From: a virus
Lineage: Duplodnaviria > Caudoviricetes
Length of the DNA: 63,622 nt
Virus record (IMG/VR): IMGVR_UViG_3300045747_000073
Location: 1 to 63,622 of that record
Strand: one strand, 5' to 3'
In this document: positions 1 to 63,622 of the stretch, one piece after another
Layout: each line of letters starts with the position of its first letter
Numbering within the stretch: the stretch's first letter is position 1
Made by a program: the position numbers and the translations under genes
The notes under the pieces: generated by a model
Database searches by the model: none
What the model saw: the letters and a program-made list of their open reading frames with translations, nothing else
Told to the model about the DNA's origin: nothing

Positions 1-167
1 TCCCTTGGATAAGACACCAAGACTCAAGAAGGTATTGGGGTGGGCAACCACACTAACCATGCTGGCTAGCCTAGGTAAGGCGGCTCTAAGCTCACAGGTA
101 GAGCTTGCTATGTCTACCCTAGGTACACCGGGTGACTTGGTAAACAAGCAGATTAAGAGCTACACTA
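1..167. repeat. Terminal overlap with 63456-63622 (assembly circularity)
   Basis: Sequences identical except A127 vs G63582; lies inside a gene, so it is an assembly overlap rather than a physical terminal repeat. Confidence 0.97.
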
Positions 168-1414
168 GTAACTTTGCCCGAGAGATTCGTAGTGATATGA
201 ATAAGTTTGGGTCATGGTCTACTGCATCACTGCACTTATCAGCACTGAACTCGTTAGAGATACCACGTAATATCCCTTCTGAAGATCTTAAAATGAAGAT
301 TGAGAAGTATGAGAACGAGTTAGCAGCTAGCCCCGATGAGAAAAGATTAGGTGAAATATCTAATGAGCTTGAGTCATTGTACAACAAATATGCTGGACAC
401 AACCTGTTTGATCGTTTAGGTTACAACGATACAGGCTACAACACCCAGACTAAGTTCGAGTATGAAGACTCAAACATGAAGACTGCTATGCATCTGTTCT
501 CGACAGTAATCCTTTTGAGGGCGCAGACAGACTCAACCAGATTGGCTGTGCTAAGTGTTGCTGGTGATACTGTAATGGGTAAGCTGCAGTCTCTGATGAT
601 GGTTCCTAAGGATAAGTGGGAAGGTATGTTCCAGCGTGGTGAACACATCACTAACGAGCAGGCTCAATCACTTAGGGAACTTGAGATGTATGGTATGGAT
701 GTGCCTATGATGATGGCTGCTATGTCTAAAGCAGATGGGGTTAACCTGTTCAATAAGGATGGCTCTATAGCTGATGCTTATAAGCCAATGTCAGAGAACT
801 TGTATACCACCTTAGGTAACCTAGTAGACTCACGGGTGGTCAACCCGCAAGCCCACAACCTGCCTAAGTACTTCAACGATCCTCGTCTACGTGTCATCAC
901 AGCAATGGGGCGGTTCATGGCAACGGCACATGCAGTTGTACTGCCTAGACTCTACCGCCAGTACTTGCTGGACGGTAACGTAGGTATGCGCTATCAAGCA
1001 TTTAGTGTTATTGCTGGTGCGTTGTTGCTAGGTGCTGTAGCAAACATGCTGAAAGACCAACTATCCTACGGGGAAGATAGCCCGTATATTAACGGGAAGA
1101 GAAAGAATATCCAGAGGACAATCAACTCGTCAGGTATTATAGGACAATATGAAAGAATCGTGGATAATGTATTCCCAATCTATCCACAAACTGGTGCTAA
1201 ATTTTCCAATAACCCTGCATTATGGTTAGGCAGTCAAGTTACACAGGCATCCCCTGTGCTCAGCTGGGCTACTAAACCTGTTGCCGGGGCTATAGCCATT
1301 GGAGAGGGTAACACACCGAAGGGGATTAAAAGCCTTGTAAGGGCCTCACCACTTGTAGGCAGCTTCCCACAAGCAGCATCCTACATTTCATCACTATTTA
1401 AGAAGGAAAACTAA
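5..1414 (+). CDS. C-terminal part of the 1380-aa putative internal virion/ejection protein that starts at 60727
   Basis: Position 5 equals 63460, which is in frame with the ATG at 60727 (911 codons upstream). Confidence 0.85.
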   Translation: MDKTPRLKKVLGWATTLTMLASLGKAALSSQVELAMSTLGTPGDLVNKQIKSYTSNFAREIRSDMNKFGSWSTASLHLSALNSLEIPRNIPSEDLKMKIEKYENELAASPDEKRLGEISNELESLYNKYAGHNLFDRLGYNDTGYNTQTKFEYEDSNMKTAMHLFSTVILLRAQTDSTRLAVLSVAGDTVMGKLQSLMMVPKDKWEGMFQRGEHITNEQAQSLRELEMYGMDVPMMMAAMSKADGVNLFNKDGSIADAYKPMSENLYTTLGNLVDSRVVNPQAHNLPKYFNDPRLRVITAMGRFMATAHAVVLPRLYRQYLLDGNVGMRYQAFSVIAGALLLGAVANMLKDQLSYGEDSPYINGKRKNIQRTINSSGIIGQYERIVDNVFPIYPQTGAKFSNNPALWLGSQVTQASPVLSWATKPVAGAIAIGEGNTPKGIKSLVRASPLVGSFPQAASYISSLFKKEN

Positions 1415-4400
1415 ATGGCAACAATCATTCAGGGAAGACCAGTAACACGGGTTCCATCGGCTTCCACATCAGAGCGAATGCTCGCCTATCTTGGGGTGAA
1501 CCCTAATCTGGTTCCACCGATTGAAGAGGCAGTTGTTCCCGGGGCAGAAGCCTCACAGCAAGCGGTAGATACTATTGTTCCGGAGATGCTAGCGGTACCC
1601 CCGCTAGGGGGTCGGGGGAACTCTGCCGTACAGTTCGCCCCACCACTCGAACCAACATCTACACCGGAAGACTTGGCTATGCTCTCTCAATCGCCGATGG
1701 CGGGTAGAGAACGTTATTCAGTTGAGAACGTGGGTGGTGTTCCCGTTATGGATCCTGCTACTGGTGCTAATAAGGTAACCCCTGTAGGCATGGATCAGTA
1801 CGCCAAAGAGCGTGCTAACCAACTACAGTCACTACCAAACTATTCCCAGATTGATTCAGGCAAGAGCCCAACCGAGTATGCCTCTGAGGTTCTTCAGGAG
1901 CATGCCCGGTCTACTGGGAAGATGACACCTGAACATGCCCGTGAGATCGAGAACTGGGCGGATACTAGTGGTAACATCTTTGGTATCATCCAAGATAGAA
2001 CGATGGCTAACCTGTTTACTCAACCTAAGTTCTTCTCAACCAACCAAGACTATCTTGATGCAGGGCTTAAGGTTCCTGCTGCTACAGAGTTGATTGTTGA
2101 GAACGGATTAGAGGGGCATGAGAAGAATATTGCCACGGCTATCGGTGTGGGTATGAGCATGGGTGTTGGGCAAACACTGATGTATAAAGATGCTGATACT
2201 AAGGATCCTGTTAGTCCAACAGGTCGTACAATGACTGATGCCAGACCACTTGTGGACATCATCAATTCCACTATGGCCTTCGCTCAGAATGCCTTGGATA
2301 ATATGGGCTACAGTGTTCCACCTGAAGTTGTTCGTAAGTTTGCGACTATTCAAGCTCACTCTGAGATTGCTGATGGTAACCTTATCGAGATGAAGGATGA
2401 ACGGGGTCGTTCGGTATTTGGTGCCACACCAGACACTAAGGACTACTCCCGTAAGATGTCTTACTTAGCAGAAGCCTTGAGTGGTGATACCAAGCGTAAG
2501 GGTGTTTCATATGCACCTAATATCTCTGGATCAACCTTTACTGCACCCGGTAGCCAGCTGACTAAGGGGTCCATCACTCCTGATGGAACTAAGGCAACTA
2601 ACGCAGAAGTTGTGAAGGACTTGCTGTCATCCATCCAGTACGTTTACCGCCCTATGGATGTGGCCTACAAAGAGCTAGAGCTTAATATGATCCAAGAAGC
2701 TATGGAGCCTGAGGGTCGTTGGTCTAATAGTGAGTTTGCTAAACGTAACAAGGTGTCTAAAGCTAACTACAATGCGGCTATGGCCGAGTTCAAGCCACCA
2801 GAAGGGTATGACCCAGCAGACCCACAGCAAGTAGAGAAGTTCCAGAAGGACAAGGCAGAACATGCCCGTAGCGTTATCAATGATAAGCTTAAGCTGTTGA
2901 ACTATGATGTCAACACTGCTAAGGGTATCGCCGCCCCATTCTATATCTCCTTGTTGCATGACAACGCTAACCAACGGTTCTACGAGAACACTCGCGGTGC
3001 TGATGCAACTAACTCTAAGACCGGTGTTCGTGAGATGCGTAATCCGTTGAACCAAGACTGGGTTCGTCCTACTAGTTTGTTTGATTCCAAAGAAGTTGAA
3101 CGGATTAAACGGGAAGGCACTGCTGCCCTGTATAAGAACGGTAATGCTAGACAGACTGCCTTTGACAACATGAATATCTCTGATCTGAATGCGGTTGGAA
3201 CAATGATTGCTGCTGTAATTAACTACAATACAGTAGTGAACTCAGACAAGACCGTGCTTAAGCTTCCTGAGAGTGTTCTGTTGGGTATGTATACCCCTGC
3301 TATTGGTGGTGCCTTGGCGCAGTTAGGTGCCCAGTACAAAGCATTCATGGCTAATCCTAAGCAGGGCGATCATACCAATATCAAGCAACACCTAGCGGCC
3401 ATGCCTACTGGTGAAGCACTGGGTAATAAGAACTTGTGGGATAGCTTGGATTCTCTGCTGACCGGGTTCAATGATCCCAACCTCAAGCAGAAGCACGTAC
3501 TAATGTCCTATCTGAACTTTGATGACGGTAATCAGAATGGTATCTTCTTGCAGTCTTTGTTCTATGGTGACTCACCCAATGCTCGTCGTCTGGGTACGTT
3601 CGATCCTACTCTAAACGACATGCGGCAGTTAGCTAGTGGTGTTATTAAGGGTGAGATCAAGAACTTACTAAAGGACAACCCAGAAGCACTCGCTGCTTGG
3701 GGTAACTTCTTTGATGATGTCGGTAAGGATGACAAGTTCGCGGCAGATATGTTCAAGAAGCCTATCATGCGTAACTCGTATGGTATGGATGCTTCCATGT
3801 TTGAGACCCACATCTTTGACTTCTTGGTAGAGAAAGAGGATGCATTTACTAAGCATGTACTAGATACTGGTGTATACAAAGACATGGGTGAGGCTGCAGC
3901 AATGCTCAACAGGGCATTAGAAGCAACACTCCATAAGATTGTTAATCAGCAGTATAGCTCAGTGGTTAAGGCGGCAGGTCGTATGATGGCAGCAGTTGGT
4001 GGATACCCTATTCTTAAAGCACCTGACGGTGACGATATGGTTCTTACACCAGTAAGTCTACAGGGTGTTAACCAACAAGCTAACGACAAGCTTGAGTACC
4101 GCACCCTGCTTAGTGGTGAACGGGTTATGGTTAAGAACAAGGCATACAAGACGGTTGATATTGCTACCGAGGGTGGTGACGTTATTAGCACACCAATAGC
4201 CACTCGCCAAGCCAATCCCGCGTTCCATAAGGGTGTACAGACCTATTACCACGATGGTACTGGCGAGGTATCTACCTTCAAGAACTTCGCAGGCTCAGGT
4301 CTGAAGAACTACATGGCTGTGATGCCTATTCAAGGTGCTGATGGCTCGCTGGTTAAGCTTACGACACTTGCAGTGAACAAGAACAGAACCAATAAGGCTG

Positions 4401-5149
4401 TTCTGCCTGTGTCCTACAACCACGACGCTATTAACTCTACGGGGGCTGGTGCGTTGTACTATCGTAACGCCTACAACAACATTGCCATCCCACAGGCCAT
4501 CCCAGAGATTGCTAAGTTTGGTAAGAGGCTTGAAGCAGCTCTGATGCAAGAGATCCAGAAGACAAAGACTAAAGTATCTGGCATGGGCACTTGGATTGGT
4601 ATCGGTGAAGATGGTGATTACCCGGGCATGGGTGGTTTGTTTGATGAGCTATACGAGAAGATCAGACCAGACGGTTCCTACAAGAACTACTTCTTGCTCC
4701 GGCAAGGGTATGATGTAGATAATAAGTCTGTTCCTTCTGATGTTAAACAAAAGGCATTGTCCTCATGGGATAAGTACTCCGGTAAGATCAAGGACGCAAT
4801 CAACGAGGCTAAGAAGCTGGGTTGGCGTGAGCCCGGGTCTATTGATGAGAACATCCGGGCTGTTGCTGTTGTCAAGCAAGCAGACTATATCAAGATGATT
4901 GATCTGGCGGGTAGACAGCTTAAATTGTTTGGTGACTCCGACAGCAAGCTACACTCTTGGGCCGCTAACTTTGAGAACAAGGTTCTTAAGACGGGTCGTG
5001 ACTTAGCCCTAGCCACTAAGCAGGGCGGTATCGGGCAGATGACTGCTTCGGGTGGCGCTAAGGCAATGTCAGCGGATAAGCTGTATAGCAAACCAATTAC
5101 CGGGTCTCCTGAGCCAAGCACTACTAACCAAGAAGAAACCCCTTTCTAA
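1415..5149 (+). CDS. Divergent single-subunit RNA polymerase, putatively virion-associated (1244 aa)
   Basis: Ordered motifs NQRFY, FDDGNQNG (A, D704), KKPIMRNSYG (B, K781-x7-Y789-G), PIQGADG, NHDAI (C, D1004); last gene of the ejection-protein block. Confidence 0.8.
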   Translation: MATIIQGRPVTRVPSASTSERMLAYLGVNPNLVPPIEEAVVPGAEASQQAVDTIVPEMLAVPPLGGRGNSAVQFAPPLEPTSTPEDLAMLSQSPMAGRERYSVENVGGVPVMDPATGANKVTPVGMDQYAKERANQLQSLPNYSQIDSGKSPTEYASEVLQEHARSTGKMTPEHAREIENWADTSGNIFGIIQDRTMANLFTQPKFFSTNQDYLDAGLKVPAATELIVENGLEGHEKNIATAIGVGMSMGVGQTLMYKDADTKDPVSPTGRTMTDARPLVDIINSTMAFAQNALDNMGYSVPPEVVRKFATIQAHSEIADGNLIEMKDERGRSVFGATPDTKDYSRKMSYLAEALSGDTKRKGVSYAPNISGSTFTAPGSQLTKGSITPDGTKATNAEVVKDLLSSIQYVYRPMDVAYKELELNMIQEAMEPEGRWSNSEFAKRNKVSKANYNAAMAEFKPPEGYDPADPQQVEKFQKDKAEHARSVINDKLKLLNYDVNTAKGIAAPFYISLLHDNANQRFYENTRGADATNSKTGVREMRNPLNQDWVRPTSLFDSKEVERIKREGTAALYKNGNARQTAFDNMNISDLNAVGTMIAAVINYNTVVNSDKTVLKLPESVLLGMYTPAIGGALAQLGAQYKAFMANPKQGDHTNIKQHLAAMPTGEALGNKNLWDSLDSLLTGFNDPNLKQKHVLMSYLNFDDGNQNGIFLQSLFYGDSPNARRLGTFDPTLNDMRQLASGVIKGEIKNLLKDNPEALAAWGNFFDDVGKDDKFAADMFKKPIMRNSYGMDASMFETHIFDFLVEKEDAFTKHVLDTGVYKDMGEAAAMLNRALEATLHKIVNQQYSSVVKAAGRMMAAVGGYPILKAPDGDDMVLTPVSLQGVNQQANDKLEYRTLLSGERVMVKNKAYKTVDIATEGGDVISTPIATRQANPAFHKGVQTYYHDGTGEVSTFKNFAGSGLKNYMAVMPIQGADGSLVKLTTLAVNKNRTNKAVLPVSYNHDAINSTGAGALYYRNAYNNIAIPQAIPEIAKFGKRLEAALMQEIQKTKTKVSGMGTWIGIGEDGDYPGMGGLFDELYEKIRPDGSYKNYFLLRQGYDVDNKSVPSDVKQKALSSWDKYSGKIKDAINEAKKLGWREPGSIDENIRAVAVVKQADYIKMIDLAGRQLKLFGDSDSKLHSWAANFENKVLKTGRDLALATKQGGIGQMTASGGAKAMSADKLYSKPITGSPEPSTTNQEETPF

Positions 5150-5201
5150 ATTAAAACCCCACAAGGTATCCTTATAGGACGCCTTGTGGGGTTATATTTT
5201 T
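5148..5201. terminator. Bidirectional rho-independent terminator between convergent arms
   Basis: AACCCCACAAGG...CCTTGTGGGGTT stem (5155-5193) with A-rich left flank and T-rich right flank. Confidence 0.85.
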
Positions 5202-5445
5202 AGTTCATTGCTTCTTTGATTCGTGACCGTGCTAACTCAGCTTGGGAGTCTGCTCGTGCCCTTGCTGCTCCCGCATCCATACCTCGACGGATATACTCGT
5301 TGTAGTTCTCTTGCTGCATCTTGCTCACTGCGGCTGCGTTGATCTTAGGGGTGCCAGCTAGCTTAGGGTCTAGCCCTAACTCTTGGCATACCTCTTCGTC
5401 TGTAGTGTCTCCACCACGGAGGGCATCTAGGTTGTAGTGTTTCAT
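5200..5445 (-). CDS. Hypothetical protein (81 aa)
   Basis: ORF abuts the Dps stop and ends at the terminator. Confidence 0.7.
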   Translation of the reverse strand: MKHYNLDALRGGDTTDEEVCQELGLDPKLAGTPKINAAAVSKMQQENYNEYIRRGMDAGAARARADSQAELARSRIKEAMN

Positions 5446-5927
5446 TTAATACTCTTCCCGGCTGATGCCTTTACTTTCCAGTTCAATTTGTTGAGTGCTT
5501 TGCTGTAGTCACCCAGCATAGTAGCTACACCAGCATAACCAGAGTCTTCTGCTAGATCATAGAGTGCTTGTGTTGACTCAATAAGCTCATCAAGCTCTTC
5601 GTTCATCTCAATCATCATTGACTTACTGTCCTTGACGCTGGGTTCAGCCTCATCTACTGAGGATGCGCTAATCAATTGCTCAAGGCTAGTTAGCACAGGC
5701 TTGTCTAGTTGCCTAATGGTTTCACCAAGGGTATCATGGGATTCCCACAAGTACTCATAGATCTCTTGGAAGAGCATGTGGTCTTGTAGAAAAGTTGGAC
5801 CCTGAATATTGAAATGAAAGATGTGTGACTTAAAGTACACAAGAAAGTTATCTGCCCATAGCTTCTGAAGTGGTGCTGCGATAGCACCATTACTACCAGT
5901 ACTCAACGGTGATTTATTTGTTGCCAT
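5442..5927 (-). CDS. dps: Dps/ferritin-like protein
   Basis: KSHIFHFNIQGPTFLQDHMLFQEIY...DTLGE ferroxidase-centre pattern; start reassigned to ATG 5927 after AAGGAA. Confidence 0.88.
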   Translation of the reverse strand: MATNKSPLSTGSNGAIAAPLQKLWADNFLVYFKSHIFHFNIQGPTFLQDHMLFQEIYEYLWESHDTLGETIRQLDKPVLTSLEQLISASSVDEAEPSVKDSKSMMIEMNEELDELIESTQALYDLAEDSGYAGVATMLGDYSKALNKLNWKVKASAGKSIK

Positions 5928-6027
5928 TTGATTGTTCCTTATCTTGTTTCTTCTTACCGAAGATTTGTTCATAGTTATCCCTGTACTTCTCTTGATCTAC
6001 AGGTCGTGGGCATGAGCCTTTACTCAT
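5914..6027 (-). CDS. Small protein MSKGSCPRPVDQEKYRDNYEQIFG... (37 aa)
   Basis: AAGGAG RBS, ATG, TAA at 5916-5914; below the ORF-track cutoff. Confidence 0.6.
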   Translation of the reverse strand: MSKGSCPRPVDQEKYRDNYEQIFGKKKQDKEQSNGNK

Positions 6028-6175
6028 CATTACTCCTTATTGTTCATTGCTGTTTACGCCTCAGCAGTATGTCTAACGTGCATACCGTATATTACAGGAC
6101 GAGATCAGATCACCATCCTTTCCAGTGGGTTAATTAAGAATAACTAACTGAAGGGTATGCCTTTAGAGGCGCCCT

Positions 6176-6192
6176 CCTTTAGGTACCAGCTA
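6176..6192 (-). promoter_or_regulatory. Putative phage RNAP promoter TAGCTGGTACCTAAAGG
   Basis: Copy of the 17-bp repeat family, upstream of the dps block. Confidence 0.8.
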
Positions 6193-6321
6193 ATTTTCTT
6201 AGTTGGTACTCATACCACTCCATTAAGTAATTTTGTCTACCATACTTTTCCCGTAGCCTTCGTGATCTAAGATACACATCCCTTGGTATGGGCATATCTA
6301 ATACATAGCCAACACAGGTAT

Positions 6322-6534
6322 TCATCCAAACTTCCTTTCCAATAATGCTAAGATCTCTTCCAAGTCAATATCAGAGACCTCATCCAAGTCATCTAAATCG
6401 AACGGCTTGTCAGGGTATATCTTAAGCAACTCATCACGAGTTACCCACTGAGTATTACCCGGCCAGTAACCCGCATGGTAGTGCATGTCATCGGGGTATT
6501 CACTTCCTAGATCATGCATACACCACTCACACAA
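6322..6534 (-). CDS. Hypothetical protein (70 aa)
   Basis: ORF overlapping the nrdJ end in a co-oriented run. Confidence 0.5.
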   Translation of the reverse strand: MCEWCMHDLGSEYPDDMHYHAGYWPGNTQWVTRDELLKIYPDKPFDLDDLDEVSDIDLEEILALLERKFG

Positions 6535-7417
6535 GCTAATTGTTGAACACCCTCAACCTGATCGGAGTATTCCTCGAAGTCATTCCAATCAATCCCGGCA
6601 GGAATCTTAGCAGCCATATCCTTGTACTCCTGTTCAGTGCATTCTTCGTAGGGTGCTTGTTGATATGTGCCACCATCGTCCGGCAGGAACGATACGCCAG
6701 TACACTCATCGAAGTGGTTATAAACCCATGACCCAACCTCCATCCATTCATTCTCCTTTATGGAGATAGTTACTGATGGATTATGGTCAGTGTACCATGT
6801 CTTGTACTTGAGCCATAGTTCTAAGTGTTGAATCGCCGTAAGATCCTTCTTAGTAAACCCGGCGCATTTCTGTGGAAACGAGAAAACCACAGTATCTTGA
6901 GGTTTCATAACGCAGTCTTCATGAGGGAATCCTTGCTCAATAAGGAAGGTAGTCATTGGATCCTTCTTATCCTGTCGAATACGACGAATGTAGAAGGGTG
7001 CATGCCCCGGGTGGATACCACTAGATGTCTGAGTAAGCTGGCTCACCGTGCCCTCAGGTTTGATCGTGGTGATTGCCTTTGACCGTGGGATGCCCAGGGT
7101 ATCAGCCCAGATATTGTTTGTCTCTGTGGCACAATCTGATAGCTTCTTGAGGATGTGCTCAAGAGAGATGATAGACTCACCACGGAGGATTGGGTTGTCA
7201 AGGATACCAGTCATGGATACACCCAACAAACGCTCCTCTTCAGTGTTCTGCTGCCAGATCTTACGCAGATACGGGAAGTCAGTGAGGGTGGCTTGCATGG
7301 TACCCATGATAGTAGCAATGCGTACTTTCTCCAGCAAGGTTTCGATGGTATCTTGTGGGGATACTACTACAGTAGATAGGTTACAAAATTGTTGTGGACG
7401 CAATAAAATCTCTCCAC
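6507..7417 (-). CDS. nrdJ: Class II ribonucleotide reductase, exon 2
   Basis: (C)GEILLRPQQFCNL, TTIKPEGTVS, C-terminal CVSGVC. Confidence 0.92.
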
Positions 7418-7513
7418 CTTACTGTTACTTCGGTTGTTGCGTACAACCTACTGACCACTTGCCTGTGGCGGGGTGACTCTTCATTCACCCTCTAGAGTTT
7501 CTTTTGTTATACT

Positions 7514-8140
7514 CTAGATCAGACTATCGCATGTAATATGTTTCCACGTTCTATTGTATCGAATATTGTTTATAACACAGTGTTTAACATCAAAGATATT
7601 GGCAATTTCTTTTGTAGTTTTATCGGTGATTAGCAAGCTTTTAATTTCCTTAACTTGCTTCTCATCCAGAATTGCTCTACCATTCTTTGATCCGGCTTGT
7701 ATACCTCTATAGATATCCGGTCGTTCTGAATGTATCTTCAATGCTCGTTTGCTACGGGCTTCTTTGGTGTCCTTCTTGCTTATGGCAAGTTTGGTTGCCT
7801 CAGAAGTTGCTTTCCTGTGCTTTTCTTTATTCTCGGGTATGTTGTACCAACTAGGTTCAACCCCTAACTCACCACCCATTTGAAGGTTTAACCCAATCAT
7901 TTGTGTGGGTCTATAGTAAGCCTCTGCCAAGAGAGCTTCCTGTAAACTTAGGCTTTGATCCATCATTTCTATTTCGATATCTGACCAAGCGGTTGACTTT
8001 AAGAAACATACCAGAGGTGTCTGGTGTTTGTTCCTTCTGTGCCCACGAATTCGCTCAGATAGGTCTTTAGTTATTCCAACATAGCCCTCTGACATAACGT
8101 CTGTGTGACCTTTATGCCTAATCCAATATACTGTGTACAT
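7514..8140 (-). CDS. Intron-encoded GIY-YIG homing endonuclease with C-terminal HTH-like region
   Basis: VYWIRH...GYVGITK; lies in the P8 loop and extends through P7'. Confidence 0.85.
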   Translation of the reverse strand: MYTVYWIRHKGHTDVMSEGYVGITKDLSERIRGHRRNKHQTPLVCFLKSTAWSDIEIEMMDQSLSLQEALLAEAYYRPTQMIGLNLQMGGELGVEPSWYNIPENKEKHRKATSEATKLAISKKDTKEARSKRALKIHSERPDIYRGIQAGSKNGRAILDEKQVKEIKSLLITDKTTKEIANIFDVKHCVINNIRYNRTWKHITCDSLI

Positions 8141-8182
8141 AATTACCCCTCTCACTTAGTCGTTCACGGTGAATAACTTTCT

Positions 8183-8199
8183 CCTATAGGTACCGGCTA
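8183..8199 (-). promoter_or_regulatory. Putative phage RNAP promoter inside the intron, TAGCCGGTACCTATAGG
   Basis: 17-bp family copy about 43 nt upstream of the endonuclease ATG. Confidence 0.8.
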
Positions 8200-8293
8200 G
8201 CGCCCTGCAAAGAAAACTATCCTTCCGCCCTGTCGCCTACTGCTAGGCTTCCAAGTCAATCAGAGAGGGTTTTAAATCCGCATGTAATTATTT

Positions 8294-9263
8294 ACGGATT
8301 GACCCCATATTCTACGTCAGCACTCCGAAGACCCTTCTTACTAGCCTGCTTCTGTGCTGCTTCACGATTGAAGATACCACGTTCACCGGAGTGGCTATCA
8401 TAGATTGACAACCATTCCTTCATGAACTCACCGATGGAAGGCTTCTCAGTGTATACTGCAGAGTTATTAGCTAGTGCTCGTTCTGGGGTATGCTCCCACC
8501 AGTTACCAGACTTAGCTGTGGAATGGGAGTAGCTATTCAGGTCACCCAAGCTAATGAGTGCGGATCGACGTACACCACCCACCACTACAACCTCACCAAT
8601 CTTGCACATCAGATCATGGCACTCGATAGGTTTCAGCTTACGACCCTGAGCCTGTTTGAACTTCTCTACGGTGTATTCAAACAAAGAGACCAATGGGGCA
8701 GGACCACTAGCACGACCACCGAAGGTCTTGAGTGGTGCTCCGGCGGGACGTACCCGGGAGACATCCCAACTGAGGATATTACCTTTGTACAAGCTATAGA
8801 GCAACGTCTTGTATGCCTCGCACCAACCCTCTTTGCTGTCCTCTACAGGGATCTTGATGAAGGTGCAATCATACAGGCTAGGAACCTCTGGAAGCTTCTC
8901 AGTGTATTGTTTCTCACAAGAGAAGCCTACACCAGTACCATTCAACAGGATATACATGGCTTCATCGAACGATCGTGGGTCATCTACCGTGATATACGAA
9001 CAGTTGTAGCCGGACACCGGTGATCGTTCCAATGCTGGGCCTGCGGTCATGACTGAGCGCATGGATGGCAGTGCCTTTAGACTGACAATGTTCTCATACA
9101 GGGTGCCCCAGATACGAGCATCTTTAGGGATCTTGTTGTCGAGTTTAGTACTGAAGTAATCCACCCAACGGAATGCTGTCTCATCCCAGTCTTCACGACG
9201 GTTCTGATCTGGGAGATAACGGGAGTACCTGGACTTCGAGATTACCTTTTGATACTGATTCAT
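8294..9263 (-). CDS. nrdJ: Class II ribonucleotide reductase, exon 1
   Basis: SRYSRY, LPSMR, YNCSY, GTGVGFS, VVVGGVRRSALISL; ends GVNP. Confidence 0.92.
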
Positions 9264-9742
9264 TTATTTTTCCTATTCAAAATATTGTTTCCTGCTGAGA
9301 CTAATCGTGCACCCGTAACACTTTTGTTACTGCTATAAATACCTAATATACCCGGTATCTGGTATAGGCGTACACCTGAATTGAGTAATTCCACGGCCCT
9401 GAGTGCGTGCTCTTCCGTGTAATTGTAAGCCTTGAATACGTCTGGGTTACCTTGTTTGTTGAACAGGGGTTTAAATAGCTTTATTGTCGAGCTTTCCTTT
9501 TGTAAGGCGGTCGGCCTATCTAACATTGTTTCTATAATTACGGCTACATCTGCCATAGTATAGCCCATATAATACAGATCGGTTATCCATTTAGTATGAT
9601 CTTCACTTCTGCTAGTGCCAGATGACGTTCCCGTTGCCCATGCACGGGATCCCGTTCCAATTCCTATATACATTATCTCACCAGTTTGTGGATCTATATG
9701 GTTATAGATGTAATACAACTCCTTCATGGGCCTCCTTAACAA
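9260..9742 (-). CDS. GIY-YIG-like endonuclease
   Basis: YYIYNHIDP...MYIGIGTGSRAW, conserved Glu and PLFN. Confidence 0.65.
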   Translation of the reverse strand: MLRRPMKELYYIYNHIDPQTGEIMYIGIGTGSRAWATGTSSGTSRSEDHTKWITDLYYMGYTMADVAVIIETMLDRPTALQKESSTIKLFKPLFNKQGNPDVFKAYNYTEEHALRAVELLNSGVRLYQIPGILGIYSSNKSVTGARLVSAGNNILNRKNK

Positions 9743-11925
9743 AAGAAATACTGACTGTTTTGGACATCGTTTATATCCAGTGATCCGAGAACTGGTTGTG
9801 TTGCTGAGAAGCTAGGTTTATACTCCATCAAGTTATCTTCGAGTAGATCAAAGAAGTTTTCTACATCATACTGAGCTATGAAGGTCATCTTAGTGATGTC
9901 CTGCAATAGATCAACGTCAGACGCATGACAACTAAAGCTATCATGTACCGCAGCGAATGACCCATTGAATGCTACAATGGTGTTGGCCATGTGAGCAGCA
10001 TCATAACTATGTACTACATTCGGGCTGATCCCCGAGGCGAATGATCTCCGGCATGGGATCTTCTCTCCGGTAGTCTTACCGACTACATCTATCTTAACCA
10101 CATGCATGATCCTGCCTGTCTTACTCCCGGGTAAACCCTTAATGGTTCCCCTCTGCTTGTGCTCATGCTGAAGGTTTGCCTTGTATACGACCGGGAAACC
10201 GCTAGGTGTCTTCCAAGACAACTCATTAGAGCCATTAGCGAGTTCATGCTCAGCCATCTTCTGAAGGTACTTAGTAGTCTTCAGTGGTCCTTGGCATACC
10301 TCGTTGATTGAGTCTATGAGCTTACCAGCCAACATCTCGCAGTCATCTTCGCTGATGTTGTACTTGTGGTTGAACCCTAGCATATGCAGATCATCGTACA
10401 TGTTAGAAGCTATCCGCTTCTTACCTGCTGAGTACGCACGAGTCATAGAGCCCCTCTTAGCAATGCCCTTGCGGATATGCTTCATGGGTATACCACGACT
10501 AGCGAACCAGTCAGGGAGTTTACCTACTAGGTTCTTAGCCACGGCTACGTAGAAGTCCTTCTGTACAGCTTCATTCGTGAGTGACACTAACGATCCTGCT
10601 GCTTTGTCCTTGGACATTGCTGCAAGGTGTTGCCAGCCATTGTTCGAACCATCGATACCCACGGGTAGCCCTGAGTAGTAAGGCTTGCCTAATGCTTGTG
10701 CTATGGTGTAGTTAAAGAGTTCTACACAACAAGATAAGAACCCATACGGCTTCTCTGCTTTAGGTGTCAACTGCTCAGCCTTACCCAACTTAGCAATCAT
10801 GCTATAGTTCTCGATAGTCCACTGAAAACGATCCTCCATCGTCATCTTGTCTACTGATATGGTGTCCAGACCTTCTTCTTCCAAGTACTTCCGGTAGTCG
10901 GTTGTCGTCCAGCTAGGGATCTCATTGATATCATATGATTGATTAAATGAGGTTGCAGCCTTGATGCATATCCACCGATAGCCACTCTTAGTAACCTCCT
11001 TTGTATCCTCAAACAAGAAAAGACTTCTCGCAAGGTCTCCCCCTTGATAAGACAAGAATGATTCAGTGTAGTACATACGCCCACGGTAGTCACAAGATAC
11101 CTCCTGATAGAATGTTTTATCCAGCAGCATTACTGCCTTCTTAATTACTTGCTCGTACTCGTACTTCTTGGAGATCAGTCGTTGTACTCGTGTGTCCCTG
11201 TGTCCAAGGAAGGGGGTGCCTTCGTAAGTGTATTCGCCCCTTGGGAGATCGCCAATTGGATACGAGCCGATAACGCCATCTCCATCAACAAGCTCGATAG
11301 TTGATTTTGGGCTTTCTGCAATTGCTGTGGCGAGTACTGCACCATTGATTTTCCATCCTTGCTGGCGTAGAACTTCCAAGGCTTTAACGAATCGCTCATT
11401 CAAACACTCCTTAAATTTATCTTCGTCAGTCCATCCCTTGATGAATGACTGGTGGGTTAGCGGGCTTTTAAGCCCCGATATCCTAGGTAACGGGACAAGG
11501 GATGTGCCAACGAGTACTGGCTTGATACTGTTAATGTCACCCTTGAGTAGCAGCATGTATGGCGCTTTGAAACCATCGTATGCCCTCTCGATATCTATCA
11601 AGTCATCCTGAAGAAAGGTTTCAATCAGGATGTCACCTAACGCAAGTATATCCTTAATATATGGGTCAATAAGCCGCAGCCTACTAGCCAGTTGAGTACC
11701 TATCATGGTGCTCACAAAGGTTAGTTTAACTGCGGCCATATGGGTTGCACTCTTATTACGGATACAGTACCGTGTTAATGAGTCCCATGCTTCCTCTACA
11801 ATTTCCTCCAATTCGAATTCCCATAATGGGTATTGTGCCAGAAGTAAACAACCTTGGTTGTACATTTTTTCTGACTCCGGTATTACCTTATTGACTCGTT
11901 GAGCCAAATAAACCGATGGATCCAT
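9736..11925 (-). CDS. T7-like single-subunit RNA polymerase (729 aa)
   Basis: DYRGRMY, IDGSNNGWQH, KRGSMTRAYS, SPNVVHSYDA, VHDSF. Confidence 0.95.
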   Translation of the reverse strand: MDPSVYLAQRVNKVIPESEKMYNQGCLLLAQYPLWEFELEEIVEEAWDSLTRYCIRNKSATHMAAVKLTFVSTMIGTQLASRLRLIDPYIKDILALGDILIETFLQDDLIDIERAYDGFKAPYMLLLKGDINSIKPVLVGTSLVPLPRISGLKSPLTHQSFIKGWTDEDKFKECLNERFVKALEVLRQQGWKINGAVLATAIAESPKSTIELVDGDGVIGSYPIGDLPRGEYTYEGTPFLGHRDTRVQRLISKKYEYEQVIKKAVMLLDKTFYQEVSCDYRGRMYYTESFLSYQGGDLARSLFLFEDTKEVTKSGYRWICIKAATSFNQSYDINEIPSWTTTDYRKYLEEEGLDTISVDKMTMEDRFQWTIENYSMIAKLGKAEQLTPKAEKPYGFLSCCVELFNYTIAQALGKPYYSGLPVGIDGSNNGWQHLAAMSKDKAAGSLVSLTNEAVQKDFYVAVAKNLVGKLPDWFASRGIPMKHIRKGIAKRGSMTRAYSAGKKRIASNMYDDLHMLGFNHKYNISEDDCEMLAGKLIDSINEVCQGPLKTTKYLQKMAEHELANGSNELSWKTPSGFPVVYKANLQHEHKQRGTIKGLPGSKTGRIMHVVKIDVVGKTTGEKIPCRRSFASGISPNVVHSYDAAHMANTIVAFNGSFAAVHDSFSCHASDVDLLQDITKMTFIAQYDVENFFDLLEDNLMEYKPSFSATQPVLGSLDINDVQNSQYFFC

Positions 11926-11934
11926 TAGATTCCT

Positions 11935-13542
11935 TTATGCGAAGTCTACCATTTCCTGTTTGTTCAATCGTCCAGTGCTAGTATTATAGCACACTTGCCC
12001 AGCATCTCCGGTGTCACCTGTGAACCGGGCCTTCAGTACTCGGAACTTGATGGTGTTCCTTTCAACAGCATCAGGCGCGATCATGTTACGGGCAAACGCA
12101 ACGATGTCAAAGCAGATCTGTTTGATACTGCCTGAGCCCTTGATGTCATCAAGTGACGGTAGCCGACCCTCTTCGAATGCCTTCTGGTCGTTCTTACCCT
12201 TACGTAGGTGACTGATAACACCAAGCCAGATATTGTGCTTCTTGACAAGCTTAAGTAAGTCACTCATCATAGCATCAATGGCTTCGTTACCTGTCTTGTC
12301 TCCCTGCCCCTCACTCACTGCAATGGTGATGTGGTCCAAGATGATGTGTTTACACCCCATGAGTGCTAGGTACTCCATCTTATCCACCAGTGACTCATCA
12401 CTCACTGAGCCTTGGTGATCCAGCAGTACGAGTCGTTCATCACCAAAGACAGCTTCGAAGGCTTCCTTCTGCTTATCCTCTGGCTGAGACTGTACAAGCC
12501 TTGTCTCCATCTTCATACCAATGAACTTCTCAGCGGTATCGCCCACTGACTCTTCCAAGGACACCATGCCTACCATGTTCTCGGTCTCTGATAGGATATC
12601 CAGTACAATCTCTTTGATCACAGTACTCTTACCAGACCCCGTGCCTGAGGTGAACAATACGATCTCACCCATACGCATACCGCCCAGCTTACTGTTCAGT
12701 TCATTCAGGCATTCAGGGTAGGGTACTGACACGGTATTCTTACGAGACTGGTACTGATCCCATACCTGCTGACCTCGAACGATACCTGCGGGTGAGAATG
12801 GTTTAGCATCAAAGACTGCAGCCATGATCGCGGATGAACCATGCTTGATGAGTACATCGCATGGATCCTTCTCAGGCAGGTTAGCTAGTCGTGCTTTATC
12901 GTAGCCAATTATCTTGGCAACCTCTGCTGCAGCCTTCTTACCCGGCTCATCCATGTCTAGCATTATGACTACTTCTTCGAACCCCCGTAGCCACTCTCGA
13001 TTATCTAGTATAAGCTTAGTTGCTGATGCGGAAGGTAGAGCGACGACCGGATAGAACTTCTGGTACTTATCATACTGAGCTTGTGCCACCGCGAGTGCAT
13101 CCAGTTCCCCTTCGGTGATAACGATTCTTCGACCTCCTGTGCATGTGGATTGGCCAAATAGTTGTATCCCATTGAAGTCTCCAATGATTTGAAACTTCTT
13201 AGGTAGCTCTCGCTGTTTGTAGGCCACGACCACACCATCCTTAGTGTATGGATAGAAGTGCGAATGGATAGTGCCATCTTCCGAGTAAGATACCTTAACA
13301 CCATAATGCTCAGCCACCACTTTAGTGATGCCTCGTTCTTTAAATCCTCTAGTGTCATATGATTTGATCTCGTCTAGTTTGTGCATTGAATAGTTCTCAG
13401 TCTTAAGTACGATAGCTGCGTTAGGATCGATTAATGATGACCTCTGACAGCTAAAACAGAAGCCCCATGTGTCGCCTTCTTTCCATGAGAAGGCATCATG
13501 GCTTGTACATTTAGGACAAGCAGATTGTAACCATCGTGACAT
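11935..13542 (-). CDS. T7 gp4-like primase-helicase
   Basis: Zn finger CPKC/CFSC, TOPRIM TEGELDA and DMDEPG, Walker A SGTGSGKS, ILDHI, VISHL, GSGSIKQ. Confidence 0.96.
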   Translation of the reverse strand: MSRWLQSACPKCTSHDAFSWKEGDTWGFCFSCQRSSLIDPNAAIVLKTENYSMHKLDEIKSYDTRGFKERGITKVVAEHYGVKVSYSEDGTIHSHFYPYTKDGVVVAYKQRELPKKFQIIGDFNGIQLFGQSTCTGGRRIVITEGELDALAVAQAQYDKYQKFYPVVALPSASATKLILDNREWLRGFEEVVIMLDMDEPGKKAAAEVAKIIGYDKARLANLPEKDPCDVLIKHGSSAIMAAVFDAKPFSPAGIVRGQQVWDQYQSRKNTVSVPYPECLNELNSKLGGMRMGEIVLFTSGTGSGKSTVIKEIVLDILSETENMVGMVSLEESVGDTAEKFIGMKMETRLVQSQPEDKQKEAFEAVFGDERLVLLDHQGSVSDESLVDKMEYLALMGCKHIILDHITIAVSEGQGDKTGNEAIDAMMSDLLKLVKKHNIWLGVISHLRKGKNDQKAFEEGRLPSLDDIKGSGSIKQICFDIVAFARNMIAPDAVERNTIKFRVLKARFTGDTGDAGQVCYNTSTGRLNKQEMVDFA

Positions 13543-13687
13543 AGTTAGTTCCAGTATTGTTTATCTTCAAGCTCTTCTCGACGTTTATAATCCTCTTTCT
13601 TGGTTGCTTTCTTCTTTACAAACTGCTGCTCACGTTCCTCGTGGTGATCCAAGGGGGTTTCTTCCTTGGGTTCTGGTTTTGATTTCT

Positions 13688-13885
13688 TCAATTCCCATGC
13701 TCCCGAATATAAGTGGCGGCTATTGCTAGCTGCTTGTCAGTAAAACCGATACCGTACAGATAACCCATAAGGAATATCTGGCTTTTACCGGGATCCCCTT
13801 CATGGCGATTTAGATAGCCCATGATATCGTAGAACGTGTGCTCTACGTCTTCCCTCTTATAGAGGTCTTCAACAAGCTTCTTCAT
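13688..13885 (-). CDS. Hypothetical protein (65 aa)
   Basis: Start overlaps the upstream stop (ATGA). Confidence 0.55.
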   Translation of the reverse strand: MKKLVEDLYKREDVEHTFYDIMGYLNRHEGDPGKSQIFLMGYLYGIGFTDKQLAIAATYIREHGN

Positions 13886-14310
13886 TCTTTAGGCTCGATA
13901 AATCGTACAGCAGCTACATTAGCATTCCAGAACATACGCTCCCCATTAGGTAAGAGTTGACGTGACAAGGCATCATACTTCCAGATGTACTTCGCTTCTA
14001 GGTAGGATGTCATTGATCGTGACTTGGTCCATGCTAGGATACGGAATACAAAGGAATCAACACCTTCCTTGCGGATGAACTGCTTGAGTTCCTTACAAGA
14101 GCTAGTGTACTTCTCCCAGTCACTCTCACGATAGATCTTCTTCTTACGTTTCTTACCTTCCTCGGTTATGCTTGTGTAAGTAGTAAGCTGCTTTCTTCCC
14201 ACGTATCTCCTCCCGGAGTCGATGTGTGTGATGAGGTAGATGAAAGCAAAATGATCTGGCTCTCGGGGTGTGTCACTGATCCAGTGTCCGTACTTGAAGT
14301 AGTCTTCCAT
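13882..14310 (-). CDS. GIY-YIG nuclease
   Basis: FIYLITH...RYVGRK, YTSS, YLEAK. Confidence 0.75.
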   Translation of the reverse strand: MEDYFKYGHWISDTPREPDHFAFIYLITHIDSGRRYVGRKQLTTYTSITEEGKKRKKKIYRESDWEKYTSSCKELKQFIRKEGVDSFVFRILAWTKSRSMTSYLEAKYIWKYDALSRQLLPNGERMFWNANVAAVRFIEPKE

Positions 14311-15023
14311 GTCAATCTTTCTTTAAGTTCTTCGAATGTCATAGGGCGCAGGTCTTCTAACCTGTCACGGATGTAAATACAGTTTACACACCTGACAAAT
14401 TCTTTCTTCCAGTCACCCGGCTGTTTAATAGACCATGTAGCCACTGTAGCGTCCCATAGTTTCTCTACAGGAACTGGGTCTAGGATCTTATTAGCCCCTA
14501 CTGGGCCTACCTTCCAGAGCCCTCGGATGTTGTCAGCCATGTCCCCGGTAAGGAACTGCTTGAACATGAACCGATAGGATTCTTCTGGTGTAGTCTGGTA
14601 TACTTCGTTCTTACGGAAGTTATGATGCCAACCTACTAGACCATTTAGATCTTTGTCGATGTGGCTAATTGTAAAGGTATCACCATTGAGGGCGGCATCC
14701 TTAGCAGTGATCCCACAAAAGTCGTCAGCCTCGCCACCATCACTCTGTACGCAGAAGGTTGCTGCATACGCATAGAGTTCCTTGAGTGTCTCTTTCTGCT
14801 CATCTGATAGGTTATCCTTTCTGTTTGCTTTGTAGTCATCAGTGCATTGATAACGAAAGTTGTCTTTGCCCTTGATGAATACGTATGCGGTATCTGCCTC
14901 GACCGATTGGATTACTGATTCGATCTTACTGACTAGATTCTTCTGATTCTTCTTGTGATCTTTGGATACACAAGATAGTTCGTAGATCATGGAGTCAGCA
15001 TCGATGATTGCTATGTGTGTCAT
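14166..15023 (-). CDS. 5'-3' exonuclease (T7 gp6/FEN-like)
   Basis: IDADS, NFRY, YKANR, EADD, IDKDL, GDMADNIRG. Confidence 0.92.
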   Translation of the reverse strand: MTHIAIIDADSMIYELSCVSKDHKKNQKNLVSKIESVIQSVEADTAYVFIKGKDNFRYQCTDDYKANRKDNLSDEQKETLKELYAYAATFCVQSDGGEADDFCGITAKDAALNGDTFTISHIDKDLNGLVGWHHNFRKNEVYQTTPEESYRFMFKQFLTGDMADNIRGLWKVGPVGANKILDPVPVEKLWDATVATWSIKQPGDWKKEFVRCVNCIYIRDRLEDLRPMTFEELKERLTWKTTSSTDTGSVTHPESQIILLSSTSSHTSTPGGDTWEESSLLLTQA

Positions 15024-15391
15024 AGATATTGCCTCAAATAGGTTCCAGCATTCTCAATTATCAGTAGGTTATCATCAAAGCTTCCTATCGCTGTGTTACA
15101 GCGGAAGCATAAGATACCTCTTACTTTTCCTGTGTTATGGCAGTGATCAACCTGCGCTGTCCCGGTTGCGAATGAAATAGGTTTATGACATATACCACAA
15201 CCACCTTTTTGTTCTGCCAGTAGTGCATCTCGTTCGGGGGTTAGGATACCATATGCTCGTTTGTTATGCTTGCATTGTTGGCACAGTTTGTTGTAGATGT
15301 ATCGGCCTAATTCTGGTCTCCAAGCAGGTTTAATTACTTGGTTGGAGCATCCTTCTGTTTTGCAAATAGCATTTGCTTTTGTTTCATTCAT
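15020..15391 (-). CDS. Recombination endonuclease VII-family (His-Me) nuclease
   Basis: CGIC...VDHCHNTGKVRGILCFRCN. Confidence 0.9.
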   Translation of the reverse strand: MNETKANAICKTEGCSNQVIKPAWRPELGRYIYNKLCQQCKHNKRAYGILTPERDALLAEQKGGCGICHKPISFATGTAQVDHCHNTGKVRGILCFRCNTAIGSFDDNLLIIENAGTYLRQYL

Positions 15392-15399
15392 AATAGTCC

Positions 15400-17241
15400 T
15401 TAATGCACTGCAAGGTAAGTCTTACCAGACTTAGATTCCCCTGCCATACAAGTTACATTAAACATTTTCGGCCCCTCCGTAAATGCTTCCGCCAATATTT
15501 CTTTAGTTCGTTCAACATCTTCGTCTTTAACAACAAACTCTGCTTCGTCATGGTAGTGCATTATAGGGTAGCTCATGATCCCTTCTTCAGCTAGCTTCCT
15601 GCTAGCCCACACCATAGCTGCCTTGCAAGTGATTGCTTCGGTCGTTTGTAACAGGTAGTTAAGCACTTGATGGGGAGACGCAACAAAGATAATTCTACCG
15701 TCTAACCCTCGGATGTGCGCCTTATCAGATCCAAATGCAGAGCCTGTTCGGGTGTACTCGTCTTCTAGGGTTGTTACTAATCGCTTCATCCCGGGTACCG
15801 AGTTCTGGAACTTTTCTTTCATCTGAGCACCTAGCTTAGCATCAGTCTTCCCAGTCAGAATGTTACCTAGCTTCCCTGCACCAGCACCAAACAAGTAAGC
15901 AAAGAAGAAAGGTTTGCTGGCTTTACGGGATACCCCCAAGGCATCGGCATTTCGTTGATGGATGTCCCCATGTACAACCTCCTTAGTGAACTCGTCGTTC
16001 CCTAGGTAGTGACACAGGGCACGTACTTGGCACCCGGCTGAGTCTGCTCCCACAATGCTTGTTCCCGGCTCACAAGTAAGCAACTCGCGAAGTTCTGCGC
16101 CGTAGGCTGAGTCTTCCCTTGGAATATTGCAGACAATCTCGTGCCTGCATCGAAAGCTCGGAGTCCCAATAGTCCACATACGTCCATGTAGTCGTCCATC
16201 ACTGTTCTTTGCAGCATCAATCCATCCTTCTAGAATGCCCTTGCGAGAGCGTATGGTATAGTATTCACTGATCATCATGGCTTCTGGGCCTAGCTTTTCG
16301 AGTGATGATTCAGTGATCTTAGGTGACTTATTGATCCATTTGTTACCAACCTTCTCCACATTCCACTCATCAGGAACCCACCCAATACTGTATAGGTAGC
16401 TCTTTACGATCTCAATTTGACCGATTTTACCTTGCTCAAAAGATACTCGGCTGTACTCACCTTCAATCGGACGATCGGTTCTTCCACGTTCTTCCTCAAT
16501 CCCGAAGTGCTTGACAGTAGCGAGGGTATAGCAACCGTCTTTTCTCCATGCGGGTTGCTTAGTAACTGTTCCATCGGTTCGGACGCACTGTAACCCGATC
16601 CTTGGTTCCAACACGCGTTCAATAGCTTCCAGTTTATCATCGATCTCTCCTAGTAGTTTGATAGCACCATCCATATCGAACTTCCAGCCTTTGTACTGGA
16701 TGTCTGCTTCGATCTTAGCAAACTCCATTTCCACTTCCAGTCCTTTACTGAATAGTGGGTACTTGGTCATAAGCTTCTGGGCTTGCTGGGTTAGCTCCTT
16801 GTATACCAAGACATTCAACTCAACGTCTCTGATGCAGTACGTAAGCATCTCTTGGGTGTACTGAGTGAAGTCACTGAATTCAAGCTTAGGGAACTTGAAT
16901 TTCTCACCCCACCCAGCTAGACCATGTTTGTGGTCCCTCTTGTACTGCAAGAGCATTGACATGATCCACGTATCAATCACCCTCACGGATGGCGCAGGTG
17001 ACCAACCTAGTACCTTCTTAAGCACCACGTTGTCAAACCCAATACAATTGTGCCCAAAGATAATGTCAGCTTTGTTCAACTCTTGCAAACCCTCGGCCAC
17101 TTTTGGTAGCTTAGGGTCGTGGTCTGAATAGGGTTTCACTTCTCCTGTATCAGGATTAACTAAAACAAGGCACCATATCTTGGTTACCCTGTCTAGTAGC
17201 CCGTCACATTCTACGTCATAACAATATCTTAATTTACTCAT
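15400..17241 (-). CDS. Family A DNA polymerase with 3'-5' exonuclease
   Basis: ExoI YDVECDG, GHNCIGFD, YCIRDV; motif A DSAGCQVR, B RKASKPFFFAYLFG, C YHDE; start reassigned to ATG 17241. Confidence 0.95.
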   Translation of the reverse strand: MSKLRYCYDVECDGLLDRVTKIWCLVLVNPDTGEVKPYSDHDPKLPKVAEGLQELNKADIIFGHNCIGFDNVVLKKVLGWSPAPSVRVIDTWIMSMLLQYKRDHKHGLAGWGEKFKFPKLEFSDFTQYTQEMLTYCIRDVELNVLVYKELTQQAQKLMTKYPLFSKGLEVEMEFAKIEADIQYKGWKFDMDGAIKLLGEIDDKLEAIERVLEPRIGLQCVRTDGTVTKQPAWRKDGCYTLATVKHFGIEEERGRTDRPIEGEYSRVSFEQGKIGQIEIVKSYLYSIGWVPDEWNVEKVGNKWINKSPKITESSLEKLGPEAMMISEYYTIRSRKGILEGWIDAAKNSDGRLHGRMWTIGTPSFRCRHEIVCNIPREDSAYGAELRELLTCEPGTSIVGADSAGCQVRALCHYLGNDEFTKEVVHGDIHQRNADALGVSRKASKPFFFAYLFGAGAGKLGNILTGKTDAKLGAQMKEKFQNSVPGMKRLVTTLEDEYTRTGSAFGSDKAHIRGLDGRIIFVASPHQVLNYLLQTTEAITCKAAMVWASRKLAEEGIMSYPIMHYHDEAEFVVKDEDVERTKEILAEAFTEGPKMFNVTCMAGESKSGKTYLAVH

Positions 17242-17771
17242 AGAATATCCTCGCCGTATTTCTCGGCATATAACCCTGATAGGCACCTAGCCTCAATCTC
17301 TACAGGGTCAAAGTAGTAGCATTCTCGATGATCTTTCTTGTCCCAGTGTGCACCCTGTACCTTAAATCCTTTTCTACCTGTAAGCTTTTGGCATACATGC
17401 ACCATCTCATGACAGAGGATTTCTACGTAGGCATGTTGGGTGTAGACGTTAGGCTCCCAGTTTTCAATCCAAGGATCACGTACTTGAACTAAGATCTTGT
17501 TGAAGTTTCTGGCTCGACCTATCTCGAATTCCCCTTCTATAGGCTCACACCAGATGGTTAAACCACTGGTTGGAGCATCGTCATCCATCTGGATTAGACA
17601 GAATTCGACCATGACCTTCTCTTGGGTGACTTCAAGGTGAAACCTCTCTACGTAGTCGGCAAGGATATTGTGGAATAGGGTTTTGATCTCACGGTGGTTG
17701 TTGGCTAGGGATGTAACGTGGACTTTGACGTTCTTAGGGTAGACTACAGGAGTCCGGACTTTGCTAGCCAT
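17238..17771 (-). CDS. HEXXH zinc metallopeptidase-like protein
   Basis: LCHEMVHVCQ and downstream YYFDPVEIEAR. Confidence 0.7.
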   Translation of the reverse strand: MASKVRTPVVYPKNVKVHVTSLANNHREIKTLFHNILADYVERFHLEVTQEKVMVEFCLIQMDDDAPTSGLTIWCEPIEGEFEIGRARNFNKILVQVRDPWIENWEPNVYTQHAYVEILCHEMVHVCQKLTGRKGFKVQGAHWDKKDHRECYYFDPVEIEARCLSGLYAEKYGEDIL

Positions 17772-17923
17772 TCTGGATCTGCCAGTTGGTTATGGTCAAC
17801 AATTTCATTGTATTTCCTTTGTATTTCGGCAAGATCAATTAGGGCTTTAGCGATTGGTTTCTTTTCCCAACCATCAAAGAATAGGGATACAATCAAGGTA
17901 TCCTCTTCGATTTCTAGTTTCAT
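17744..17923 (-). CDS. Hypothetical protein (59 aa)
   Basis: AAGGAA RBS directly behind promoter 17931-17947; translated by hand. Confidence 0.55.
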   Translation of the reverse strand: MKLEIEEDTLIVSLFFDGWEKKPIAKALIDLAEIQRKYNEIVDHNQLADPEWLAKSGLL

Positions 17924-17930
17924 GGTGGTT

Positions 17931-17947
17931 CCTTTAGGTACCGGCTA
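17931..17947 (-). promoter_or_regulatory. Putative phage RNAP promoter TAGCCGGTACCTAAAGG
   Basis: 17-bp family copy upstream of the polymerase/primase/RNAP block. Confidence 0.82.
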
Positions 17948-18142
17948 CTCGGCGTCTATTACATCAATCTCGTCTTCCGGCATGACGTAGAAGTTGTAGA
18001 TTTCTGCTGCAGCTTCTGCTAAGGCTACTCGCTGCTTCCAGTCATCTTGAAAGTCTCGGCTGAAGATTGGAATGCCTTCAGGTGTCCCAACCATCATCGA
18101 GATGAAGTTAAGCAGTTCTGCTTTGAATTTCTTATTTGCCAT
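17945..18142 (-). CDS. Hypothetical protein (65 aa)
   Basis: AGGAG RBS. Confidence 0.65.
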   Translation of the reverse strand: MANKKFKAELLNFISMMVGTPEGIPIFSRDFQDDWKQRVALAEAAAEIYNFYVMPEDEIDVIDAE

Positions 18143-18324
18143 TAATAGTTACTCCTAATAAATCGTTCGTAATATTGTTCCCAAATCAAAGGTTCTTTGT
18201 TTGTAGCCTTTTGCATACCCCTTGTCTTCAGCCATCACCTCTTTTTGTTGAAGCCATAGGAAGAATTCACCTTGGGTTGGCCGCTTAGTATTACCACATA
18301 ACCGTTTGTACATTTCTGTTTTAG

Positions 18325-19209
18325 TCACATATCCTCCGGTGATCTCATACCAAGAAATATCGGATGCCTAGGCTTGTCCTTAACACCGATAACGAATGAT
18401 TTATACTTTACAATTTGTCCTATGAATTCCCCTTTATTGTCCCAGAAGTGTTGTCTTCCTCGGGCATCAAAGCCGCTGCCAATGTTGAACTGAATGTTGG
18501 ATACAAGATCTTGAACAATGAGTGCTCCCATAGTCCCCTTTCCAACCATGCCTGCCTTGTGTATTGATCGGGAGGTTCTTCCAAGTTCGTTGGTGGTGGC
18601 TTCATTGGCATTGTGTTGTTCCTCTTCCATTCCGATGATTACTGCTTCACCATCTTCAAACCGTTTAAGCTTGTAGGTGTTGTTCTCCTTGAGAGTGGTA
18701 CGACCTTGTTTGTAGGGTGCGTCAGGGTTACGGATAATGATACCCTCGTAGCCCTTGTCTAGCTGCTCTTGTTCGTAGTCCAGTACAGCCAAGGAACCCA
18801 AGCACCATGCACCCTGAAGCACCCGGATGTTATCTGGTAATGCCCTTGCTCTGGTCAGCTCTTTGAGTGTTTGTTGACGATCATGGAACCCCTTATCACT
18901 CAGGAAGAAATCAAACACAAAGAAGTAGAAATGCTCGACTTTATCGTGACTCATTACGACAGAATTAGTGTCGCGATATACAGTAGGGCTGATAGCATCA
19001 CCAACAATCAATTCACCGTCATATCCACCCAAGCCAAGCTTAGTGAGTTCCTCTCGGATATGCTTGTTGGGTACATCTTTTAGTGTACGTGTCTTTGGAA
19101 CACCATCGATCACCAGACAACGAATCCCGTCAAGCTTTGGGAAGCACATGACGGGGTATTTGAGTGTGTCTAAGTCGGGTTTATCTCGGCAGAGAAGCAT
19201 TGGTTTCAT
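18325..19209 (-). CDS. lig: ATP-dependent DNA ligase
   Basis: KLDGIR, YDGEL, FVFD, YEGIIIR, KLK, GSGF. Confidence 0.95.
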   Translation of the reverse strand: MKPMLLCRDKPDLDTLKYPVMCFPKLDGIRCLVIDGVPKTRTLKDVPNKHIREELTKLGLGGYDGELIVGDAISPTVYRDTNSVVMSHDKVEHFYFFVFDFFLSDKGFHDRQQTLKELTRARALPDNIRVLQGAWCLGSLAVLDYEQEQLDKGYEGIIIRNPDAPYKQGRTTLKENNTYKLKRFEDGEAVIIGMEEEQHNANEATTNELGRTSRSIHKAGMVGKGTMGALIVQDLVSNIQFNIGSGFDARGRQHFWDNKGEFIGQIVKYKSFVIGVKDKPRHPIFLGMRSPEDM

Positions 19210-19460
19210 TCGAATGCCTTCCCGGGTGATGAGAACAGTTCAAATCCTTGGATTGGTGCGTAGTTTTTTCCACTTTCAGCGGTTACCCCGTAGTACAAGA
19301 CAACGTTCTTTGAGATTTCCGCTGACAGGCTAGTAACAATTGCCTTACGTACACCACCATTATACTTATGGTATACGGTATCACCAAGGTTAAAGTCAAA
19401 ATCAAGTTCGTATTTCATGTTAATCCTTAAAGTCAATCTCAACGTATTCAATATCAGCAT
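19206..19460 (-). CDS. Hypothetical protein
   Basis: Co-oriented ORF; true start probably MKYELDF. Confidence 0.55.
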   Translation of the reverse strand: MLILNTLRLTLRINMKYELDFDFNLGDTVYHKYNGGVRKAIVTSLSAEISKNVVLYYGVTAESGKNYAPIQGFELFSSPGKAFE

Positions 19461-19632
19461 CAGGCAGAGTATCAGTTAGGGAGCTAACTATCTCATCTGC
19501 CCAATTACCCTGTGGTCCTCGGTAGAGACACCTGTTATCATAGAAGATCTCTACCCAGCTATTACCAAATTCTACTCGGATCATAGCACCTTTCCTTCTT
19601 GCTTGTACTTCAGTAGAGCATCCAGATACCAC
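19420..19632 (-). CDS. Hypothetical protein
   Basis: Co-oriented ORF; true start probably MIRVEF. Confidence 0.5.
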   Translation of the reverse strand: MVSGCSTEVQARRKGAMIRVEFGNSWVEIFYDNRCLYRGPQGNWADEIVSSLTDTLPDADIEYVEIDFKD

Positions 19633-19991
19633 TTAGCCTTGCTCAACTCTTGTACCTCTTCGTCCTTAGACCCACAGCGCATCAAGTACTTATAGATCTG
19701 CCCAAACAAGTGTGATTCTACCCCGTCTTTCCCCTTCAGCATATACACCATCATTTCCATGTACTGGAATCCAGGGATGATATCTTTGTAGTGAGGCGGG
19801 TTTACTGCGTCCTTAGGTTTAGTACTAATAGCCCTATCCATTTCTTCACTCATCATAGCCCTTGTAGTTGGATGTTTGTATTCCATTCGTGGGTCAGTTT
19901 TAAAGAACATATTGTTCATCTGTTCGTCATAAAAGTCAGTCATTAGATCCTCCGTTGATTTTTCCCATAGACCCTCTTTGATTTTACTCAT
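19581..19991 (-). CDS. DUF3310 (T7 gp1.7/SaV-like) protein
   Basis: DAVNPPHY, KYLMRCGSK, ELSKAKWYL. Confidence 0.85.
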   Translation of the reverse strand: MSKIKEGLWEKSTEDLMTDFYDEQMNNMFFKTDPRMEYKHPTTRAMMSEEMDRAISTKPKDAVNPPHYKDIIPGFQYMEMMVYMLKGKDGVESHLFGQIYKYLMRCGSKDEEVQELSKAKWYLDALLKYKQEGKVL

Positions 19992-20239
19992 ATGTAGATC
20001 TTTCGTTTAGTGAATAATAGCACCCAGATAATACGCAATGACATCACGTAGATAAAGGTTAGGAATATTGCTTTAAACATTAGTGATCCTTAAAAGAAAC
20101 CCAGTACCATAAACCATAGATAGCAGTGATCATTAGGATTGGGATCATGCTGCGGGTGCTCCATCAGGCCAGTTGTCATCATCGTTGTTGAATACTAGGT
20201 AGGCAATTACTAGTACTACAGCTAAGAGAATGTAGTCGA

Positions 20240-20458
20240 TCATAAGGTTGTTTCCTTTAGCGAGTATAATTTGTAGTCTGTTTCAGGGTACCTCTCGCGT
20301 AGATTGGCTAGCTCTATTCTCATTTCATCAATCTCTGTTTTGTTATCATACATTACAGAGGGTCTGCCATCCCAAACAATACAGGAGTCATCTCCATTAA
20401 ACACAGCATGCTCTCTATTATCATCCAGCACAAACACTCTTGTGATTATGTATTTCAT
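20240..20458 (-). CDS. Hypothetical protein (72 aa)
   Basis: Coupled to the upstream stop. Confidence 0.6.
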   Translation of the reverse strand: MKYIITRVFVLDDNREHAVFNGDDSCIVWDGRPSVMYDNKTEIDEMRIELANLRERYPETDYKLYSLKETTL

Positions 20459-20886
20459 AAAAAGTACTCCATAACAGCGTCTACTGCATCATGCATATCC
20501 GTATGAATCTCAGTAGCATACTGGCTGATGAACGGGTGAACCCACTGCCCGGGAGCAAGATACACAATGATTATTTTGTTCTTGGTATGGGCGTGAGCGC
20601 ACTCAGCCACTGTACCCCATTTTGCCCCGGGAAGTTCGTTGCTTAGGTTTACCAAGAGAACCGACGAGTGATGTATGTCCTGTAGGTCACACTTGAAGAC
20701 ACGAGCGTCTGCATGTGCACATTTCGAATCAATGTAAGATACTCGTCGTGTTGGATCGAGGACATCAATGTTTCTAAGAGCAAGTCGGACTTTCGCTTCA
20801 TCTCGCCATTCATTAGCTTCGAGTTTGGTGAGACCTTCGATAGGGCCACAGAGGTATACATGTTGGCCATGTGGGAAGTGTTTCAT
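20455..20886 (-). CDS. Nucleoside 2-deoxyribosyltransferase-like protein
   Basis: VYLCGPI, WR, DP, DLQDI, GTVAE. Confidence 0.8.
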   Translation of the reverse strand: MKHFPHGQHVYLCGPIEGLTKLEANEWRDEAKVRLALRNIDVLDPTRRVSYIDSKCAHADARVFKCDLQDIHHSSVLLVNLSNELPGAKWGTVAECAHAHTKNKIIIVYLAPGQWVHPFISQYATEIHTDMHDAVDAVMEYFL

Positions 20887-21037
20887 TTAGTATCATCCAA
20901 GGTCAGCATCACTTCTACTGTCTCATCATCGTTCAGCTTAATAGAGAACTCAGGAGCAAACTGATGGATCCCATTAATCTGATCTGAGAAGTAATGCATG
21001 ATTGCTTCTAGGATTTCTGTTTCTGAGAGGGTAATTT

Positions 21038-21340
21038 TCATGTCAATTCCTTATGTATCTTCAAATCATCAGCAGTGAACCACAACCCACCTTGAGAAGC
21101 AGGTCGTTGGTGACTGGTGTATGAGTGAATTTCAACCACACACCATACCCGATCTCGCTTAGATAGGTGGGGTGCAATGGGTTCAGCACAACAATGCCAA
21201 CCGGGTCGGAAGGCAAATCCTTTAGTTGGGTGTTCTTCTGCATCGTACACTTCTCCTTTGTGTAGTCGTTGCTTACGGTTGATGAACAGTGGGCCGTATG
21301 ACCCGTCTTTTCGTTTACGAAATAGTTTGTAGGCGATCAT
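21038..21340 (-). CDS. Hypothetical protein (100 aa)
   Basis: Co-oriented ORF coupled to neighbours. Confidence 0.65.
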   Translation of the reverse strand: MIAYKLFRKRKDGSYGPLFINRKQRLHKGEVYDAEEHPTKGFAFRPGWHCCAEPIAPHLSKRDRVWCVVEIHSYTSHQRPASQGGLWFTADDLKIHKELT

Positions 21341-21464
21341 AGTAGTTGCTCAAGCTTCTGAGTAAGATGAATTAGGATATCCATCCATTCAGATTCATTG
21401 TAATGTTCTTCTGCCCACTCGATCATATCGGTGAGCAGCTCTTTCTCGTCATCTGTTAGTGTGA

Positions 21465-22454
21465 TCATACACTCACCGGGTCGGTCGTAGACACGACCTC
21501 CTTCAAAGCCTTCTTCCAAGCCTTAGCCTTCAATGCAGCACCCGTACCGAACATAGCTGAATCCATGCGAGTATCATTACTACGTCCACGCAGATGATCC
21601 ACAACGTAGGTGACCCCATTGATAATACCCCACATAGTTTCTTCTGCACCTTTGCCATTCTTGTATCCATCATAAAAGTTCTTGAACATACGCGATTCGT
21701 TAGCATACTTGTTAGCTTCATCAGCATCAAGGATTTTACCAGCAAGGAACTCAGCGTACCAATGCTTTGCTACTTCATCAGTGACTTTCCAGTCGTGCAT
21801 TTCATTAGCCATTCCCGCAAATTCGTCGAATTCGTTTTCGATTAGCCCCAAATCCATTTTGACTTGTTCAGCATTAAAGAAGGTGGAGTGAGGCACCCGG
21901 ATAGCTGCTTCTTTATTGTTCAAACATAGGCTCAGGGTGTTGTTGCATACTACTCGAATAGAGGTGTGCTTAACGGTGGTTGCCATAGAGCCATCAGCAC
22001 TTGTAGCAATTAGTATATAGGATTTAACAACATCTGTATTACCGATTGTTGTCTTAATGCCTGTAGATGCGAGTGCCCAGAATCTAGAGCTTTGTTTGAT
22101 TACCCCTGCGGTGTTAAGAACAAGTTTGTTTTGATTGCAAAGATCAGTAAAGAAGCCCATTACTTCTCGGGGTTGTACTAGGTTGTAGCCTTCGGATACT
22201 GTTGAAATTGGCTTGTGGCTATCCCCACGATATAGTACATGCTTTGTGGGCATGTTGTGGGTTAACCCGTTTTTATCGACAAAGCATACTGGTGATCGTT
22301 CAATATGGAAGTCCATACCTGACGCGGTTAACCAAGTTTCTTCGCTTGAGTTAACAGGTACAACCACTTCTAGCCCATGCCATGACTGGTCAGTTCCTTC
22401 TAGTCGGCCCATTGTGTACGTTCCATCTTTGCGTTGGTCTAATTCGTGTGCCAT
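21465..22454 (-). CDS. DUF932/DUF945-family protein
   Basis: MAHEL, WHGL, YNLVQP, SADGS, IRVVCNNT, WGIINGVTYVVDH. Confidence 0.88.
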   Translation of the reverse strand: MAHELDQRKDGTYTMGRLEGTDQSWHGLEVVVPVNSSEETWLTASGMDFHIERSPVCFVDKNGLTHNMPTKHVLYRGDSHKPISTVSEGYNLVQPREVMGFFTDLCNQNKLVLNTAGVIKQSSRFWALASTGIKTTIGNTDVVKSYILIATSADGSMATTVKHTSIRVVCNNTLSLCLNNKEAAIRVPHSTFFNAEQVKMDLGLIENEFDEFAGMANEMHDWKVTDEVAKHWYAEFLAGKILDADEANKYANESRMFKNFYDGYKNGKGAEETMWGIINGVTYVVDHLRGRSNDTRMDSAMFGTGAALKAKAWKKALKEVVSTTDPVSV

Positions 22455-22471
22455 AATATCTTTCTGTTAGT

Positions 22472-22512
22472 AAAAAAAAATAGGGAGAAAATACAATTAA
22501 GTATCTTCTCCC
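22472..22512 (-). terminator. Rho-independent terminator after the free-standing endonuclease
   Basis: GGGAGAA...TTCTCCC stem followed by a U9 tract on the minus strand. Confidence 0.75.
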
Positions 22513-22515
22513 GGT

Positions 22516-23094
22516 TTATCGTGTGAAAGTGTGGTTTCTATTGTGCTTACGTCGCCCTGACAAGCAGTTGTATATGATCTCAGGGCTAAACCCTAAATCT
22601 CGCATTTCTTTTTGGTTGTGCAAAATTATCTGTTCGCCCGTGTCCCTATTGGTAGCTGTTACAGGCCCTTTGTATGTTGGGTTGTTTTCTCCGGAAGTAT
22701 CTTTCTTTCTCCTAGCTTCAGACATTTTCTGTCTGTGCTCGTCTGAGAACTGCCTTCCTTTCTGGCTTTCAGATATTCTTTTGCATTGCTCTGGTGTCCT
22801 TTTAGACCCAAGGTTCCAGTTGCTGCCTAGTTGCCCGTCACCACCTTCGGTTAGGTTGGCTAACTCGTAGCCTTCTTGCTTAAAGAATGAGATCATTCCC
22901 ATTTCGTACTTTAATGCATCTTCATGTGTCTCAAAGTGTTTTAGGTAGTCACTAACAAACCCGTGCTTGGCTACTATTCTTTTCCAGAACCTGTTTCTGC
23001 CAGAAGACACATTCTTTCGTCCATCTTTTCCTTTACCTATGTAGAAGGGCCGAAGCTCGTCTTTTGTAAAGTGTATGTATACATAGTGTTTCAT
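22516..23094 (-). CDS. GIY-YIG homing endonuclease with NUMOD3-like repeats
   Basis: YVYIH...FYIGKG, NLTEGGDG, SDEHRQKMSEA. Confidence 0.85.
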   Translation of the reverse strand: MKHYVYIHFTKDELRPFYIGKGKDGRKNVSSGRNRFWKRIVAKHGFVSDYLKHFETHEDALKYEMGMISFFKQEGYELANLTEGGDGQLGSNWNLGSKRTPEQCKRISESQKGRQFSDEHRQKMSEARRKKDTSGENNPTYKGPVTATNRDTGEQIILHNQKEMRDLGFSPEIIYNCLSGRRKHNRNHTFTR

Positions 23095-23108
23095 TTCGTC
23101 CCTCCTTT

Positions 23109-23125
23109 CTATTAGGTACCAGCTA
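23109..23125 (-). promoter_or_regulatory. Putative phage RNAP promoter TAGCTGGTACCTAATAG
   Basis: 17-bp family copy followed by AAAGGAGG RBS. Confidence 0.82.
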
Positions 23126-23435
23126 ATTTACTCCATATTACAAGGGATATACTTCACAATATGACAGCTATTCCTCACAATAAACGGCTTACCAGTCTTG
23201 TTCAAGGTAAAGCCATCAACCCGATACAGGCCCACTCGGGATACTGCAATGAGATCCTGATTGATCACATTCGTCACCCGGTAGACCCGTGTGCCTGTCG
23301 GTTGGTAGACCTTTGCGAATTGACCGTTTACGAATTGGGTTGTCTTCGGGAATTTCATAATCATTCATCCATTGGTTATAAGGGTTATCAAAATCAAGTT
23401 CACCTGTGGTGTATCCAACAGGTACAACTACGCTC

Positions 23436-23681
23436 TCAGGGTTCATCTTGGTACAGTTCCACCTCTGTCCATGCAGCAGGGTGGCAGATTGCTCCAAGGT
23501 GATCACGACAGAGCGAGTACATACCATCTATATGGTTCAAGGTTAAAATGTCACCTAGGCCCACTTTCATGGAGAATGGAGCGCCTTCTGCTTGTGGATC
23601 AATGATGACAAATTTGTCACCACGCTTCAGTTCGTATAGCTTAGTCATCGTAGTCTGGCACCGGGAAGTTTTCTTCAGCAT
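23436..23681 (-). CDS. Hypothetical protein
   Basis: KLYELKRG..HIDGMYSLC; true start probably MTKLY. Confidence 0.55.
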   Translation of the reverse strand: MLKKTSRCQTTMTKLYELKRGDKFVIIDPQAEGAPFSMKVGLGDILTLNHIDGMYSLCRDHLGAICHPAAWTEVELYQDEP

Positions 23682-23979
23682 CCTTCTTCATTTGTTCGTA
23701 GGCACCATCAACAATCTCGTCAATGGCTTGTTCAGACAAGAGGTCAGTGATGTCAACACCATGAACTCTTGCTGACCAAAGGACTAATGACTCAGGATAG
23801 CCGGGGGCTACGTCTGAACCTTGGTCTTCTGGCTCGTACTCAAGCTCACAATCAATCCATCTACCTTTTACGTCATGTTGATATTCGTATAAGCTGTTCA
23901 TGCATTCTCCATTACTAAAATGATCTGCTGGAATGCCTGCATAAGCATCATTTGGTGTTGTGGCTGTAGTTGATGCCAT
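23641..23979 (-). CDS. Hypothetical acidic protein
   Basis: True start probably MNSLYEY after GGAG. Confidence 0.55.
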   Translation of the reverse strand: MASTTATTPNDAYAGIPADHFSNGECMNSLYEYQHDVKGRWIDCELEYEPEDQGSDVAPGYPESLVLWSARVHGVDITDLLSEQAIDEIVDGAYEQMKKDAEENFPVPDYDD

Positions 23980-24046
23980 GTTGGTTTGGGTGGTACACCG
24001 GGTCGTGTTTCAACCCATTTCAAACGCATAGCCTCGTACATCTTTT

Positions 24047-24250
24047 CTACATCAGACATTTCTGTGCCTCCATTGTGATTTCCCTAATGTTGCTACAAAG
24101 GTTCTCGATAGTACCCAAATCGTACTTCTCGTAGTTACGTACTGCTTGGTAGCAGTTCTCTAGTGCCCTCCAAGCCTCATCAGCATGTACTGCCTTAGTA
24201 GCTTCATGGGCTTCTTGCTCCATGTCAAAGGTTAGTGTTAGTTTGCTCAT
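24047..24250 (-). CDS. Hypothetical protein (67 aa)
   Basis: Coupled start/stop. Confidence 0.6.
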   Translation of the reverse strand: MSKLTLTFDMEQEAHEATKAVHADEAWRALENCYQAVRNYEKYDLGTIENLCSNIREITMEAQKCLM

Positions 24251-24798
24251 TCTAGTGCCTCTTTTATCTGGTTGTAGATTTCAACACTGCTAACTTTGGG
24301 TTTAGAGTGGCCTTTGTTATGGAACCACTCGAACCACTCAAGTGCTGTTTGCAGTGCAGCGTCTTTGCGGTTAATGGCGGCAAGCCCATCATTGGCTACA
24401 GCCGTTATCGTCTTGTTGGACAGAGTGAGTGCAGTTGTCAGCCGTTTAATCTCATCACTTAGAGGCTCTGGCTTGCTGGGCTGTGCGGCTGCTTTCTTTC
24501 CAGCAGCAAAGCCACTCATGTAGGCTATGGTCAGGTCGGGACCACTCTCAGGCTCAGGCACTGGCGGGTGGGTGTAGAGCTTGTCTTTATTTTTCAACGT
24601 GTCAAATCCGTAAGCAGTAGGCGCAATGTCAAACGGGCCATGATCCATGTTTCCAACGTAGGCAATAGCCACAGGCTTACTCGGCTCTGCCATAGCAGCA
24701 GTCAGGGCGGCGATGGCTTTGGTGTGGATTACAGGAGCGTATAAACAATCCCACTCAAGCGCCTCCAGCGCCAGTTTCATTGCGGTGATGTGTGTCAT
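24247..24798 (-). CDS. Hypothetical mosaic protein (183 aa)
   Basis: AGGAG RBS; ALEALE and PSKP modules typical of modular phage early proteins. Confidence 0.65.
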   Translation of the reverse strand: MTHITAMKLALEALEWDCLYAPVIHTKAIAALTAAMAEPSKPVAIAYVGNMDHGPFDIAPTAYGFDTLKNKDKLYTHPPVPEPESGPDLTIAYMSGFAAGKKAAAQPSKPEPLSDEIKRLTTALTLSNKTITAVANDGLAAINRKDAALQTALEWFEWFHNKGHSKPKVSSVEIYNQIKEALE

Positions 24799-25021
24799 TT
24801 CAATCTCCTAAGTATCACAGCAATAGGCCATAGTACAATGGTTACTGCTAGGGCATAGAGTAGTTTAATCGGGTTCATTGGTTAGCTCTCGGTACCTCTT
24901 CCAGATTTCTGCTCGTTCTTCCGCATAGTAGCCATCAGTCAGGTACTCTGGGTTTTCCATGATGTGGATTAGCAACTGTTTTATGTTCATCTGGGATGTT
25001 TTCATAATATAAAACGGTTTA

Positions 25022-25057
25022 CCCGGAGAATACACAAATTAATGTATATCCTCCGGG
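25022..25057 (-). terminator. Stem-loop after ssb (terminator or processing site)
   Basis: CCCGGAG...CTCCGGG; shares GGAGAA-TAC-AATTAA-GTAT-CTCC layout with 22483-22512. Confidence 0.55.
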
Positions 25058-25064
25058 GTGGTGG

Positions 25065-25577
25065 TTAGAATTGGTCGTCGAATGCTTCTTTAGCATCACC
25101 ATTGGTTTCAACAACATCAAAGTCAACTGACGATGTTGGCTCATACTTAACCAGTTTAGTGATCTGAACAGCGATCAGCATAGTGCTGGTACCTGACTTG
25201 GTTACTTTACCAGTCTTGGGATTTTTAATTTCATACGGTTGCTGAAGAACAAGGATGTTACCAACAGAGCCATTACCAATGACCTTAGGGTCAAGTGGAA
25301 GTTTGTTCTGGTCAACAACACGTACCTTAGCTGCCTCAGAACCATCCTTCTTGAAGGCGTTCTTGCTAAGGTTGATACATACCATTGAGTCATCATCTTT
25401 GCTAGCAGGACGAGTCTTACCGAACTTGGCTAGTTCAGACTCACGAGCCTTAGGCACTGATGCCTGTACTTCGTAAATCTTTTTGTCTCCTGAGTAGTTG
25501 TCGGTAGGTTCAGCAAGCTTGACCCATTTGAGGGTAACGTTGTTGATGATGAGGTTGGTTTTGACGGATTCAGTCAT
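25065..25577 (-). CDS. ssb: Single-stranded DNA-binding protein (T7 gp2.5-like)
   Basis: IGNGSVGNI, AVQITKLVKY, acidic tail ending DDQF. Confidence 0.8.
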   Translation of the reverse strand: MTESVKTNLIINNVTLKWVKLAEPTDNYSGDKKIYEVQASVPKARESELAKFGKTRPASKDDDSMVCINLSKNAFKKDGSEAAKVRVVDQNKLPLDPKVIGNGSVGNILVLQQPYEIKNPKTGKVTKSGTSTMLIAVQITKLVKYEPTSSVDFDVVETNGDAKEAFDDQF

Positions 25578-25604
25578 TTGTGTCTTTCAGTTGAAGATAC
25601 CGAT

Positions 25605-25621
25605 TAGCCGGTACCTAATAG
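25605..25621 (+). promoter_or_regulatory. Putative late promoter TAGCCGGTACCTAATAG
   Basis: 23 bp (25599-25621) identical to 31473-31495 upstream of terL. Confidence 0.85.
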
Positions 25622-25661
25622 GAAGGCTCTAATAGTAGAACCTAATTAATAAGGATAAATT

Positions 25662-26036
25662 ATGTCAGAAGTTAGCAAAGCGGATAAATATCCACAGCTT
25701 ATTCCTTTCAACAGTGAGGCTGCACGGGCTGCACAGCGTAAATCAACAGAACAAAAGTGGTGCCAACGGGCTGTTGCAGAAAACTACAAGCTTAATGCTC
25801 GTACTTTCATCAAGATCATGGCTGATTTGCCTGACCTTGGCCCCTTGGAAATTATGAAATTAGCCATACACGACGCACTAGATAAGAGCGATTTTGAGGC
25901 TGCTGCCAAGTATGCGTCTATGCTTGCCGAATATCAAATGCCCAAACTTGCTCGAATTGAATCTACGGTGACCACTCGCACGTCAGACCTCTCTGATGAG
26001 GAGCTTAAGGCTATCATTGACAAGGAAGGATTATAA
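25662..26036 (+). CDS. Putative terminase small subunit
   Basis: Helical 124-aa protein with AEYQMPKLARIE and DLSDEEL tail; same promoter as terL; no terS next to terL. Confidence 0.6.
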   Translation: MSEVSKADKYPQLIPFNSEAARAAQRKSTEQKWCQRAVAENYKLNARTFIKIMADLPDLGPLEIMKLAIHDALDKSDFEAAAKYASMLAEYQMPKLARIESTVTTRTSDLSDEELKAIIDKEGL

Positions 26037-26037
26037 T

Positions 26038-26664
26038 ATGTTTTTCGTATATCTCCATAAGAAAGGAGATACGGGCGAACCTTTCTATGTTGGTAAAGGT
26101 ACAGGTAAGAGGATTTATTTTCACTCTGGCCGAAACCAATGGTGGCATAATATTGTTGCTAAACATGGTATAGCCTACGAGTTCTTAGGTTACTTCGAAC
26201 TTGAGGTGGACGCTTTCGCGTATGAGAAGGACAGGATTGCCTTCTATCGTTCAGAGGGCTACACTTTATGTAACCTTACTGATGGTGGTGAGGGTGCATC
26301 TGGTCGTGTTCTTTCGGAAGAATCTCGTGCCAAGATGATTGCTTCTGCCAAGGCTAAACCAGCACAATCACAAGAGGCTAGAACTAAACGTAGCCAATCT
26401 ATGTCTGGTCGTGTTCGTAGCCCTGAGCACTGTGCTGCTCTTAGTGAAGTTCAGAAAGGTAAACCACATAGCTCTGAGCATACAGCAAAGGTTGCTCTCG
26501 CTCGTCTTGGTATGAAGCTTTCTGATGAAACTAAAGCCCGTATGTCTGCCTCTAGCAAGACCCGTCCTCCTATCTCCGAGGAAACAAGGCAGAGGCTTCG
26601 TGATGTTGCTGTTCTTCGTGAACAAGCTAAGAAGCAGGCACAAGCCTTACTCACTCTCCTATAG
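26038..26664 (+). CDS. GIY-YIG homing endonuclease with NUMOD3 repeats
   Basis: FVYLH...FYVGKG, NLTDGGEG, repeated SEE(T/S)R motifs; ATG 26038. Confidence 0.85.
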   Translation: MFFVYLHKKGDTGEPFYVGKGTGKRIYFHSGRNQWWHNIVAKHGIAYEFLGYFELEVDAFAYEKDRIAFYRSEGYTLCNLTDGGEGASGRVLSEESRAKMIASAKAKPAQSQEARTKRSQSMSGRVRSPEHCAALSEVQKGKPHSSEHTAKVALARLGMKLSDETKARMSASSKTRPPISEETRQRLRDVAVLREQAKKQAQALLTLL

Positions 26665-26674
26665 GTACCGGCTA
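26658..26674 (-). promoter_or_regulatory. Putative phage RNAP promoter TAGCCGGTACCTATAGG
   Basis: 17-bp family copy facing ssb across the inverted cassette. Confidence 0.8.
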
Positions 26675-26682
26675 GGGTTGCC

Positions 26683-26889
26683 TTACCCTGCAACGATCTC
26701 TGGGGTCTTCTCAAACAACCCTTGCAAGATCCCTGCAACAGTCGTATCCCCGTAGGAATAGCTCTTTATGCAATTCGCTACGTGGGTTTCTGTCTCGTAC
26801 TCTTGTGCTTCAGGGTTTGAGTACGATGCCTGAACAGTATACCCATTAGCTACCTTCTGAACTGTTACTAAGCGCAATTCTCTTGGCAT
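26683..26889 (-). CDS. Hypothetical early protein
   Basis: AAGGAG RBS; VQKVANGYTV. Confidence 0.6.
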   Translation of the reverse strand: MPRELRLVTVQKVANGYTVQASYSNPEAQEYETETHVANCIKSYSYGDTTVAGILQGLFEKTPEIVAG

Positions 26890-27307
26890 TTTCTAACTCC
26901 TTAATTAATGCTAATCTACTCATCTTCTCTTTCCAACCGGGTGCTGGTACGTTCATCCTCCTATGCTTGCTTAAGAATCTATTCTCTACAGGATCCCACG
27001 GGTTAAGCTTACCTTTGTAGTGGATGTAGTGGTAGTTCTTGTCACAGAAATCTTCCCTAGCTACAGTAATCTCCTCCACATCATCAGTGATGTATGGGGT
27101 GGGTTTACCGGGCCTTACTGGGGTTACTATGGCTGTTAGCTTGTTTGTGCCTAGTATTACCGGGTTTCCTTCACTGGGTCTTTGGTAGTAGATGAATGGG
27201 CAGTACTCACGGCCTTGTTCATCGATCCTAGGTGGGGAGTCGATCTGGATTGTCCAGTGGTAGTAGGTGACGATGTGGTATTGCTGATCTTTTTCAATAA
27301 TAGACAT
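26846..27307 (-). CDS. Hypothetical early protein (153 aa)
   Basis: Co-oriented ORF. Confidence 0.6.
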   Translation of the reverse strand: MSIIEKDQQYHIVTYYHWTIQIDSPPRIDEQGREYCPFIYYQRPSEGNPVILGTNKLTAIVTPVRPGKPTPYITDDVEEITVAREDFCDKNYHYIHYKGKLNPWDPVENRFLSKHRRMNVPAPGWKEKMSRLALIKELENAKRIALSNSSEGS

Positions 27308-27362
27308 ACCTGCTTTCTTGTTGGGGGAAGGTTAGTGTAGCCGTGGGTTAGGTAACAGAAGG

Positions 27363-27620
27363 TCATTTTGAATGTTTTCCTATCAAGTAAATAACTTCGT
27401 TCAGGTTGATCGTACCCATATTACAGGTGAAGTCACCATTGTCTTTAGTGTGATTAACAAAGTAACTCATCAACCCGGGATATCGCCAGTAGTCAGTGGA
27501 ACAGTAGATGACTATGCCTGTGTTGCCTAGGTGGATCTCGTTACGGCCTTCAAAGAGTAAGTCATCCTTTAGTGAGTACTCAATGTTGAGGGAGGCAAGA
27601 GCTGTCAAGAGTTCTTTCAT
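27363..27620 (-). CDS. Hypothetical early protein (85 aa)
   Basis: AGGAG RBS. Confidence 0.6.
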   Translation of the reverse strand: MKELLTALASLNIEYSLKDDLLFEGRNEIHLGNTGIVIYCSTDYWRYPGLMSYFVNHTKDNGDFTCNMGTINLNEVIYLIGKHSK

Positions 27621-27623
27621 TTG

Positions 27624-27950
27624 TTATACTCCTACACATGGATACATTTTAGTCAAGATGAATGCAACAGAGTCCCTAGCATCTAACTTCAATGCAGATT
27701 CACCGTTAGCGCCCTTAGAGACACTAGTGATGACCTCCCCTATCCTTGTGAATAAAAACTTGCCTGAGACCCCTTCTGGTACACAGATGCGTGTGTCTGA
27801 GGCTACACCTAGGATGAACCCTAGAGCGTATGCTTGGGCGGCATCGTTACCGTTGATACGATCGTTTAAAGTCTTTGTATCGATGAATCCTGCCTGTGCT
27901 GTTAGTGCAACAAAGGACAAGAGTAATGTAGCTATGCTGTATTTTTTCAT
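27624..27950 (-). CDS. Secreted Rap1a/Tai-like protein
   Basis: Signal peptide (AQA), GFILGVASD, ICVPEGV, terminal YPC. Confidence 0.6.
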   Translation of the reverse strand: MKKYSIATLLLSFVALTAQAGFIDTKTLNDRINGNDAAQAYALGFILGVASDTRICVPEGVSGKFLFTRIGEVITSVSKGANGESALKLDARDSVAFILTKMYPCVGV

Positions 27951-28231
27951 TCTGGATCCTTCACTTCTATTACATCAAATACTGCTATACAACCTTCCAT
28001 AGGTTTAATACCATCGTTGTAGAGTGATTCTCCAATGTTATCAAAGAACCTGCGATTGTGACCAATACCAGTAATATGATCACATACAGCAAGAAGTAAC
28101 GATGCTTCTTCTAGAGTGAGGCTGATGTTGATGGATGTAACTTGAGGAACCATTTTGGTGGTTGTTGTGTAGATCATTCCGAAATATCTCCTGTTAGTTC
28201 TATCTTGGATACAGGTGCACCTTGTACACAT
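27947..28231 (-). CDS. Hypothetical early protein
   Basis: True start probably MIYTTT. Confidence 0.5.
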   Translation of the reverse strand: MCTRCTCIQDRTNRRYFGMIYTTTTKMVPQVTSINISLTLEEASLLLAVCDHITGIGHNRRFFDNIGESLYNDGIKPMEGCIAVFDVIEVKDPE

Positions 28232-28357
28232 AGCGATGAATACAAGTCACCAGCTAACTTAGCGCTAATACGCGAGCACCAAGCCCGTATCTCTGAGGCT
28301 TCTTCCTCAGTGGGCCTTAGGGTGAAGGTCTTGGTTGTTGTTGGGGTAAGGTTCATA

Positions 28358-28672
28358 CTAGCTTGCCATCTCCCTAAGTTCTCTGATTGATAATGTACTA
28401 ACAAATAACAAGAAGAAGATCCTTGTATCTGTCATCTCACCCGGTTTACCAAAGCCATCATTGTAAGCGGCATCGCTGCTGGATAGTTTTCGTGTGATTT
28501 GATAGGCGTTATATGCGCCAAGCTTTTCCGCTGTGTAGCAGATACCATTGGCATAGCTACCGTAGTTGGCCTCTAGTGTTCCTCTTTCGAGGATCTGTCT
28601 ACATGCTGTTCGGTATGCAGTCATGTCGTTGATTGAGAATTTAGGACGTAGTCCAATAGCTATGCTATTCAT
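28358..28672 (-). CDS. Hypothetical early protein (104 aa)
   Basis: Co-oriented ORF; its first codons overlap double-hairpin copy C. Confidence 0.55.
   Translation of the reverse strand: MNSIAIGLRPKFSINDMTAYRTACRQILERGTLEANYGSYANGICYTAEKLGAYNAYQITRKLSSSDAAYNDGFGKPGEMTDTRIFFLLFVSTLSIRELREMAS
28643..28668. promoter_or_regulatory. Double-hairpin element, copy C
   Basis: AGGAC-GTA-GTCCA-ATAGC-TAT-GCTAT. Confidence 0.6.
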
Positions 28673-28765
28673 GCTTTCACCCTTTTCATGATTAGTGCTA
28701 ATATAACAAAGATTAAGAATAGTATCAGTTCCATAGGTTACTCCACAATTTGTTTCGTAACTGCG

Positions 28766-29071
28766 TTACTCAACTGAATAAAACCAAGTGTTTGCATCAT
28801 TACCACCAGCAGCAACAAAGATTACTGGCTTACCTGACTCGTATGCCTTCTGAAGGTCTTTGGTGAGCTTGATGAGGGCTTTCTCGTTAGTAATACGAGA
28901 ATAGAGGCACTTACGAGTGCGTGAGTCAGAACAATCAACAAAGATTGATGTCGTAGCTTCATCAACACGAGGCACTGAGGTGATCACTACGGGGAGACTT
29001 TTACGGTCTGGTTGAGTGATGTTGTTGGTTACGAAGGAGACAGAAACAGATGTGAATTTAGGAGTAAACAT
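28766..29071 (-). CDS. Hypothetical early protein, apparent paralog of 30933-31286
   Basis: Shared NN, DxxxRxC, PxxFxAA and AxxWF patterns. Confidence 0.65.
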   Translation of the reverse strand: MFTPKFTSVSVSFVTNNITQPDRKSLPVVITSVPRVDEATTSIFVDCSDSRTRKCLYSRITNEKALIKLTKDLQKAYESGKPVIFVAAGGNDANTWFYSVE

Positions 29072-29110
29072 AATATATGAGCTTAAGTTGGTTGTAGTGT
29101 ATAGGGACCG

Positions 29111-29127
29111 TAGTCGGTACCTATTGA
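29111..29127 (+). promoter_or_regulatory. Variant promoter TAGTCGGTACCTATTGA
   Basis: 13-bp core intact; embedded in hairpin ATAGG-G-ACCG-TAGT-CGGT-A-CCTAT. Confidence 0.6.
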
Positions 29128-29153
29128 GAGTAAATTTAACTGTGCTAGCTAGT

Positions 29154-29170
29154 TAGCTGGTACCTAATAG
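29154..29170 (+). promoter_or_regulatory. Putative phage RNAP promoter TAGCTGGTACCTAATAG
   Basis: 17-bp family copy with no credible downstream + gene. Confidence 0.75.
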
Positions 29171-29276
29171 GAAGGTTGATTAGTTACAGTTTAGCGGGGG
29201 ACTGTAACAGCATTTAAATATGCATTAATCGGCCATCTTAGGGGTCTGCCCAGCCCCGCCCCTAGTATGTTAAAGT

Positions 29277-29302
29277 AGAACGTAGTTCGACAGCTATGCT
29301 GT
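29277..29302. promoter_or_regulatory. Double-hairpin element, copy B
   Basis: AGAAC-GTA-GTTCG-ACAGC-TAT-GCTGT, intergenic. Confidence 0.65.
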
Positions 29303-29653
29303 AATATTGAAGAGTATATTAGTAAGTACCTCTTAAACGTTAAGTTGTAGTTAGTGAATCCTTAAAGGAAAAGAATAAAGGTTACTTGGTAGTATACTTG
29401 AAAGTATATTATAGGAGAGGAAGGATTTTTTGATATAACACTTCTTGATACACTTTGTAATGCCTCCTCTGTAGTGATCCTATGAGTAGGGAGCAACGGC
29501 ACGTTGTGACCGCTGGTAAGTGGTGTTTGTCAGAATGATGTACAAATTGTTCGAAAGGTGATCCAAAATGAACAATTTGAACGTTTGACACTCATCACAC
29601 ACAAAATCACTCACAAAATCACCATAAAAATTAGCCCCTGCTTGTGTAGTGTA

Positions 29654-30265
29654 CTACCTAGTCCTCCCACAAGCCATATCTAAATACTTAATAGTACCCT
29701 CAGCAAATCTCTCTGCTGCTTCCTTGTTAAGATGTACTCCATCGGTAGTATCTGATAGACCTTTGTATAATATATTCTGTCTCCAATTAGCATCAATGAT
29801 ATCACGGTTAACAGAGGTATATGTGTGGATATATGTATCTAATATTGCTGCATTATCTATTTGTGTCTGATTAAGTATGCTATTAGGCGCGTTAGTTAGT
29901 GGTACTATTCCTGTTACCACAATGGTTGCTCCTTTAATGCTCTCGATAGTGCTCTTGAATAGTGCCTCTACCTCTGGCTCTGGTGTATCACCCACGTCAT
30001 TACCGCCAAGCTCTATTAGTACTACTTGAGTGTGGAACTCTTTTGTTATCTCTCTGAGCTTCATGCCACCAACTGCTAAGTCAGTGATGATGAAGTTAGG
30101 TCGTCTTGCTCTGATGTAGTCTGAGAAGCCTACTAGGGTGTTCTTAGCGATGATACTGTCGCCAGTCATTGTAATGGTGCATGGTGTTACTGTAGTAGGA
30201 GCTATGCTCCCGCCCCCGCCACACCCGGCTAGTGCTACCGCTAGTAGTGTTAGTAGTGCTTTCAT
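29654..30265 (-). CDS. SGNH/GDSL hydrolase lipoprotein
   Basis: Lipobox LAGC; GDSI, AVGG, LGGND, DGVH. Confidence 0.88.
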   Translation of the reverse strand: MKALLTLLAVALAGCGGGGSIAPTTVTPCTITMTGDSIIAKNTLVGFSDYIRARRPNFIITDLAVGGMKLREITKEFHTQVVLIELGGNDVGDTPEPEVEALFKSTIESIKGATIVVTGIVPLTNAPNSILNQTQIDNAAILDTYIHTYTSVNRDIIDANWRQNILYKGLSDTTDGVHLNKEAAERFAEGTIKYLDMACGRTR

Positions 30266-30266
30266 G

Positions 30267-30506
30267 TTAGTTCACCTCTGTGGTCATCACTTCTTCACTG
30301 CTATCGTATATGCCAGTCACCTCGACTATGGCACCCGGCAGGTCAGTGATGAACATGCAGTTGGCTAGTACCTTAGCAGTGGTTGCTGTGAGGTAGTTGT
30401 GTCCACCGATAGTGGTGATAGTGCAACCGAACTCAGCGGCTGCTTCGTGGATCTCTTCGTAGTTGATGTTGAGGCCGTCGATAGTGGTAAGTGCAATGTA
30501 TTTCAT
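30267..30506 (-). CDS. Hypothetical early protein (79 aa)
   Basis: AAGGA RBS. Confidence 0.6.
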   Translation of the reverse strand: MKYIALTTIDGLNINYEEIHEAAAEFGCTITTIGGHNYLTATTAKVLANCMFITDLPGAIVEVTGIYDSSEEVMTTEVN

Positions 30507-30575
30507 GATAAATCCTTGTAGAGTGTATTAGCCAAATGCACTGTACTTACCCGGTGCAGGTCTCTCTGTGCTTAA

Positions 30576-30601
30576 CGGACGTAGTCCGCGAGCTATGCTC
30601 G
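30576..30601. promoter_or_regulatory. Double-hairpin element, copy A
   Basis: CGGAC-GTA-GTCCG-CGAGC-TAT-GCTCG, two perfect 5-bp stems, intergenic. Confidence 0.7.
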
Positions 30602-30932
30602 TTGTCCAGAGAATGGACAGAGTAACTTAATACCCGTGGTGACTGATGATCACTTCAAAGTCAGTGTTCGGGAAGAATGCCAGCAGGTATGCTTCGTTCT
30701 CCGACAGTTCAATCATGAAGTGGTGGTCTTGTTTGGTGAAGATGAAGTATGACATGATAAGCCCTATTGGTTGAGTGAATGATTGACAATGAACATACTA
30801 ACCACATGGACGATGCCAGTGATTAGAGCGAGTGCCATGATGATACTATTGCTAGTGTCTATGGCATAGAAGATCGCTGATCCCCAGATAGCGTACAGTA
30901 CGATGTCAGCGAGTATGTTGCCCATGATAACC

Positions 30933-31286
30933 TCAGAAGGGCAACGACAGGTCAACGTTCTCAGTACGCATAGCAAGGTAGTCGTCAGCAGTGATGACAC
31001 CAACGAACCATTGCTCAGCACTCCAGTCACGACCATTGTAACGAGCAGCAGCAAATGCACACGGTTGGTTGACTACCCCTCGTGCACTGTTTGCAATAGC
31101 ATCTAGAGTGAGACTAGGCATAACCCTCACAGCCATTGCAGTCTTGAGAACACACTGACGGAATGAGCCATCAGCAAGCTTAACAACCACACGATCACTG
31201 AGCACCTTGACTTCTGTTACGATGCCAAGGCTCCAGTTAGCGCCCGACAGGTTGTTGAGAGCGATTGATTTACGAGATGCAGCCAT
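30933..31286 (-). CDS. First gene of the early arm (117 aa), ends DLSLPF
   Basis: GGAGG RBS before ATG 31286; the longer 31460 start runs through a low-complexity tract. Confidence 0.7.
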   Translation of the reverse strand: MAASRKSIALNNLSGANWSLGIVTEVKVLSDRVVVKLADGSFRQCVLKTAMAVRVMPSLTLDAIANSARGVVNQPCAFAAARYNGRDWSAEQWFVGVITADDYLAMRTENVDLSLPF

Positions 31287-31294
31287 GATAGCCT

Positions 31295-31451
31295 CCAAAA
31301 GAAACAGGGCAAGAGCGCCCAACCAACACAACAGAGCAACAACCCACAACGCGAGCACAAGGCAAGCCAAGGACGCACGGGAAGAGCCCACAAAGGAAAC
31401 AAGGGGGTCACACAAAGGAACAAGGCGAACCCACAACACACACAAGAAACC
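31295..31451. other. 157-nt tract with a single T on the + strand; candidate genome-end region
   Basis: Only T is at 31408; repeat CACAAAGGAA(A)CAAGG at 31389 and 31411; lies where the two arms diverge. Confidence 0.6.
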
Positions 31452-31478
31452 TTTTGACACGCAAAGAGAGACACCGAT

Positions 31479-31495
31479 TAGCCGGTACCTAATAG
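31479..31495 (+). promoter_or_regulatory. Putative late promoter upstream of terL
   Basis: TAGCCGGTACCTAATAG. Confidence 0.85.
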
Positions 31496-31619
31496 AGATA
31501 TTTTAAGGGCACTCAAAAGAGTATTCTTAAACTATCATTATTCCAAAAAAATTACTAATAATTTCTAGCCAAGTATACCCATACAGAGTATAGGGATATT
31601 CATTAAGGAACAACAAACA

Positions 31620-33359
31620 ATGGCATTCACCGACGTCATCCGCAAGGGCCACCATGCAACGCAGCCCCTCCCAGAGATCCCAGAGGATCTCCTCCAATAC
31701 ATCCCCCAGTCTGCTGCACAGAAACGTGCGAATGGTCTAAAGCTAGCTGCACTAAGAGAACTCAAGAAAAGGGAGAAGCTAAATGAATACAGGGGGAACT
31801 TCGAAGTATTCTGCAATGAACAGGTTAAAGTACTACCCAAGGATGCCTCTATTGGGTTCATTCCATTACATCTTAATGAAGCCCAACAAATCGTCAACGC
31901 CAAGATTGAAGAGCAGCTTAAGGCAACTGGTAAAGTCAGGGCGATCATCCTTAAGGCTAGGCAGATGGGTCTCTCGACATACACAGCTTCGAGGGTATTC
32001 TGGAAGGCTTATCTTAACCCTTACCATAAGTCGGTTATTCTAGCTCATGATGCAGCTACGGCTGATGCATTGTTCACCATGAGCAAGAACATTATTAGCC
32101 GGATGACTGATGAGTACAGACCAGAGTTTAAAAAGAGTAATGCGAAGGAGATTCAGTTCTTGCATAACGACTCAGGGTATCGGCTATATACCGCTGGATC
32201 AGGTGAAGCGGGACGAGGATCAACCCCTACTGTTTGTCACATGTCTGAGGTAGCCTTTTGGCAGAATGATGAGTCACTACTCGCTGGGCTATTCCAAGGG
32301 ATTTCCCAAGCTGACGGTACTGAAGTGATCCTTGAGAGCACTGCTAACGGTATTGGTAATGCCTTTCATAGGCTCTGGAATGGTGCTGTGGAAGGTACTA
32401 ACGAGTATGTAGCTATCTTTGTTCCTTGGTTCTTGATGTCAGAGTATCGTAGGGAACACCCTAAGGACATGGAGCTATTGCCTGAAGAGGAATCCCTTGT
32501 TCTCAAGTTCTCACTAACCAAGGATCAGTTATACTGGCGTAGGTTGAAGATAGCAGAGTCAGGGGAACTCAAGTTTAAGCAAGAGTATCCATCAACTCCT
32601 GAAGAAGCATTTCTTGTTTCTGGTGCTAATGTATTTAACGTGGAGAAGCTAAATGCCCTCATACCTCAACCAGTACTGGCTAAGCGGGAGTTTGATTTTG
32701 ATTCTTGTATGTTTGATGATGTCAGACATGGTAGTCTGGAGATTTTTAAGTACCCGACTTTTGAAGATGCTTTTGCTGTTGGTGCTGATGTTTCTCTGGG
32801 TGTTGGGAGAGATTTTTCTACGGCTGTAGTAATGAACAAGAGAAAGGAAGTATGTGCAATCTATCACAATAACACTATTGATCCTTCTCAATTTGGAGAT
32901 CTACTGTTCTATCTTGGCAGATATTATAACAATGCACTTCTAGCAGTAGAATCAAACAGCATGGGTATTGCCACCTTGAATAGGCTAGCCCAGATGAACT
33001 ACATCAATATGTACTTCCAAACTAAGATGGCTAATGTCTCTAAGGAGGATGGTACTAGAATGGGTTGGAGAACTACCTCATCCAGTAAGCCAGCTATCAT
33101 CGGGTTCCTTAAGTCTGCCATTGAGCAGGAAGAGATCTGGATCCCTTCTAGGATGATGATTCAGGAACTTATGAATTTTGTTGTTAGTGACACTGGTAAG
33201 ACTGGTGGGTCCACTGGTAACAACGATGACTCTGTAATAGCACTAGCTATTGTCTTGGAAGTAATCCGGACTCATGGAGACAGACTAACAAACAATCGGG
33301 TACCGTTCACTCAACAGAGTAAGACGTACCAATCTCAAGGAGATACAAATTGGCTATAG
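31620..33359 (+). CDS. terL: Terminase large subunit
   Basis: LKARQMGLST, HMSEVAFW, ESTANG, GADVSLG, NDDSVIA. Confidence 0.95.
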   Translation: MAFTDVIRKGHHATQPLPEIPEDLLQYIPQSAAQKRANGLKLAALRELKKREKLNEYRGNFEVFCNEQVKVLPKDASIGFIPLHLNEAQQIVNAKIEEQLKATGKVRAIILKARQMGLSTYTASRVFWKAYLNPYHKSVILAHDAATADALFTMSKNIISRMTDEYRPEFKKSNAKEIQFLHNDSGYRLYTAGSGEAGRGSTPTVCHMSEVAFWQNDESLLAGLFQGISQADGTEVILESTANGIGNAFHRLWNGAVEGTNEYVAIFVPWFLMSEYRREHPKDMELLPEEESLVLKFSLTKDQLYWRRLKIAESGELKFKQEYPSTPEEAFLVSGANVFNVEKLNALIPQPVLAKREFDFDSCMFDDVRHGSLEIFKYPTFEDAFAVGADVSLGVGRDFSTAVVMNKRKEVCAIYHNNTIDPSQFGDLLFYLGRYYNNALLAVESNSMGIATLNRLAQMNYINMYFQTKMANVSKEDGTRMGWRTTSSSKPAIIGFLKSAIEQEEIWIPSRMMIQELMNFVVSDTGKTGGSTGNNDDSVIALAIVLEVIRTHGDRLTNNRVPFTQQSKTYQSQGDTNWL

Positions 33360-33530
33360 ATCTTAAACTAACAGCACAGGAACGAAAGAGTATTCAATCG
33401 TTTATGAAGCCTCAAACACAGGCTAAGCTTGTTAACCCCAAGGAAAAGGTTGGCGATAAAATCCCTAAAGACTTTATGCCTAAACGCTGAAATAGTTAGC
33501 CGGTACTGAGGGCTACGCCCGAAGCCAGCG

Positions 33531-33547
33531 TAGCTGGTACCTAATAG
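33531..33547 (+). promoter_or_regulatory. Putative late promoter upstream of portal
   Basis: TAGCTGGTACCTAATAG; truncated copy TAGCCGGTAC at 33497. Confidence 0.85.
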
Positions 33548-33591
33548 AAGAGACCATTGTTGGTCTTTGATTGTATGAATGAAAGGCAACA

Positions 33592-35823
33592 ATGAGTAAT
33601 ACAGCAAATTATAAAGAAAAGGTTGATGACTCAGAACTAAAACAGATGATCGAACAAGGGGTGATGAACTCCGTTGGTGACTTCTTGAACAGTTCTGACA
33701 TGGCCCGAGAAAGACAGAAAGCCACGCTAGAGTACGGGATGATGCCACAGATGCATCTATCACCCCAAGGTGTATCGCAGATCGTATCCTCAGATACCGT
33801 AGAAGTTATTGAAGGATACGTAGCGATTCTGTCTGAACTCTTGTTTAGTAACAACAAACTTGCTAGGTTTATTCCAGCAGGTACACAACCTACTGACTTC
33901 CATAAGGCAAAAGTAGCAAGTGACCTAGTAAACTACACCATTTTCAAGCAAAATAATGGGTGGGAGTTGCTAAATACATGGGTAAAAGCTGCACTACTTT
34001 GGAAGAATTCAGTAGTTCGGTGGGAATATATCGAGGATTTTGAGTATTCCTTTGAAGAATACGACACAATCTCACAAGAAAACCTAGATTTACTGCTGGC
34101 TGAACCCGACACCGAGATTGTCGGTAAGCTTCAGTACGATCAAGAGTTAAAGTCTAATCCGGAGACGGGTCAGTCTGAGTATGTAATGGTCTATAAGGAC
34201 GTGCGACTAAAAATTAAGCACAACAAGACCCGAATTCAGATCAAGAACGTTCATCCAGAGTCTTTCCGTATCACACGGGATGCTCACGGCTTCAATGATG
34301 CTGCTTTTGTTGGTATCCAGATAGATCTTACAAGGTCAGAGATACGAAAACAATGGCCAGACATTGCAGATACGATTAACTGGGACGAGATCGGTGATGG
34401 TTCCTACGATTGGGCCACTAAATACACCGAGGAACAGTCAGTTCGTAAGCGGTTAGTAGGTGAAGAGTACTGGTTGGGTGGAAACTCGCGTGAGTTGTAC
34501 CCAACTGAGGCAAATAGGCAGGTCACAGTCATTGAATGTTGGCTTAGAGTGGATCGGGATGGTGACGGTATCGCAGAATTGAAACATTTCATCTTAGCGG
34601 GTGGAACAATTCTCTTGGAGGAGGATGCAGATGAGATTCCGTTGGCTTCCCTCTGCCCATTCGACGTACCCCACGAGTTCTTTGGTCTATCTGCTGCTGA
34701 TATGGTGCGTCCTACCACTATGGCTACTACCGCTATCCTGCGCGGTTTTGTTGAGAACGTTTATCTCACAAATTACTCCCCGAAGCTAGCAGATCCTAAC
34801 GTAGTTGACTTCTCTGCCCTGCAGAATATGAAGCCTAAGCAGATTATTGCGACTAATGGTAACCCCAACAGTGCAGTTGCTGCTATGACCCCTGATACCA
34901 TCAGCCAAGGTACAGTTCCTTTGTTGGAAATGCTACAAACTCACAAGGAACAAGCTACCGGGCTGTCTAAAGCTGCACAAGGCTTGAATGACACCCTCTT
35001 TGTCTCAGGCAACTCAGACGAGAAGATGGCCCGTGCACAATCTGCAGCACAAGTGCGTATCCAGCACATGGCTCGTAGGTTTGTTGAGACAGGTATTCAT
35101 CGTTTGTGTAATGGGGTGTATAACCTCATCAAGACTAAGATGAAAGGTTCAGAAGTCAAGTATACCACGCAGAATGATGTGTTCAAAGCTGTGGATCCTG
35201 CTACCTTACCCAACAACCTTGTTATGTACATCGATGCTGACGTAGGTGAGAACGGTAACTCATCGATTGTCAAGAAAATGACTATTGTGGGACAACAACT
35301 AATCCCGGCGCTGCAACAAGCAGGCGCTGGTTCGGCGGTTAACCCAGAGGCTGCAGTACGTATTGCATGTAAGACATTAGAAGCAATGGATCTTGATCCT
35401 CTTGACTTCCTTGTTGACTACACTGCACCAGACTTCAAACAGAAGGCTGAAGAATCTCGTAAAGCAGAAGAACAAGCACAACAGAAGAAACAACAACTGG
35501 AAGAACAACTGAAGCAACTGGATATCGCTCAGAGACAAGCAACCCTTGACCTGACTAACGTACAATCGAAAAACGCGCTTCAGGATAACACAAAGCAACT
35601 AATGGTTGCGCTCGATAAGAGCCAACAAGAGTATCTTAAGCTGTACATCAGTGCAGCTAAGGAAGGTGTTGAACTTCCACTAGTCAAAGGAATTGACGAA
35701 CTACTTAAGATCGCCAATGACTTTATTAAGAGTAACGGGGGAGACAACGCTAACGCCCCTCAGGGCAGTGCGCCCCCACCCACACTACCCGGGCCACCTA
35801 TGGCACCGGATTTACCAATGTAA
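33592..35823 (+). CDS. Portal protein
   Basis: 743 aa after terL; SQIVSSD, DRDGDGIAEL, PHEFFGLS, C-terminal coiled coil. Confidence 0.88.
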   Translation: MSNTANYKEKVDDSELKQMIEQGVMNSVGDFLNSSDMARERQKATLEYGMMPQMHLSPQGVSQIVSSDTVEVIEGYVAILSELLFSNNKLARFIPAGTQPTDFHKAKVASDLVNYTIFKQNNGWELLNTWVKAALLWKNSVVRWEYIEDFEYSFEEYDTISQENLDLLLAEPDTEIVGKLQYDQELKSNPETGQSEYVMVYKDVRLKIKHNKTRIQIKNVHPESFRITRDAHGFNDAAFVGIQIDLTRSEIRKQWPDIADTINWDEIGDGSYDWATKYTEEQSVRKRLVGEEYWLGGNSRELYPTEANRQVTVIECWLRVDRDGDGIAELKHFILAGGTILLEEDADEIPLASLCPFDVPHEFFGLSAADMVRPTTMATTAILRGFVENVYLTNYSPKLADPNVVDFSALQNMKPKQIIATNGNPNSAVAAMTPDTISQGTVPLLEMLQTHKEQATGLSKAAQGLNDTLFVSGNSDEKMARAQSAAQVRIQHMARRFVETGIHRLCNGVYNLIKTKMKGSEVKYTTQNDVFKAVDPATLPNNLVMYIDADVGENGNSSIVKKMTIVGQQLIPALQQAGAGSAVNPEAAVRIACKTLEAMDLDPLDFLVDYTAPDFKQKAEESRKAEEQAQQKKQQLEEQLKQLDIAQRQATLDLTNVQSKNALQDNTKQLMVALDKSQQEYLKLYISAAKEGVELPLVKGIDELLKIANDFIKSNGGDNANAPQGSAPPPTLPGPPMAPDLPM

Positions 35824-35835
35824 CTCAGAGAGAAC

Positions 35836-36201
35836 ATGGAAAAATACAGAGAAAACTTTAATGGCCGGGTGAAACCCAAAATGGACTATTCATCCGGCAT
35901 TGGACAAACAAAGATTGAACCCTTCAAAGAGTCACAAATGGCTCTAGCGAAATCTATGTTTGCCAAAGAAGAACGAGAGCAATTCTTTAATGATGCATAC
36001 GGTGAGATCCTTAGCGATCTCTTTGTAGCATGGTTGAAGACCGAGCCACATGCAGTCAAGGAAAGAGACTTCCTATATGCTTCTGCAATGGCTCTAGGCT
36101 CAATTAAATCAAAGATGATTGGCATCGAACAATACGGTACCAACATGCAATTCATCAAACAACAAACCAAATCCCAAGAAGGGGAAGGAAACAATGAGTA
36201 A
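35836..36201 (+). CDS. Head-module hypothetical protein
   Basis: Between portal and scaffold. Confidence 0.65.
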   Translation: MEKYRENFNGRVKPKMDYSSGIGQTKIEPFKESQMALAKSMFAKEEREQFFNDAYGEILSDLFVAWLKTEPHAVKERDFLYASAMALGSIKSKMIGIEQYGTNMQFIKQQTKSQEGEGNNE

Positions 36202-36421
36202 AAATATTCTAGCGAAAGATGTCTTAGTTAAGGCGCGTGATGAGCTGGTCAATGAGATCGCTGCTTGCGGTGCTAACGGTGGGGTGGGTCGCTCTCAGAG
36301 CTATGCCCCTGTTCTGGTAAATATCCAGAATGCTATTGATGTACTCGACGGGCTCGATGTATCTACAGTAGACCGCATGGCCGCAGTTCGCGCAGCTAAG
36401 AAACAACAGACACAAGGATAA
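36194..36421 (+). CDS. Hypothetical protein (75 aa)
   Basis: AAGGA RBS before ATG 36194. Confidence 0.6.
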   Translation: MSKNILAKDVLVKARDELVNEIAACGANGGVGRSQSYAPVLVNIQNAIDVLDGLDVSTVDRMAAVRAAKKQQTQG

Positions 36422-36428
36422 TTAAACA

Positions 36429-37565
36429 ATGGCAACTTACACCGACACCCTCTCTACTTCAACACCTGCTTCAGAAATCTCTAGCAGCAGTTTTAATGAC
36501 GGGGAATACAGTGACTCGAACAACGCACCCAGCCTAGATGACATTATGAAGAACTCACCAGTTGCAGAACTGTTGGGTTTGAATAGTGATCTACCAGAAG
36601 AGGACGAGAGTGAGAATGTTCAAGACAAAACTACAGAAGACAGCACCGATGAGGATGTAGCAGAGTCTGAAAAAGAATCAGATGAAGAAGCCGATAAAGA
36701 TAAGGCCGACGAGAAAGAAGCTGGGGATGAAGAATCTACCCCCGAATCCGAACTCCCGGGCGAAGACGATATCGACTGGACATACAAGATTCCGGTCAAG
36801 ATTGACGGGGAACTTAAGTATGTCACCTTGGAAGAGGCCCGTAAGGGATACGCCACGGATCAACATTTGACCTCTAAAGGGCGACAACTCGCAGAAGAAA
36901 AGAAAGCGATTGACACAGAAAGAACAACTAAGCTAAATGAGTTGGTTCAACTTGGCACTGTCCTCCACGAGGATTTGATGGCTGAGGAGACCAAGCTTAC
37001 TGCGGATTACCAACGACTCACTGCTGAAATCGATAAGGCACGAGACGAAGGTGATACATATGCAGCAAGGGAAGCGAAAGACGCTCGTGAAGCCATCCAA
37101 GAGAAATACTGGAAGGTGCGCAACGGACGGGAAGAAAAGACAAAAGCAATTGCTAGTAAGATCCAAGAACAACAAACATTAGTGCAACAAGAGTTACTGA
37201 AACAATATTCAGAAAAGATCACAACGCTGATCCCTGACTATTCGGATAAAGTTGCCAAGAGTGTTCGGGAATTTGCTATCAAGGAGGGCATTCCAGAAGG
37301 ATTGCTTGAACAAATCTATGATCCCCAAGTTGTGAAATTCATTAACGACTATCGCAAACTAAAGACAGCTAAGGATACGGGTGAGGCTAAACGAAAAATT
37401 GTTCAGACAGTGAAATCAATCCCCACAAAGAAGGGAACCCCGATTTCACAACGAGAGCAGGCACAAGATAAGTCATCCCGGGCGAAGGTTCTATCTGGTC
37501 AAGGGTCCAATCAGGATCAGCTTGACTTCCTGAAAAGGATTTCATCTGTGAGTAAGAAACTTTGA
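36429..37565 (+). CDS. Scaffolding protein
   Basis: Acidic N-terminus, VKIDGELKYVTLEEARKGY, coiled coil, precedes capsid gene. Confidence 0.85.
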   Translation: MATYTDTLSTSTPASEISSSSFNDGEYSDSNNAPSLDDIMKNSPVAELLGLNSDLPEEDESENVQDKTTEDSTDEDVAESEKESDEEADKDKADEKEAGDEESTPESELPGEDDIDWTYKIPVKIDGELKYVTLEEARKGYATDQHLTSKGRQLAEEKKAIDTERTTKLNELVQLGTVLHEDLMAEETKLTADYQRLTAEIDKARDEGDTYAAREAKDAREAIQEKYWKVRNGREEKTKAIASKIQEQQTLVQQELLKQYSEKITTLIPDYSDKVAKSVREFAIKEGIPEGLLEQIYDPQVVKFINDYRKLKTAKDTGEAKRKIVQTVKSIPTKKGTPISQREQAQDKSSRAKVLSGQGSNQDQLDFLKRISSVSKKL

Positions 37566-37610
37566 ATCGGAGTCTAACGACTCCTCTATCTTACTTTAGG
37601 AGAATTTAAA

Positions 37611-38723
37611 ATGGCAGGTGCAAATTTTGCAACTGGTGGCCCTAAGGCCGCCGCTCGTTCGTCTGGTGCTACTGGTAATGCAGTAAACGCTGGTGAACGC
37701 GAAGATCTGGCTAACTTCATTTCGATGATTAGCCGTGATGAAACCCCCTTCTTGTCGTCTATCGGCAAGACCAAAGCAACCGCAGTCTTCCACGAGTGGC
37801 AGACCGATGAGTTGTCTGTTCCCGTGTCCTCTCCAGTGGCTGAAGGCGTATCGTACGCTACTCAAGCGGCTGCTCAGGCCGCTGAACCCTTCCGTACTCG
37901 TCTGGGTAACTACACCCAGATCAACAGTAAGACCGTTACGGTTACTGGTACTAAACGTGCCGTTGACCAAGCCGGTGTTGCTGATGAGTACGCTTATCAA
38001 CTTAAAAAGCGTGGTACTGAACTCCGCCGTGACGTTGAGTTCGACTTGGTTCAAGGCTGGAAGAACTCTAACGGTTCTGGTACTCGTACCTTCGGTGGTT
38101 ATCAAGCTTGGGTGAACTACACCGCAGCTACCAACACACCGGCTACGGCATTCCATGTGTCTAGCGCAACCTACGTTGCTCCGACCAATCCAGGCGGTGG
38201 TACTTGTGGTACCTTCTCTACTGCTACGTCTGCAGCTACGGTGTCTCTGACTCTGTCGCATGTTGACAATGCTATGCAAGCAGTGTACGAGAATGGTGGC
38301 AAGGCTACTAAGCTGATGCTATCCCCGGCTAACCGTCGTGTGTTCTCTGCTAAGGCCCAGTCCGCTGGCTCTGGTACGAGCAATGCGGGTGACGGTAACG
38401 TTCGTCGTAATGTTGACACTGATGGTAAACTCCGTCAGTCTGTCGAGATCTACATGAGCGACTTTGGTGACATCATGGTTGTTCCTAACTACGTTATGGG
38501 CATCTCTAACTTGGCACCTATCACCAACCTGACCAATGCTGCTAACTTTAGTGCATTCGTGTTCGATCCTATGTGGTTCAGCTATGCTTCCCTGCGTCCT
38601 ATGCAGGAAGTTGATCTGGGCCAGCTGGGTGACTCGATCATCGGTCAGATTGTTGAAGAAGGTACTTTGGAATGCCGCAATCCTAAGGGCGCGGCTATGA
38701 TCTTTGGTCTGTCTGGAGCCTAA
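37611..38723 (+). CDS. Major capsid protein (DUF5309/SU10-like)
   Basis: REDLANFI, ETPFLS, HEWQTDEL, NYTQI, ELRRDVE, EGTLE; strong codon bias. Confidence 0.9.
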   Translation: MAGANFATGGPKAAARSSGATGNAVNAGEREDLANFISMISRDETPFLSSIGKTKATAVFHEWQTDELSVPVSSPVAEGVSYATQAAAQAAEPFRTRLGNYTQINSKTVTVTGTKRAVDQAGVADEYAYQLKKRGTELRRDVEFDLVQGWKNSNGSGTRTFGGYQAWVNYTAATNTPATAFHVSSATYVAPTNPGGGTCGTFSTATSAATVSLTLSHVDNAMQAVYENGGKATKLMLSPANRRVFSAKAQSAGSGTSNAGDGNVRRNVDTDGKLRQSVEIYMSDFGDIMVVPNYVMGISNLAPITNLTNAANFSAFVFDPMWFSYASLRPMQEVDLGQLGDSIIGQIVEEGTLECRNPKGAAMIFGLSGA

Positions 38724-38737
38724 TCTAGACTAGTATC

Positions 38738-38770
38738 GGGGTGGGATGACGATCTCACCCCTATATTTTA
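38738..38770 (+). terminator. Terminator after capsid gene
   Basis: GGGGTGGGAT-GACG-ATCTCACCCC then TATATTTT. Confidence 0.75.
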
Positions 38771-38783
38771 CTTTGAGGAAATA

Positions 38784-39110
38784 ATGGAATACAAATCAAT
38801 TGAAGACGTATCTAATAGCTTTGTCGTCAAAGAGAAGAAAGACGACTTTCTGCTAGAACAGAACGTAACTGCTTACAAAGACTATGCAGAGCATAGCAGG
38901 CAAGCCGATGAGGGATTCACTAAGAATGGACGACACTATCGTTCCTTTGCTATAATCCCGGACATCGTTAGCATCGACATACTTACTAAATACGGCTTAG
39001 ATATTCATTCCCAAGACTTCATGAGTCATCCTGCTAACCTGCGGAAGCTCAAGCAAATCATCATGACTAACTATCCCCTGTTACAAACATCAAATATAAG
39101 GAAAACATAA
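38784..39110 (+). CDS. Conserved-type hypothetical protein after MCP
   Basis: GAGG RBS; FAIIPD..KYGLD. Confidence 0.65.
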   Translation: MEYKSIEDVSNSFVVKEKKDDFLLEQNVTAYKDYAEHSRQADEGFTKNGRHYRSFAIIPDIVSIDILTKYGLDIHSQDFMSHPANLRKLKQIIMTNYPLLQTSNIRKT

Positions 39111-39419
39111 ATGCAATTCTTAAAGATTACAGCGGCCACTACAGGCATCGCTACATACATCCCAGACAACCAAGTTGTTAACATCACTGTAGCAGCTAAT
39201 ACAGCAGATGCAGGTACCGCTTATCGTGCACCTAATGTGGTACGTGGTTTGATCACTGGGGTTAAATACCTCGACGGTGCAGCGGCTGCAGCAGTCACAG
39301 TAACCGCTGTTGCAGGTATAACTGCCTATGCTGGTACAGCCACGGCTAAATACGAGTACGGTGTCATGACCCATGATGGCGCATTCACTGCAGTACTTTC
39401 TAACGTAACAGGACAATAA
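39111..39419 (+). CDS. Putative virion structural protein
   Basis: Ala/Thr-rich, late operon. Confidence 0.6.
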   Translation: MQFLKITAATTGIATYIPDNQVVNITVAANTADAGTAYRAPNVVRGLITGVKYLDGAAAAAVTVTAVAGITAYAGTATAKYEYGVMTHDGAFTAVLSNVTGQ

Positions 39420-39558
39420 TCATGGCTGAACTTACAACACAACCTGCAGAAGTCAAGTTCACCCTTGAGATCACTCGTGCAGCAACAGGTGAAAAAGAGA
39501 TTGTAGAAATGGTGGGTCATATCGTGGCTCAAGATGAACAAACAGAAGGAGATAAATA

Positions 39559-39942
39559 ATGGCGGTAACCCACACGACAGCAGCACGTAACGCTGCAACA
39601 GACGCAGTAACAGCACTCATTGGTGCATCTGGTAAGCTTGCCTTTCGTACCACGGGTACAGTAGGTGCTCCGGGTACTGTTGTAGCTACCTTGTCCTTGT
39701 CAGCTACTGCCTTTGGTGCTAGTGCTACGGGCACTGCTACGGCTAATGCGATTACTTCTGACACTGCTGCTGCTGGTGGTACGGTAGCTACGGCTACTCT
39801 ACAGACATCTGCTGGTACTGTAGTGATCCATTGTGCTGTTGCTGCTAGTGCATCAGACATTAACATGACTAATGGTTTGGTTGTGACTGCGGGTGACACC
39901 GTTGCTTGTTCAGCACTGACTTATACCGCACTGAGCGCATAA
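39559..39942 (+). CDS. Putative fibre/decoration structural protein
   Basis: AAGGAG RBS; RNAATDA, beta-rich. Confidence 0.6.
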   Translation: MAVTHTTAARNAATDAVTALIGASGKLAFRTTGTVGAPGTVVATLSLSATAFGASATGTATANAITSDTAAAGGTVATATLQTSAGTVVIHCAVAASASDINMTNGLVVTAGDTVACSALTYTALSA

Positions 39943-39943
39943 C

Positions 39944-40690
39944 ATGGCAGATAACACCACCCTCCCCGGCACAGGGGACGTAATTAGTACGGATGACGTA
40001 ACGACATTGAATGGTGGTGCGTCCTCTGGTGTTAAGGTTCAACGGGTTAAAGCTGCTTGGGGCGCGGATAATACTTCTAGAGACGTCTCTGGTGGGTTCC
40101 CCCTCCCGGTCACTCTAGATGGCGACGAGAACGTTACCTATGATGGTCGTGCAAGTAGTTTCCGTATGCCCGGTCGTGCAGGTACCGCTGGGCAAAAGAT
40201 CTTTAGTATCTATAATACAACAGGATCAGGTCTGTTGGTTAAGCTTGAAGAGATTCATGTGCACCTGACCGCCACGGTTATTAAGGCCGTGACTGTGCTG
40301 CCTCCGATGGTTCGTCTGTACCGGGTTACTGCCGCGCCTACAAACGGCACAGCGGCTCTCAAGCAGCCCAAGGACTCCTCGAAGACATCCAGCGCCAGCG
40401 TAGCCATTTTGTTTGACGCCTCTGCGGATGGCACGTCATCTGCCACGGCGCTGACCGCGACTCCTGTTGCTGGTGCGTTGACCGCGCAGTTTGCTGCACG
40501 GATGATTACCGCCGCTGGCTTCGACGTGATCAACAAAATCTCGCTGATGGACGGGCCTGATGAGTATGTCATTTTGCGTGAAGGCGAAGGCATCGTCTGC
40601 GTACTCGACTACGTTCTGGCGACGCAAAACCCGGTGACTGACATGTGGATGGTTAGCGTAGACTGGACCGAGTTCACAGCGGTAGCATAG
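39944..40690 (+). CDS. Putative structural protein
   Basis: MADN..KVQRVKAAWGAD N-terminus; GC-richer codons in the 3' half. Confidence 0.6.
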   Translation: MADNTTLPGTGDVISTDDVTTLNGGASSGVKVQRVKAAWGADNTSRDVSGGFPLPVTLDGDENVTYDGRASSFRMPGRAGTAGQKIFSIYNTTGSGLLVKLEEIHVHLTATVIKAVTVLPPMVRLYRVTAAPTNGTAALKQPKDSSKTSSASVAILFDASADGTSSATALTATPVAGALTAQFAARMITAAGFDVINKISLMDGPDEYVILREGEGIVCVLDYVLATQNPVTDMWMVSVDWTEFTAVA

Positions 40691-40691
40691 T

Positions 40692-42683
40692 ATGTCACTA
40701 GTCCTACTATTTAAAGCTGCATCCGGTGGGGCAGTAACCCACAGTACTTCAGGAGCACTCACAGGCCCGGGTTCAGCAATAGTAGGATCTTCTGCTCACC
40801 GAGTCAACCATCCAACTACCGGAACACTCACAGGTCAACTAGGCTCAATCACTGGTACAGCAGCAAGGAAGGCTAAGCACCTAGATACTGGTGTTCTCAC
40901 TGGTCAAATAGGCTCTGTAACGGGTTCCTCAAACAGATTCCGCGCTATGGCATCTTCGGGTGCTCTAGCAGGACAGATAGGTTCAGTAGCGGGAACAGCA
41001 GCAAGGTCTTCTGGCACAGTAACCCACAGTACTTCAGGGGCACTCACTGGGCAACTTGGTTCTGTAGCGGGTACCTCTAATCGTTTCAGGTCGATGGCAT
41101 CTACGGGTGCTCTAGCAGGACAGATAGGTTCAGTAGCAGGGACATCTAACCACTTCAGAGCGATGGCATCTACTGGTGCTCTTACTGGCTCTATCGGAGC
41201 AATTGTTGGTTCAGCTTCTAGGTCTACAGGTGCAGTAACCCACGGTACAGCAGGTACTCTAACAGGGCAACTGGGCACAATCGTTGGTTCGTCTAACCGT
41301 TTCAGAGCGATGTCCACAACAGGCGCATTAGGAAACAACCTTACAGTTATTACCTCTAATGCGTCGAACTGGACTAATTTCGCGAGTTCAGGTGTTTTAA
41401 CAGGGGCTATAGGCTCGGTTTCTGGTTCGGCTAACCGCATTGGTGTTGTAATTACCCATGACAACTCAGGTACACTCACCGGACAACTAGGATCAATCGC
41501 GGGTACAGCAGCGCATGTAGCCCTCCACGGGTCCACAGGTGCCCTCTCTGCCACGATTGGTTCAGTCAATGGGGTAGGTAATAGGTTCAGATCGTTTGGT
41601 GCTACTGGGGTACTTTCTGGCACAACCAGCACTATTGCAGGTTCTTCTAGTAGGTCTTCTGCAACAGGTATAACCCACGATACTTCTGGAACACTCCAAG
41701 CAGTCCTAGGTAGTATATCAGGATCATCAAACAGATTCCGTAGCTTCACTGCCACAGGGACATTGGGTGGGTTAACCTCTACCCTCTCCGGCTCATCCAG
41801 CCGTACTGCAGGAATAGTAACCCACGGATCAATTGGTGCCCTGTATGGTAGTGCTGCCCTAGGAACCTTTGGCTTTGCTAGTAGGGAATCAAACTACTTA
41901 TCTACTGGGTCTCTAATAGGTAGTGGAAGCTACACCATTGGTGCCGCTAGCCATATACCCAAGCATAGCACAACCGGAGCACTCATCGGTGATCCTAGTG
42001 TATTACTGGGTGACGCTAGAAGGTTTGTTGTACATGGCTCATCAGGAGCACTTACAGGAAACACAGCTACTATCACAGGTAACTCTTCCAACTGGACTGT
42101 CAGATTAAGTTCTGGTGCTCTTGGTGGTGTATCCTCAGTGGTGTCTGGTGTATCAACTAGGTTCGTAACTCATAGTACCTCTGGTGTTATTGGCGGATTG
42201 ACTGGTGCGGTATCAGGCTCTGCAAGTAGATTCAGAACGTTTAATGCTACAGGTGATCTATCAGGCATAACCTCAATCGTAGGATCAGCAACTAACTATA
42301 CTAACGAGAACACTACTGGAACACTAGTAGGCTCATTAGGTAGCATATCCGGATCAGCTAACCATAGCACTAAGCATGATACCTCTGGTACCTTGCTATG
42401 TACTGGTGCAGCAATATCTGGGACAGGTAATAAGGTCCATACTGTTGTATCTTCGGGTGCATTAGGTGGGCAAGTATCTGTTATTACTGGTAGTGCTGCT
42501 AGGTATCTATTGTCATTGAGTCCCTCGACTAGGGTTACTTATGTTGGCCCAGTAGATAATGTTGGGTATGTTGACAGCATAGTAAACGATTCCTACGTGG
42601 ATCCGGTGAGTAATCAGTCTAGCGTTGACTCAATTCAGAACGTGGCTTATGTGCCATCTAAGATAACTTCAGTAATGGTATAG
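40692..42683 (+). CDS. Repeat-rich fibre-like protein
   Basis: About 20 imperfect 26-30 aa repeats (SSGALTGQIGSVAGTSNRFR). Confidence 0.7.
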   Translation: MSLVLLFKAASGGAVTHSTSGALTGPGSAIVGSSAHRVNHPTTGTLTGQLGSITGTAARKAKHLDTGVLTGQIGSVTGSSNRFRAMASSGALAGQIGSVAGTAARSSGTVTHSTSGALTGQLGSVAGTSNRFRSMASTGALAGQIGSVAGTSNHFRAMASTGALTGSIGAIVGSASRSTGAVTHGTAGTLTGQLGTIVGSSNRFRAMSTTGALGNNLTVITSNASNWTNFASSGVLTGAIGSVSGSANRIGVVITHDNSGTLTGQLGSIAGTAAHVALHGSTGALSATIGSVNGVGNRFRSFGATGVLSGTTSTIAGSSSRSSATGITHDTSGTLQAVLGSISGSSNRFRSFTATGTLGGLTSTLSGSSSRTAGIVTHGSIGALYGSAALGTFGFASRESNYLSTGSLIGSGSYTIGAASHIPKHSTTGALIGDPSVLLGDARRFVVHGSSGALTGNTATITGNSSNWTVRLSSGALGGVSSVVSGVSTRFVTHSTSGVIGGLTGAVSGSASRFRTFNATGDLSGITSIVGSATNYTNENTTGTLVGSLGSISGSANHSTKHDTSGTLLCTGAAISGTGNKVHTVVSSGALGGQVSVITGSAARYLLSLSPSTRVTYVGPVDNVGYVDSIVNDSYVDPVSNQSSVDSIQNVAYVPSKITSVMV

Positions 42684-42690
42684 GAGACAT

Positions 42691-42963
42691 ATGGATACAT
42701 TTGAACAAGCAACAACTGATACACAAGACTATGATATAAACTTTAATCGATATCTTACTGGCCTCAGTGATACTGGGGTTAGTAGTGTCGTAACAGTGGA
42801 CCCGGGGATTACCTTGATATCCAGCGTATTAACCGCTGGGGTGATCAAGCTCTGGGTCACTGGTGGTGTAGACGGGCAAGAGTACCTAATCAGTATTAAG
42901 TTAACCACTACGGGCGGTCGAACAAAGACTAAAGTAGTTCAATTCAAAATAAAGGATAAATAA
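42691..42963 (+). CDS. Fibre adaptor-like protein
   Basis: DYDINF, WVTGGVDG, TTGGRT. Confidence 0.6.
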   Translation: MDTFEQATTDTQDYDINFNRYLTGLSDTGVSSVVTVDPGITLISSVLTAGVIKLWVTGGVDGQEYLISIKLTTTGGRTKTKVVQFKIKDK

Positions 42964-42965
42964 CC

Positions 42966-43031
42966 ATGGCATGCAAACCCGCTAAGAAAACACCAGCTAA
43001 AAAAGTCCCTGCTAAAAAGAGCAAGTGCTAA
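42966..43031 (+). CDS. 21-aa basic peptide MACKPAKKTPAKKVPAKKSKC
   Basis: AAGGA RBS; fills the gap between two genes; translated by hand. Confidence 0.55.
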   Translation: MACKPAKKTPAKKVPAKKSKC

Positions 43032-43042
43032 GGAGGTAACTA

Positions 43043-43963
43043 ATGGCAACACCCAAATATAACGCTATAGTAGCGAAGGTACGCGACTGGTCTAATAAGC
43101 CAGAAGCAAACACAATTCCCGATAGTGTTATTGAGAGTTGCCTTAGTTACTCTGCTGATGAATGTTACCGTAGGCTCCGTATCCCCCCGTTGGAGAGCAC
43201 AGTTACTTATACTATTACAGCAGCAGACAACTCTGGTGAAGGTAGTATTGGTATCCCATACGGTAACTCGTTTACAAATATTACTATACCAGAGGACTTA
43301 ACTGCCTTCTGCTATATTCGTACTGTGGCTAACAGTAATGGTAACACCCCGTATGCGTCTATGCCACCCGGTGTTTCTACTGTGTTCCACGAGGTCACAG
43401 ATAAGAGAACATTCTTTGACGTATTCAGCGAGAAATACTCAAGATATAACTGGATGATGATGGATAATAAAATCTTTATCCACCCGCAGATTGCTATTGA
43501 TACAGTCTTGGAGATTAACTATTATCGTAGGTTATCACCATTAGATGCTTTGTATTCTGTTGTCCCTATTAATTATGTTATTGGGTTGGCTGATGCAGAT
43601 CAACCATACCTGATATTAGGCACAAGCACTCCATTATATTTTGCTGGTTCCGGGGTAGCTGAGCAGTGCTTTGCAACGCTCGCTGAGGCAACCGCTTACG
43701 GGTTAACACAACCGATTAATACTGTTACAACTAAAGTATATGACGGTAGGGAAGCCCCTAACTGGCTTAGAGACCAGAATGAACGGTTGCTTGTCTGGGG
43801 TGCCCTGTACAATATAGGTGCATACTTGTTTGATGACAAGATGGAACAACGATACAAACAAAAGTTCGAAGAGAATCTAGCTAGTCTGAACACCGAAGAG
43901 AAGTTCCGTAGGGCCTCTGGTGGTAACGTGCAAATGAACTTCAATGGCGGCGGGATGATTTAA
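43043..43963 (+). CDS. Head-tail adaptor protein
   Basis: AAGGAGG RBS; RRLRIP, YYRRL, NWL..LLVWGAL. Confidence 0.7.
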   Translation: MATPKYNAIVAKVRDWSNKPEANTIPDSVIESCLSYSADECYRRLRIPPLESTVTYTITAADNSGEGSIGIPYGNSFTNITIPEDLTAFCYIRTVANSNGNTPYASMPPGVSTVFHEVTDKRTFFDVFSEKYSRYNWMMMDNKIFIHPQIAIDTVLEINYYRRLSPLDALYSVVPINYVIGLADADQPYLILGTSTPLYFAGSGVAEQCFATLAEATAYGLTQPINTVTTKVYDGREAPNWLRDQNERLLVWGALYNIGAYLFDDKMEQRYKQKFEENLASLNTEEKFRRASGGNVQMNFNGGGMI

Positions 43964-43972
43964 GGAGGTATA

Positions 43973-45226
43973 ATGGGCTACAACGTAACAGAAGGGGCTG
44001 TAGTAGGTGACTCCCCGGGTGGCCAATATACTACAGCAGCGGGTAACAGCGGTTATTCCCAGACAGCAGGGTCAACAGACAGTGGTGCTCCGGGTGGGCA
44101 ATACGATACCTCAGCTACACCTAACACTATTATATACAAAAACATAGCTGTTGAATCCGCTGCTGGTGCCTCGATTGATGCGGCACAGGCGCTGGTCTCT
44201 GCTGAATCTGCCGCAATATCGGCTATAGCAGCAGCTTCCAGTGCTATAACCGCAGAAGATGCAGCAGTATTAGCAGCAAGTAACTCTAGGCTTACTGCTG
44301 GCACAGCTACAGCCGTGGCACCCGGGGGTGCTCCTACCGTTAGTATCACTGGTGCTGCTGGCTCACAGGTGCTTGACCTAGGTGTTGTTACTGGTGCTAT
44401 CGGAGCAACAGGGCCACAGGGTATTCAAGGTATTAAGGGTGACACTGGGACGCAAGGCAACCAAGGTATTCAAGGTGACACTGGGCCACAAGGTACTCAG
44501 GGTATCCAAGGTATTCAGGGAGACACGGGACCACAAGGTATTCAGGGAGACCAAGGTCTCACAGGTGACACAGGTCCCCAAGGCATTCAAGGTATTCAAG
44601 GTTTAACTGGTAACACTGGGCCACAAGGTATTCAAGGAATCCAGGGCAATATTGGCCCAATAGGGGTGAATTGGTTAGGTGCCTGGGATAGTGGTACCGC
44701 ATACATAGCCAATGATGGTGTATCAATAGGGGGCTCTTCCTACATATCCATTCTGGCTAGCACAAACCAAGCCCCACCTAATGTATTATACTGGGATCTT
44801 TTTGCCGCCAAAGGAGCAGATGGTGCAGCCGGTGGAGGTGTTATTAGTGTTACGGGGGCAAGCCCTATTGTTTCTAGTGGTGGGGTTAATCCTGAAATTA
44901 GTATCCCGGTAGCAACCAGCTCCGTAAATGGCTACTTAACATCAGGGGATCATACAACGTTCTCTGCTAAGGTTGATGGTCCGGTTAGCTCTACTAGCAA
45001 CAGTGTTGCTTTGTTCAATGGCACATCCGGTAAGCTAATTAAAGAGGGTGGTACTCTTGGTACTGCAGCCTTTGCAAGTGCTTCCGCTATGGTACCTACT
45101 GGTGGCACCATAAACCAAGTTCTTATTAAGAACAGTGCAACAGACTACGATACCTCGTGGTCAACACCCTCAAGCGGTATTACAACAGGTAAAGCAATTG
45201 CTATGGCAATGATCTTTGGATTCTAA
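43973..45226 (+). CDS. Collagen-like tail fibre
   Basis: Gly-X-Y run GPQGIQGIQGDT at ~44400-44660; ends GKAIAMAMIFG. Confidence 0.8.
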   Translation: MGYNVTEGAVVGDSPGGQYTTAAGNSGYSQTAGSTDSGAPGGQYDTSATPNTIIYKNIAVESAAGASIDAAQALVSAESAAISAIAAASSAITAEDAAVLAASNSRLTAGTATAVAPGGAPTVSITGAAGSQVLDLGVVTGAIGATGPQGIQGIKGDTGTQGNQGIQGDTGPQGTQGIQGIQGDTGPQGIQGDQGLTGDTGPQGIQGIQGLTGNTGPQGIQGIQGNIGPIGVNWLGAWDSGTAYIANDGVSIGGSSYISILASTNQAPPNVLYWDLFAAKGADGAAGGGVISVTGASPIVSSGGVNPEISIPVATSSVNGYLTSGDHTTFSAKVDGPVSSTSNSVALFNGTSGKLIKEGGTLGTAAFASASAMVPTGGTINQVLIKNSATDYDTSWSTPSSGITTGKAIAMAMIFGF

Positions 45227-45235
45227 GGAGAAATA

Positions 45236-45631
45236 ATGGCAAACCCAAATATTGTCGCTGTAACAACAATCTACGGCACAACAACTTACTTAACACCAGC
45301 AGTGAATACCGCTGTTGTATTGCTGGCAAATGCTGCCGCAAGTGGCAAGGTGCTGAAGATCAACCAGATTGTTGCGGCTAACGTGGATGGAACCAACGCA
45401 GTCAACACCACGGTGTCCCTGTACACCAATGGTGCGGTGGATCAGGGTTCTGCGCCCAGCGGTGGCACGGTCTACCCCATCGCGTCAACGATCTCAGTCC
45501 CGGCTAATGCCTCGCTGATCGTGGTTGACAAGTCCACTAGCATCTATTTGCAAGAAGGAACTTCAATCAGTGTGACTTCTGGCACGGCTAGCAAAATTAC
45601 ATATAGTATTAGTTACGAGGAGATTAGCTAA
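45236..45631 (+). CDS. Putative tail/fibre-associated protein
   Basis: MANPNIV...SYEEIS. Confidence 0.6.
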   Translation: MANPNIVAVTTIYGTTTYLTPAVNTAVVLLANAAASGKVLKINQIVAANVDGTNAVNTTVSLYTNGAVDQGSAPSGGTVYPIASTISVPANASLIVVDKSTSIYLQEGTSISVTSGTASKITYSISYEEIS

Positions 45632-45632
45632 A

Positions 45633-46445
45633 ATGTCTCGACACTATACCGCTAGCGTCTTGTCGGCTAGCTTTGTTCCTTTGGTTGATCCTCCTGTACA
45701 AGCTACGGGTCAGCAAGCCTACACAACTCCGGGGACGTACTCTTGGACTGCGCCTATAGGCGTGACTTCTGTGAGTGTAGTCGCTGTGGGCGGTGGCGGT
45801 GCGCTTGACTCCTCTGGCGCTGCAAATAACGACGGAGGTGCGGGAGGTGGCGGCGGTCTTGGTTACAAGAATAACTATACAGTTGTTCCATTGAGCACAT
45901 ACACAGTTGTTGTAGGTGTTCCCGGTGCTTATGGGGGCGCGGCTGCTTCGGATTCTTATTTTGTAAGCACTGCTGTAGTAAAAGGGGGGGCGGGTGGAAC
46001 GGCAAGGCTTGGCACTGGCGGTGGGCTAGGTGGCACATATGCGGGTGATGGCGGCGGTACTGGGGGTACTGGGGGTAACTACACGCTGCTTACTAACGAC
46101 GGGTCTGGCGGTGGCGCAGGTGGGTATTCAGGGGCAGGCGGGGCTGGTGGTAATGGCTCTGGCGGCGGCGGCGGCGCAGGTACTGGCGGTGGTGGCGGTG
46201 GGGGTGGTGGAGCTGCTGATTATGGGGGTGGCGGCGTCGGATTGCTTGGTCAAGGTACTAGCGGAGCAGCTAGTACCACAAACGGTCAAGGGGGTTCCGG
46301 TGGAGCTAATAGTGGTGCCATAGCTGACGTGGCAGGAGCGTATGGTGGTGGTGGCTCAATAGGTGGTGGCGCTTCTGGGGCAGTCCGCATCATCTGGCCC
46401 GGTACAACTCGCAGCTTCCCCTCAACAAATACAGGTGATCTATGA
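45633..46445 (+). CDS. Glycine-rich fibre protein
   Basis: VSVVAVGGGG...GAVRIIW. Confidence 0.7.
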   Translation: MSRHYTASVLSASFVPLVDPPVQATGQQAYTTPGTYSWTAPIGVTSVSVVAVGGGGALDSSGAANNDGGAGGGGGLGYKNNYTVVPLSTYTVVVGVPGAYGGAAASDSYFVSTAVVKGGAGGTARLGTGGGLGGTYAGDGGGTGGTGGNYTLLTNDGSGGGAGGYSGAGGAGGNGSGGGGGAGTGGGGGGGGGAADYGGGGVGLLGQGTSGAASTTNGQGGSGGANSGAIADVAGAYGGGGSIGGGASGAVRIIWPGTTRSFPSTNTGDL

Positions 46446-47635
46446 CGCTCTCAGGCATGTGGACACGCTCCCAACACACAAGACAACTTGGTGCATATAA
46501 CTGGCCTCATCCCGGTGGGGCTATGGCTGCACCAACTGTAGTAGCGGGGATTGGTCAGGCAATTGTATCGTTTACGCCTTCTGCAGACCCGTGGGTTAAT
46601 TCCTATATTATTACAAGCTCTGTTGGCGGTATTGCTGCTACAGGGACAACGTCTCCAATAACCATTACTGGACTCTCAGGCGGTGTGCAAACCTTCACTG
46701 TTACCGCAGTTACTGGTTATGGTACAGGCGGGTGGGGTGCGGGGTCTCCAAGCCCTGCATCCAATAGCGTGACTATAAAACAATATGCTGTTTTCACCAC
46801 TGCGGGCATACAAAGCTGGGTCGTACCTGCGGGAGTTACGTCTATTGACGTGGAGTGTATAGGCTCGGGTGGGTATGGATACCCTGCTACTCGTGGTCCG
46901 GGGGGCGGAGGTGGAGCATATGCTAAAACAAATGCGGTTGCTGTAACTCCAGGTGCCACGGTTTACTTATATGTTGGCCCTGAAAATTCAAATAGTGAAT
47001 CCAGCTGGTTTAACAATAATGGTACTACTTCTCCCCCTAATAACACGACTGAGGGCGCAGTGGCCGCGAATGGTGTGAACTCAGCTGGTACTACCCCTGG
47101 GCTAGGTGGCACGGCAGGTGCCTCTCTTGGTAACGTAGTGTATTCGGGTGGTACCGGGGGTGCACGCGGTACTACAGCCTGCTCGGGGGGTGGGGGCGGT
47201 TCCGCTGGTCCCGCTGGTGCTGGTGCTGTAGGTGGTGCCGGATCTGGAACTAGTACTTCTGGGCATGGTGGTGGGGGTGGATCTAATGGTGGTTCAGCTG
47301 GTTCCCCCGGTTCTGTTGGTGACGGTGGCGCAGGCGGTACTGGCCCCACGGGGGTAACCGGGGGTGTTGGTGCTACTAGTGGTAGTCTGAGCACCAATGC
47401 AACTAAAGCATCCGGAAGTGGTGGCGGTGGGGGATATGGTTCAGGCACCTATGTTCAAGGTGGAAAAGGTGCTGTTTATAGTATTTATGGCGATGGATAC
47501 GGCCCGTCTGGTGGGGGTGGGGGTGGCGGCGCGGGTGGCACCAACTCTACGATAAACTATGGCTCTGGTGGCGGTGGTGGCCAGTTCAGCGCAACTAATA
47601 ATGGTAACAGGGGTTTGGTTATTATAACCTATTAA
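46442..47635 (+). CDS. Fn3-like plus glycine-rich fibre protein
   Basis: SPITITGL..FTVTA; ECIGSGG...GLVIITY. Confidence 0.7.
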   Translation: MTLSGMWTRSQHTRQLGAYNWPHPGGAMAAPTVVAGIGQAIVSFTPSADPWVNSYIITSSVGGIAATGTTSPITITGLSGGVQTFTVTAVTGYGTGGWGAGSPSPASNSVTIKQYAVFTTAGIQSWVVPAGVTSIDVECIGSGGYGYPATRGPGGGGGAYAKTNAVAVTPGATVYLYVGPENSNSESSWFNNNGTTSPPNNTTEGAVAANGVNSAGTTPGLGGTAGASLGNVVYSGGTGGARGTTACSGGGGGSAGPAGAGAVGGAGSGTSTSGHGGGGGSNGGSAGSPGSVGDGGAGGTGPTGVTGGVGATSGSLSTNATKASGSGGGGGYGSGTYVQGGKGAVYSIYGDGYGPSGGGGGGGAGGTNSTINYGSGGGGGQFSATNNGNRGLVIITY

Positions 47636-47644
47636 GGGGGCACT

Positions 47645-47941
47645 ATGCGAAAACAATGGTCAATCATCGGTGTCAAGACCCACACCACACTTGCTGCTCA
47701 GTCAGACGTTATCTGGTCCCTCCTGTGGCGCATCACCCCCTACTCAACTTTCATTGATGAAGAAGGTGTTGAGTGTGAGGCCAACGAGTCTGCGCTTGAT
47801 GCAACAGAGTGGGTTGACATTCCCTACAGCCCAGACTCCCAATTTATACCTCGTAGCGGGGTCACAGAAGACGTGCTCCTTGGGTGGCTCAAGACCACCC
47901 TTGGTCCAGACAAAGTAGCAGAAATTGAGGCAAGCGTATGA
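47645..47941 (+). CDS. Small fibre-associated protein
   Basis: FIP..VTEDVLLGWLK. Confidence 0.6.
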   Translation: MRKQWSIIGVKTHTTLAAQSDVIWSLLWRITPYSTFIDEEGVECEANESALDATEWVDIPYSPDSQFIPRSGVTEDVLLGWLKTTLGPDKVAEIEASV

Positions 47942-49890
47942 GCACTTCATGGCCCGGTGGGATCATCAGTAAAACAGCGGTAGTACCAACAGGACCGTTG
48001 GAGACAGGCACTGCCTCAGGCATGTGGACCTTGGATCAAGCTGCTGCGTATACAAAACAGGGGATCTGGCCATTGGCGGGGAATGCGGGGGTCATTGACC
48101 AGCTTTTCTCTGCGTATACCTACACAGGTAATGGTGCAACCCAGACGATTACCAACGGGATTGATCTGGCTGGTAAGGGTGGATTGGTTTGGGCAAAGAA
48201 TCGAACTGACGCCTGGTCAAATATGTTATCTGATACGGTAATGGGGCAGACAAAATACAGATTCTCTGATACTACAGATGCTGACAGGTCTGCTGCTGAT
48301 ATTATGAGTTTTGGGTCTTCTGGATTTACGCTCCCTTGGGCTTATGCTTATCAGAATAATTCACCCTGTGAGTATATATCGTGGTCCTTCGCCCAAGGCA
48401 ACAAGTTTTTCAAGATGGCCCAAGTCACGGTCTCTGGTTCCAACCAGACAGTTGACTTGTCTTCCCTTGGCACGGTGGGTATGGTCACGGTCAAGCGTAC
48501 TGACTCTACTTCTGCTTGGTACACATGGCACAGAAGCCTGACTGCTGGGAACCTTGTCTACCTCAACACCACAGCAGCCCAAGCAGCAAGCGCAGCTATC
48601 TCTGTCTCAGGTACAACCCTAACGCTTGCCCAAGCAACGATTGGGAATGGTACCTATATTGTCTACGCATGGGCGCATGATACAGACACAACTACAGGGA
48701 TGATTCAGTGTGGGACGTTTACAGGTAGCACCACCACTGTAACGCTTGGATGGGAGCCACAATTTCTTTTGTATAAACGGGTAGACGGGGGGTCATTGTG
48801 GCAACTGTTTGATACTGCTCGCGGGTTGGGGGCTGATGCAGCAGGCTCAGCCCCCTCTAAATACTTAGGCCCCTCAACGTCAGCTACTGAGGCCGTTGCT
48901 TACGAACCGGGAGTTACATCTACAGGGTTTACTATTTCATCCATAGGTGTAGCTACATACATCTACATGGCAATCCGTCGCCCCATGAAGGTGCCGACAC
49001 TTGGGACGCAGGTTTACAACGCGATTGCTAGGACAGGTACGGGGGCTGCTGCTAGAGTTACGGGGGTTGGATTTGCGCCAGATTTGGTTATGGGGTTGTC
49101 TAGAGGAACTGGTTATGGTGGCTACTTCTACGATAGGCTTCGTGGTGTGTACAGCGACTTGCGTCCATTTACTACAGATGCTGAGCGTGCTAATAGTTCA
49201 ACAGATACGTTAAGTAGCTTTGATATGCTTGGGTATTCTGTAGGTGCAGATGCAGGGGCCCTTGGAGTAAACGCTAGTGGTGTTACATATGTGGCTGAAT
49301 GCTTCAAACGTGCACCTAAAGTCTTCGATCAGGTTTGTTATACGGGAAGTGGGACCGCTCCAGCAGTTACACACAATCTCGGGGTAGCCCCAGAGCTTGT
49401 TATCGAGAAAAATCGTAGTGGGCTCACTAACTGGTTTGTTAACGTCGGTGGTACCGCCTATCTGGTACTTAATACTACAGCCGCACAAACATCTTTCATA
49501 GCTGCGCTTACTGCTACAACGTTCCAGCCGCTTAGCCAAGTAGGTGGGGCCACATATGTGGCCTACCTATTTGCCACCCTTGCAGGCGTTTCCAAGGTCG
49601 GTAGCTATACAGGCAATGGATCAAGTCTGACGATCAACGCAGGGTTTACCACAGGCGCACGGTTCATCCTAATCAAGCGCACCGACTCAACAGGTGATTG
49701 GTACACATGGGATAGTACTCGCGGTATCGTAGCCGGGAATGACCCACACTTGTCACTCAATACGATTGCGGCTGAAGTAACTACTGATGACTCTATCGAC
49801 CCAGACAATAGTGGGTTCATTGTCAATCAGGTAGCGGCTACTAATATTAATGTGACTTCAGCCACTTACATCTACTTGGCTTTGGCGTAA
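47938..49890 (+). CDS. Putative tail fibre/receptor-binding protein with repeated YTGNG domains
   Basis: Repeated YTGNG, KRTD and YIYMAI units. Confidence 0.7.
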   Translation: MSTSWPGGIISKTAVVPTGPLETGTASGMWTLDQAAAYTKQGIWPLAGNAGVIDQLFSAYTYTGNGATQTITNGIDLAGKGGLVWAKNRTDAWSNMLSDTVMGQTKYRFSDTTDADRSAADIMSFGSSGFTLPWAYAYQNNSPCEYISWSFAQGNKFFKMAQVTVSGSNQTVDLSSLGTVGMVTVKRTDSTSAWYTWHRSLTAGNLVYLNTTAAQAASAAISVSGTTLTLAQATIGNGTYIVYAWAHDTDTTTGMIQCGTFTGSTTTVTLGWEPQFLLYKRVDGGSLWQLFDTARGLGADAAGSAPSKYLGPSTSATEAVAYEPGVTSTGFTISSIGVATYIYMAIRRPMKVPTLGTQVYNAIARTGTGAAARVTGVGFAPDLVMGLSRGTGYGGYFYDRLRGVYSDLRPFTTDAERANSSTDTLSSFDMLGYSVGADAGALGVNASGVTYVAECFKRAPKVFDQVCYTGSGTAPAVTHNLGVAPELVIEKNRSGLTNWFVNVGGTAYLVLNTTAAQTSFIAALTATTFQPLSQVGGATYVAYLFATLAGVSKVGSYTGNGSSLTINAGFTTGARFILIKRTDSTGDWYTWDSTRGIVAGNDPHLSLNTIAAEVTTDDSIDPDNSGFIVNQVAATNINVTSATYIYLALA

Positions 49891-49895
49891 TAAGA

Positions 49896-50420
49896 ATGGG
49901 GGTTCAGATGGACTGGATGTCAACACTAAAATCACTCGCACCAACAGTAGCAAGTGCTTTCCTAGGCCCACTCGGTGGGGTCGCGGTAGCTGCTGTAGGT
50001 AATCTGCTGGGGGTATCAGAGGCTACGCAGGACAAGATTGCTGATGTGATTAAGCTTGGTAATCTGACGCCAGAACAGATTGGTGAAATCAAAAAGCTAG
50101 AGCTTGAGTATCAAGAGAACGAGAAGGAACGGAACTTCAAGTACTCTGAATTAGAGTTCAAGGATACCGCCTCTGCTCGTGAGATGCAGGTTGCTACGAA
50201 ATCAATGACCCCCTCTATCCTTACTTGGATAGTTGTGGGTATTACCTTGGCGTGTGAAGGAATGCTATTGTTTAATCAAGTTCCTTCTGGGGCAGACCCC
50301 ATAATTATTGGTCGTGTATTAGGAACAATGGATTCAGCGCTTATTATGGTGTTAGGTTTCTGGTTTGGGTCTAGTCATGGGAGTCAAAACAAGGATGCTA
50401 TTATCGCATCACAGAAGTGA
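49896..50420 (+). CDS. Putative holin
   Basis: APTVASAFLGPLGG, two C-terminal TM segments, FWFGSS. Confidence 0.7.
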   Translation: MGVQMDWMSTLKSLAPTVASAFLGPLGGVAVAAVGNLLGVSEATQDKIADVIKLGNLTPEQIGEIKKLELEYQENEKERNFKYSELEFKDTASAREMQVATKSMTPSILTWIVVGITLACEGMLLFNQVPSGADPIIIGRVLGTMDSALIMVLGFWFGSSHGSQNKDAIIASQK

Positions 50421-50432
50421 GGATCTTAGAAA

Positions 50433-50786
50433 ATGTCAGAACAGGATGTTATTGAAAGGAGAGCCATTGATGTAGGTATGTTGATTGCTAAGATTGAAAC
50501 CTTGCATGAAGATATTATTAGTATGGACACCAAATTAACCAAGCATATAGAGGACGAGGTAGAGGACATTGCAAAAGCAGTTAAGGATATCTTTGTTCAA
50601 TCTATGCCTAATGAGGATGCAGCATTGCATAAACAAATGCACGAGACAGAGATGCAAATACTTAAAGATCGAAAAGAATTCTGGAAGAAGCTTTTATTTG
50701 AGTTGTCTAAGACAGGCATTGTCGGGGTCTTAGGGTGGATGGGTTATTCGCTATGGGTAGCATTCCTATCCGGTCCCACTAAATGA
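50433..50786 (+). CDS. Membrane-anchored lysis-cassette protein
   Basis: IERR, coiled coil, C-terminal TM. Confidence 0.55.
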   Translation: MSEQDVIERRAIDVGMLIAKIETLHEDIISMDTKLTKHIEDEVEDIAKAVKDIFVQSMPNEDAALHKQMHETEMQILKDRKEFWKKLLFELSKTGIVGVLGWMGYSLWVAFLSGPTK

Positions 50787-51208
50787 TTGACCTAATCAAA
50801 CAGTTTGAGGGCTTCAGGAGTAAGCCTTACTTGTGTCCTGCTGGCATACCCACGATTGGCTATGGTTCCACCTACTACCCAGATGGGACCAGGGTGACAC
50901 TTTCTGACCCAGAGATTACCCAGCCCATGGCAGAGCAAATGCTTGTCACTCTGGTCAATTCTGGGTACCTCCCAGGGGTTCTTAAGCTATGCCCAGATCT
51001 TTCTGGTAAAACGCTAGAGGCGATCGTTGACTTCGCCTACAATCTTGGGCTAGGTAACTTAGCTAAGTCCACTCTCAGAACAAAGCTGAATGCTAAGGAC
51101 TGGGAAGGGGCTAAGATAGAGCTACTTAAATGGGTAAACAGCGGTGGGAAACCACTAAAAGGTTTAGTACTTCGTAGGCAGGCCGAGGCTTTGCTAGTCG
51201 GTACCTAA
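50783..51208 (+). CDS. GH24 lysozyme (endolysin)
   Basis: E-x8-C-x5-T triad, TIGYG, FAYNLG, GLVLRRQAE. Confidence 0.93.
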   Translation: MIDLIKQFEGFRSKPYLCPAGIPTIGYGSTYYPDGTRVTLSDPEITQPMAEQMLVTLVNSGYLPGVLKLCPDLSGKTLEAIVDFAYNLGLGNLAKSTLRTKLNAKDWEGAKIELLKWVNSGGKPLKGLVLRRQAEALLVGT

Positions 51209-51211
51209 TAG
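51195..51211 (+). promoter_or_regulatory. Putative late promoter TAGTCGGTACCTAATAG
   Basis: Overlaps the lysozyme stop; followed by GGAGG RBS. Confidence 0.8.
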
Positions 51212-51223
51212 GGAGGAACGAAG

Positions 51224-52762
51224 ATGAGTGAACAAGTAAAAGGGTTAGGTTCAGGTGGTTGGTGCTATGATACCCCTTCTGTAACCTTACCTATGAATGT
51301 TTTTAGTGATGTACTTAATGTGCGGTTTGATGATGATTCAGTGCAATCTATCACAGGTGAAACCACTCATCGTAACCTACCCATAACCGCAGACTACGGT
51401 GTGCACTGGCGTAGGCCAGACCAAGGGTACAATATCTTTGGGCACGATGGCGTGTTCTATCGGGTGGATGCTGCTGGGAGTCAATCCCTAATGCTTAATA
51501 GTGTTGCAGCACAATATGCTGGCAGTAACTGGCAGGATACTTATTTCAATGGTGGTTATGCTATTGTCATTAATAATGGCAAGTCTACACCATTGTACTG
51601 CTTATATAATGACCCCGTAGCGGGTTCTTCTTTCCAAGAGCTACCTAACTGGAACTATATCAGTGGCCTCACAGTCTATGCCGCTGTTGTTCGGTCTTTG
51701 AACTACTCATTAGTTGCAGCTAACCTAACACTAACACAAGGTGGAACCACCACGTATGCCCCGGGAACTATCAGGGTGTCTGTGCAAGCAGCCACGGGTG
51801 CTATACCAACAGTGTGGTTACCGGGCCTAACCACGGATACCGCAGACGAATTTGAATTAAGTTCCACAAGCCCGGTATTGGATATGATGGAACTTAGGGG
51901 TAATATGTTTGTATATTCGCAAGATAGTATAAGCGTATTAACCATAGGGCAGACAACACGGGTGTCTCCTTACTCTAAGACATACGGTATATTAGGGACA
52001 GACTGCGTATGTGAATTTGATGGTAATCATTTTGTTGTGGACAGGAATGATATCTATGTGCACAACGGCTCTGGCGCTATTAATTCTATTGCTGACTTTA
52101 GGATTAAGAAATATTTCTTTAGTAACCTTAATCAATCACATATTGATAAGGTAAACGTTATTAGAGACATACGCCATAAAGAGATTTGGATATGCTACCC
52201 TAAGGGTACCGCTACGTCCTGCACCGAAGCTCTAATATTTCAATATAAAAACAATACGTGGACTAAACGTGCTTTAGGTAATATAACATATACGTTTACT
52301 GGCCCTGCCAACACTAGTAATTCCTGGCAGTATGGTATTGACGCTGTGTACCTGTGTACTACAGGAACACAAACACTTATGACTAATGATAGTTATCTTA
52401 TGTGGAACGGGTCTACCCTAGCTTCTTATACTTCTTATGCCGAAAAGCTAAAGATGAACACAGGGGATGTTAGCGGGAGTTCTTATATCAATGCTATATA
52501 CCCTGTGTTTGATAGGGTGCCTAGTGGATCCACTATAACTATCCGTGTATCTGGACAGAATGGTTATGTAGATAATGCTGACCTTTCAGTAGATGGTTCT
52601 AATAGAACAACCTTTTTGTTTGATGATTCAGCTCAAAACTCAAAGAGATACAAAGTAGATCCGAGAGCTAATGGCCGTTTATTTAATTACAGGATCTCTG
52701 CTCAAGGAGAGTGGAGGCTAGCCACATTATCAGTGGATGCCCAACAAGCAGATAGGAGATAA
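51224..52762 (+). CDS. Tail nozzle/stabilisation protein
   Basis: NVRF, beta-propeller-like, KEIWICYP, NGRLFNYRI. Confidence 0.7.
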   Translation: MSEQVKGLGSGGWCYDTPSVTLPMNVFSDVLNVRFDDDSVQSITGETTHRNLPITADYGVHWRRPDQGYNIFGHDGVFYRVDAAGSQSLMLNSVAAQYAGSNWQDTYFNGGYAIVINNGKSTPLYCLYNDPVAGSSFQELPNWNYISGLTVYAAVVRSLNYSLVAANLTLTQGGTTTYAPGTIRVSVQAATGAIPTVWLPGLTTDTADEFELSSTSPVLDMMELRGNMFVYSQDSISVLTIGQTTRVSPYSKTYGILGTDCVCEFDGNHFVVDRNDIYVHNGSGAINSIADFRIKKYFFSNLNQSHIDKVNVIRDIRHKEIWICYPKGTATSCTEALIFQYKNNTWTKRALGNITYTFTGPANTSNSWQYGIDAVYLCTTGTQTLMTNDSYLMWNGSTLASYTSYAEKLKMNTGDVSGSSYINAIYPVFDRVPSGSTITIRVSGQNGYVDNADLSVDGSNRTTFLFDDSAQNSKRYKVDPRANGRLFNYRISAQGEWRLATLSVDAQQADRR

Positions 52763-54595
52763 ATGTATACCCCACCAACAACAGGTAATAATGATTTAGA
52801 CTCGTTTCTTTACCAAGTATATTTAGATGTAACAGGGCAAGTAACAGGGGATAACCTAGTTTCCAACAGTACTGACGGGACTATTAAAGATCCGGCTGGG
52901 GTTATTGTGGGATACCTGTACAGGTATATACATGTTAAATATGCTGACGATAATGTTGGTACGGGGCTATCTAATTCACCTACTGGCAAAGATTACTATG
53001 GTATATACAATAGTGATAGCTCAACTGAGAGTACAACGCCTGCTAGCTATACTTGGTACAAGACCGCCACTAACATGGGCACTACAGACTTTCTTTGGTA
53101 CAAGTCTGTTGGCGGAAGAAAAATAAACCTATTTATAGGAGCCACCCCAGAAGACGCTAATTGGATTAGGGATGATGGTGCTGTAATTGACCTAGATTTA
53201 TTCTACACCACACTCAGATTGGTTGTGGAGAGAAACCTAGATATTGTCCAAGCAACCGATTCGGGGGTTGTGTCTGCGCTACCCGCTGCTACTGTAGCTA
53301 AGGTTTATCGTGGGGATATACAAGTTACAGACAATGTTGTATTCTCAGGTACAGCCACACAAACGGGGCTAACTCTCACTATAAACGCTACAACGGGTGT
53401 TATCACGTTCTCACAGACTAGCTGGCTAAGTGATACAGAAATCTTCACTATCACCGCCACAGTGCTAGGGACAACCTATACTGACACCTACACAATGGCT
53501 AAGGCTAAGAGTGGGACAAACGGAACTAGTGGATCCAACGGTAGCGACGGGGTTAGGGGGACGGTACAGGCACACATAAGCCAAGCGTGGGATTCCTCGG
53601 CCCCTCTAGCCGCATTTAATGCTATCCGCGCAATATGTAACGCTTCTGGGTCGGTACCTAACTACCCAATTAAAGGGGACATAGTATTCTATACGGGAGG
53701 TGCTAAGGAATGTACCTCCGCTAGTTCTAACTATGCGCTAGTTGGTTGGGGTGCGGTTACAGCCTACATCGATGGCAGCTTAGTAGTGTCTGGCTCGCTA
53801 GCTGCAGACAGGATTACTGCAGGAACCATATCTGCTATGGTATCGATTGATTCTGCTGGGGGTATAACCTCAACCGGGGCAATGGCAGCCTATGGTCTTA
53901 ACCCCGCGTCTACTGTTACGGTTATTGGTGGGTTCACCAACCTAGAATCCTCTATCGAGGCTATAGGTAGCTCCGCCGTTTCTAACACGATAAATTATAG
54001 GGCGGGATTACATGCTAAAGCTAGCGCAACCAACTCAACAAATAATATTGGTGTTCTTGGTGAGGCCACTAATGGTTCCATAAACCCCTCTGGTCATGGT
54101 GTAGTCGGATCTGGTACTGCGTCTGGTGGATATTTTGAATGTACTAGCGGTTTAGGTTACGGTCTATACGCTAAGAATGCCAACAACTCTGCACAAGCTT
54201 TTTGGGCAGATGGTGGATCGAAGTTCACTGGGCCTATGGTTGCTCTATCTAGTATCAACGCTGCTGGTGACGTAACTGCCTATGGTAGTTCGGACAGAAG
54301 GCTTAAAAAGAACATCAACAATATAACCGATGCGGTTAACAAGGTAGAAAAGTTAAATGGTGTTATGTTTGATTGGAAGGCTAGTTACATCAAGAAGGCA
54401 GGGGGTGTAGACGGATACTTTGTTCGTGAGCATGATACAGGTGTTATAGCTCAAGAGGTTCTAGTGATAATGCCTGAAGTAGTCGGTGAGAGACCCGATG
54501 GAACCCTGGCAGTTAAGTACGAGAAATTAGTTCCACTGCTTATCGAGTCCATAAAAGAGCTTAATCAGCGAATAAAGATACTGGAGAATAAATGA
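52763..54595 (+). CDS. Tail fibre/spike with peptidase S74 intramolecular chaperone
   Basis: SDRRLKKNI, GVIAQEV, YEKLVPLLIESIKEL. Confidence 0.88.
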   Translation: MYTPPTTGNNDLDSFLYQVYLDVTGQVTGDNLVSNSTDGTIKDPAGVIVGYLYRYIHVKYADDNVGTGLSNSPTGKDYYGIYNSDSSTESTTPASYTWYKTATNMGTTDFLWYKSVGGRKINLFIGATPEDANWIRDDGAVIDLDLFYTTLRLVVERNLDIVQATDSGVVSALPAATVAKVYRGDIQVTDNVVFSGTATQTGLTLTINATTGVITFSQTSWLSDTEIFTITATVLGTTYTDTYTMAKAKSGTNGTSGSNGSDGVRGTVQAHISQAWDSSAPLAAFNAIRAICNASGSVPNYPIKGDIVFYTGGAKECTSASSNYALVGWGAVTAYIDGSLVVSGSLAADRITAGTISAMVSIDSAGGITSTGAMAAYGLNPASTVTVIGGFTNLESSIEAIGSSAVSNTINYRAGLHAKASATNSTNNIGVLGEATNGSINPSGHGVVGSGTASGGYFECTSGLGYGLYAKNANNSAQAFWADGGSKFTGPMVALSSINAAGDVTAYGSSDRRLKKNINNITDAVNKVEKLNGVMFDWKASYIKKAGGVDGYFVREHDTGVIAQEVLVIMPEVVGERPDGTLAVKYEKLVPLLIESIKELNQRIKILENK

Positions 54596-55737
54596 CAACA
54601 CCCTCTGGCACTATAACACTGTCTAATGTACAGACTGAGTTCGGGGGGACTAATCCAATTAGCCTATCGGAGTATTACGCTGGGGGCTTATACGTGGCTC
54701 TTGCAGTTACTGGTGTGCCAACATCAGGCACAATTAGTATGAATAATCTTCGTAACAAAACCTATGTGCCCTCGGCTGGTTATTCTGTGGGGCTATCTGC
54801 CACTAGCATAAACGAAGGTTCGTCTGTTACCTGCACCCTTACAACAACGGGGGTGGCAGATGGAACAGTTCTATACTGGACAACAGGCACAGTAACCGGG
54901 ACTATAAATGGTGCTGACTTTTCAGACAGTGCTACTTCAGGAAGCTTCACTATCACTTCTAACTCCGGCTCATTCTCTAGGACACTAACCAATGATGTTA
55001 CAACAGAAGGTACTGAAGCCTTTAACCTACAGATACACACGGGATCAACAGCAGGCCCGGTTGTAGCAACGAGTGGGACTATAACTGTAGCAGATACCTC
55101 AGTTGCACCAACATACTCCGCATCGTGGTCGCCATCATCAATCTCTGAGGGGGAGTCAAGTACCCTAACTCTGAATACAACAGGCGTTACAACAGGTACA
55201 ACAATATGGTGGACTCAGACAGGCACAGCAACTGGTGCGGACATCGTCGGCAGTCCTCCGTCTTCTGGAACCATAACAACCACAGGAAACTCAACAACAG
55301 GGACGTATTGGGCGGTCCTTGACGGAACATCGGAGAGCACCGAGACATGGACTGTTAACTTCCAAGCCACTTCGGGTGGTGCGAACGTGGCGTCGGCAAC
55401 TCTAACTATATCTGATGCTCTTGGCACGGTCACTACGCTTTCGCTTACTAAGACAGGCGGGGCTAGTCTGGGGGTTCCAGTATCCCTGACAGCGCAGATA
55501 ACATCTATAGTTGCCTACCCTGTAAGCAGAGCATTCGATCTGCAATATAGTTTGAACGGGGGTGCATATTCGGCCTTGTCCACACTTACGGTTGCAGCTT
55601 CAGCTACCAGCTCATCAGCTACTACAATCTATAGCACCGCGACAACTACCTCAGGCCCTTATACAATCCTTACCAAGACTGTTTTGGCTGGGCATACTGA
55701 CAAGGTTTCTAACTCACTAACTTCGACATACCTATGA
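54592..55737 (+). CDS. Tail protein with Calx-beta/Ig-like domains
   Basis: PISLSEYY; INEG, DVTTEGTE, ITVADTS. Confidence 0.65.
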   Translation: MTTPSGTITLSNVQTEFGGTNPISLSEYYAGGLYVALAVTGVPTSGTISMNNLRNKTYVPSAGYSVGLSATSINEGSSVTCTLTTTGVADGTVLYWTTGTVTGTINGADFSDSATSGSFTITSNSGSFSRTLTNDVTTEGTEAFNLQIHTGSTAGPVVATSGTITVADTSVAPTYSASWSPSSISEGESSTLTLNTTGVTTGTTIWWTQTGTATGADIVGSPPSSGTITTTGNSTTGTYWAVLDGTSESTETWTVNFQATSGGANVASATLTISDALGTVTTLSLTKTGGASLGVPVSLTAQITSIVAYPVSRAFDLQYSLNGGAYSALSTLTVAASATSSSATTIYSTATTTSGPYTILTKTVLAGHTDKVSNSLTSTYL

Positions 55738-56147
55738 ACATCGAACTACTAACCAGAGAACAAGCGGTAGCCTCATGGCCTACCCTTGAACCAATGTTCC
55801 AACGAGCAATGGACAAGGGGCAGGGGGAGTCTACCCTAACAGATTACCTACAGAAGATCTTAAATTATCAGGCGCAGTGCTGGGCAGTGTACGAGGGTGG
55901 AGTAATTACTGGTGCGGGTCTTACGGAGATCCTAACCTACACACAGCATAAGACCCTGCATATCATCCTGTTTACGGGTTTGGAAACAGCGGTTACTCCT
56001 AGGATAATGGAACTTGTAGATCAGTTCGCCAGAGACCAAGGCTGTTGTGCCCAAGAGAGTTGGGGGCGTAAGGGGTGGGCTAAGATGTTGCCTAAGCAGA
56101 TCCCCGGATTCTTTGAAGCGTATACGGTAATGAGGCGGTCGCTATGA
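55734..56147 (+). CDS. GNAT-fold-like virion assembly protein
   Basis: FARDQGC..WGRKGWAK; precedes ejection genes. Confidence 0.6.
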   Translation: MNIELLTREQAVASWPTLEPMFQRAMDKGQGESTLTDYLQKILNYQAQCWAVYEGGVITGAGLTEILTYTQHKTLHIILFTGLETAVTPRIMELVDQFARDQGCCAQESWGRKGWAKMLPKQIPGFFEAYTVMRRSL

Positions 56148-56728
56148 GTACTACATACAGTATTTACTGGTTGCACCTTGATACCCACACGGACTATAAT
56201 ACACAAGGGTATATAGGGGTTTCTAATAATCCTGAATATCGCTTGAAGCAACACAAGAAGGATAGCAAGAAACTCATTAACCACATACACAAGGCTTTAG
56301 CTTGCTATGGTGGCTCAGTAAAACAGAAGGTATTAGCCAGTGGTCTCGATAAAGAGGCTGCATTTCTAGTTGAGCTTATGCTACGCCCTAAGAAGTGTGT
56401 TGGTTGGAATATAGCAGTAGGCGGCTTCTTTTCCCCTGACAACGTAGGACGTAAGCACTCTGAGGAATCTAGGAGAAACATGGGGCTATCTCATATAGGA
56501 AAAAGCAAGAATGCTGGGCTATCTAACCCCAACTGCACGCTAAAACCAGAAGTAATTATTGCGGTATACAACGATATAGCAGCGGGTATTAAGCAATCCC
56601 ATATAGCCCGTAAACACTCTGTTACTGACTCCTCTGTCTCAGCTATCAAGTTGATGAGAAGGGACTACTATAAACAAGTCATCAACAACTATCTAGGAGA
56701 AACAAATATGAATGAGGTGAAATTATGA
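56144..56728 (+). CDS. Free-standing GIY-YIG endonuclease with HTH-like tail
   Basis: IYWLH...GYIGVS, LRP..GWNIAVGG. Confidence 0.8.
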   Translation: MSTTYSIYWLHLDTHTDYNTQGYIGVSNNPEYRLKQHKKDSKKLINHIHKALACYGGSVKQKVLASGLDKEAAFLVELMLRPKKCVGWNIAVGGFFSPDNVGRKHSEESRRNMGLSHIGKSKNAGLSNPNCTLKPEVIIAVYNDIAAGIKQSHIARKHSVTDSSVSAIKLMRRDYYKQVINNYLGETNMNEVKL

Positions 56729-57393
56729 GTAGTGGTGGCGGTGGTGGAACAACCACAACAAGCAGCATCCCAGAATGGGCACAACCATACATGAAGAAGG
56801 TTGGTGATACTGTCGAGGGAGCATTTAGTGGTGGTGACTTGGGTAAGGTTGCTGGTGCTACGGATAACCAAAAATCAGCATTCACTACAGGCTCAAAGGT
56901 AATTAGTGACAATGGCTCTAGTGGCTTAGGTTATCTGGATCAACAGCAGGCTCGTCTTAATGGTATGGCAGCATCCCCTTCAGCAGCAACCCTAGCAGCA
57001 CAGAAGAATGCTGTTATGTTGGATGCTCAGAAGAATGTAGCGGGGCTTACAACTGGTTTTGGTGGTAATGGCACCCTAGGCTCAGCCAGACAAGCCGTTA
57101 TGCAAGGCTCTCAGAATGCAGATACAACTGCTAAGCTTGCTACAGTAGATGCTAACTACGAAGACGCCATGTTTAAGAATAGGCTCTCTGCTGAACAAGC
57201 ACTGCAGGGTTCTACAACAACTTCTTCCGGGATTGTCAACCAAGGAGTTAGTGCTATTGCTAACTTGGGTAATCAAGAGCGTACAATCAACCAACAAGAA
57301 GCAGATGCACCTTGGCAAGCTATACAGCGGTATGCCTCAACAATCTATGGTAATCCTACTCGCCAGAGTACTACACCGAATGGGGGTAAATAA
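56725..57393 (+). CDS. Putative ejection/internal virion protein
   Basis: GGGGGTTTT, IPEWAQPY, LGSARQ. Confidence 0.65.
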   Translation: MSSGGGGGTTTTSSIPEWAQPYMKKVGDTVEGAFSGGDLGKVAGATDNQKSAFTTGSKVISDNGSSGLGYLDQQQARLNGMAASPSAATLAAQKNAVMLDAQKNVAGLTTGFGGNGTLGSARQAVMQGSQNADTTAKLATVDANYEDAMFKNRLSAEQALQGSTTTSSGIVNQGVSAIANLGNQERTINQQEADAPWQAIQRYASTIYGNPTRQSTTPNGGK

Positions 57394-57689
57394 TGGGCGG
57401 TCCCGTCGGAACAGTAACATCAGCTATGGCACAACCACAGCAGCCAGCACCAGTAGATTTTAAAAGCTTAACGAGCGGTAGCAGTGCCAGTGATATCGGT
57501 TCTGCTTATGGCGCTTGGGCTAACGCTAATGGTGGGGATAATCCAATGAATAGGTCTATTGCCGGGAAAAACCTACAAGGTATTGGGGTTGGTGATGAAA
57601 CCATTAATGGTGGACTACAGTCCTACCTTACACCCAAGCCACCCTTAGCCTCCTCAGCGCCTTCTCAGCCCGGTATGGGGGGTAAATAA
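57393..57689 (+). CDS. Small putative virion protein
   Basis: Coupled; ends MGGK like the previous gene. Confidence 0.55.
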   Translation: MGGPVGTVTSAMAQPQQPAPVDFKSLTSGSSASDIGSAYGAWANANGGDNPMNRSIAGKNLQGIGVGDETINGGLQSYLTPKPPLASSAPSQPGMGGK

Positions 57690-57690
57690 T

Positions 57691-58326
57691 ATGGCTAATA
57701 GAGACCCGTGGGACTGGACCCAACAGAGCCCACAAGCTAGCCCACTATCAGGGGCTAATATACAACCCTCACAGGCTACCCCACCACAGATTAATGCTGC
57801 TCCACCCCCGGGTATTGTAGGAACGATTGCTCCATTGGTTGAGGCTAGGGTTATTGGTAAGGGGTTAGATAAGGCTGAGAAGGGTATTGCGTCATTTAAA
57901 TTCGATCCTAACTCCACGACAGGTGGCTTAGGCAAGGCCTCTGGTTTAGTCGGTGGTAACTCAGCAGAGGTTGCTGCAGCTATTCCTGCGACTGATGCTG
58001 TGGTAGTTCCAGTAGCCAACTATGCAGGACCTCTCGCCTCATATGGTGGGCAGACAACAGCTGGCGGTGCTCTCGTTGAGGGTGCTGGTGTTCTTGCTCC
58101 TGAAGCAGCGGCTATGAGTATCGCTCCTGAAGCTATTGCAGCGGGTATTGCTCCTGAAGCGATTATGGGTGCGCAAGCGGCATCCACAGCAGGTCTAGCG
58201 AGTGCAGCACCATTAGCAGCAGGTGGAGCAGCGGCTGAAGCAGGAACTATGGCAGCACTCGCATCTAACCCAGTTGGTTGGGCTATTGCTGCTGGATTAC
58301 TTGCTAAGCAGCTTAAGATATTTTAA
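57691..58326 (+). CDS. Ala/Gly-rich putative ejection protein
   Basis: APEA repeats; NPVGWAIAAGLL hydrophobic tail. Confidence 0.6.
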   Translation: MANRDPWDWTQQSPQASPLSGANIQPSQATPPQINAAPPPGIVGTIAPLVEARVIGKGLDKAEKGIASFKFDPNSTTGGLGKASGLVGGNSAEVAAAIPATDAVVVPVANYAGPLASYGGQTTAGGALVEGAGVLAPEAAAMSIAPEAIAAGIAPEAIMGAQAASTAGLASAAPLAAGGAAAEAGTMAALASNPVGWAIAAGLLAKQLKIF

Positions 58327-58337
58327 AAGGAGAACCT

Positions 58338-60719
58338 ATGTTAGCCCCATTGTCAGGCAAGCTTAAAATGAAGATGATGTTGGATCAAGCCAAGTCACAA
58401 GCAGATGAACAGCGTAAGCAAGAAAAGCATGATCTCACACTTGATGCACAAGCAAAGAAGGCTAACTTAGGTTTCCAGTTTGCTACTCGTGATCAGATCA
58501 TTAAAGAGAAGGCTAAGACTAGGGACCTAGGGCTAGCGCCCTCCCCCGTGCCTCCTCTCAACCCTATCCCAGAGATGGAAGAAGAATATGACCAACCTAC
58601 GAACCCTGAAGCTGGGCCTAGTGATGTTGTCCCTGCTATGCTTGCAGAAGGGGAGGCAGTTATTCCCGCTAAGGCTGCACAAGATCCAGAGAACAAAGCA
58701 GTAATTGCCTCTCTTGTTAACGAAGGAAGACAAGGCTTTGCTAAGGGCACAGTAAGTGTTCCTAAGCCCGGTAAGAACCGTACTGGTATCGTTGAGTATG
58801 ATAATTTGTTACCTACTATCCCTATTGTTGGGGTGAGAAGGAAGCTTAAGGGGTATGCTGCTGGATCGGTTGATATTGGGGATGAGCGCGAGAATTACAT
58901 GGCCTTGGCACGTACCCTTGGTCGTGTATCCGCTGATAAAGAACCAGAAAGCTTTGCCATTATAGCCAAAGAGTTACAGGATCAAGCAGGTGTAGTTAAC
59001 AACGGTCGTGTAACACCTGTTGTGGATGTTAACGCCATACCCCGGGCACAAGCGGATTATGACGAAATTGTTAGAGAGATGTCTCGTAACAAAAGCCCAG
59101 ATGCACAAGCGATACTTCAGGGTGAGTTAGACAAAGCTAAGAAAACGCTAGCTATGAAAAGTCCCTTGTATGATGTGCAGGTGGCTTCGCCAGATTCATT
59201 CACGGGTGTAAACCCAGACAGCCCCAACAAGAACTTACGTGCTCAAGGCACTAATGCAATACTACAGCCTAATGGAACAGTAACCACCACTAACACCAGT
59301 ATCAACGGGGCAACAGCCCAAGGTATCCCGCCTATCCAGACATTAGATCAGTTCAACGATTGGAAACGTTCTCGTCATCCGGGCTATGTTGATCCACCAC
59401 AGATTGATGCACTCGCGGGTATGCCTAGGAATGAAGCTGGGTTAGCCGGGGCAGAGCTACAGCCAGTACCCCAGCCAGAGCTAACAGACCCAGTAGCTAT
59501 CAATGCTCACCTTGGCTTTGTTGGTAATGAGTTCAGTGATCGTATTGGTCTGGAAGCAGATACACAAAAGGCTGCGGTAGCTAGTGGTGAGAAGACAACA
59601 GAAGAAGCGACAAGCTTCATGCAAGACTTCTTGTCAGGTATCTTCGGCAAAGACGGTATCATAAACTCCAAGACCCTTAGTAGGTTCGCCTTGCTAGGCG
59701 CTGGTGGTTTGATGACTGGTGGCTCGGTGAATGGTAGCCTTAAGTATGCTGCATTGGATTCGTTGAAGCAGTATGATTCGGGTAACCAAGCCCGTGCTGC
59801 TTCTGCTGCTGAACAGAGTAAGAACACCCGGGAACTAGGTGAGTCACGACAAGCTCAATACAATACAGCCTTGGCTACTACAGAGGTAACCCCCGAAGTC
59901 AAGCGTAAAGCAATTGAGATGGCAGGTGGCGGTACTGTATCGAATTACAACCAAGCTATCCAGTTCCTTGCTGCTAACTCTCAGGCTAAACCCTCTAAGG
60001 AAAACCAGCCTAAGTATGAGATGGGTTACGTTGGTGACACCCTTGTCCCTATCGTTATTCATAATGGAAATCGTTACCAGCAGTCACCAGACGGGAAACT
60101 CTTTACACCTAAACAGCCAGTATTAACTAGTGCTGAGTATGGTGACTTCGACAGGCGCACAGGTGATGACTTCGTTGCTCGTATTACTCCTGAGCTAGAG
60201 CTAGAGACAGGCCCAGACGGTAAGCCGATCGGTACGGCTGCAGCCACTTCAAAGGCTAAACAAATGTCCACTTGGTTCTCGGGTATGCGTAAGGACTTTG
60301 GGGGTGCTCTAGACCACTCAGCACTTGGGGCATTGCAAGCTAACACAGTAACACAACTCAAGGAGTCTGGTAAGCTGAACTCTCGCCTGTCTGAGGCCGG
60401 GTATAAAGCAGCCTTGTATGGTAATGCAGCTATTGCACTCCACCCGAACGATAAGAGCTTGTTTATGACACAGCAAGGTGACAAGACGGTACCACCATCT
60501 GGTGAGTCACTTGTTAAGTTTGGTTCTGCTGTGACTAATTATGCTAAGAAAGAGAACATTCCTTTTGAGAAGGCATCCTCTGATCTTATCAATGCTTGGA
60601 AGCTGCTACAACAACAAGACCCCAAGAAGGCTCAGCGTATGACCACAATGGCTAATGCAGTTAAGGATCAAACAATATCCCCAATGATGTTTTGGGCCGT
60701 GACAGAAGCAAATAAATAG
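58338..60719 (+). CDS. Large putative internal virion protein (793 aa)
   Basis: DVVPAMLAEGEAVIP motif; FAKG and YAAG motifs. Confidence 0.65.
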   Translation: MLAPLSGKLKMKMMLDQAKSQADEQRKQEKHDLTLDAQAKKANLGFQFATRDQIIKEKAKTRDLGLAPSPVPPLNPIPEMEEEYDQPTNPEAGPSDVVPAMLAEGEAVIPAKAAQDPENKAVIASLVNEGRQGFAKGTVSVPKPGKNRTGIVEYDNLLPTIPIVGVRRKLKGYAAGSVDIGDERENYMALARTLGRVSADKEPESFAIIAKELQDQAGVVNNGRVTPVVDVNAIPRAQADYDEIVREMSRNKSPDAQAILQGELDKAKKTLAMKSPLYDVQVASPDSFTGVNPDSPNKNLRAQGTNAILQPNGTVTTTNTSINGATAQGIPPIQTLDQFNDWKRSRHPGYVDPPQIDALAGMPRNEAGLAGAELQPVPQPELTDPVAINAHLGFVGNEFSDRIGLEADTQKAAVASGEKTTEEATSFMQDFLSGIFGKDGIINSKTLSRFALLGAGGLMTGGSVNGSLKYAALDSLKQYDSGNQARAASAAEQSKNTRELGESRQAQYNTALATTEVTPEVKRKAIEMAGGGTVSNYNQAIQFLAANSQAKPSKENQPKYEMGYVGDTLVPIVIHNGNRYQQSPDGKLFTPKQPVLTSAEYGDFDRRTGDDFVARITPELELETGPDGKPIGTAAATSKAKQMSTWFSGMRKDFGGALDHSALGALQANTVTQLKESGKLNSRLSEAGYKAALYGNAAIALHPNDKSLFMTQQGDKTVPPSGESLVKFGSAVTNYAKKENIPFEKASSDLINAWKLLQQQDPKKAQRMTTMANAVKDQTISPMMFWAVTEANK

Positions 60720-60726
60720 GAGTACT

Positions 60727-63622
60727 ATGGACGATTACCTGAAACAGGCTAAGGAGCTACGATTAAAAGCGGAAGCTGGCCAAGAACCTTTGCCAGAATT
60801 CTCTGTTGATGGTAAGCCCGTGGCACAACAAAGACAAGTGGATGCTGACACCCTTAATCTTGGTGGTGAAGCATTCCGGTTGAAGGGGTTTAATGCCCCT
60901 GAAATCGCTAAGAATCGGGCGGGGGTCTACACCCCGTCTGATGTTTCTAATGACCCCACTGAGCAGAACATGCGGAAGGTGGCTAGGCTTGGTGGTTACA
61001 CTAACCTTGCCAGAGATGGTAAGGATGCCTATGGCCGTACGGTAGCGGATCTGGGTGGCCTTGGTGATACAATGACTAGCCTAGGCCTCACCGATATTAA
61101 CTCTTTCTCTAATCCTGAAGCCATTCAACAAGGAATGAACTACAGCAATGCCAGTTCCTTGTTCCCAGAAGAAGCTAAGAAGGACCCATTGCTTGCTCTG
61201 TCTATGCAGAACAAGATTGATAGTCCTACTGTTCTGGTTCCTAAAGTTACTGTCCTGAATAAGTCGCAGTATGCAGAGACCAACCGTATGGCGGGGGTTG
61301 CAGCAGCTTCCGAAGCGGCTAAGGAGGTTGATCGTCTTACAAAGATACTCAACACCGAGCAACTACGCCCGGAACTTCGGGAGAAACTAACTAAGCAGCT
61401 AGGCATGGCGCAACAGCAGGTGTTCCTTGCTGCATCCACCCCAGCTATTGCGGGTAATGTATTGATCAATGACCAAGATCGTTACTTAGACAACCAAGCT
61501 AAGTCCCAGTTTTCTACTTCCCTGCACAATGCAGGATTAGAAATGCTCAGGCAGCTTGGGGGTATTGGTGAGATCTCTGGTGATCAACTCAAATGGGATT
61601 GGTTAGCTGATAAGGGCAAGAGCTATGCTCAGACCATTAAGGCCGAGCAGAATGATCTACCTGATACACTAAGCAGCTTTAAGGATATCAAGACAACTGA
61701 TACTTGGTCTACAGTCAAGGACACCACTACATATCTAGGCAATTTAATGGCAGGTACACTCCCATTCGTAGGTATGATGACAGCATCTACCCTAGCTACA
61801 GGGGGTATGAACCTCCCGGGCTTAGCTGCTATGGGTGTTGCTTCTATCCCAAGTGCTCTTATGTATACTGGTGGCTTCTACAATGACCAACCCGAAGGCA
61901 AGAAGAATGCGCCACTAGCTCTGTCTATGGGTGTGGCCTCTGGTGTTTTAGACACGTTTGGTCTTGGTGAGATGGCATTCAAACATGAACTGTTTAGTAT
62001 TGCTGGTAAGAAGGAGTTAGCTCAAGCCATTATCAAGTCTGGTAAGGCGGGTTCATTAGAAGAAGCTGAGAAGCTTATTGAGGATGCCACTAAGAAGCAG
62101 CTTGTTGATCTATCAACCATCGGTTCGGCCTTTGCTAGGTATCAATACCAATCCAAAGAAGCAGCATTACGCGGCTTGGGTTCCCTTGCTAAATCCACCG
62201 CTACCGAGGGTACCACTGAAGCACTCCAACAAACTGCCGAGATGGTGGCTAAGGGTGGTGAGTGGAATATGGATGCTCAATATGAGCGTGACTTCTACCA
62301 GCAGCTTCTTGACGCGGCTGTTGGTGGTGGCGCTATGGGCGGTGCATTCCACTCAGTAGGTGCGGTAAAAGATGCGGCTAGCTGGCATGCACTTGCTAAT
62401 GCGGGTGAAGCCTTCCAAGGCACCATGACAGAGGCACAACGTTTCCAAGCGGATAATCGTGAGAAGCTACTCGATAAATATGAGGGTGTTGCTGACCCAG
62501 AACAGTTTGGTGGTTACACTGATGTGAAACAGATGGCTGGGCAAGTTAGTTCTATGCCTACCAATTCACTTGAGCATGACATCCATAAGATACCTGTGGC
62601 TGATGGTGCATGGAACAGCTTTAAAGCTATTGTAACGGATCCCGCTAAACTACTTAGACAGCTTGTTGATACCGCCATTCCTACTATTACAAATGAAGAT
62701 GGAACGTTCAAGACTAACCTAGCCTACATCAAGGCTATTATGGGTGGATCTGGTATACTCCCGGGTGACAGCGCAGCAGGATATAAGCAGCGGCTCATGG
62801 GTCGTTGGGACTCGTCCACGGCTGAGGAACTGGCTACAAGCCTTAGGACTAGTGTGGCAAGAGCTAATGCTATGGTGCGTGAAGCTTGGCAAACCACTTG
62901 GTCTAAGAACGAGAAGCTTGATCCCACTAGCCCACTACAGCAATGGAAAGATAGGATGGACTCTACGTTAGCTGACATGTATAATGTGGCTTCCGAGGCT
63001 GGTGTGGATACTAGTGAAGTGGCTAGCCCACATGCTATGTTTGAGAGTTCGGCTGTACACCCAGAGACCATCATAGCAAACAAAGAGAAGATCATAAATG
63101 AGTTGGTCAACACTGGTGTTGCAAATCGAGCTATCGCTAAGGGTGCATTGGATAATCTGCTGTCGGGTGACCGTACTAAGGCCGCTAATGCTCGTGCATT
63201 CCTTGCTGAGCATGGTATGTTTACTAACCCCAAGCTTAATAAGTACTTGGAGAGCAACCTGTTCACTAGCATGGAGAACTTGAAGGATCGTCTTAGTTCT
63301 GCAGCAATGCACTCCACTTATTTAGGTCAGGATGGGTCTAACCTTGTTAAGCTCCTTGATCGTGCCCTGGCTAATGGTGAGCTTACGGAAGAAGAATACA
63401 AGCTTACCGCTAAGGAAGTAAAGGACTGGTACGACATAACTACGGGGCAGTATCATCCCTTGGATAAGACACCAAGACTCAAGAAGGTATTGGGGTGGGC
63501 AACCACACTAACCATGCTGGCTAGCCTAGGTAAGGCGGCTCTAAGCTCACAGGTAGAGCTTGCTATGTCTACCCTAGGTACGCCGGGTGACTTGGTAAAC
63601 AAGCAGATTAAGAGCTACACTA
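60727..63622 (+). CDS. 1380-aa putative internal virion protein with N-terminal SNase-like domain (continues to 1414)
   Basis: AGGAG RBS, ATG 60727; VDADT, RLKGFNAPE, DAYGRTVA; absent from the ORF track, consistent with running off the window end. Confidence 0.82.
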   Translation, partial: MDDYLKQAKELRLKAEAGQEPLPEFSVDGKPVAQQRQVDADTLNLGGEAFRLKGFNAPEIAKNRAGVYTPSDVSNDPTEQNMRKVARLGGYTNLARDGKDAYGRTVADLGGLGDTMTSLGLTDINSFSNPEAIQQGMNYSNASSLFPEEAKKDPLLALSMQNKIDSPTVLVPKVTVLNKSQYAETNRMAGVAAASEAAKEVDRLTKILNTEQLRPELREKLTKQLGMAQQQVFLAASTPAIAGNVLINDQDRYLDNQAKSQFSTSLHNAGLEMLRQLGGIGEISGDQLKWDWLADKGKSYAQTIKAEQNDLPDTLSSFKDIKTTDTWSTVKDTTTYLGNLMAGTLPFVGMMTASTLATGGMNLPGLAAMGVASIPSALMYTGGFYNDQPEGKKNAPLALSMGVASGVLDTFGLGEMAFKHELFSIAGKKELAQAIIKSGKAGSLEEAEKLIEDATKKQLVDLSTIGSAFARYQYQSKEAALRGLGSLAKSTATEGTTEALQQTAEMVAKGGEWNMDAQYERDFYQQLLDAAVGGGAMGGAFHSVGAVKDAASWHALANAGEAFQGTMTEAQRFQADNREKLLDKYEGVADPEQFGGYTDVKQMAGQVSSMPTNSLEHDIHKIPVADGAWNSFKAIVTDPAKLLRQLVDTAIPTITNEDGTFKTNLAYIKAIMGGSGILPGDSAAGYKQRLMGRWDSSTAEELATSLRTSVARANAMVREAWQTTWSKNEKLDPTSPLQQWKDRMDSTLADMYNVASEAGVDTSEVASPHAMFESSAVHPETIIANKEKIINELVNTGVANRAIAKGALDNLLSGDRTKAANARAFLAEHGMFTNPKLNKYLESNLFTSMENLKDRLSSAAMHSTYLGQDGSNLVKLLDRALANGELTEEEYKLTAKEVKDWYDITTGQYHPLDKTPRLKKVLGWATTLTMLASLGKAALSSQVELAMSTLGTPGDLVNKQIKSYT
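63456..63622. repeat. Terminal overlap with 1-167
   Basis: 166 of 167 positions identical. Confidence 0.97.

What the first reader, a model, noticed from the sequence alone, without database searches (positions are those of the whole stretch)
1415..5149. Hidden second single-subunit RNA polymerase at the end of the ejection-protein block
Seen, in order: NQRFY (R521), FDDGNQNG (D704), KKPIMRNSYG (K781-x7-Y789-G), PIQGADG and NHDAI (D1004). Established: T7 RNAP has DxxGR, motif A D537, motif B K631-x7-Y639-G, HSQDG and motif C D812 in this order; coliphage N4 packages a ~3500-aa vRNAP encoded in its late region. Inference: this is a compact stand-alone virion RNAP of 1244 aa, about a third the size of N4 vRNAP, in a phage whose capsid looks SU10/DUF5309-like. 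The motif-B Arg position (K-4) is Ala, so it is divergent and easily left as hypothetical.
Basis: partly seen in the sequence, partly recalled or inferred. Interest (0 to 1): 0.95.

Follow-up and report, generated by a model that had tools for sequence, protein, structure and literature searches.

The report
Compact second phage RNA polymerase
The last gene of this phage's structural operon encodes a highly divergent T7/N4-type single-subunit RNA polymerase that standard annotation misses, and its position suggests, without proving, that it is packed into the virion and injected to start infection.

Summary
ORF 1415-5149 (+) encodes 1244 aa, and all five quoted motifs sit at the stated residues.

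Pfam, PHROGs and PDB sequence searches find nothing. The AlphaFold2 model (pLDDT 77, pTM 0.78) matches only single-subunit RNA polymerases: T7, mitochondrial and N4 mini-vRNAP, at E 1e-12 to 1e-10.

A profile of 37 distant family members aligns to N4-like vRNAP polymerase domains (E 1.5e-9) and to T7-like RNAPs (E 5e-8 and 1e-6). The phage's DNA polymerase scores E 0.17. These residues are invariant across the family.

Virion packaging is inferred, not shown. The evidence:
- The gene directly follows a ~1400-aa protein with weak hits to the N-terminal part of N4-type vRNAP.
- That protein follows one that carries cell-wall hydrolase domains in relatives.
- The block converges on a canonical T7-like RNAP gene, as in N4.

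Only Roseobacter phage CRP-7, among cultured phages, carries a homologue, labelled hypothetical.

Verdict: a real, unannotated RNAP family. It is a new variant of the N4-type strategy if packaging is confirmed.

The parts
1415..5149 (+). Gene for the 1244-aa divergent single-subunit RNA polymerase. Catalytic codons: R521 at 2975-2977, D704 at 3524-3526, K781 at 3755-3757, Y789 at 3779-3781, D1004 at 4424-4426.
   Evidence: ORF and translation. AF2 plus Foldseek matches to T7, mitochondrial and N4 RNAPs. hhalign against N4-like and T7-like RNAPs. Residue invariance.
60727..63622 (+). 5' part of the gene for the 1380-aa upstream protein, a gp16-sized putative ejection protein. It has an SNase-like N-terminal motif and a region that hits the N-terminal part of the N4-type vRNAP profile. 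The gene continues at window 1-1414 because the window ends overlap by 167 nt.
   Evidence: Overlap is 166 of 167 identical, and the joined ORF is 4143 nt. phrog_2206 at E 2.9e-5, residues 295-579 against profile positions 184-450 of 3406. 3 of 23 relatives hit phrog_2206 and 2 of 23 hit a 'virion structural protein' PHROG.
1..1414 (+). 3' part of the same 1380-aa gene. Its TAA stop abuts the ATG of the RNAP gene, and an AAGGA lies 8 nt upstream of that ATG.
58338..60719 (+). 793-aa protein, first of the three large genes and putatively an ejected internal protein. Relatives at this position carry peptidoglycan-hydrolase domains.
   Evidence: Synteny in 37 of 50 IMG/VR loci. 5 of 24 family members hit a transglycosylase PHROG, and others hit endolysin, lytic tail protein or 'internal virion protein with endolysin domain' families. 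The window's own copy hits nothing.
5156..5191 (.). Terminator-like hairpins on both strands between the RNAP gene and the convergent minus-strand block.
9736..11925 (-). Canonical T7-like RNA polymerase, 729 aa. This is the phage's other RNAP.
   Evidence: PF00940 at E 1.3e-52 and phrog_414 at E 3.1e-93. A homologue lies 0.6-5.6 kb downstream of the target gene, convergent, in 34 of 34 records with at least 9 kb of downstream sequence.
51195..51211 (+). Nearest upstream copy of the T7-like promoter motif TAGCNGGTACCTAWWRG on the strand of the RNAP gene. Other + copies: 25605, 29111, 29154, 31479, 33531. Minus-strand copies: 6176, 8183, 17931, 23109, 26658.
   Evidence: 12 matches against 0.30 expected; 0 of 100 shuffles reach 12.
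28641..28670 (-). Copy 1 of a twin-hairpin element (NAGC-ATA-GCTN' then GRAC-TAC-GTYC as read on the minus strand) in the putative early region. Candidate hairpin promoter; a lead only.
29275..29304 (-). Copy 2 of the twin-hairpin element, with compensatory changes in both stems.
30574..30603 (-). Copy 3 of the twin-hairpin element, about 70 nt upstream of the ATG at 30506.

Best explanation
**What it is.** The gene encodes a catalytically competent, highly divergent member of the single-subunit (T7 / mitochondrial / N4) DNA-dependent RNA polymerase superfamily.

**Shown here:**
- A right-hand RNAP fold.
- Conserved motif A and motif C aspartates, D704 and D1004.
- Motif B Lys and Tyr, K781 and Y789.
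- The Arg of the T/DxxGR motif, R521.

**Inferred, how it works:**
1. The gene is made late, from the structural operon. That operon is most likely read by the phage's canonical T7-like RNAP from TAGCNGGTACCTA-type promoters.
2. [quoted passage not shown]
3. It is ejected with them into the next host.
4. There it makes the first transcripts of a ~5-kb early region (about 26.7-31.5 kb, minus strand) that lacks T7-like promoters. It may thereby help to pull the genome in.
5. The T7-like RNAP then takes over middle and late genes.

The pair '1380-aa protein + 1244-aa RNAP' would then be an unfused, C-terminal-domain-less counterpart of the 3500-aa N4 vRNAP.
For: **Polymerase identity**
- Fold: AF2 of residues 45-1244 gives pLDDT 77.3 and pTM 0.78.
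- Foldseek against the PDB finds 73 matches at E<=0.001. The 50 listed rows are all T7, yeast or human mitochondrial, or N4 mini-vRNAP chains, at E 1.6e-12 to 7.5e-10.
- Foldseek against BFVD finds 46 matches at E<=0.001. The named ones are phage RNAPs or vRNAPs, apart from two 'coil containing' proteins, one 'uncharacterized' and one 'Gp033'. The first DNA polymerase appears at E 3.4e-3.
- hhalign of the 37-member profile A5:
  - against 6 N4-like polymerase domains: Prob 96.3, E 1.5e-9, 554 columns
  - against 31 T7-like RNAPs: Prob 94.8, E 5.3e-8
  - against 3 T7-like RNAPs: Prob 90.8, E 1.2e-6, with R521=R425, D704=D537, K781=K631, Y789=Y639, D976=D787 and H1003-D1004=H811-D812
  - against the phage's own family-A DNA polymerase, as a control: Prob 0.35, E 0.17
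- Of the 37 distant members, 3 hit phrog_2206 'virion RNA polymerase' (best E 1.1e-7), 3 hit phrog_414 'RNA polymerase' and 1 hits PF00940 at E 0.003.
- The catalytic residues are invariant.
- In the model, D704 ends a strand that is followed by a helix, and H1003-D1004 sit in a beta-turn-beta.

**Packaging**
- There is a zero-nt gap after the 1380-aa gene.
- 41 of 50 IMG/VR loci have a >=1300-aa ORF ending within 60 nt of the target start. The other 9 are cut off or lack upstream DNA.
- The upstream protein hits the N-terminal part of the N4-type vRNAP profile in the window (E 2.9e-5) and in 3 of 23 relatives. It hits 'virion structural protein' PHROGs in 3 of 23.
- The protein before it carries lytic domains in relatives.
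- N4 places vRNAP as the last gene of its late block, after two virion proteins and convergent with the other block.
- T7-like promoter motifs occur at 12 sites but none on the minus strand within 26.7-31.5 kb. Sigma-70-like sites are not enriched there: 11 found against 12.8 expected.

**Precedent**
- A split vRNAP of 1404 + 2481 aa exists in AltAD45 alterophages (PMC3821669, passages read).
- In phage DEV the vRNAP takes the place of T7 gp16 in a gp14/15/16-like operon (PMC11445570, passages read).
Against: **No direct evidence of packaging.** No virion proteomics, transcription data or biochemistry exist for any member.

**Differences from N4.**
- The protein lacks anything like N4's ~1400-aa C-terminal domain. 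From recall, not checked here, that domain is needed for encapsidation.
- No fused long form (2178-5000 aa) was found. The tool itself calls that weak evidence.

**Weak or missing sequence signals.**
- The link between the upstream protein and the vRNAP N-terminal region is weak: 4 of 24 members at E 1e-7 to 3e-5. It is not significant against N4 gp50 residues 1-1000 alone (E 0.094).
- The upstream protein's model is poor (pLDDT 67, pTM 0.40) and found nothing informative.
- HMM-to-sequence searches never reached an RNAP.
- Shallower profiles were not significant: E 0.75, 0.28 and 0.41. A5 against the single N4 sequence gave E 0.13.
- The motif B region of the model, residues 744-751 around Y789, has pLDDT <50.

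**A counter-example.** Vibrio phage Peru-2 has a second T7-like RNAP that is not among the proteins its authors list from virion mass spectrometry (PMC13320782, passages read). A second RNAP therefore need not be packaged.
Confidence: 0.6

Rival explanations
1. It is an active RNA polymerase that stays in the infected cell and is not packaged. It would be a late-expressed second transcriptase for a subset of genes, with its position after the internal-protein genes being incidental.
For: The polymerase evidence is the same as for the main reading. No data place it in virions. It has no N4-like C-terminal domain, and no fused form was found. Peru-2 has a second T7-like RNAP that its authors do not list among virion proteins (PMC13320782, passages read).
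Against: The T7-like promoter motif already covers both late and middle blocks, so a late-made intracellular RNAP has no obvious set of genes to read. The gene abuts the 1380-aa gene, and the synteny with the large internal-type proteins holds in every locus that has upstream sequence. The layout copies that of N4 vRNAP. [quoted passage not shown]
Confidence: 0.2
2. It serves DNA replication or genome entry rather than gene expression. It would make primers or R-loops at an origin, as T7 and mitochondrial RNAPs can (recalled), or act mainly as a motor that pulls DNA in.
For: The enzyme class is compatible with this. The DEV authors propose that the vRNAP domain acts as an ejection motor (PMC11445570, passage read). 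The twin-hairpin elements could be origin-like or entry signals rather than promoters.
Against: The phage has its own primase-helicase at 11935-13542 (phrog_239, E 1.1e-149). A motor role does not exclude transcription and is part of the main reading. No test here separates the two.
Confidence: 0.1
3. It is a structural or ejection protein that kept an RNAP-like fold but lost catalysis.
For: The motif B Arg position (T7 R627) is Ala in the window. The Gly of T/DxxGR is Gln. The motif B region of the model has low confidence.
Against: Both catalytic Asp, the motif B Tyr and the T/DxxGR Arg are invariant down to 14-24% identity. K781 is conserved in 32 of 33 members. That pattern is what selection on catalysis would give. 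Position 777 is Lys in 16 of 33 members.
Confidence: 0.06
4. The motifs are chance matches and the protein is not a polymerase.
For: Pfam, PHROGs and PDB sequence searches give no hit.
Against: Every listed Foldseek match in the PDB is a single-subunit RNAP. hhalign reaches E 1.5e-9 and 5.3e-8 with the correct motif register. The DNA polymerase control gives E 0.17.
Confidence: 0.02

Closest known systems
Coliphage N4 virion RNA polymerase gp50 (Schitoviridae), polymerase domain 'mini-vRNAP', residues 998-2103
   Same: It has the single-subunit RNAP fold. It gives the best profile-profile score (E 1.5e-9), with R521=R424, D704=D559, K781/Y789=K670/Y678 and D1004=D951 aligned. Like gp50, the gene is the last one of the late block, after virion or ejection protein genes, and is convergent with the other block.
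   Different: It is 1244 aa rather than 3500 aa. It has no ~1000-aa N-terminal domain in the same chain; at most that domain exists as the separate upstream 1380-aa protein. It has no ~1400-aa C-terminal domain. The phage has SU10-type capsid and portal proteins and a monomeric T7-like second RNAP, so it is not a schitovirus. Packaging and hairpin-promoter use are shown for N4 (PMC13434306, sections read) but are untested here.
Split vRNAP of Alteromonas phages AltAD45-P1 to P4 (ORF126 of 1404 aa plus ORF127 of 2481 aa) and the 2083-aa vRNAP of Alteromonas phage R22Y
   Same: [quoted passage not shown] The first is ~1400 aa and resembles the N-terminal part of N4 gp50, and the second carries the polymerase (PMC3821669, passages read). 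This shows that vRNAP size and fusion state vary (PMC11705849, passage read).
   Different: The AltAD45 proteins are detectable by BLASTP against N4-like gp50. The proteins here are not. The polymerase-bearing protein here is about half as long, and those phages are N4-related. Fig. S3 of that paper is a supplement and could not be seen.
T7 RNA polymerase and Autographiviridae-type phage RNAPs (Pfam PF00940)
   Same: It shares the fold and all catalytic motifs. The local ungapped stretch DGNQNGIFLQS resembles T7 DGSCSGIQHFS, read from the alignment.
   Different: It has no PF00940 or PHROG hit. It is ~360 aa longer, with a ~200-aa C-terminal extension after motif C. It lies in the late structural operon rather than the early or DNA-metabolism region. 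The same genome already has a PF00940 RNAP.
T7 internal core and ejection proteins gp14, gp15 and gp16
   Same: There is a run of a small, a ~750-800-aa and a >1300-aa protein. Here they are 211, 793 and 1380 aa. The run sits late in the structural genes, and lytic domains occur in some relatives. The gp14/15/16 pattern is described in PMC11445570 (passage read).
   Different: No sequence or fold similarity to T7 gp14-16 was demonstrated here. The exact T7 protein sizes are recalled. A fourth gene, the RNAP, is appended.
Virion RNAPs of crAss-like phages (phi14:2 gp66) and Thermus phage P23-45 (tape-measure fusion)
   Same: These are packaged phage RNAPs that transcribe the earliest genes (abstracts seen in the listing).
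   Different: They are two-barrel, multisubunit-type enzymes, unrelated in fold to the right-hand enzyme here.
Roseobacter phage CRP-7 gp33 (QBQ72826.1, 1235 aa, 'hypothetical protein')
   Same: It is the only homologue in 50,697 phage records. The layout is the same: gp35 (1223 aa), gp34 (1368 aa), gp33, then a convergent T7-like RNAP gp30.
   Different: It shares only ~22% identity over 38% of the query. The CRP-7 paper annotates ORF30 as the RNAP and does not mention this gene (PMC6918029, passages read; supplements not seen).

Membership tests
Single-subunit (T7 / mitochondrial / N4) DNA-dependent RNA polymerase superfamily | Right-hand fold with N-terminal domain, thumb, palm and fingers, similar to solved ssRNAPs | tested here: met
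   AF2 gives pLDDT 77.3 and pTM 0.78. Foldseek against the PDB has its top 50 rows all ssRNAPs, at E down to 1.6e-12 and TM 0.31-0.59, over ~1000 aligned columns. BFVD gives the same picture.
Single-subunit (T7 / mitochondrial / N4) DNA-dependent RNA polymerase superfamily | Motif A and motif C catalytic aspartates (T7 D537 and D812) | tested here: met
   D704 and D1004 align to T7 D537 and D812 and to N4 D559 and D951. They are invariant in 33 of 33 and 37 of 37 members.
Single-subunit (T7 / mitochondrial / N4) DNA-dependent RNA polymerase superfamily | Motif B, R-x3-K-x7-YG (T7 R627, K631, Y639, G640) | tested here: inconclusive
   K781, Y789 and G790 are present and aligned. Y is in 33 of 33 members and K in 32 of 33. 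The R627 position is Ala in the window, and K in 16, S in 9, A in 4 and N in 2 of 33 members. The model is of low confidence here.
Single-subunit (T7 / mitochondrial / N4) DNA-dependent RNA polymerase superfamily | T/DxxGR motif (T7 D421-R425; N4 R424) | tested here: met
   R521 aligns to T7 R425 and N4 R424 and is invariant. The Gly is Gln and the first position is Asn, so the motif reads NANQR.
Single-subunit (T7 / mitochondrial / N4) DNA-dependent RNA polymerase superfamily | Spatial adjacency of the two catalytic Asp in the palm | not testable with these tools
Only topology can be read: D704 lies at the end of strand 657-661 (model numbering) followed by a helix, and H1003-D1004 lie between strands 956-958 and 961-964.
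Single-subunit (T7 / mitochondrial / N4) DNA-dependent RNA polymerase superfamily | Match to the curated family model Pfam PF00940 (RNA_pol) | tested here: not met
   The query has 0 Pfam families even at E<=10. Only 1 of 37 distant members reaches E 0.003, below the usual cut-off.
Single-subunit (T7 / mitochondrial / N4) DNA-dependent RNA polymerase superfamily | Template-dependent RNA synthesis | not testable with these tools
   This needs biochemistry.
N4-type virion RNA polymerase (Schitoviridae gp50) | Polymerase domain homologous to mini-vRNAP | tested here: met
   hhalign of A5 against 6 N4-like domains gives Prob 96.3 and E 1.5e-9. 3 of 37 distant members hit phrog_2206. It is not significant against the single N4 sequence.
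N4-type virion RNA polymerase (Schitoviridae gp50) | Giant single chain (~2800-3800 aa) with N-terminal and C-terminal domains flanking the polymerase | tested here: not met
   The protein is 1244 aa. Family members among the 150 best of 217 representatives are no longer than 1606 aa. No 2178-5000-aa relative was found. A published N4-like screen discarded proteins under 2500 aa (PMC10654107, passage read).
N4-type virion RNA polymerase (Schitoviridae gp50) | Last gene of the late operon, next to ejection-protein genes | tested here: met
   N4 layout. Window and 50 loci. Lytic domains and 'virion structural' hits in the neighbours.
N4-type virion RNA polymerase (Schitoviridae gp50) | Present in virions and injected; rifampicin-resistant early transcription | not testable with these tools
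   No proteomic or transcription data were found for any member.
N4-type virion RNA polymerase (Schitoviridae gp50) | Initiation at extruded DNA-hairpin promoters in the early region | tested here: inconclusive
   Three twin-hairpin elements with compensatory changes lie in the putative early region. They are not found in 5 related genomes, nor elsewhere in IMG/VR. The CRP-7 left end gives no clear family.

The most novel reading that the evidence does not exclude
The 1380-aa protein plus the 1244-aa polymerase would be a natural 'unfused mini-vRNAP' system. The internal proteins and a compact right-hand RNAP are ejected together. The enzyme initiates at twin DNA hairpins (stems of 4-6 bp, loops of 3 nt) in the early region. 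This arrangement would be either the ancestral state from which the giant N4 vRNAP arose by fusion, or a reduced derivative of it. It would occur in a widespread aquatic podophage lineage that is not Schitoviridae and that runs a two-polymerase programme of virion RNAP followed by T7-like RNAP.
Probability: 0.3. Interest if true: 0.85.

Novelty: new variant of a known kind. Interest (0 to 1): 0.72.

Why it matters
**Biology.** Packaged right-hand RNA polymerases are so far a hallmark of N4-like phages, where they are ~3500-aa giants. A ~1250-aa stand-alone version in a different capsid lineage would have three consequences:
- It would show that the 'bring your own polymerase' strategy is more widespread than thought. 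The family has 217 clusters at 50% identity and 50 IMG/VR loci.
- It would give a far more tractable enzyme for studying how a polymerase is packaged and passed through a tail channel.
- It would bear on how the giant N4 enzyme evolved, by fusion or by fission with a gp16-like ejection protein.

**Annotation.** Even without packaging, this is a whole family of single-subunit RNAPs that Pfam and PHROGs do not recognise and that every source seen calls hypothetical. It is also a possible source of new orthogonal transcription enzymes.

Tried and rejected
**Sequence-to-profile searches that never reached an RNAP**
- Pfam, PHROGs and PDB with the query alone.
- PDB with profiles of 12, 28 and 37 sequences. 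Only chance-level hits to FhuD or lipocalin appeared.

**Profile-profile comparisons with shallow profiles, not significant**
- A1 against 3 T7-like RNAPs: E 0.75.
- A1 against N4 mini-vRNAP: E 0.28.
- A4 against 31 T7-like RNAPs: E 0.41. That alignment put motif A in the wrong place, although motifs B and C were in register.
- A5 against the single N4 sequence: E 0.13.
- Significance came only with the 37 distant members. I chose those 37 from the 150 listed of 217 representatives, taking long and more distant ones.

**Other attempts**
- Fused forms: none among 2178-5000-aa proteins. The tool says this is weak evidence.
- Upstream 1380-aa protein:
  - hhalign against N4 gp50 residues 1-1000 gave E 0.094.
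  - tblastn found only CRP-7 gp34.
  - The AF2 model was poor (pLDDT 67.4, pTM 0.40). Its BFVD matches had TM of about 0.2 or less and no informative names at E<=0.001.
  - I therefore draw nothing from its fold.
- C-terminal 'PF': invariant in the first 12 sequences, but it ends only 9 of 39 distinct C-termini. I dropped the idea of a T7-like C-terminal 'foot'.
- Twin-hairpin element:
  - No match in 5 complete relatives.
  - None in IMG/VR.
  - My simple scan found no analogous hairpin family in 16-kb stretches of three relatives.
  - The CRP-7 left end has one hairpin with a 5-bp stem and ATA loop in the first intergenic region, but no repeat family.
  - The promoter reading therefore stays a lead.
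- Sigma-70 scan of the early region: 11 sites against 12.8 expected. The host is unknown, so this is weak.
- Tests of binding (complex prediction) and of expression (sequencing runs) were not attempted.
- ESM Atlas: the nearest named clusters carry PF00940, at scores of 0.92-0.93. This is a lead only.
- Papers' supplements were closed. The CRP-7 annotation tables and AltAD45 Fig. S3 could bear on the claims and were not seen.

Full report
**Observation.** ORF 1415-5149 on the + strand is open and encodes 1244 aa.
- NQRFY, with R521
- FDDGNQNG, with D704
- KKPIMRNSYG, with K781, Y789 and G790
- PIQGADG, at 971-977
- NHDAI, with H1003 and D1004

The window is a complete virus record of 63,622 bases whose ends overlap by 167 nt, 166 of them identical. 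The ORF that runs off the 3' end at 60727 therefore continues at base 1 and ends at 1414. That gives a 1380-aa protein whose TAA stop abuts the ATG of the target gene.

**Standard annotation finds nothing.**
- Pfam at E<=10, PHROGs at E<=1 and PDB sequences at E<=10 all give no hit.
- tblastn against 50,697 phage records finds one relative, CRP-7 gp33, a 1235-aa 'hypothetical protein', at 22% identity over 38% of the query and E 2e-5.
- Two distant family members used as queries again find only CRP-7 or nothing.

**A real, sizeable family.**
- The 5.8-billion-protein search returned 12 proteins at E<=0.001. One is an 831-aa piece identical to the query. The others are 1246-1401 aa at 30-43% identity, unnamed or 'hypothetical'.
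- IMG/VR holds 50 loci.
- A profile of the C-terminal 765 residues finds 217 cluster representatives at E<=0.001, 170 of them at <=1e-10. Full-length ones are mostly 1150-1500 aa.
- Among 33 members at <95% identity, taken from 46 full-length ORFs, R521, D704, Q707, Y789, Q973, D976, H1003 and D1004 are invariant. K781 is conserved in 32 of 33.
- Among 37 members that share only 14-24% identity with the query, the invariant columns are exactly R521, R539, D704, Y789 and D1004.

**Fold.** The result was pLDDT 77.3 and pTM 0.78.
- Foldseek against the PDB gave 73 matches at E<=0.001. All 50 listed rows are single-subunit RNAPs: yeast and human mitochondrial RNAP, T7 RNAP and N4 mini-vRNAP. E-values run from 1.6e-12 to 7.5e-10, over about 1000 aligned columns, with TM 0.31-0.59.
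- Against predicted viral structures there are 46 matches at E<=0.001. Those with names are phage RNAPs or N4-type vRNAP pieces, apart from four uninformative names. The first DNA polymerase comes at E 3.4e-3.
- In the model, D704 ends a beta-strand that is followed by a helix, and H1003-D1004 sit in a beta-turn-beta. These are the topologies of motifs A and C.
- The stretch around Y789 has low confidence.

**Sequence-level homology and register.** Shallow profiles were not significant. The 37-member profile A5 gave these results:

| Target | Prob | E-value | Columns |
|---|---|---|---|
| 6 N4-like polymerase domains | 96.3 | 1.5e-9 | 554 |
| 31 T7-like RNAPs | 94.8 | 5.3e-8 | 599 |
| T7 gp1 + window T7-like RNAP + CRP-7 gp30 | 90.8 | 1.2e-6 | 431 |
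| Phage's own family-A DNA polymerase (control) | 0.35 | 0.17 | 36 |

The printed alignments pair the residues as follows:

| This protein | T7 | N4 |
|---|---|---|
| R521 | R425 | R424 |
| D704 | D537 | D559 |
| K781 | K631 | K670 |
| Y789 | Y639 | Y678 |
| Q973 | H784 | not aligned here |
| D976 | D787 | not aligned here |
| H1003-D1004 | H811-D812 | D951 |

As transitive support, 3 of the 37 distant members hit the PHROG of N4-type vRNAPs (best E 1.1e-7), 3 hit a T7-type RNAP PHROG and 1 hits PF00940 at E 0.003. The scores do not decide firmly whether the family is nearer to N4 vRNAP or to T7-type enzymes.

**Context.**
- *General layout.* The genome has SU10-type portal and capsid proteins, a terminase, tail-fibre genes, and a minus-strand block with family-A DNA polymerase, primase-helicase, ribonucleotide reductase and a canonical T7-like RNAP at 9736-11925. 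The plus-strand structural block ends with genes of 211, 793, 1380 and 1244 aa. Terminator-like hairpins at 5156-5191 separate it from the convergent block.
- *Conserved synteny.* In 41 of 50 IMG/VR loci a >=1300-aa ORF ends within 60 nt of the target's start, and 37 of these also have a >=600-aa ORF before it. The remaining loci are cut off upstream. A T7-like RNAP lies convergent, 0.6-5.6 kb downstream, in 34 of 34 records with at least 9 kb of downstream sequence. The 12 records without one have at most 3.5 kb downstream. CRP-7 has the same order: gp35, gp34, gp33, then convergent gp30.
- *Signs of virion or ejection function in the neighbours.* The 1380-aa protein hits the N-terminal part (positions 184-450 of 3406) of the N4-type vRNAP PHROG at E 2.9e-5. 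Of 23 relatives, 3 hit the same profile and 3 hit 'virion structural protein' PHROGs. Among 24 members of the 793-aa family, 5 hit a transglycosylase PHROG. Others hit endolysin, lytic tail protein or 'internal virion protein with endolysin domain' families, but the window's own copy hits none.
- *Comparison with N4.* N4 places its vRNAP as the last gene of the late block, after the 66-kDa and 16.5-kDa virion proteins, and convergent with the other block.

**Transcription signals.**
- *T7-like promoter motif.* TAGCNGGTACCTAWWRG resembles T7-type promoters (my reading). It occurs 12 times against 0.30 expected by chance. It lies in front of the terminase, portal and a tail-fibre gene on the + strand, and at five places on the - strand from 26.7 kb downwards.
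- *Early region.* None of these sites lies on the - strand between 26.7 and 31.5 kb. That stretch holds small genes, which I take to be the early region. Sigma-70-like sites are not enriched there.
- *Twin-hairpin element.* In that stretch a 23-nt element occurs three times against 0.25 expected by chance. It folds as two adjacent hairpins with stems of 4-6 bp and loops of 3 nt, at z -2.6 to -3.5. Base changes between copies keep both stems paired.
- *Status.* N4 vRNAP uses single-stranded DNA hairpin promoters (PMC13434306, introduction read). The stem and loop sizes of N4 promoters are recalled, not checked. I could not find the element in relatives, so it is a lead and not evidence.

**Most likely mechanism.**
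- *Shown:* a conserved single-subunit RNAP with an intact catalytic set.
- *Inferred:* it is expressed late with the internal proteins, packaged, ejected, and used to transcribe the early region before the T7-like RNAP takes over. I put this at about 0.6.
- *Rivals:* an unpackaged second RNAP (0.2), a mainly replicative or motor role (0.1), a catalytically dead structural protein (0.06), and a chance resemblance (0.02).
- *Against packaging:* there is no N4-like C-terminal domain and no fused forms. The links of the upstream protein are weak. Peru-2 has a second T7-like RNAP that is not listed among its virion proteins (PMC13320782, passages read).

**Comparison with what is known.**
- Packaged right-hand RNAPs are known from Schitoviridae, at about 2800-3800 aa (PMC10654107, passage read; PMC13434306).
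- A split form of 1404 + 2481 aa is described for AltAD45 phages (PMC3821669, passages read), and a 2083-aa form for R22Y (PMC11705849, passage read).
- The DEV study equates gp73, gp72 and gp71 (the vRNAP) with T7 gp14, gp15 and gp16 (PMC11445570, passages read).
- A 2270-aa protein of phage StenR_269 was guessed to be a vRNAP without homology evidence (PMC10747016, passages read).
- My five full-text searches found no description of a ~1250-aa stand-alone RNAP at the end of an internal-protein operon, nor of CRP-7 gp33 as a polymerase. The CRP-7 paper names only ORF30 (PMC6918029, passages read). Supplements were closed.

I therefore rate this a new variant of a known kind. The enzyme family is new to annotation, and the strategy is N4-like but in a compact, unfused form and in another phage lineage.

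**Limits.**
- There are no model coordinates.
- The family's relation to N4 as against T7 enzymes is unresolved.
- Virion association is untested.

Noticed in passing
window 1-167 and 63456-63622: The two ends of the window are the same 167 nt, 166 of 167 identical with one A/G difference at position 127. The repeat falls inside the 1380-aa gene. It therefore looks like an assembly overlap of a circular or permuted genome rather than a physical terminal repeat.
   Followed up: partly
window 60727-61100 (N-terminus of the 1380-aa protein): The family consensus YRLxGFNAPE, together with a beta-rich N-terminal domain in the model, resembles staphylococcal-nuclease-type domains. Only 1 of 23 relatives reaches PF00565, at E 0.0019. 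A nuclease-like head on a putative ejected protein is unexplained.
   Followed up: partly
window 29111-29127 and 29154-29170 (+): Two copies of the T7-like promoter motif point in the + direction inside the putative minus-strand early region. They would drive antisense transcription across the early genes towards the terminase gene.
   Followed up: no
window 29180-29270 (- strand reading): A G+C-rich stem (AGGGG...CCCCT) and a long untranslated stretch lie between twin-hairpin copy 2 and the ATG at 29071, 207 nt away. This may be a structured leader.
   Followed up: no
window 40692-42683, 43973-45226 and 45633-47635: These tail-region genes contain internal repeats: 216-nt units in the 663-aa ORF, collagen-like GXY repeats in the 417-aa fibre protein, and glycine-rich runs in the next two ORFs.
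   Followed up: no
target protein C-terminus and family members (L008, L009, L012, L021, L022, L031, L050 and others): The conserved GI(G/A)QM(T/S) element near residue 1205-1210 is the actual C-terminus (…QMTHA) in one subgroup. Another subgroup, including the window, extends further and ends in PF (9 of 39 distinct ends).
   Followed up: partly
L062 (CRP-7) 1436-1626: An intergenic region near the left end of CRP-7 holds about 7 iteron-like copies of AAACCTTG(A/G). It could be an origin or a promoter cluster.
   Followed up: no
window 1415-1480: The ESM Atlas holds this protein starting at residue 22 read as Met. Homologues align from residue 1, and M1 is nearly invariant, so the longer start is preferred.
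   Followed up: partly
window 57691-58326 (+): A 211-aa ORF directly before the 793-aa gene has no PHROG hit. By size and position it could be the gp14-like small member of an ejection-protein set. This was not tested.
   Followed up: no

Follow-up and report, generated by a model that had tools for sequence, protein, structure and literature searches.

Results

The window analyzed here, 63,622 bases in length, is an entire virus record and represents a whole phage genome of ~63.5 kb, which is circularly closed since bases 1-167 are repeated at 63456-63622. The sequence was found in pond and wetland metagenome runs and stems from a freshwater phage. It is a complete podophage genome, with an overall layout like that of coliphage N4: from ~31.5 kb, one arm carrying early and replication genes and another carrying late genes run in opposite directions, and they meet at ~5.2 kb, where terminator-like hairpins on both strands lie between them (5156-5191). 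The final genes of the late arm encode large ejection-type proteins, and T7-type replication genes are present for a DNA polymerase, a primase-helicase, a gp2.5-like SSB, an exonuclease and a ligase.

The last late gene (1415-5149, + strand) encodes a 1244-aa protein (P0001) that has no sequence match in Pfam, PHROG or PDB. An AF2 model of residues 200-1244 (pLDDT 87.2, pTM 0.86) gave 73 PDB matches at E<=1e-3 in Foldseek, the best 50 of which are all T7, mitochondrial or N4 single-subunit RNAPs. The alignments span 820-1180 columns, with yeast mtRNAP (1.2e-12), T7 RNAP (6.6e-11) and N4 mini-vRNAP (3c46_B, 2e-8) as top matches, and a BFVD fold search agrees and includes N4-like vRNAP pieces. 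T7-like enzymes match the fold at least as well as N4, and sequence and profile methods found no link to N4 vRNAP. In the model, motifs A, B and C form a beta-hairpin, a helix and a beta-turn-beta, respectively, and their residues D704 (FDDGNQNG), K781/Y789 (FKxPxMxxxYG) and H1003-D1004 are invariant in alignments of 12 and of 28 family members. The longest relative among the 150 matches listed has at most ~1600 aa; a search for longer ones found none, which we regard as weak evidence. As judged from the predicted fold, the last late gene encodes a catalytically intact, stand-alone and highly divergent single-subunit RNAP of a previously unannotated family.

The gene is preceded by a block of candidate ejection proteins. 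Because the genome is circularly closed, ORF 60727-63621 continues into 2-1414 and encodes a single all-helical protein of 1380 aa without cysteine, its first part lying at 60727-63622 and its C-terminal 470 aa, which have no PHROG or Pfam match, at 1-1414 (+ strand). Its stop codon abuts the ATG of the RNAP candidate gene, and a homologue precedes that gene in all 41 loci with enough upstream DNA. The 1380-aa protein weakly matches phrog_2206 'virion RNA polymerase' (profile positions 184-450 of 3406, E 2.9e-5); hhalign and a fold search gave no other tie to the N-terminal domain of N4 gp50, of which it is possibly the counterpart. Further upstream, three late ORFs of 222, 211 and 793 aa (56725-60719, + strand), each without cysteine and without a Pfam or PHROG family, form a candidate ejection-protein operon. 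From 56725 to 5149, five consecutive proteins totaling 3850 aa are thus devoid of cysteine, as is each of N4 gp50, gp51 and gp52, while the T7-like RNAP, primase-helicase and DNA polymerase of the same phage contain 12, 10 and 15 cysteines; the 28 members of the RNAP candidate family have 0-2 each. The RNAP fold, the last place in the late operon and the lack of cysteine, as in N4 gp50-52, together fit an injected virion RNAP. An earlier note on this DNA had proposed a virion RNAP here; the predicted fold bears out the polymerase, and its virion location is suggested by the cysteine-free composition and by a gene position that is that of an ejected protein.

A second, T7-like monomeric RNAP of 729 aa is encoded deep in the replication block (9736-11925, - strand), as the earlier note had recognized (Pfam RNA_pol PF00940, 1.3e-52; phrog_414, 3.1e-93). 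Its translation shows the motifs DYRGR, DGSNNG, K..YSAG and HDS, and in a search of 50,697 phage records no RNAP reached 32% identity to it.

We then mapped a T7-like promoter. The 17-mer TAGCCGGTACCTAATAG has 11 matches within three mismatches (0.12 expected), 10 of which hold up in a weight matrix (29.8-37.3 bits). The proposed 11-copy promoter is accordingly reduced to 10 strong copies: the 11th match, at 49824, lies inside a gene, scores <12 bits and looks like chance. The matrix adds instead one degenerate copy at 29111 (18.4 bits; best of 20 shuffles, 15.4). The claim that the element precedes replication and late genes holds, with sites placed directly before RBS and ATG. The copies split into a left-arm (middle) variant, CCTAWAGG, and a late variant with consensus CCTAATAG. 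On the + strand, the late variant is found upstream of the genes for the large terminase (31479-31495, 34.7 bits) and the portal (33531-33547, 32.1 bits), and 12 nt before the RBS and ATG of ORF 51224 (51195-51211, 31.1 bits). The left-arm variant occurs on the - strand at 26658-26674 (CCTATAGG, 30.4 bits), where it is the first of the replication arm, at 17931-17947 (CCTAAAGG, 29.8 bits), at 8183-8199 (CCTATAGG, 30.8 bits) and at 6176-6192 (CCTAAAGG, 32.4 bits), the last lying ~1 kb beyond the RNAP candidate stop in a position kept in relatives. The copy at 17931 is the nearest upstream promoter for the DNA polymerase, primase-helicase and T7-like RNAP genes. Another copy (25605-25621, + strand, 36.6 bits) precedes a + strand cassette holding a NUMOD3 homing-endonuclease-like ORF, and one more (23109-23125, - strand, 37.3 bits) precedes the GIY-YIG/NUMOD3 ORF 23094-22516. 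A terminator-like hairpin (22512-22483) is located near the latter ORF. Finally, the degenerate copy (29111-29127) and a strong one (29154-29170, 34.9 bits) form a rightward, + strand tandem at 29111-29170 that points antisense to the early genes and is followed by an AT-rich stretch (GC 0.28, 29300-29449).

Three tandem-hairpin elements are candidate vRNAP promoters on the template strand. The pattern ACGTAGTNCGNNAGCTATGCT matches exactly three times, at 28646, 29280 and 30579, all on the + strand (shuffles: mean 0.05 matches; 0/100 reach three). Element 1 (28644-28669) consists of GGAC-GTA-GTCC followed by AATAGC-TAT-GCTATT and lies inside the first codons of ORF 28672-28358; element 2 (29278-29302) of GAAC-GTA-GTTC and ACAGC-TAT-GCTGT; and element 3 (30576-30601, z -3.5) of CGGAC-GTA-GTCCG and CGAGC-TAT-GCTCG, 70 nt upstream of ORF 30506-30267. 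All 27 stem cells pair, with compensatory double changes in three of nine pairs. With a covariance model based on these three copies, no further copy was found in 63.6 kb (best other site, 13.4 bits, E 0.41), in line with the earlier claim that the elements are confined to the early region. They share a single orientation within a block of minus-strand ORFan genes, for which the + strand is the template, and they account for three of the four C-GNA-G mini-hairpins on the + strand of the whole genome. According to a review of N4, its early promoters carry a 5' G and a 3' A in the loop and a C:G closure on the template strand, and vRNAP reads a purine at the loop center. One hairpin per tandem element, with a G-N-A loop and C:G closure on the template strand only, fits the first rule; the loop center is T, not a purine as in N4, and stems are 4-6 bp. 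No consistent start base could be placed 11 nt from the loop across the elements, which can fold on either strand. We discarded a role as intrinsic terminators, since no U-run follows the hairpins. Taken as sequences, these putative promoters on the early-gene template strand, which are unrelated to the 17-bp repeat, resemble those of N4 in loop chemistry.

A scan of 1-34 kb returned 41 sigma70-like sites versus ~58 expected (by part, 24 versus 31.1±5.7 and 17 versus 27.1±5.2), without enrichment and with none well placed by this consensus scan, in agreement with an earlier inspection by eye; the deficit is weak evidence, because the promoter consensus of the host may differ from that scanned. 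A TATAAT-type -10 box in the 170-nt leader before the first early ORF was rejected, the coding strand having almost no A. For the three early ORFs upstream of all hairpins (31286-30627), we found no promoter of either type.

The survey of relatives suggested in the earlier note gave a divided answer. Both RNAPs co-occur throughout: the T7-like RNAP is present and convergent in all 35 related metagenomic loci with >=7.5 kb downstream, and both RNAPs are also found in roseophage CRP-7 (MK613349), the only cultured relative found. The exact hairpin element is absent from 14/14 related loci searched (best E 0.35). Other hairpin repeats occur in three of 10 relatives examined (L055/L056, L071 and CRP-7) and were not seen in L053/L054, L062, L069, L070, L072 and L073. 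The same 17-mer TAGCCGGTACCTAATAG is present in 14/73 related loci, other lineages and CRP-7 having variant promoters, and the promoter changes together with the T7-like RNAP lineage. CRP-7 gp33 is homologous to the RNAP candidate (hhalign probability 99.6%, E 5.5e-25). CRP-7 shares the architecture with our phage, including gp33-35 without cysteine, a T7-like RNAP (31.7% identical), T7-style promoter repeats, one just before its RNAP gene, and, ahead of its first three early genes, three repeats that contain hairpins. It differs in being marine, in its 58-kb genome, in low identities (22-51%) and in hairpins with 7-nt loops that overlap ribosome-binding sites. In the part of the CRP-7 description considered here, gp33-35 are hypothetical, and the T7-like RNAP is the only RNAP mentioned.

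Discussion

The reference scheme for our phage is that of N4/Schitoviridae, with gp50 vRNAP and hairpin early promoters, RNAPII (gp15+gp16), and host RNAP with N4SSB for late genes. Both have two convergent arms, a polymerase of single-subunit RNAP fold as the last gene of a late, cysteine-free ejection-protein operon, small hairpins at the start of the early arm whose 3-nt G-N-A loop is closed by C:G on the template strand, and a T7-related second RNAP to serve the next phase. In our phage, however, the polymerase is a separate 1244-aa protein rather than the middle domain of a 3500-aa polypeptide, the two polymerases have no detectable sequence homology, and the hairpins are tandem, with 4-6-bp stems and T at the loop center. 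According to the N4 review, RNAPII is a heterodimer that needs gp1 and gp2 and acts on AT-rich minimal promoters, and late genes need host RNAP. The second RNAP here is instead a single chain whose promoter, long, specific and of the double-strand type, also precedes late genes; the gene for this RNAP sits at the distal end of the replication arm, whereas that of N4 is among the early genes.

These latter features are shared with T7- and phiKMV-like phages (Autographiviridae/Autotranscriptaviridae), which have a monomeric PF00940 RNAP, a 17-bp promoter ending in TA(A/T)AG and purines directly before genes, and the same T7-type replication genes. The left-arm and late variants, which separate replication from late genes, parallel T7 class II and class III promoters, and in phiKMV the RNAP gene is also at the end of the replication block. 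Our phage differs from this group by a genome ~20 kb larger with two divergent arms, an extra RNAP among candidate internal virion proteins, a highly distinct T7-like RNAP and no recognizable host-type early promoters, as far as the consensus scanned is that of the host. The phage may thus combine N4 and T7 transcription strategies, as an N4-type scheme in which the vRNAP stands alone and the second RNAP is monomeric, promoter-specific and also used for late genes. PhiKZ-type jumbo phages, which are independent of host RNAP, follow the same logic, injecting one polymerase for early genes and relying on a second phage-encoded one for all others; their virion and non-virion RNAPs are multisubunit, beta/beta'-like enzymes, whereas both enzymes here are single-subunit and T7-fold.

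We consider it reasonably likely that an injected vRNAP acts at the hairpins and that the T7-like RNAP then serves replication and late genes. The cysteine-free RNAP would be packaged and injected along with the DNA, like N4 gp50, and would start on extruded hairpins, using the + strand as template to transcribe the ORFan early genes leftwards. Between the nearest hairpin element and the T7-like RNAP gene, 16.7 kb downstream, lie a terminator-like hairpin (26738-26722) and a strong one (22512-22483), and the gene's sole mapped promoter is of its own 17-bp type (17931), so its expression needs priming by something. Some hairpin-started transcription, or another input, would have to reach it. 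The T7-like RNAP could then amplify its own expression from the left-arm variant and transcribe replication genes, and from CCTAATAG also the late genes, including that for the next virion RNAP. At the same time, the rightward tandem promoters 29111/29154 would run antisense through early promoters and genes, which may shut off early expression or activate an origin. The phage may do without host RNAP, which is the least secure step of the scheme.

It is rather unlikely, yet deserves weight, that the phage is instead T7-/phiKMV-like: host RNAP would transcribe the early genes and the first T7-like RNAP copies from promoters invisible to our sigma70 scan, with the cysteine-free RNAP mainly a part of the ejectosome or a DNA-internalization motor, or making few transcripts, and with the hairpins otherwise used. 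This would account for the three early ORFs and the T7-like RNAP gene, for which we see no vRNAP-type element to drive them, and for the lack of conservation of the hairpin element; the host of a phage from pond and wetland metagenomes may use another promoter consensus, and phiKMV-type phages, with a similarly placed RNAP gene, need host RNAP. The shortage of sigma70-like sites relative to shuffled sequence, the A-poor leader, the G-N-A template-strand hairpins, hard to explain otherwise, and an intact catalytic site conserved family-wide, which argues for real RNA synthesis, all speak against it. That the protein is a catalytically dead structural ejection protein with polymerase shape only is highly implausible. 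Its extreme divergence, beyond recognition by any profile method, would allow for this, but the aspartates of motifs A and C and the Lys and Tyr of motif B are retained in all 28 sequences, which are 27-49% identical overall, and in a family of 209 representatives (50% clustering) the palm and fingers region is best conserved.

It could also be that the injected RNAP is real but starts elsewhere than at the three tandem hairpins, the true early promoters being still unrecognized, which we judge improbable. The hairpins could then serve in origin function or single-strand initiation, in RNA processing or as sites for a regulatory protein. Consistent with this, element 2 adjoins the tandem T7-like promoters and the AT-rich trough, an arrangement reminiscent of the T7 primary origin, element 1 falls within coding sequence, the loop center differs from N4, and folding is possible on both strands. 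On the other hand, the three copies share the orientation that matches the early-gene template strand, the G-N-A loop with C:G closure is confined to that strand, a terminator role is excluded as above, and their number, three at the start of the early arm, is as in N4, in whose record we found the P1 and P2 hairpins at 90-102 and 557-573. We retain the hairpins as candidate promoters of the injected RNAP. The tandem rightward arrangement of 17-bp promoters is also present in relatives L053 (three copies) and L055 (two copies).

A predicted single-subunit RNA polymerase of a new sequence family

We compared the product of ORF 1415-5149 (+), a 1244-aa candidate virion RNA polymerase (vRNAP), with known protein families. 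It matches no family in Pfam or PHROG, neither PF00940 nor a PHROG RNA polymerase (RNAP) family, and 12 of its relatives are likewise without a Pfam match. A phmmer search finds no counterpart among PDB chains, a family profile returns only chance matches from the PDB (E 0.2), and a 28-sequence family alignment (A2) compared by hhalign with the mini-vRNAP of phage N4 yields a probability of 1%, outside the catalytic core. The PHROG family 'virion RNA polymerase' (phrog_2206) is not matched by the RNAP candidate; the neighbouring ORF alone matches (N-terminal part). Relatives were found in a clustered protein collection (12 sequences), in IMG/VR (50 loci) and in a library of 1.84 billion proteins, where 209 representatives at 50% clustering (E<=1e-3) include none with a name. 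The best 150 of these 209 are ~150-1600 aa long, full-length members measuring ~1000-1600 aa and the shorter ones being fragments, and none is N4-sized. A search for longer, fused relatives of 2178-5000 aa found none, as weak evidence of their absence. Among 50,697 phage records, tblastn returned only the cultured roseophage CRP-7 (MK613349), and the distant family member P0073, used as a query for isolate homologues, found nothing.

Family members aligned in sets of 12 (A1) and 28 sequences (A2) share 27-49% overall identity outside a few invariant islands, namely FDDGNQNGIFLQ (D704), FKxPxMxxxYG (K781, Y789), VHD (H1003, D1004) and YRNAYNNIAIP. Asp-704, Lys-781, Tyr-789, His-1003 and Asp-1004 are invariant or nearly so in both alignments. 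The order and pattern of these catalytic motifs are those of DGSNNGWQH, K..YSAG and VHDS in the T7-like RNAP of this phage, our assignment of motifs A, B and C being based on pattern and predicted secondary structure and not on a residue-level superposition. The T/DxxGR motif has two candidates, the invariant ANQRF at 518-522 and DERGR at 328-332, whose arginine, unlike its glycine, is nearly invariant.

An AlphaFold model of residues 200-1244 made from 28 sequences (pLDDT 87.2, pTM 0.86) places the motif A aspartate at the end of a beta-hairpin, the motif B residues on a helix and the motif C His-Asp pair at a beta-turn-beta. Foldseek finds 73 PDB matches at E<=1e-3, and the best 50 of the 73 are all single-subunit RNAPs, among them mitochondrial RNAPs, T7 RNAP and N4 mini-vRNAP (probability 1.00, E 1e-12 to 2e-8, 820-1180 columns, TM 0.34-0.42). 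Yeast mitochondrial RNAP is matched at 1.2e-12, T7 RNAP at 6.6e-11 to 1.9e-9, human POLRMT at ~1e-9 and N4 mini-vRNAP (3c46_B) at 2e-8 over 1176 columns. Among predicted viral structures (BFVD), the model matches RNAPs of T7-like phages and the RNAP portions of N4-like vRNAPs, with a family A DNA polymerase first appearing at rank 47. The predicted structure has the right-hand fold of pol I-type enzymes together with an N-terminal domain, and it matches solved single-subunit RNAPs along most of its length. The earlier note had taken this ORF for a putative virion RNAP, and its assignment as an RNAP is borne out by the fold matches of the model together with the invariant motif A, B and C residues. 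We consider it almost certain that ORF 1415-5149 encodes an RNAP, and model and motifs indicate that it is a catalytically intact single-subunit enzyme of a new sequence family.

The RNAP candidate is located among putative ejection proteins

The record is classed as a virus and is exactly 63,622 bases long; bases 1-167 recur at 63456-63622, and the sequence represents a phage genome closed on itself. DNA runs containing it come from pond and wetland metagenomes by label, and no RNA run is among those listed. Two gene arms diverge at ~31.5 kb and converge at ~5.2 kb. The minus-strand arm, from 31.3 to 5.2 kb, begins with small ORFs of no known family and contains genes for a gp2.5-like SSB (PHROG) and, by Pfam, for ligase, DNA polymerase A, 5'-3' exonuclease, primase-helicase, a T7-like RNAP (9736-11925) and class II ribonucleotide reductase (RNR) pieces. 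The plus-strand arm carries terminase, portal, scaffold and major capsid genes (PHROG), then tail-type genes and finally very large ORFs. A PHROG scan of 10 left-arm ORFs (24.2-31.3 kb) returned only the gp2.5-like SSB and two families of unknown function. Rfam and tRNA scans of the whole genome found no family and no tRNA gene.

The late operon ends with the gene for the RNAP candidate, which follows a series of large proteins with no known family. ORF 60727-63621 continues through the junction into 2-1414 to give one 1380-aa protein, and the ATG of ORF 1415-5149 directly follows its stop codon. The five consecutive proteins encoded from 56725 to 5149 contain no cysteine in a total of 3850 residues, and the T7-like RNAP, primase-helicase and DNA polymerase of the same phage contain 12, 10 and 15. 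The 28 aligned members of the RNAP-candidate family have 0-2 cysteines each, and CRP-7 gp33, gp34 and gp35 have none. Podophage ejected proteins commonly lack cysteine, and there is no obvious reason for its absence from an enzyme confined to the cytoplasm of the producing cell. N4 shares this layout, its late arm ending with gp50, which is located behind gp51 and gp52; these three form an ejection-protein operon (available text of PMC13434306), and each is free of cysteine. From gene position and cysteine-free composition we infer that the RNAP candidate is a virion protein, which is probably injected with the DNA. In the available text of PMC10747016, vRNAPs of other podophages are guessed from size and absent cysteine alone.

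Like N4 gp50, the RNAP candidate is cysteine-free and comes last in a late, ejection-protein operon, but it lies outside the N4 vRNAP family by size, domain structure and sequence. N4 gp50 has ~3500 aa (3500 aa in the sequence used for the cysteine count) in N-terminal, RNAP and C-terminal domains, whereas the candidate is a stand-alone protein of 1244 aa. The upstream 1380-aa protein matches phrog_2206 weakly (E 2.9e-5, profile positions 184-450 of 3406), which would agree with an N4 gp50 divided between several genes. Compared by hhalign with the N-terminal 1000 aa of N4 gp50, it gives a probability of 0.2%. An AlphaFold2 model of a relative of this protein (L042 residues 194-1393) is all-helical and poor (pLDDT 61.8), and its BFVD matches reach TM <=0.30 with no informative names. 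We dropped a suspected staphylococcal-nuclease motif at the N terminus of the 1380-aa protein, as Pfam at E<=1 was empty for four such N termini. For a 793-aa ORF, an Atlas search gave sub-threshold leads only.

A monomeric T7-like RNAP and its promoter

The second monomeric RNAP put forward in the earlier note is confirmed: ORF 9736-11925 (-; 729 aa) has a clear PF00940 domain in which the DxxGR motif and motifs A, B and C are all present. A weight matrix for the 17-mer, the candidate promoter of this enzyme, finds 10 sites at 29.8-37.3 bits and a degenerate site at 29111 (18.4 bits), with shuffled sequences reaching <=15.4 bits. The count of 11 copies proposed earlier therefore stands as 10 strong sites plus the degenerate one, and the site at 49824, although within 3 mismatches, was rejected as a promoter because the matrix does not support it. 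At their ends the sites carry TA(A/T)AG and then purines; most are located a few bases before a ribosome binding site and ATG. As claimed, the 17-mer precedes both replication and late genes. Four replication-arm promoters (26658, 17931, 8183 and 6176) have the form CCTA(A/T)AGG, and three late promoters (31479, 33531 and 51195) have the form CCTAATAG, which is also found at 25605 and 23109, before homing-endonuclease-like ORFs, and in the antisense promoter at 29154. The two forms resemble the class II and class III promoters of T7.

The same 17-mer is present in 14 of 73 related loci, two relatives have a lineage-specific version, GAGTAGTCCCCTAATAGAGA, and CRP-7 has the version TAGTCC..TATTAAAAGG, one copy of which directly precedes the CRP-7 RNAP gene. 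It is very likely that the 17-mer belongs to the T7-like RNAP rather than to the other RNAP.

The degenerate site at 29111 and the strong site at 29154 form a tandem that points rightward, antisense to the early genes, with no ORF after it and an AT-rich trough following (GC 0.28 at 29300-29449). Two to three tandem copies occur at the same place in relatives (L053 6714-6830, L055 3758-3823). Such promoters may activate an origin by transcription or shut off early genes by antisense transcription.

Tandem hairpin elements in the early region

Three tandem-hairpin elements (28644-28669, 29278-29302 and 30576-30601, all +) are located in a single orientation within the early block of ORFs of no known family. 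Each consists of two abutting mini-hairpins with 3-nt loops, G(G/A)AC-GTA-GT(C/T)C and then NNAGC-TAT-GCTNN. All 27 of 27 stem positions pair over the three copies (18-41% in shifted controls), and 3 of 9 stem pairs carry changes compensated on both sides. The confinement of these elements to the early region, as reported previously, was upheld: three copies were found against 0.05 expected, and a covariance model detected no fourth copy in the genome.

We compared the elements with the early promoters of N4, which are template-strand hairpins with a 3-base loop whose closing C:G pair and loop 5'G and 3'A are required for extrusion and stability; N4 vRNAP reads -11A/G, -10G, -8G and +1C (available text of PMC4496689). 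In the N4 record, hairpins P1 and P2 can be seen at positions 90-102 and 557-573. The plus strand is the template of the minus-strand early genes of our phage, and it carries C-GTA-G, a G-N-A loop with C:G closure, in all three elements. Only four G-N-A mini-hairpins with C:G closure occur on this strand genome-wide, and three of them are these elements. The elements resemble N4 promoters in loop chemistry, in strand, in their low copy number and in being located where the early arm starts. Unlike N4 promoters, which have a purine at the loop centre (-11) and a stem of 5-7 bp, the GTA hairpin has a central T and a stem of 4-5 bp. Overall, their stems measure 4-6 bp, and a second, TAT-loop hairpin, which N4 promoters lack, is fused upstream. 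There is no consistent C 11 nt downstream in the three copies, and no consistent start base can be placed. We find it slightly better than an even bet that the hairpins are promoters of the new RNAP.

The fourth C-GTA-G mini-hairpin (33525-33537, +; CCAGC-GTA-GCTGG) coincides in part with the T7-like promoter that precedes the portal gene and may reflect chance or a regulatory overlap. A lone GGAGC-TAT-GCTCC hairpin (30198-30210, +), corresponding to the second half of the early element only, is located where a GDSL-lipase lipoprotein gene (29654-30265) encodes its signal peptide; with a score of only 10.6 bits against the element model, it was left as chance.

Co-occurrence in related phages

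The earlier note had suggested a survey of related genomes for the joint occurrence of its parts, and such co-occurrence was seen for the two polymerases and not for the hairpin element. All 35 related loci with 7.5 kb or more of sequence beyond the new RNAP gene contain a T7-like RNAP gene, convergent to it and 3.0-5.7 kb away, and the 1380-aa protein is found in 41 of 41 loci with at least 4.5 kb upstream. The hairpin element of our phage has no copy in 14 related loci searched with the covariance model. In one relative, whose terminase is 74% identical, a different hairpin element of 52 nt occurs three times at the corresponding place and in the same orientation, and it includes a compensated change in a stem; a second relative carries a 43-nt element twice. 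In CRP-7, three hairpin repeats precede the first three early genes. A repeat screen found no hairpin repeats in six other loci or locus groups (L053/L054, L062, L069, L070, L072 and L073). Hairpin repeats are less general across the relatives than the paired polymerases.

CRP-7 is the nearest isolate, with the same gene order, a 31.7% identical T7-like RNAP and a 51% identical capsid protein. By hhalign, its gp33 is homologous to the new RNAP (probability 99.6%), and its three large late proteins are still annotated as hypothetical. The CRP-7 paper, in its available text, mentions a T7-like RNAP only, and the literature searched, as far as its text was available, contains no account of the new RNAP family, nor of any vRNAP in phages of the CRP-7 type.

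A possible two-polymerase transcription programme

The earlier note had combined these parts into a programme of two polymerases and two promoter types. Its first step would be N4-like and the remainder T7-like. The second RNAP is monomeric and promoter-specific, unlike the RNAPII of N4, a heterodimer dependent on gp1 and gp2 (available text of PMC4496689). No gp1- or gp2-like family is among the PHROG matches of the 10 left-arm ORFs at 24.2-31.3 kb. On balance, we judge the two-step programme as a whole to be more likely than not.

The lack of sigma70 promoters noted by eye in the earlier note was corroborated over 1-34 kb, where sigma70-like sites are fewer than in shuffled sequences, with the reservation that the sigma70 consensus may not be that of the host. 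All three hairpins lie downstream of ORFs 31286 to 30627, for which neither type of promoter was found. The T7-like RNAP gene is 16.7 kb beyond the nearest hairpin with terminator-like hairpins between them, and only a promoter of its own type is found upstream of it. Its first expression would therefore need other input, which might come from host RNAP, from the injected enzyme reading through or from another source. We regard full independence from host RNAP as possible but less likely than not. The same holds, in our judgement, for the reading that a widespread freshwater and marine podophage clade runs its whole programme without host RNAP by means of two single-subunit enzymes, a stand-alone, injected, hairpin-reading RNAP of a new family for early genes and a T7-like RNAP for middle and late genes. 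If true, the clade would form an evolutionary bridge between N4 and T7 and provide a compact, fully orthogonal two-polymerase system.

Our analysis adds a predicted single-subunit RNAP family that cannot be recognised by sequence and is sited among putative ejection proteins, and it suggests that N4-type virion RNAPs can take forms other than giant fusion proteins. The N4 literature, in the available text of PMC4496689, leaves open how vRNAPs relate to heterodimeric or monomeric second RNAPs. A clade combining the new RNAP with a monomeric T7-like RNAP, whose promoters are also found before late genes, bears on this relation. The cultured member CRP-7 makes the model directly testable, and two small orthogonal polymerases with hairpin and duplex promoter types would serve as tools.

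Additional features of the genome

A tract of ~175 nt at 31279-31453 is almost without T on the plus strand (8 T in 192 nt) and is the only genome window depleted in any one base. It is located between the first early ORF, of which it forms the leader, and the terminase promoter. A comparable tract is present in 8 of 9 related loci scanned, beside the terminase gene in seven and 3.3 kb away in L062; neither L069 nor the CRP-7 locus (L001) has one. Its role could be that of an A-less early leader, a packaging site or a genome end, and our model would put the physical ends of the genome close to 31.5 kb, next to this tract. CRP-7 carries four tandem 11-bp, AAAACCTTGAT-like repeats of iteron-like appearance in an early intergenic region (1443-1486).

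Three homing-endonuclease-like ORFs with GIY-YIG and/or NUMOD3 matches are present (22516-23094, -; 25996-26664, +; 56144-56728, +), two of which have their own T7-like promoter. One is followed by a strong terminator-like hairpin (22512-22483), and the cassette at 25605-26664 is inverted relative to its surrounding arm.

The class II RNR is in pieces at 6507-9263 (-). ORF 8292-9263 has matches to N-terminal RNR domains, and ORF 6507-7403 a weak one to the C-terminal part of the RNR barrel, with ORF 7514-8155 and the T7-like promoter at 8183 between them; CRP-7 likewise has two RNR coding sequences separated by another gene. In the late arm, ORF 43973-45226 (+) encodes collagen-like Gly-X-Y repeats with a 9-nt period, and ORFs at 45633-47635 (+) encode glycine-rich repeats. 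GC content rises to 0.56 across this repeat region (43973-47635), whose ORFs probably encode fibre proteins.

What the first reader, a model, noticed from the sequence alone, without database searches (positions are those of the whole stretch)
28643..30601. Three covarying double-hairpin elements: candidate promoters of the virion RNAP
Seen on the + strand: CGGAC-GTA-GTCCG-CGAGC-TAT-GCTCG (30576), AGAAC-GTA-GTTCG-ACAGC-TAT-GCTGT (29277) and AGGAC-GTA-GTCCA-ATAGC-TAT-GCTAT (28643). Loops and spacing are invariant while stems change compensatorily. All lie within 2 kb of the early region, with an AT-rich 4-mer on the 5' side; copy A has C-TTAA before the stem. Established: N4 vRNAP promoters are template-strand hairpins with a 5-bp stem and a 3-nt loop, and C-GNA-G DNA triloops are unusually stable. 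The + strand is the template for the early genes. Inference: hairpin promoters with a second hairpin that I do not know from N4.
Basis: partly seen in the sequence, partly recalled or inferred. Interest (0 to 1): 0.9.

Follow-up and report, generated by a model that had tools for sequence, protein, structure and literature searches.

The report
Double-hairpin repeats in phage early region
Three exact copies of a 26-base double hairpin sit among the early genes of an uncultured freshwater phage that carries a second, probably injected, RNA polymerase; they may be its start signals, but this is untested.

Summary
Three 26-nt elements (28643, 29277, 30576, + strand) share invariant loops and inner stems and have compensatory outer stems. 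Two decayed copies lie at 30188-30210 and 27914-27940. No such element was found in any relative or public collection searched.

The window is a whole 63.6-kb podophage genome. It has a T7-like RNAP of 729 aa with its own conserved 20-bp promoter. Its 1244-aa late protein also has a T7/N4-type RNAP fold.

Copy A matches N4 promoter geometry closely: template C, TTAA, 5-bp stem, C-GNA-G loop. Copies B and C do not keep the start region. Nothing outside the 26 nt is conserved. Copy A is a 26-nt insertion into a family-conserved sense-strand structure. Copy C and both decayed copies overlap ORFs.

I rate the N4-style internal early promoter reading at about 0.4. The rivals are an RNA-level module (0.3), another protein site or mobile module (0.15) and a + strand stop or pause site (0.1). 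No RNA data exist.

The parts
30576..30601 (+). Double hairpin copy A (H1 CGGAC-GTA-GTCCG, H2 CGAGC-TAT-GCTCG). It lies 70 nt upstream of the ATG at 30506 of a 79-aa early ORF, inside the spacer of the composite element.
   Evidence: 41.9 bits, E 1e-7
29277..29302 (+). Double hairpin copy B, in the 582-nt non-coding stretch 29072-29653. It lies 107 nt to the right of the tandem T7-like promoters and before an AT-rich stretch.
   Evidence: 39.6 bits
28643..28668 (+). Double hairpin copy C. It overlaps codons 2-10 of ORF 28358-28672(-) if the ATG at 28672 is the start, or lies 19 nt upstream if the ATG at 28624 is the start.
   Evidence: 40.6 bits
30188..30210 (+). Decayed copy D (TAC-TGTA-GTA followed by an intact GGAGC-TAT-GCTCC), inside the coding sequence of the GDSL-lipase-like early ORF.
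   Evidence: (15 bits, E 1.5)
27914..27940 (+). Decayed copy E (AGGAC, 11 nt, AGCTATGCT). H1 is lost and the outer H2 pairs are T.G and G.T on the + strand. It covers codons 5-13 of ORF 27624-27950(-).
30537..30618 (-). Family-conserved composite element on the sense strand: hairpin with TTCTC loop (30604-30618), GAGAGACC (30559-30566) and a hairpin with GGGTAAGTAC-type loop (30537-30558). Copy A sits in its spacer.
1415..5149 (+). 1244-aa protein with a T7/N4-like single-subunit RNA polymerase fold, last gene of the late operon: the candidate virion RNAP.
9736..11925 (-). 729-aa T7-like RNA polymerase (PF00940).
31450..31466 (-). Single-copy motif CTTTGCGTGTCAAAAGG at the head of the early region. 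It is conserved in all relatives examined and is a candidate first early promoter.
31295..31451 (-). Leader of the first early ORF with one A in 157 nt on the sense strand.
29101..29170 (+). Two tandem copies of the T7-like promoter motif (one degenerate) pointing right. An origin-like arrangement.

Best explanation
The elements are self-contained, structure-constrained 26-nt modules: two abutting hairpins, each with a 4-5 bp stem and a 3-nt loop. They are specific to this phage and have been inserted repeatedly, always in one orientation, across the first 3.5 kb of the early region. Invariant loops and inner stems with freely covarying outer stems are the signature of a site read in folded, single-stranded form by one sequence- and shape-specific protein.

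The most likely reader is the phage's second RNA polymerase, the 1244-aa T7/N4-fold protein encoded at the end of the late operon and presumably packaged and injected. On this reading the + strand is the template for the early genes. H1, with its C-GTA-G triloop of the stable G-N-A type, extrudes as in N4 and serves as the promoter hairpin. H2 is an upstream auxiliary hairpin. Transcription starts a few bases 5' of H1 on the template, near 30571 for copy A, and runs leftwards. The copies would then act as internal early promoters that re-start transcription along the entering DNA.

Shown: the repeats, their pairing constraint, their orientation, the polymerase fold, and the separate promoter of the other polymerase. 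Inferred: packaging of the polymerase, hairpin extrusion, binding, start sites and direction.
For: Repeats and covariation are real. All three intact and both decayed copies lie on the + strand within 27.9-30.6 kb, among minus-strand early ORFs. The only C-GNA-G hairpins on the + strand of the early region are these three, while genome-wide counts are at background: 4 and 4 per strand against 3.2 expected. Copy A reads GC-TTAA-CGGAC-GTA-GTCCG on the template strand. The two N4 template-strand C-GNA-G hairpins found in the first 4.5 kb of the N4 genome, which I take to be promoters P1 and P2 (my assignment; the record annotates no promoters), read CC-ATAA-GTTGC-GAA-GCAAC and CC-AAAA-GAAGC-GGA-GCTTC. 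The N4 review describes three promoters, a 3-nt loop with a sheared G:A pair, four spacer bases, and conserved inner but free outer stem bases (passages). LUZ7 early promoters have stems of 4 bp or more and 3-nt loops, and some lie inside genes (passages). A second RNAP exists: an AlphaFold model of residues 300-1244 (pLDDT 78, pTM 0.78) matches T7 and mitochondrial RNAPs (Foldseek E 2e-10 to 1e-7, about 700-800 columns). It also matches N4-type virion RNAP segments (E 8e-12 to 5e-7). The family alignment keeps FDDGNQNG, K..YG and VHDS blocks (reading them as motifs A, B and C is recalled). The 729-aa RNAP's 20-bp promoter stands before late and middle genes. Its only minus-strand copy inside 26.7-31.5 kb is a degenerate one at 26655-26674, at the lower edge and downstream of every early ORF discussed here. 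Sigma-70-like sites are not enriched there: 12 found against 15.7 expected. The wobble pairs of the two decayed copies pair on the + strand only.
Against: No sequence outside the 26 nt is shared, so there is no common initiation region. With N4 spacing the starts of B and C fall on template A, which would give a U start. The loop centre is T and -8 is A, where N4 needs G and G. The first three early ORFs (31286-30627) have no copy upstream. The early region is instead headed by a single-copy motif conserved in the window and in all 10 relatives with that region that were matched. That motif could be the only early promoter. The element is absent from 661,514 nt of relatives' DNA, including the early regions of 13 relatives. 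It is also absent from two public collections. Contigs of a close relative replace copy A by other sequence. Copy A is a 26-nt insertion in the spacer of a family-conserved element. That element's wobble pairs fit the sense strand, so copy A is probably transcribed from upstream. Copy C overlaps the better-supported start codon of its ORF, and D and E are inside ORFs. Packaging of the 1244-aa protein is not shown. No expression data were available.
Confidence: 0.4

Rival explanations
1. RNA-level module. The early genes are transcribed from one upstream promoter near 31466. The double hairpins fold in the polycistronic sense RNA (loops UAC and AUA) and bind a phage or host protein that controls processing, stability, pausing or anti-termination, or translation of the next cistron.
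For: Copy A lies inside a family-conserved structure whose stems use T.G pairs on the sense strand in 6 of 11 copies and whose loop covaries with GWGAG in 11 of 11. That stretch is therefore most likely RNA and is transcribed from upstream. The RNA minimum-energy fold keeps the double hairpin in all three contexts and encloses copy A in a 7-bp helix. Copies C and E lie just after start codons and D lies in a coding region. There is no conserved initiation region. A single conserved motif heads the early region.
Against: No G.U pair occurs in the three intact copies. The wobble pairs of the decayed copies fit the + strand, not the sense strand. Distances to the next start codon are inconsistent (-70, -205, +4). 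UAC and AUA triloops on 5-bp stems are weak (context z-scores -1.5, +0.35, -0.09). No Rfam family matches.
Confidence: 0.3
2. Site for another DNA-binding protein, or a small mobile or recombination-spread module with little or no function of its own, for example a regulatory cassette that marks mosaic boundaries.
For: The element is a discrete 26-nt unit without flanking similarity. Copy A is an insertion relative to the family consensus. Copy B sits in an AT-rich stretch, and a variant contig diverges exactly at its 5' edge. Decayed copies exist. It is absent from all relatives. A homing endonuclease gene lies nearby.
Against: Eight variable positions with strictly compensatory change argue for long-term selection on pairing, not recent spread. 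No target duplication is visible. No transposase-like gene was seen among the 19 ORFs scanned, though most ORFs were not scanned. Palindromic protein half-sites do not require compensatory change.
Confidence: 0.15
3. Stop or pause signals on the + strand for rightward (antisense or origin) transcripts made by the 729-aa T7-like RNAP from the + strand promoters at 25610 and 29105/29159.
For: All copies are on the + strand downstream of + strand T7-like promoters. Copy B lies 107 nt after the tandem promoters. The wobble pairs of D and E fit the + strand. The + strand RNA from 29168 folds well (z -2.4).
Against: No U-run follows copies A to D. The terminator scan lists none of them. The stems are short and weak. 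In the + strand RNA fold H1 of copy B is not formed. Sequence-conserved loops are not expected of terminators.
Confidence: 0.1

Closest known systems
Early promoters P1-P3 of coliphage N4 (virion RNAP hairpin promoters)
   Same: Three copies lie in the early region on the template strand. Each has a 5-bp stem and a 3-nt loop closed by C-G, with G at the first and A at the last loop base. Inner stem and loop are conserved and the outer stem only needs pairing. In copy A a 4-nt A/T spacer and a template C lie 5' of the stem. A T7-like RNAP is encoded among the late genes.
   Different: The loop centre is T, not G, and -8 is A, not G. A second abutting hairpin with a TAT loop is as conserved as the first. 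No conservation extends to the start site. Copies B and C lack the template C. The polymerase is a stand-alone 1244-aa protein, not the centre of a 3500-aa protein. The phage also has a full T7-like RNAP with a double-stranded promoter.
Early promoters of Pseudomonas phage LUZ7 (mapped by ONT-cappable-seq)
   Same: Stems of 4 bp or more and 3-nt loops, several copies including tandem and intragenic ones (passages of PMC9163698).
   Different: LUZ7 starts are G at 13-14 nt from the hairpin centre. Here no G-start position is shared among the copies.
Mobile promoter-stem-loop cassettes (PeSL) of T4-type phages (recalled, no call)
   Same: Short regulatory modules with a stem-loop are scattered among early genes. 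They vary between close relatives and lie at mosaic boundaries.
   Different: Those carry a sigma-70 promoter and are longer. Here no host-type promoter is present.
Single-stranded double-hairpin promoters: the minus-strand origin of f1/M13 and Frpo of plasmid F (recalled, no call)
   Same: Adjacent hairpins in single-stranded DNA are read by an RNA polymerase. Copy B lies in an origin-like region.
   Different: Those are long hairpins that mimic -35 and -10 boxes for host RNAP. The elements here are 13 nt each, and two of three lie outside the origin-like region.

Membership tests
N4-type virion-RNAP hairpin promoter | Inverted repeat giving a 5-7 bp stem and a 3-nt loop on the template strand of early genes | tested here: met
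   H1 has a 5-bp stem in A and a 4-bp stem in B and C, with a 3-nt loop, on the + strand, which is the template for the minus-strand ORFs
N4-type virion-RNAP hairpin promoter | Loop G-N-A closed by C-G (sheared G:A, stable DNA mini-hairpin) | tested here: met
   C-GTA-G in all three copies. N4 has C-GAA-G and C-GGA-G (review passages).
N4-type virion-RNAP hairpin promoter | G at the loop centre (-11) and G at -8, contacted by the polymerase | tested here: not met
   T at the centre and A at -8 in all copies. A different polymerase may differ in this.
N4-type virion-RNAP hairpin promoter | Conservation from -17 to +1 with a fixed spacer and start base | tested here: not met
   Flanks are TTAA, AAGT and ATTT. 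The template +1 base is C, A and A. No shared bases occur 5' of H1.
N4-type virion-RNAP hairpin promoter | Position upstream of early genes at the start of the early region | tested here: inconclusive
   A and B are intergenic and upstream of ORFs. C overlaps an ORF start. Three early ORFs precede all copies.
N4-type virion-RNAP hairpin promoter | A cognate T7-like RNAP that is packaged and injected | tested here: inconclusive
   The RNAP fold is shown. Packaging is only inferred from gene position and a weak neighbour match to N4 vRNAP.
N4-type virion-RNAP hairpin promoter | Mapped transcription start and hairpin-dependent transcription | not testable with these tools
   No RNA runs hold the sequence.
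Promoter of the phage's 729-aa T7-like RNAP | Match to the 20-bp consensus TAGYCGGTACCTAATAGRAG | tested here: not met
   None of the hits to the 12-13-nt core of this consensus (up to 2 mismatches) overlaps a copy. Only an 8-nt resemblance (CGTAGTCC) to the consensus's upstream part, which is my reading by eye contexts.
Intrinsic terminator | G+C-rich hairpin followed by a T/U run | tested here: not met
   None of the copies is in the terminator scan. The flanks lack T runs on either strand, except at decayed copy E.
Described RNA families (Rfam 15) | Covariance-model match | tested here: not met
   0 matches at E up to 1 in 27500-31700.
REP/RAYT or IS200/IS605-type hairpin elements | Hairpin repeats with a cognate HUH transposase gene | tested here: inconclusive
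   No such domain occurs in the 19 ORFs scanned. Most of the genome's ORFs were not scanned.

The most novel reading that the evidence does not exclude
A family of podophages outside Schitoviridae injects a stand-alone 1244-aa single-subunit RNA polymerase. In this member the polymerase is directed by portable 26-nt double-hairpin promoters on the template strand. An N4-like C-GNA-G hairpin is joined to a second, equally conserved upstream hairpin not known from N4. These cassettes can insert into RNA structures, an origin region and even the 5' ends of coding sequences.
Probability: 0.35. Interest if true: 0.8.

Novelty: new variant of a known kind. Interest (0 to 1): 0.6.

Why it matters
Hairpin promoters read in single-stranded form are known in detail only from N4 and its close relatives. 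This would be a second, simpler system: a 1244-aa polymerase separate from the injection domains, with a two-hairpin promoter. It would show how promoter shape recognition evolves in T7-like polymerases. It could also supply an orthogonal polymerase and promoter pair that works on structured single-stranded DNA. Even if the promoter reading fails, the elements are a clear case of a structure-selected module unique to one phage. They drew attention to a little-studied phage family whose cultured relative is roseophage CRP-7. That family has two single-subunit RNAPs, an almost A-free early leader and a conserved structured element before early genes.

Tried and rejected
Chance: rejected.

Host-type promoter: sigma-70-like sites are not enriched and none coincides with a copy. 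The host is unknown, so other promoter types are not covered.

Promoter of the 729-aa RNAP: a different motif.

tRNA or known RNA: none found.

Conservation in relatives. Strict geometric scan of 16 loci: only the window. Exact pattern in viral contigs: one hit, L016. It lies in what reads as a coding-like stretch of a record without the phage's RNAP and does not form the hairpins, so I take it as chance. Pattern in metagenome contigs: 0 hits. Covariance model R1 over 78 sources and 661,514 nt: nothing beyond the window. R1 on 5 records with the closest 1244-aa homologues: one 13.8-bit hit inside the polymerase gene, taken as chance. Those records are 22-47% complete. The 101-aa early protein in metagenome contigs: no relative.

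Sequence-level proof that the 1244-aa protein is an RNAP failed. phmmer and a profile against PDB found nothing. Pfam and PHROGs found nothing. hhalign against the phage's own RNAP family gave probability 0.15. Only the fold search and the language-model neighbours support it.

Start of the ORF at copy C: no homologue exists except the protein itself, so this stays undecided.

RNA evidence: no RNA holder listed. Only DNA contigs were laid, and parts without cover are not evidence.

Protein 60727-63621 against PDB: nothing.

Supplementary files were not consulted. N4 promoter figures are not held, so I read the hairpins from the N4 genome instead. The mini-hairpin review PMC13037366 was seen as a listing and abstract only.
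Full report
WHAT THE WINDOW IS. The window is one complete virus record of 63,622 bp (CheckV completeness 100). Minus-strand genes run from about 31.3 kb down to 5.4 kb: small early ORFs, then DNA polymerase, primase-helicase and a 729-aa T7-like RNA polymerase (PF00940, E 1e-52). Plus-strand genes run from the terminase at 31620 and an SU10-type portal to three giant ORFs, the last being 1244 aa at 1415-5149. The nearest named phage is roseophage CRP-7, whose RNAP is 32% identical and whose gene order is the same. DNA holders are pond and wetland metagenomes.

THE OBSERVATION. The 16-base pattern has three perfect hits and no others at up to three mismatches on either strand. 18 of 26 columns are invariant. 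28 of 30 pair cells are standard pairs, and three pairs change on both sides: one in H1 and two in H2. Shifted partners pair at only 22-43%. The outermost H1 pair holds only in copy A. The double hairpin is the minimum-energy DNA fold on either strand. I add two decayed copies. The H2 core AGCTATGCT occurs 7 times on the + strand and never on the minus strand, against 0.26 expected from base composition. Five of the seven lie in 27.9-30.6 kb. At 30188-30210 an intact H2-like hairpin follows a 3-bp remnant of H1. At 27914-27940 only AGGAC and the H2 core remain. The other two hits, at 38580 and 61621, are in-frame in late genes, lack pairing flanks, and may be chance.

THE POLYMERASES. A 20-bp motif, TAGYCGGTACCTAATAGRAG, lies immediately upstream of late and middle genes: 6187-, 17942-, 23120-, 25610+, 29159+, 31484+, 33536+ and 51200+. 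It recurs unchanged in relatives whose 729-aa RNAP is 62% identical. I take it as that enzyme's promoter. Inside 26.7-31.5 kb its only minus-strand copy is a degenerate one at 26655-26674, at the lower edge and downstream of every early ORF discussed here. Sigma-70-like sites are not enriched there either: 12 found against 15.7 expected.

The 1244-aa protein has no Pfam, PHROG or PDB sequence match. Its language-model neighbours carry PF00940 (0.92-0.93). Its family keeps FDDGNQNG, K..YG and VHDS blocks. An AlphaFold model of residues 300-1244 (pLDDT 78) matches T7 and mitochondrial RNAPs (E 2e-10 and on, probability 1.00). It also matches both T7-like RNAPs and N4-type virion RNAP segments in the viral library. 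CRP-7 gp33 is a homologue (E 3e-14). The passages of the CRP-7 paper that I read name only the T7-like ORF30 (PMC6918029). A metagenomic survey of N4-like viruses discarded proteins under 2500 aa (PMC10654107, passage). That the protein is packaged is inferred from its place at the end of the late operon and from a weak match of its neighbour to the N-terminal part of N4 vRNAP (E 3e-5).

FOR THE PROMOTER READING. According to the N4 review (passages), N4 has three early promoters conserved from -17 to +1. Each has a 5-7 bp stem and a 3-nt loop in which -10G and -12A form a sheared pair. Four A bases lie before the start, and outer stem bases only need to pair. In the first 4.5 kb of the N4 genome the two template-strand C-GNA-G hairpins, which I take to be P1 and P2 (my assignment; the record annotates no promoters), read CC-ATAA-GTTGC-GAA-GCAAC and CC-AAAA-GAAGC-GGA-GCTTC. 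Copy A reads GC-TTAA-CGGAC-GTA-GTCCG on the template strand, which is the same layout. LUZ7 shows that such promoters can have 4-bp stems, be numerous and lie inside genes. The pattern of invariant loops and covarying outer stems is what a shape-reading protein produces.

AGAINST IT. Nothing outside the 26 nt is shared. With N4 spacing, copies B and C would start on template A. The loop centre and -8 differ from N4. Conservation extends upstream into H2 rather than towards the start.

Three early ORFs (31286-30627) precede all copies. The early region is headed by a single-copy motif (CTTTGTGTGTGAAAAAG-like; window 31450-31466). It was found once at that place in the window and in 10 relatives. 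It is followed by a leader almost free of A on the sense strand: 157 nt with one A here, and by eye about 650 nt in two relatives.

No relative carries the double hairpin, nor do the collections scanned. In contigs of a close relative the stretch of copy A is replaced while the neighbouring element is kept. A variant contig diverges exactly at the 5' edge of copy B.

CONTEXT OF COPY A. In 13 instances from 9 genomes the sense strand carries a conserved composite element. It consists of a hairpin with a TTCWC loop, 0-7 nt of spacer (37 nt in the window), GWGAGACC, then a hairpin with a GGGTAWGTAC loop and freely covarying 4-8 bp stem, about 30 nt before an early start codon. Two of the 13 lack the first hairpin. 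In the 11 that have it, 6 use T.G pairs that would be A.C mismatches on the other strand. The W of the loop always matches the W of GWGAG: 4 of one kind, 7 of the other, though few independent events. This points to a folded sense strand, most simply RNA, perhaps a pseudoknot.

In the window this first hairpin (30604-30618), GAGAGACC (30559-30566) and the second hairpin (30537-30558) are all present. Copy A, 26 nt long, makes up most of a 37-nt spacer, against 0-7 nt in the 10 relatives that have the first hairpin. So copy A is an insertion, and it is probably transcribed from upstream. The RNA fold encloses it in a 7-bp helix. This does not exclude a DNA-level role, but it makes an RNA-level role a serious rival.

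OTHER CONTEXTS. Copy B lies after two tandem T7-like promoters and a strongly folding stretch and before AT-rich DNA, an origin-like layout. Copy C overlaps codons 2-10 of an ORF if the ATG at 28672, which has a GGGTG box upstream, is used. The alternative ATG at 28624 has no such box. The protein has no homologues to settle this. Copies C, D and E are read in the same frame for the H2 core (Ser-Ile-Ala), but the H1 remnant of E is in another frame than in C. The likeness is therefore at the nucleic acid level (my reading).

RELATIVES HAVE THEIR OWN MODULES. One relative has three 52-nt repeats, each with a covarying hairpin, a second hairpin, a ribosome site and a start codon. Another has seven copies of a hairpin module (six on one strand), three of them 6-10 nt and one about 67 nt before start codons. 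Lineage-specific hairpin modules in the early region thus seem to be a habit of this family. This fits either fast-evolving promoters or RNA signals.

VERDICT. I put the N4-style internal promoter reading at about 0.4, an RNA-level module at 0.3, another protein site or mobile module at 0.15, and a + strand stop or pause at 0.1. Transcript 5'-end mapping, or a transcription assay with the 1244-aa protein on hairpin oligonucleotides, would decide.

Noticed in passing
window 31295-31451 (minus strand sense); L005 about 8740-9420; L007 about 6340-6950: The leader of the first early ORF has one A in 157 nt on the sense strand. In two relatives the A-poor stretch looks about 650 nt long, by my reading of the printed sequence. 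Such RNA can hold no AUG, no stop codon and no GGAGG box, and the DNA can hold only G/C palindromes. Purpose unknown.
   Followed up: partly
window 31450-31466 (-): A single-copy motif (CTTTGTGTGTGAAAAAG-like) stands at the head of the A-poor leader in the window and in 10 relatives. It is a candidate first early promoter, with a possible CTTT/AAAG stem.
   Followed up: partly
window 30537-30618 (-); 12 further instances in 8 relatives (alignment A4): Conserved composite element before early genes: a hairpin with TTCWC loop, GWGAGACC, and a hairpin with GGGTAWGTAC loop and strongly covarying stem. Sense-strand wobble pairs and loop-to-GWGAG covariation suggest an RNA pseudoknot. No Rfam match in the window.
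   Followed up: partly
window 1415-5149 (+); L004 17859-21566 (-): A second single-subunit RNAP (1244 aa) is recognisable only by fold. It is shared with cultured roseophage CRP-7 (gp33) and with 50 IMG/VR loci. It is not mentioned in the CRP-7 paper passages I read.
   Followed up: yes
window 6187, 17942, 23120 (-); 25610, 29159, 31484, 33536, 51200 (+): A 20-bp T7-like promoter motif, TAGYCGGTACCTAATAGRAG, is conserved across relatives. Tandem copies at 29101-29170 followed by AT-rich DNA resemble a T7-type origin. The relative G002 has three in tandem.
   Followed up: partly
window 60727-63621 and 2-1414 (+): A giant ORF is cut by the ends of the record. Its first part has a weak match to positions 184-450 of the N4 vRNAP profile (E 3e-5). 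The two frames do not join exactly across the ends by my count.
   Followed up: no
window 25662-26664 (+): A plus-strand cassette sits within the minus-strand region. It holds a 124-aa ORF that lies elsewhere in other relatives and a NUMOD3 homing endonuclease. It is flanked by facing T7-like promoter motifs at 25610(+) and about 26674(-).
   Followed up: no
window 29654-30265 (-): This early ORF is a GDSL/SGNH lipase-like protein. By my reading of the translation it has a lipoprotein-type N-terminus. Decayed copy D lies in its linker.
   Followed up: no
L007 5163-6161; L082 1879-8714: Relatives have their own repeated hairpin modules in the early region. One has three 52-nt repeats that include a ribosome site and a start codon. 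Another has seven copies of an AACGAGACTCT hairpin module (six on one strand), three of them 6-10 nt and one about 67 nt upstream of start codons.
   Followed up: partly
window 38580 and 61621 (+): Two further exact copies of AGCTATGCT lie in-frame in late genes without pairing flanks. The strand bias of the 9-mer is 7 to 0.
   Followed up: partly
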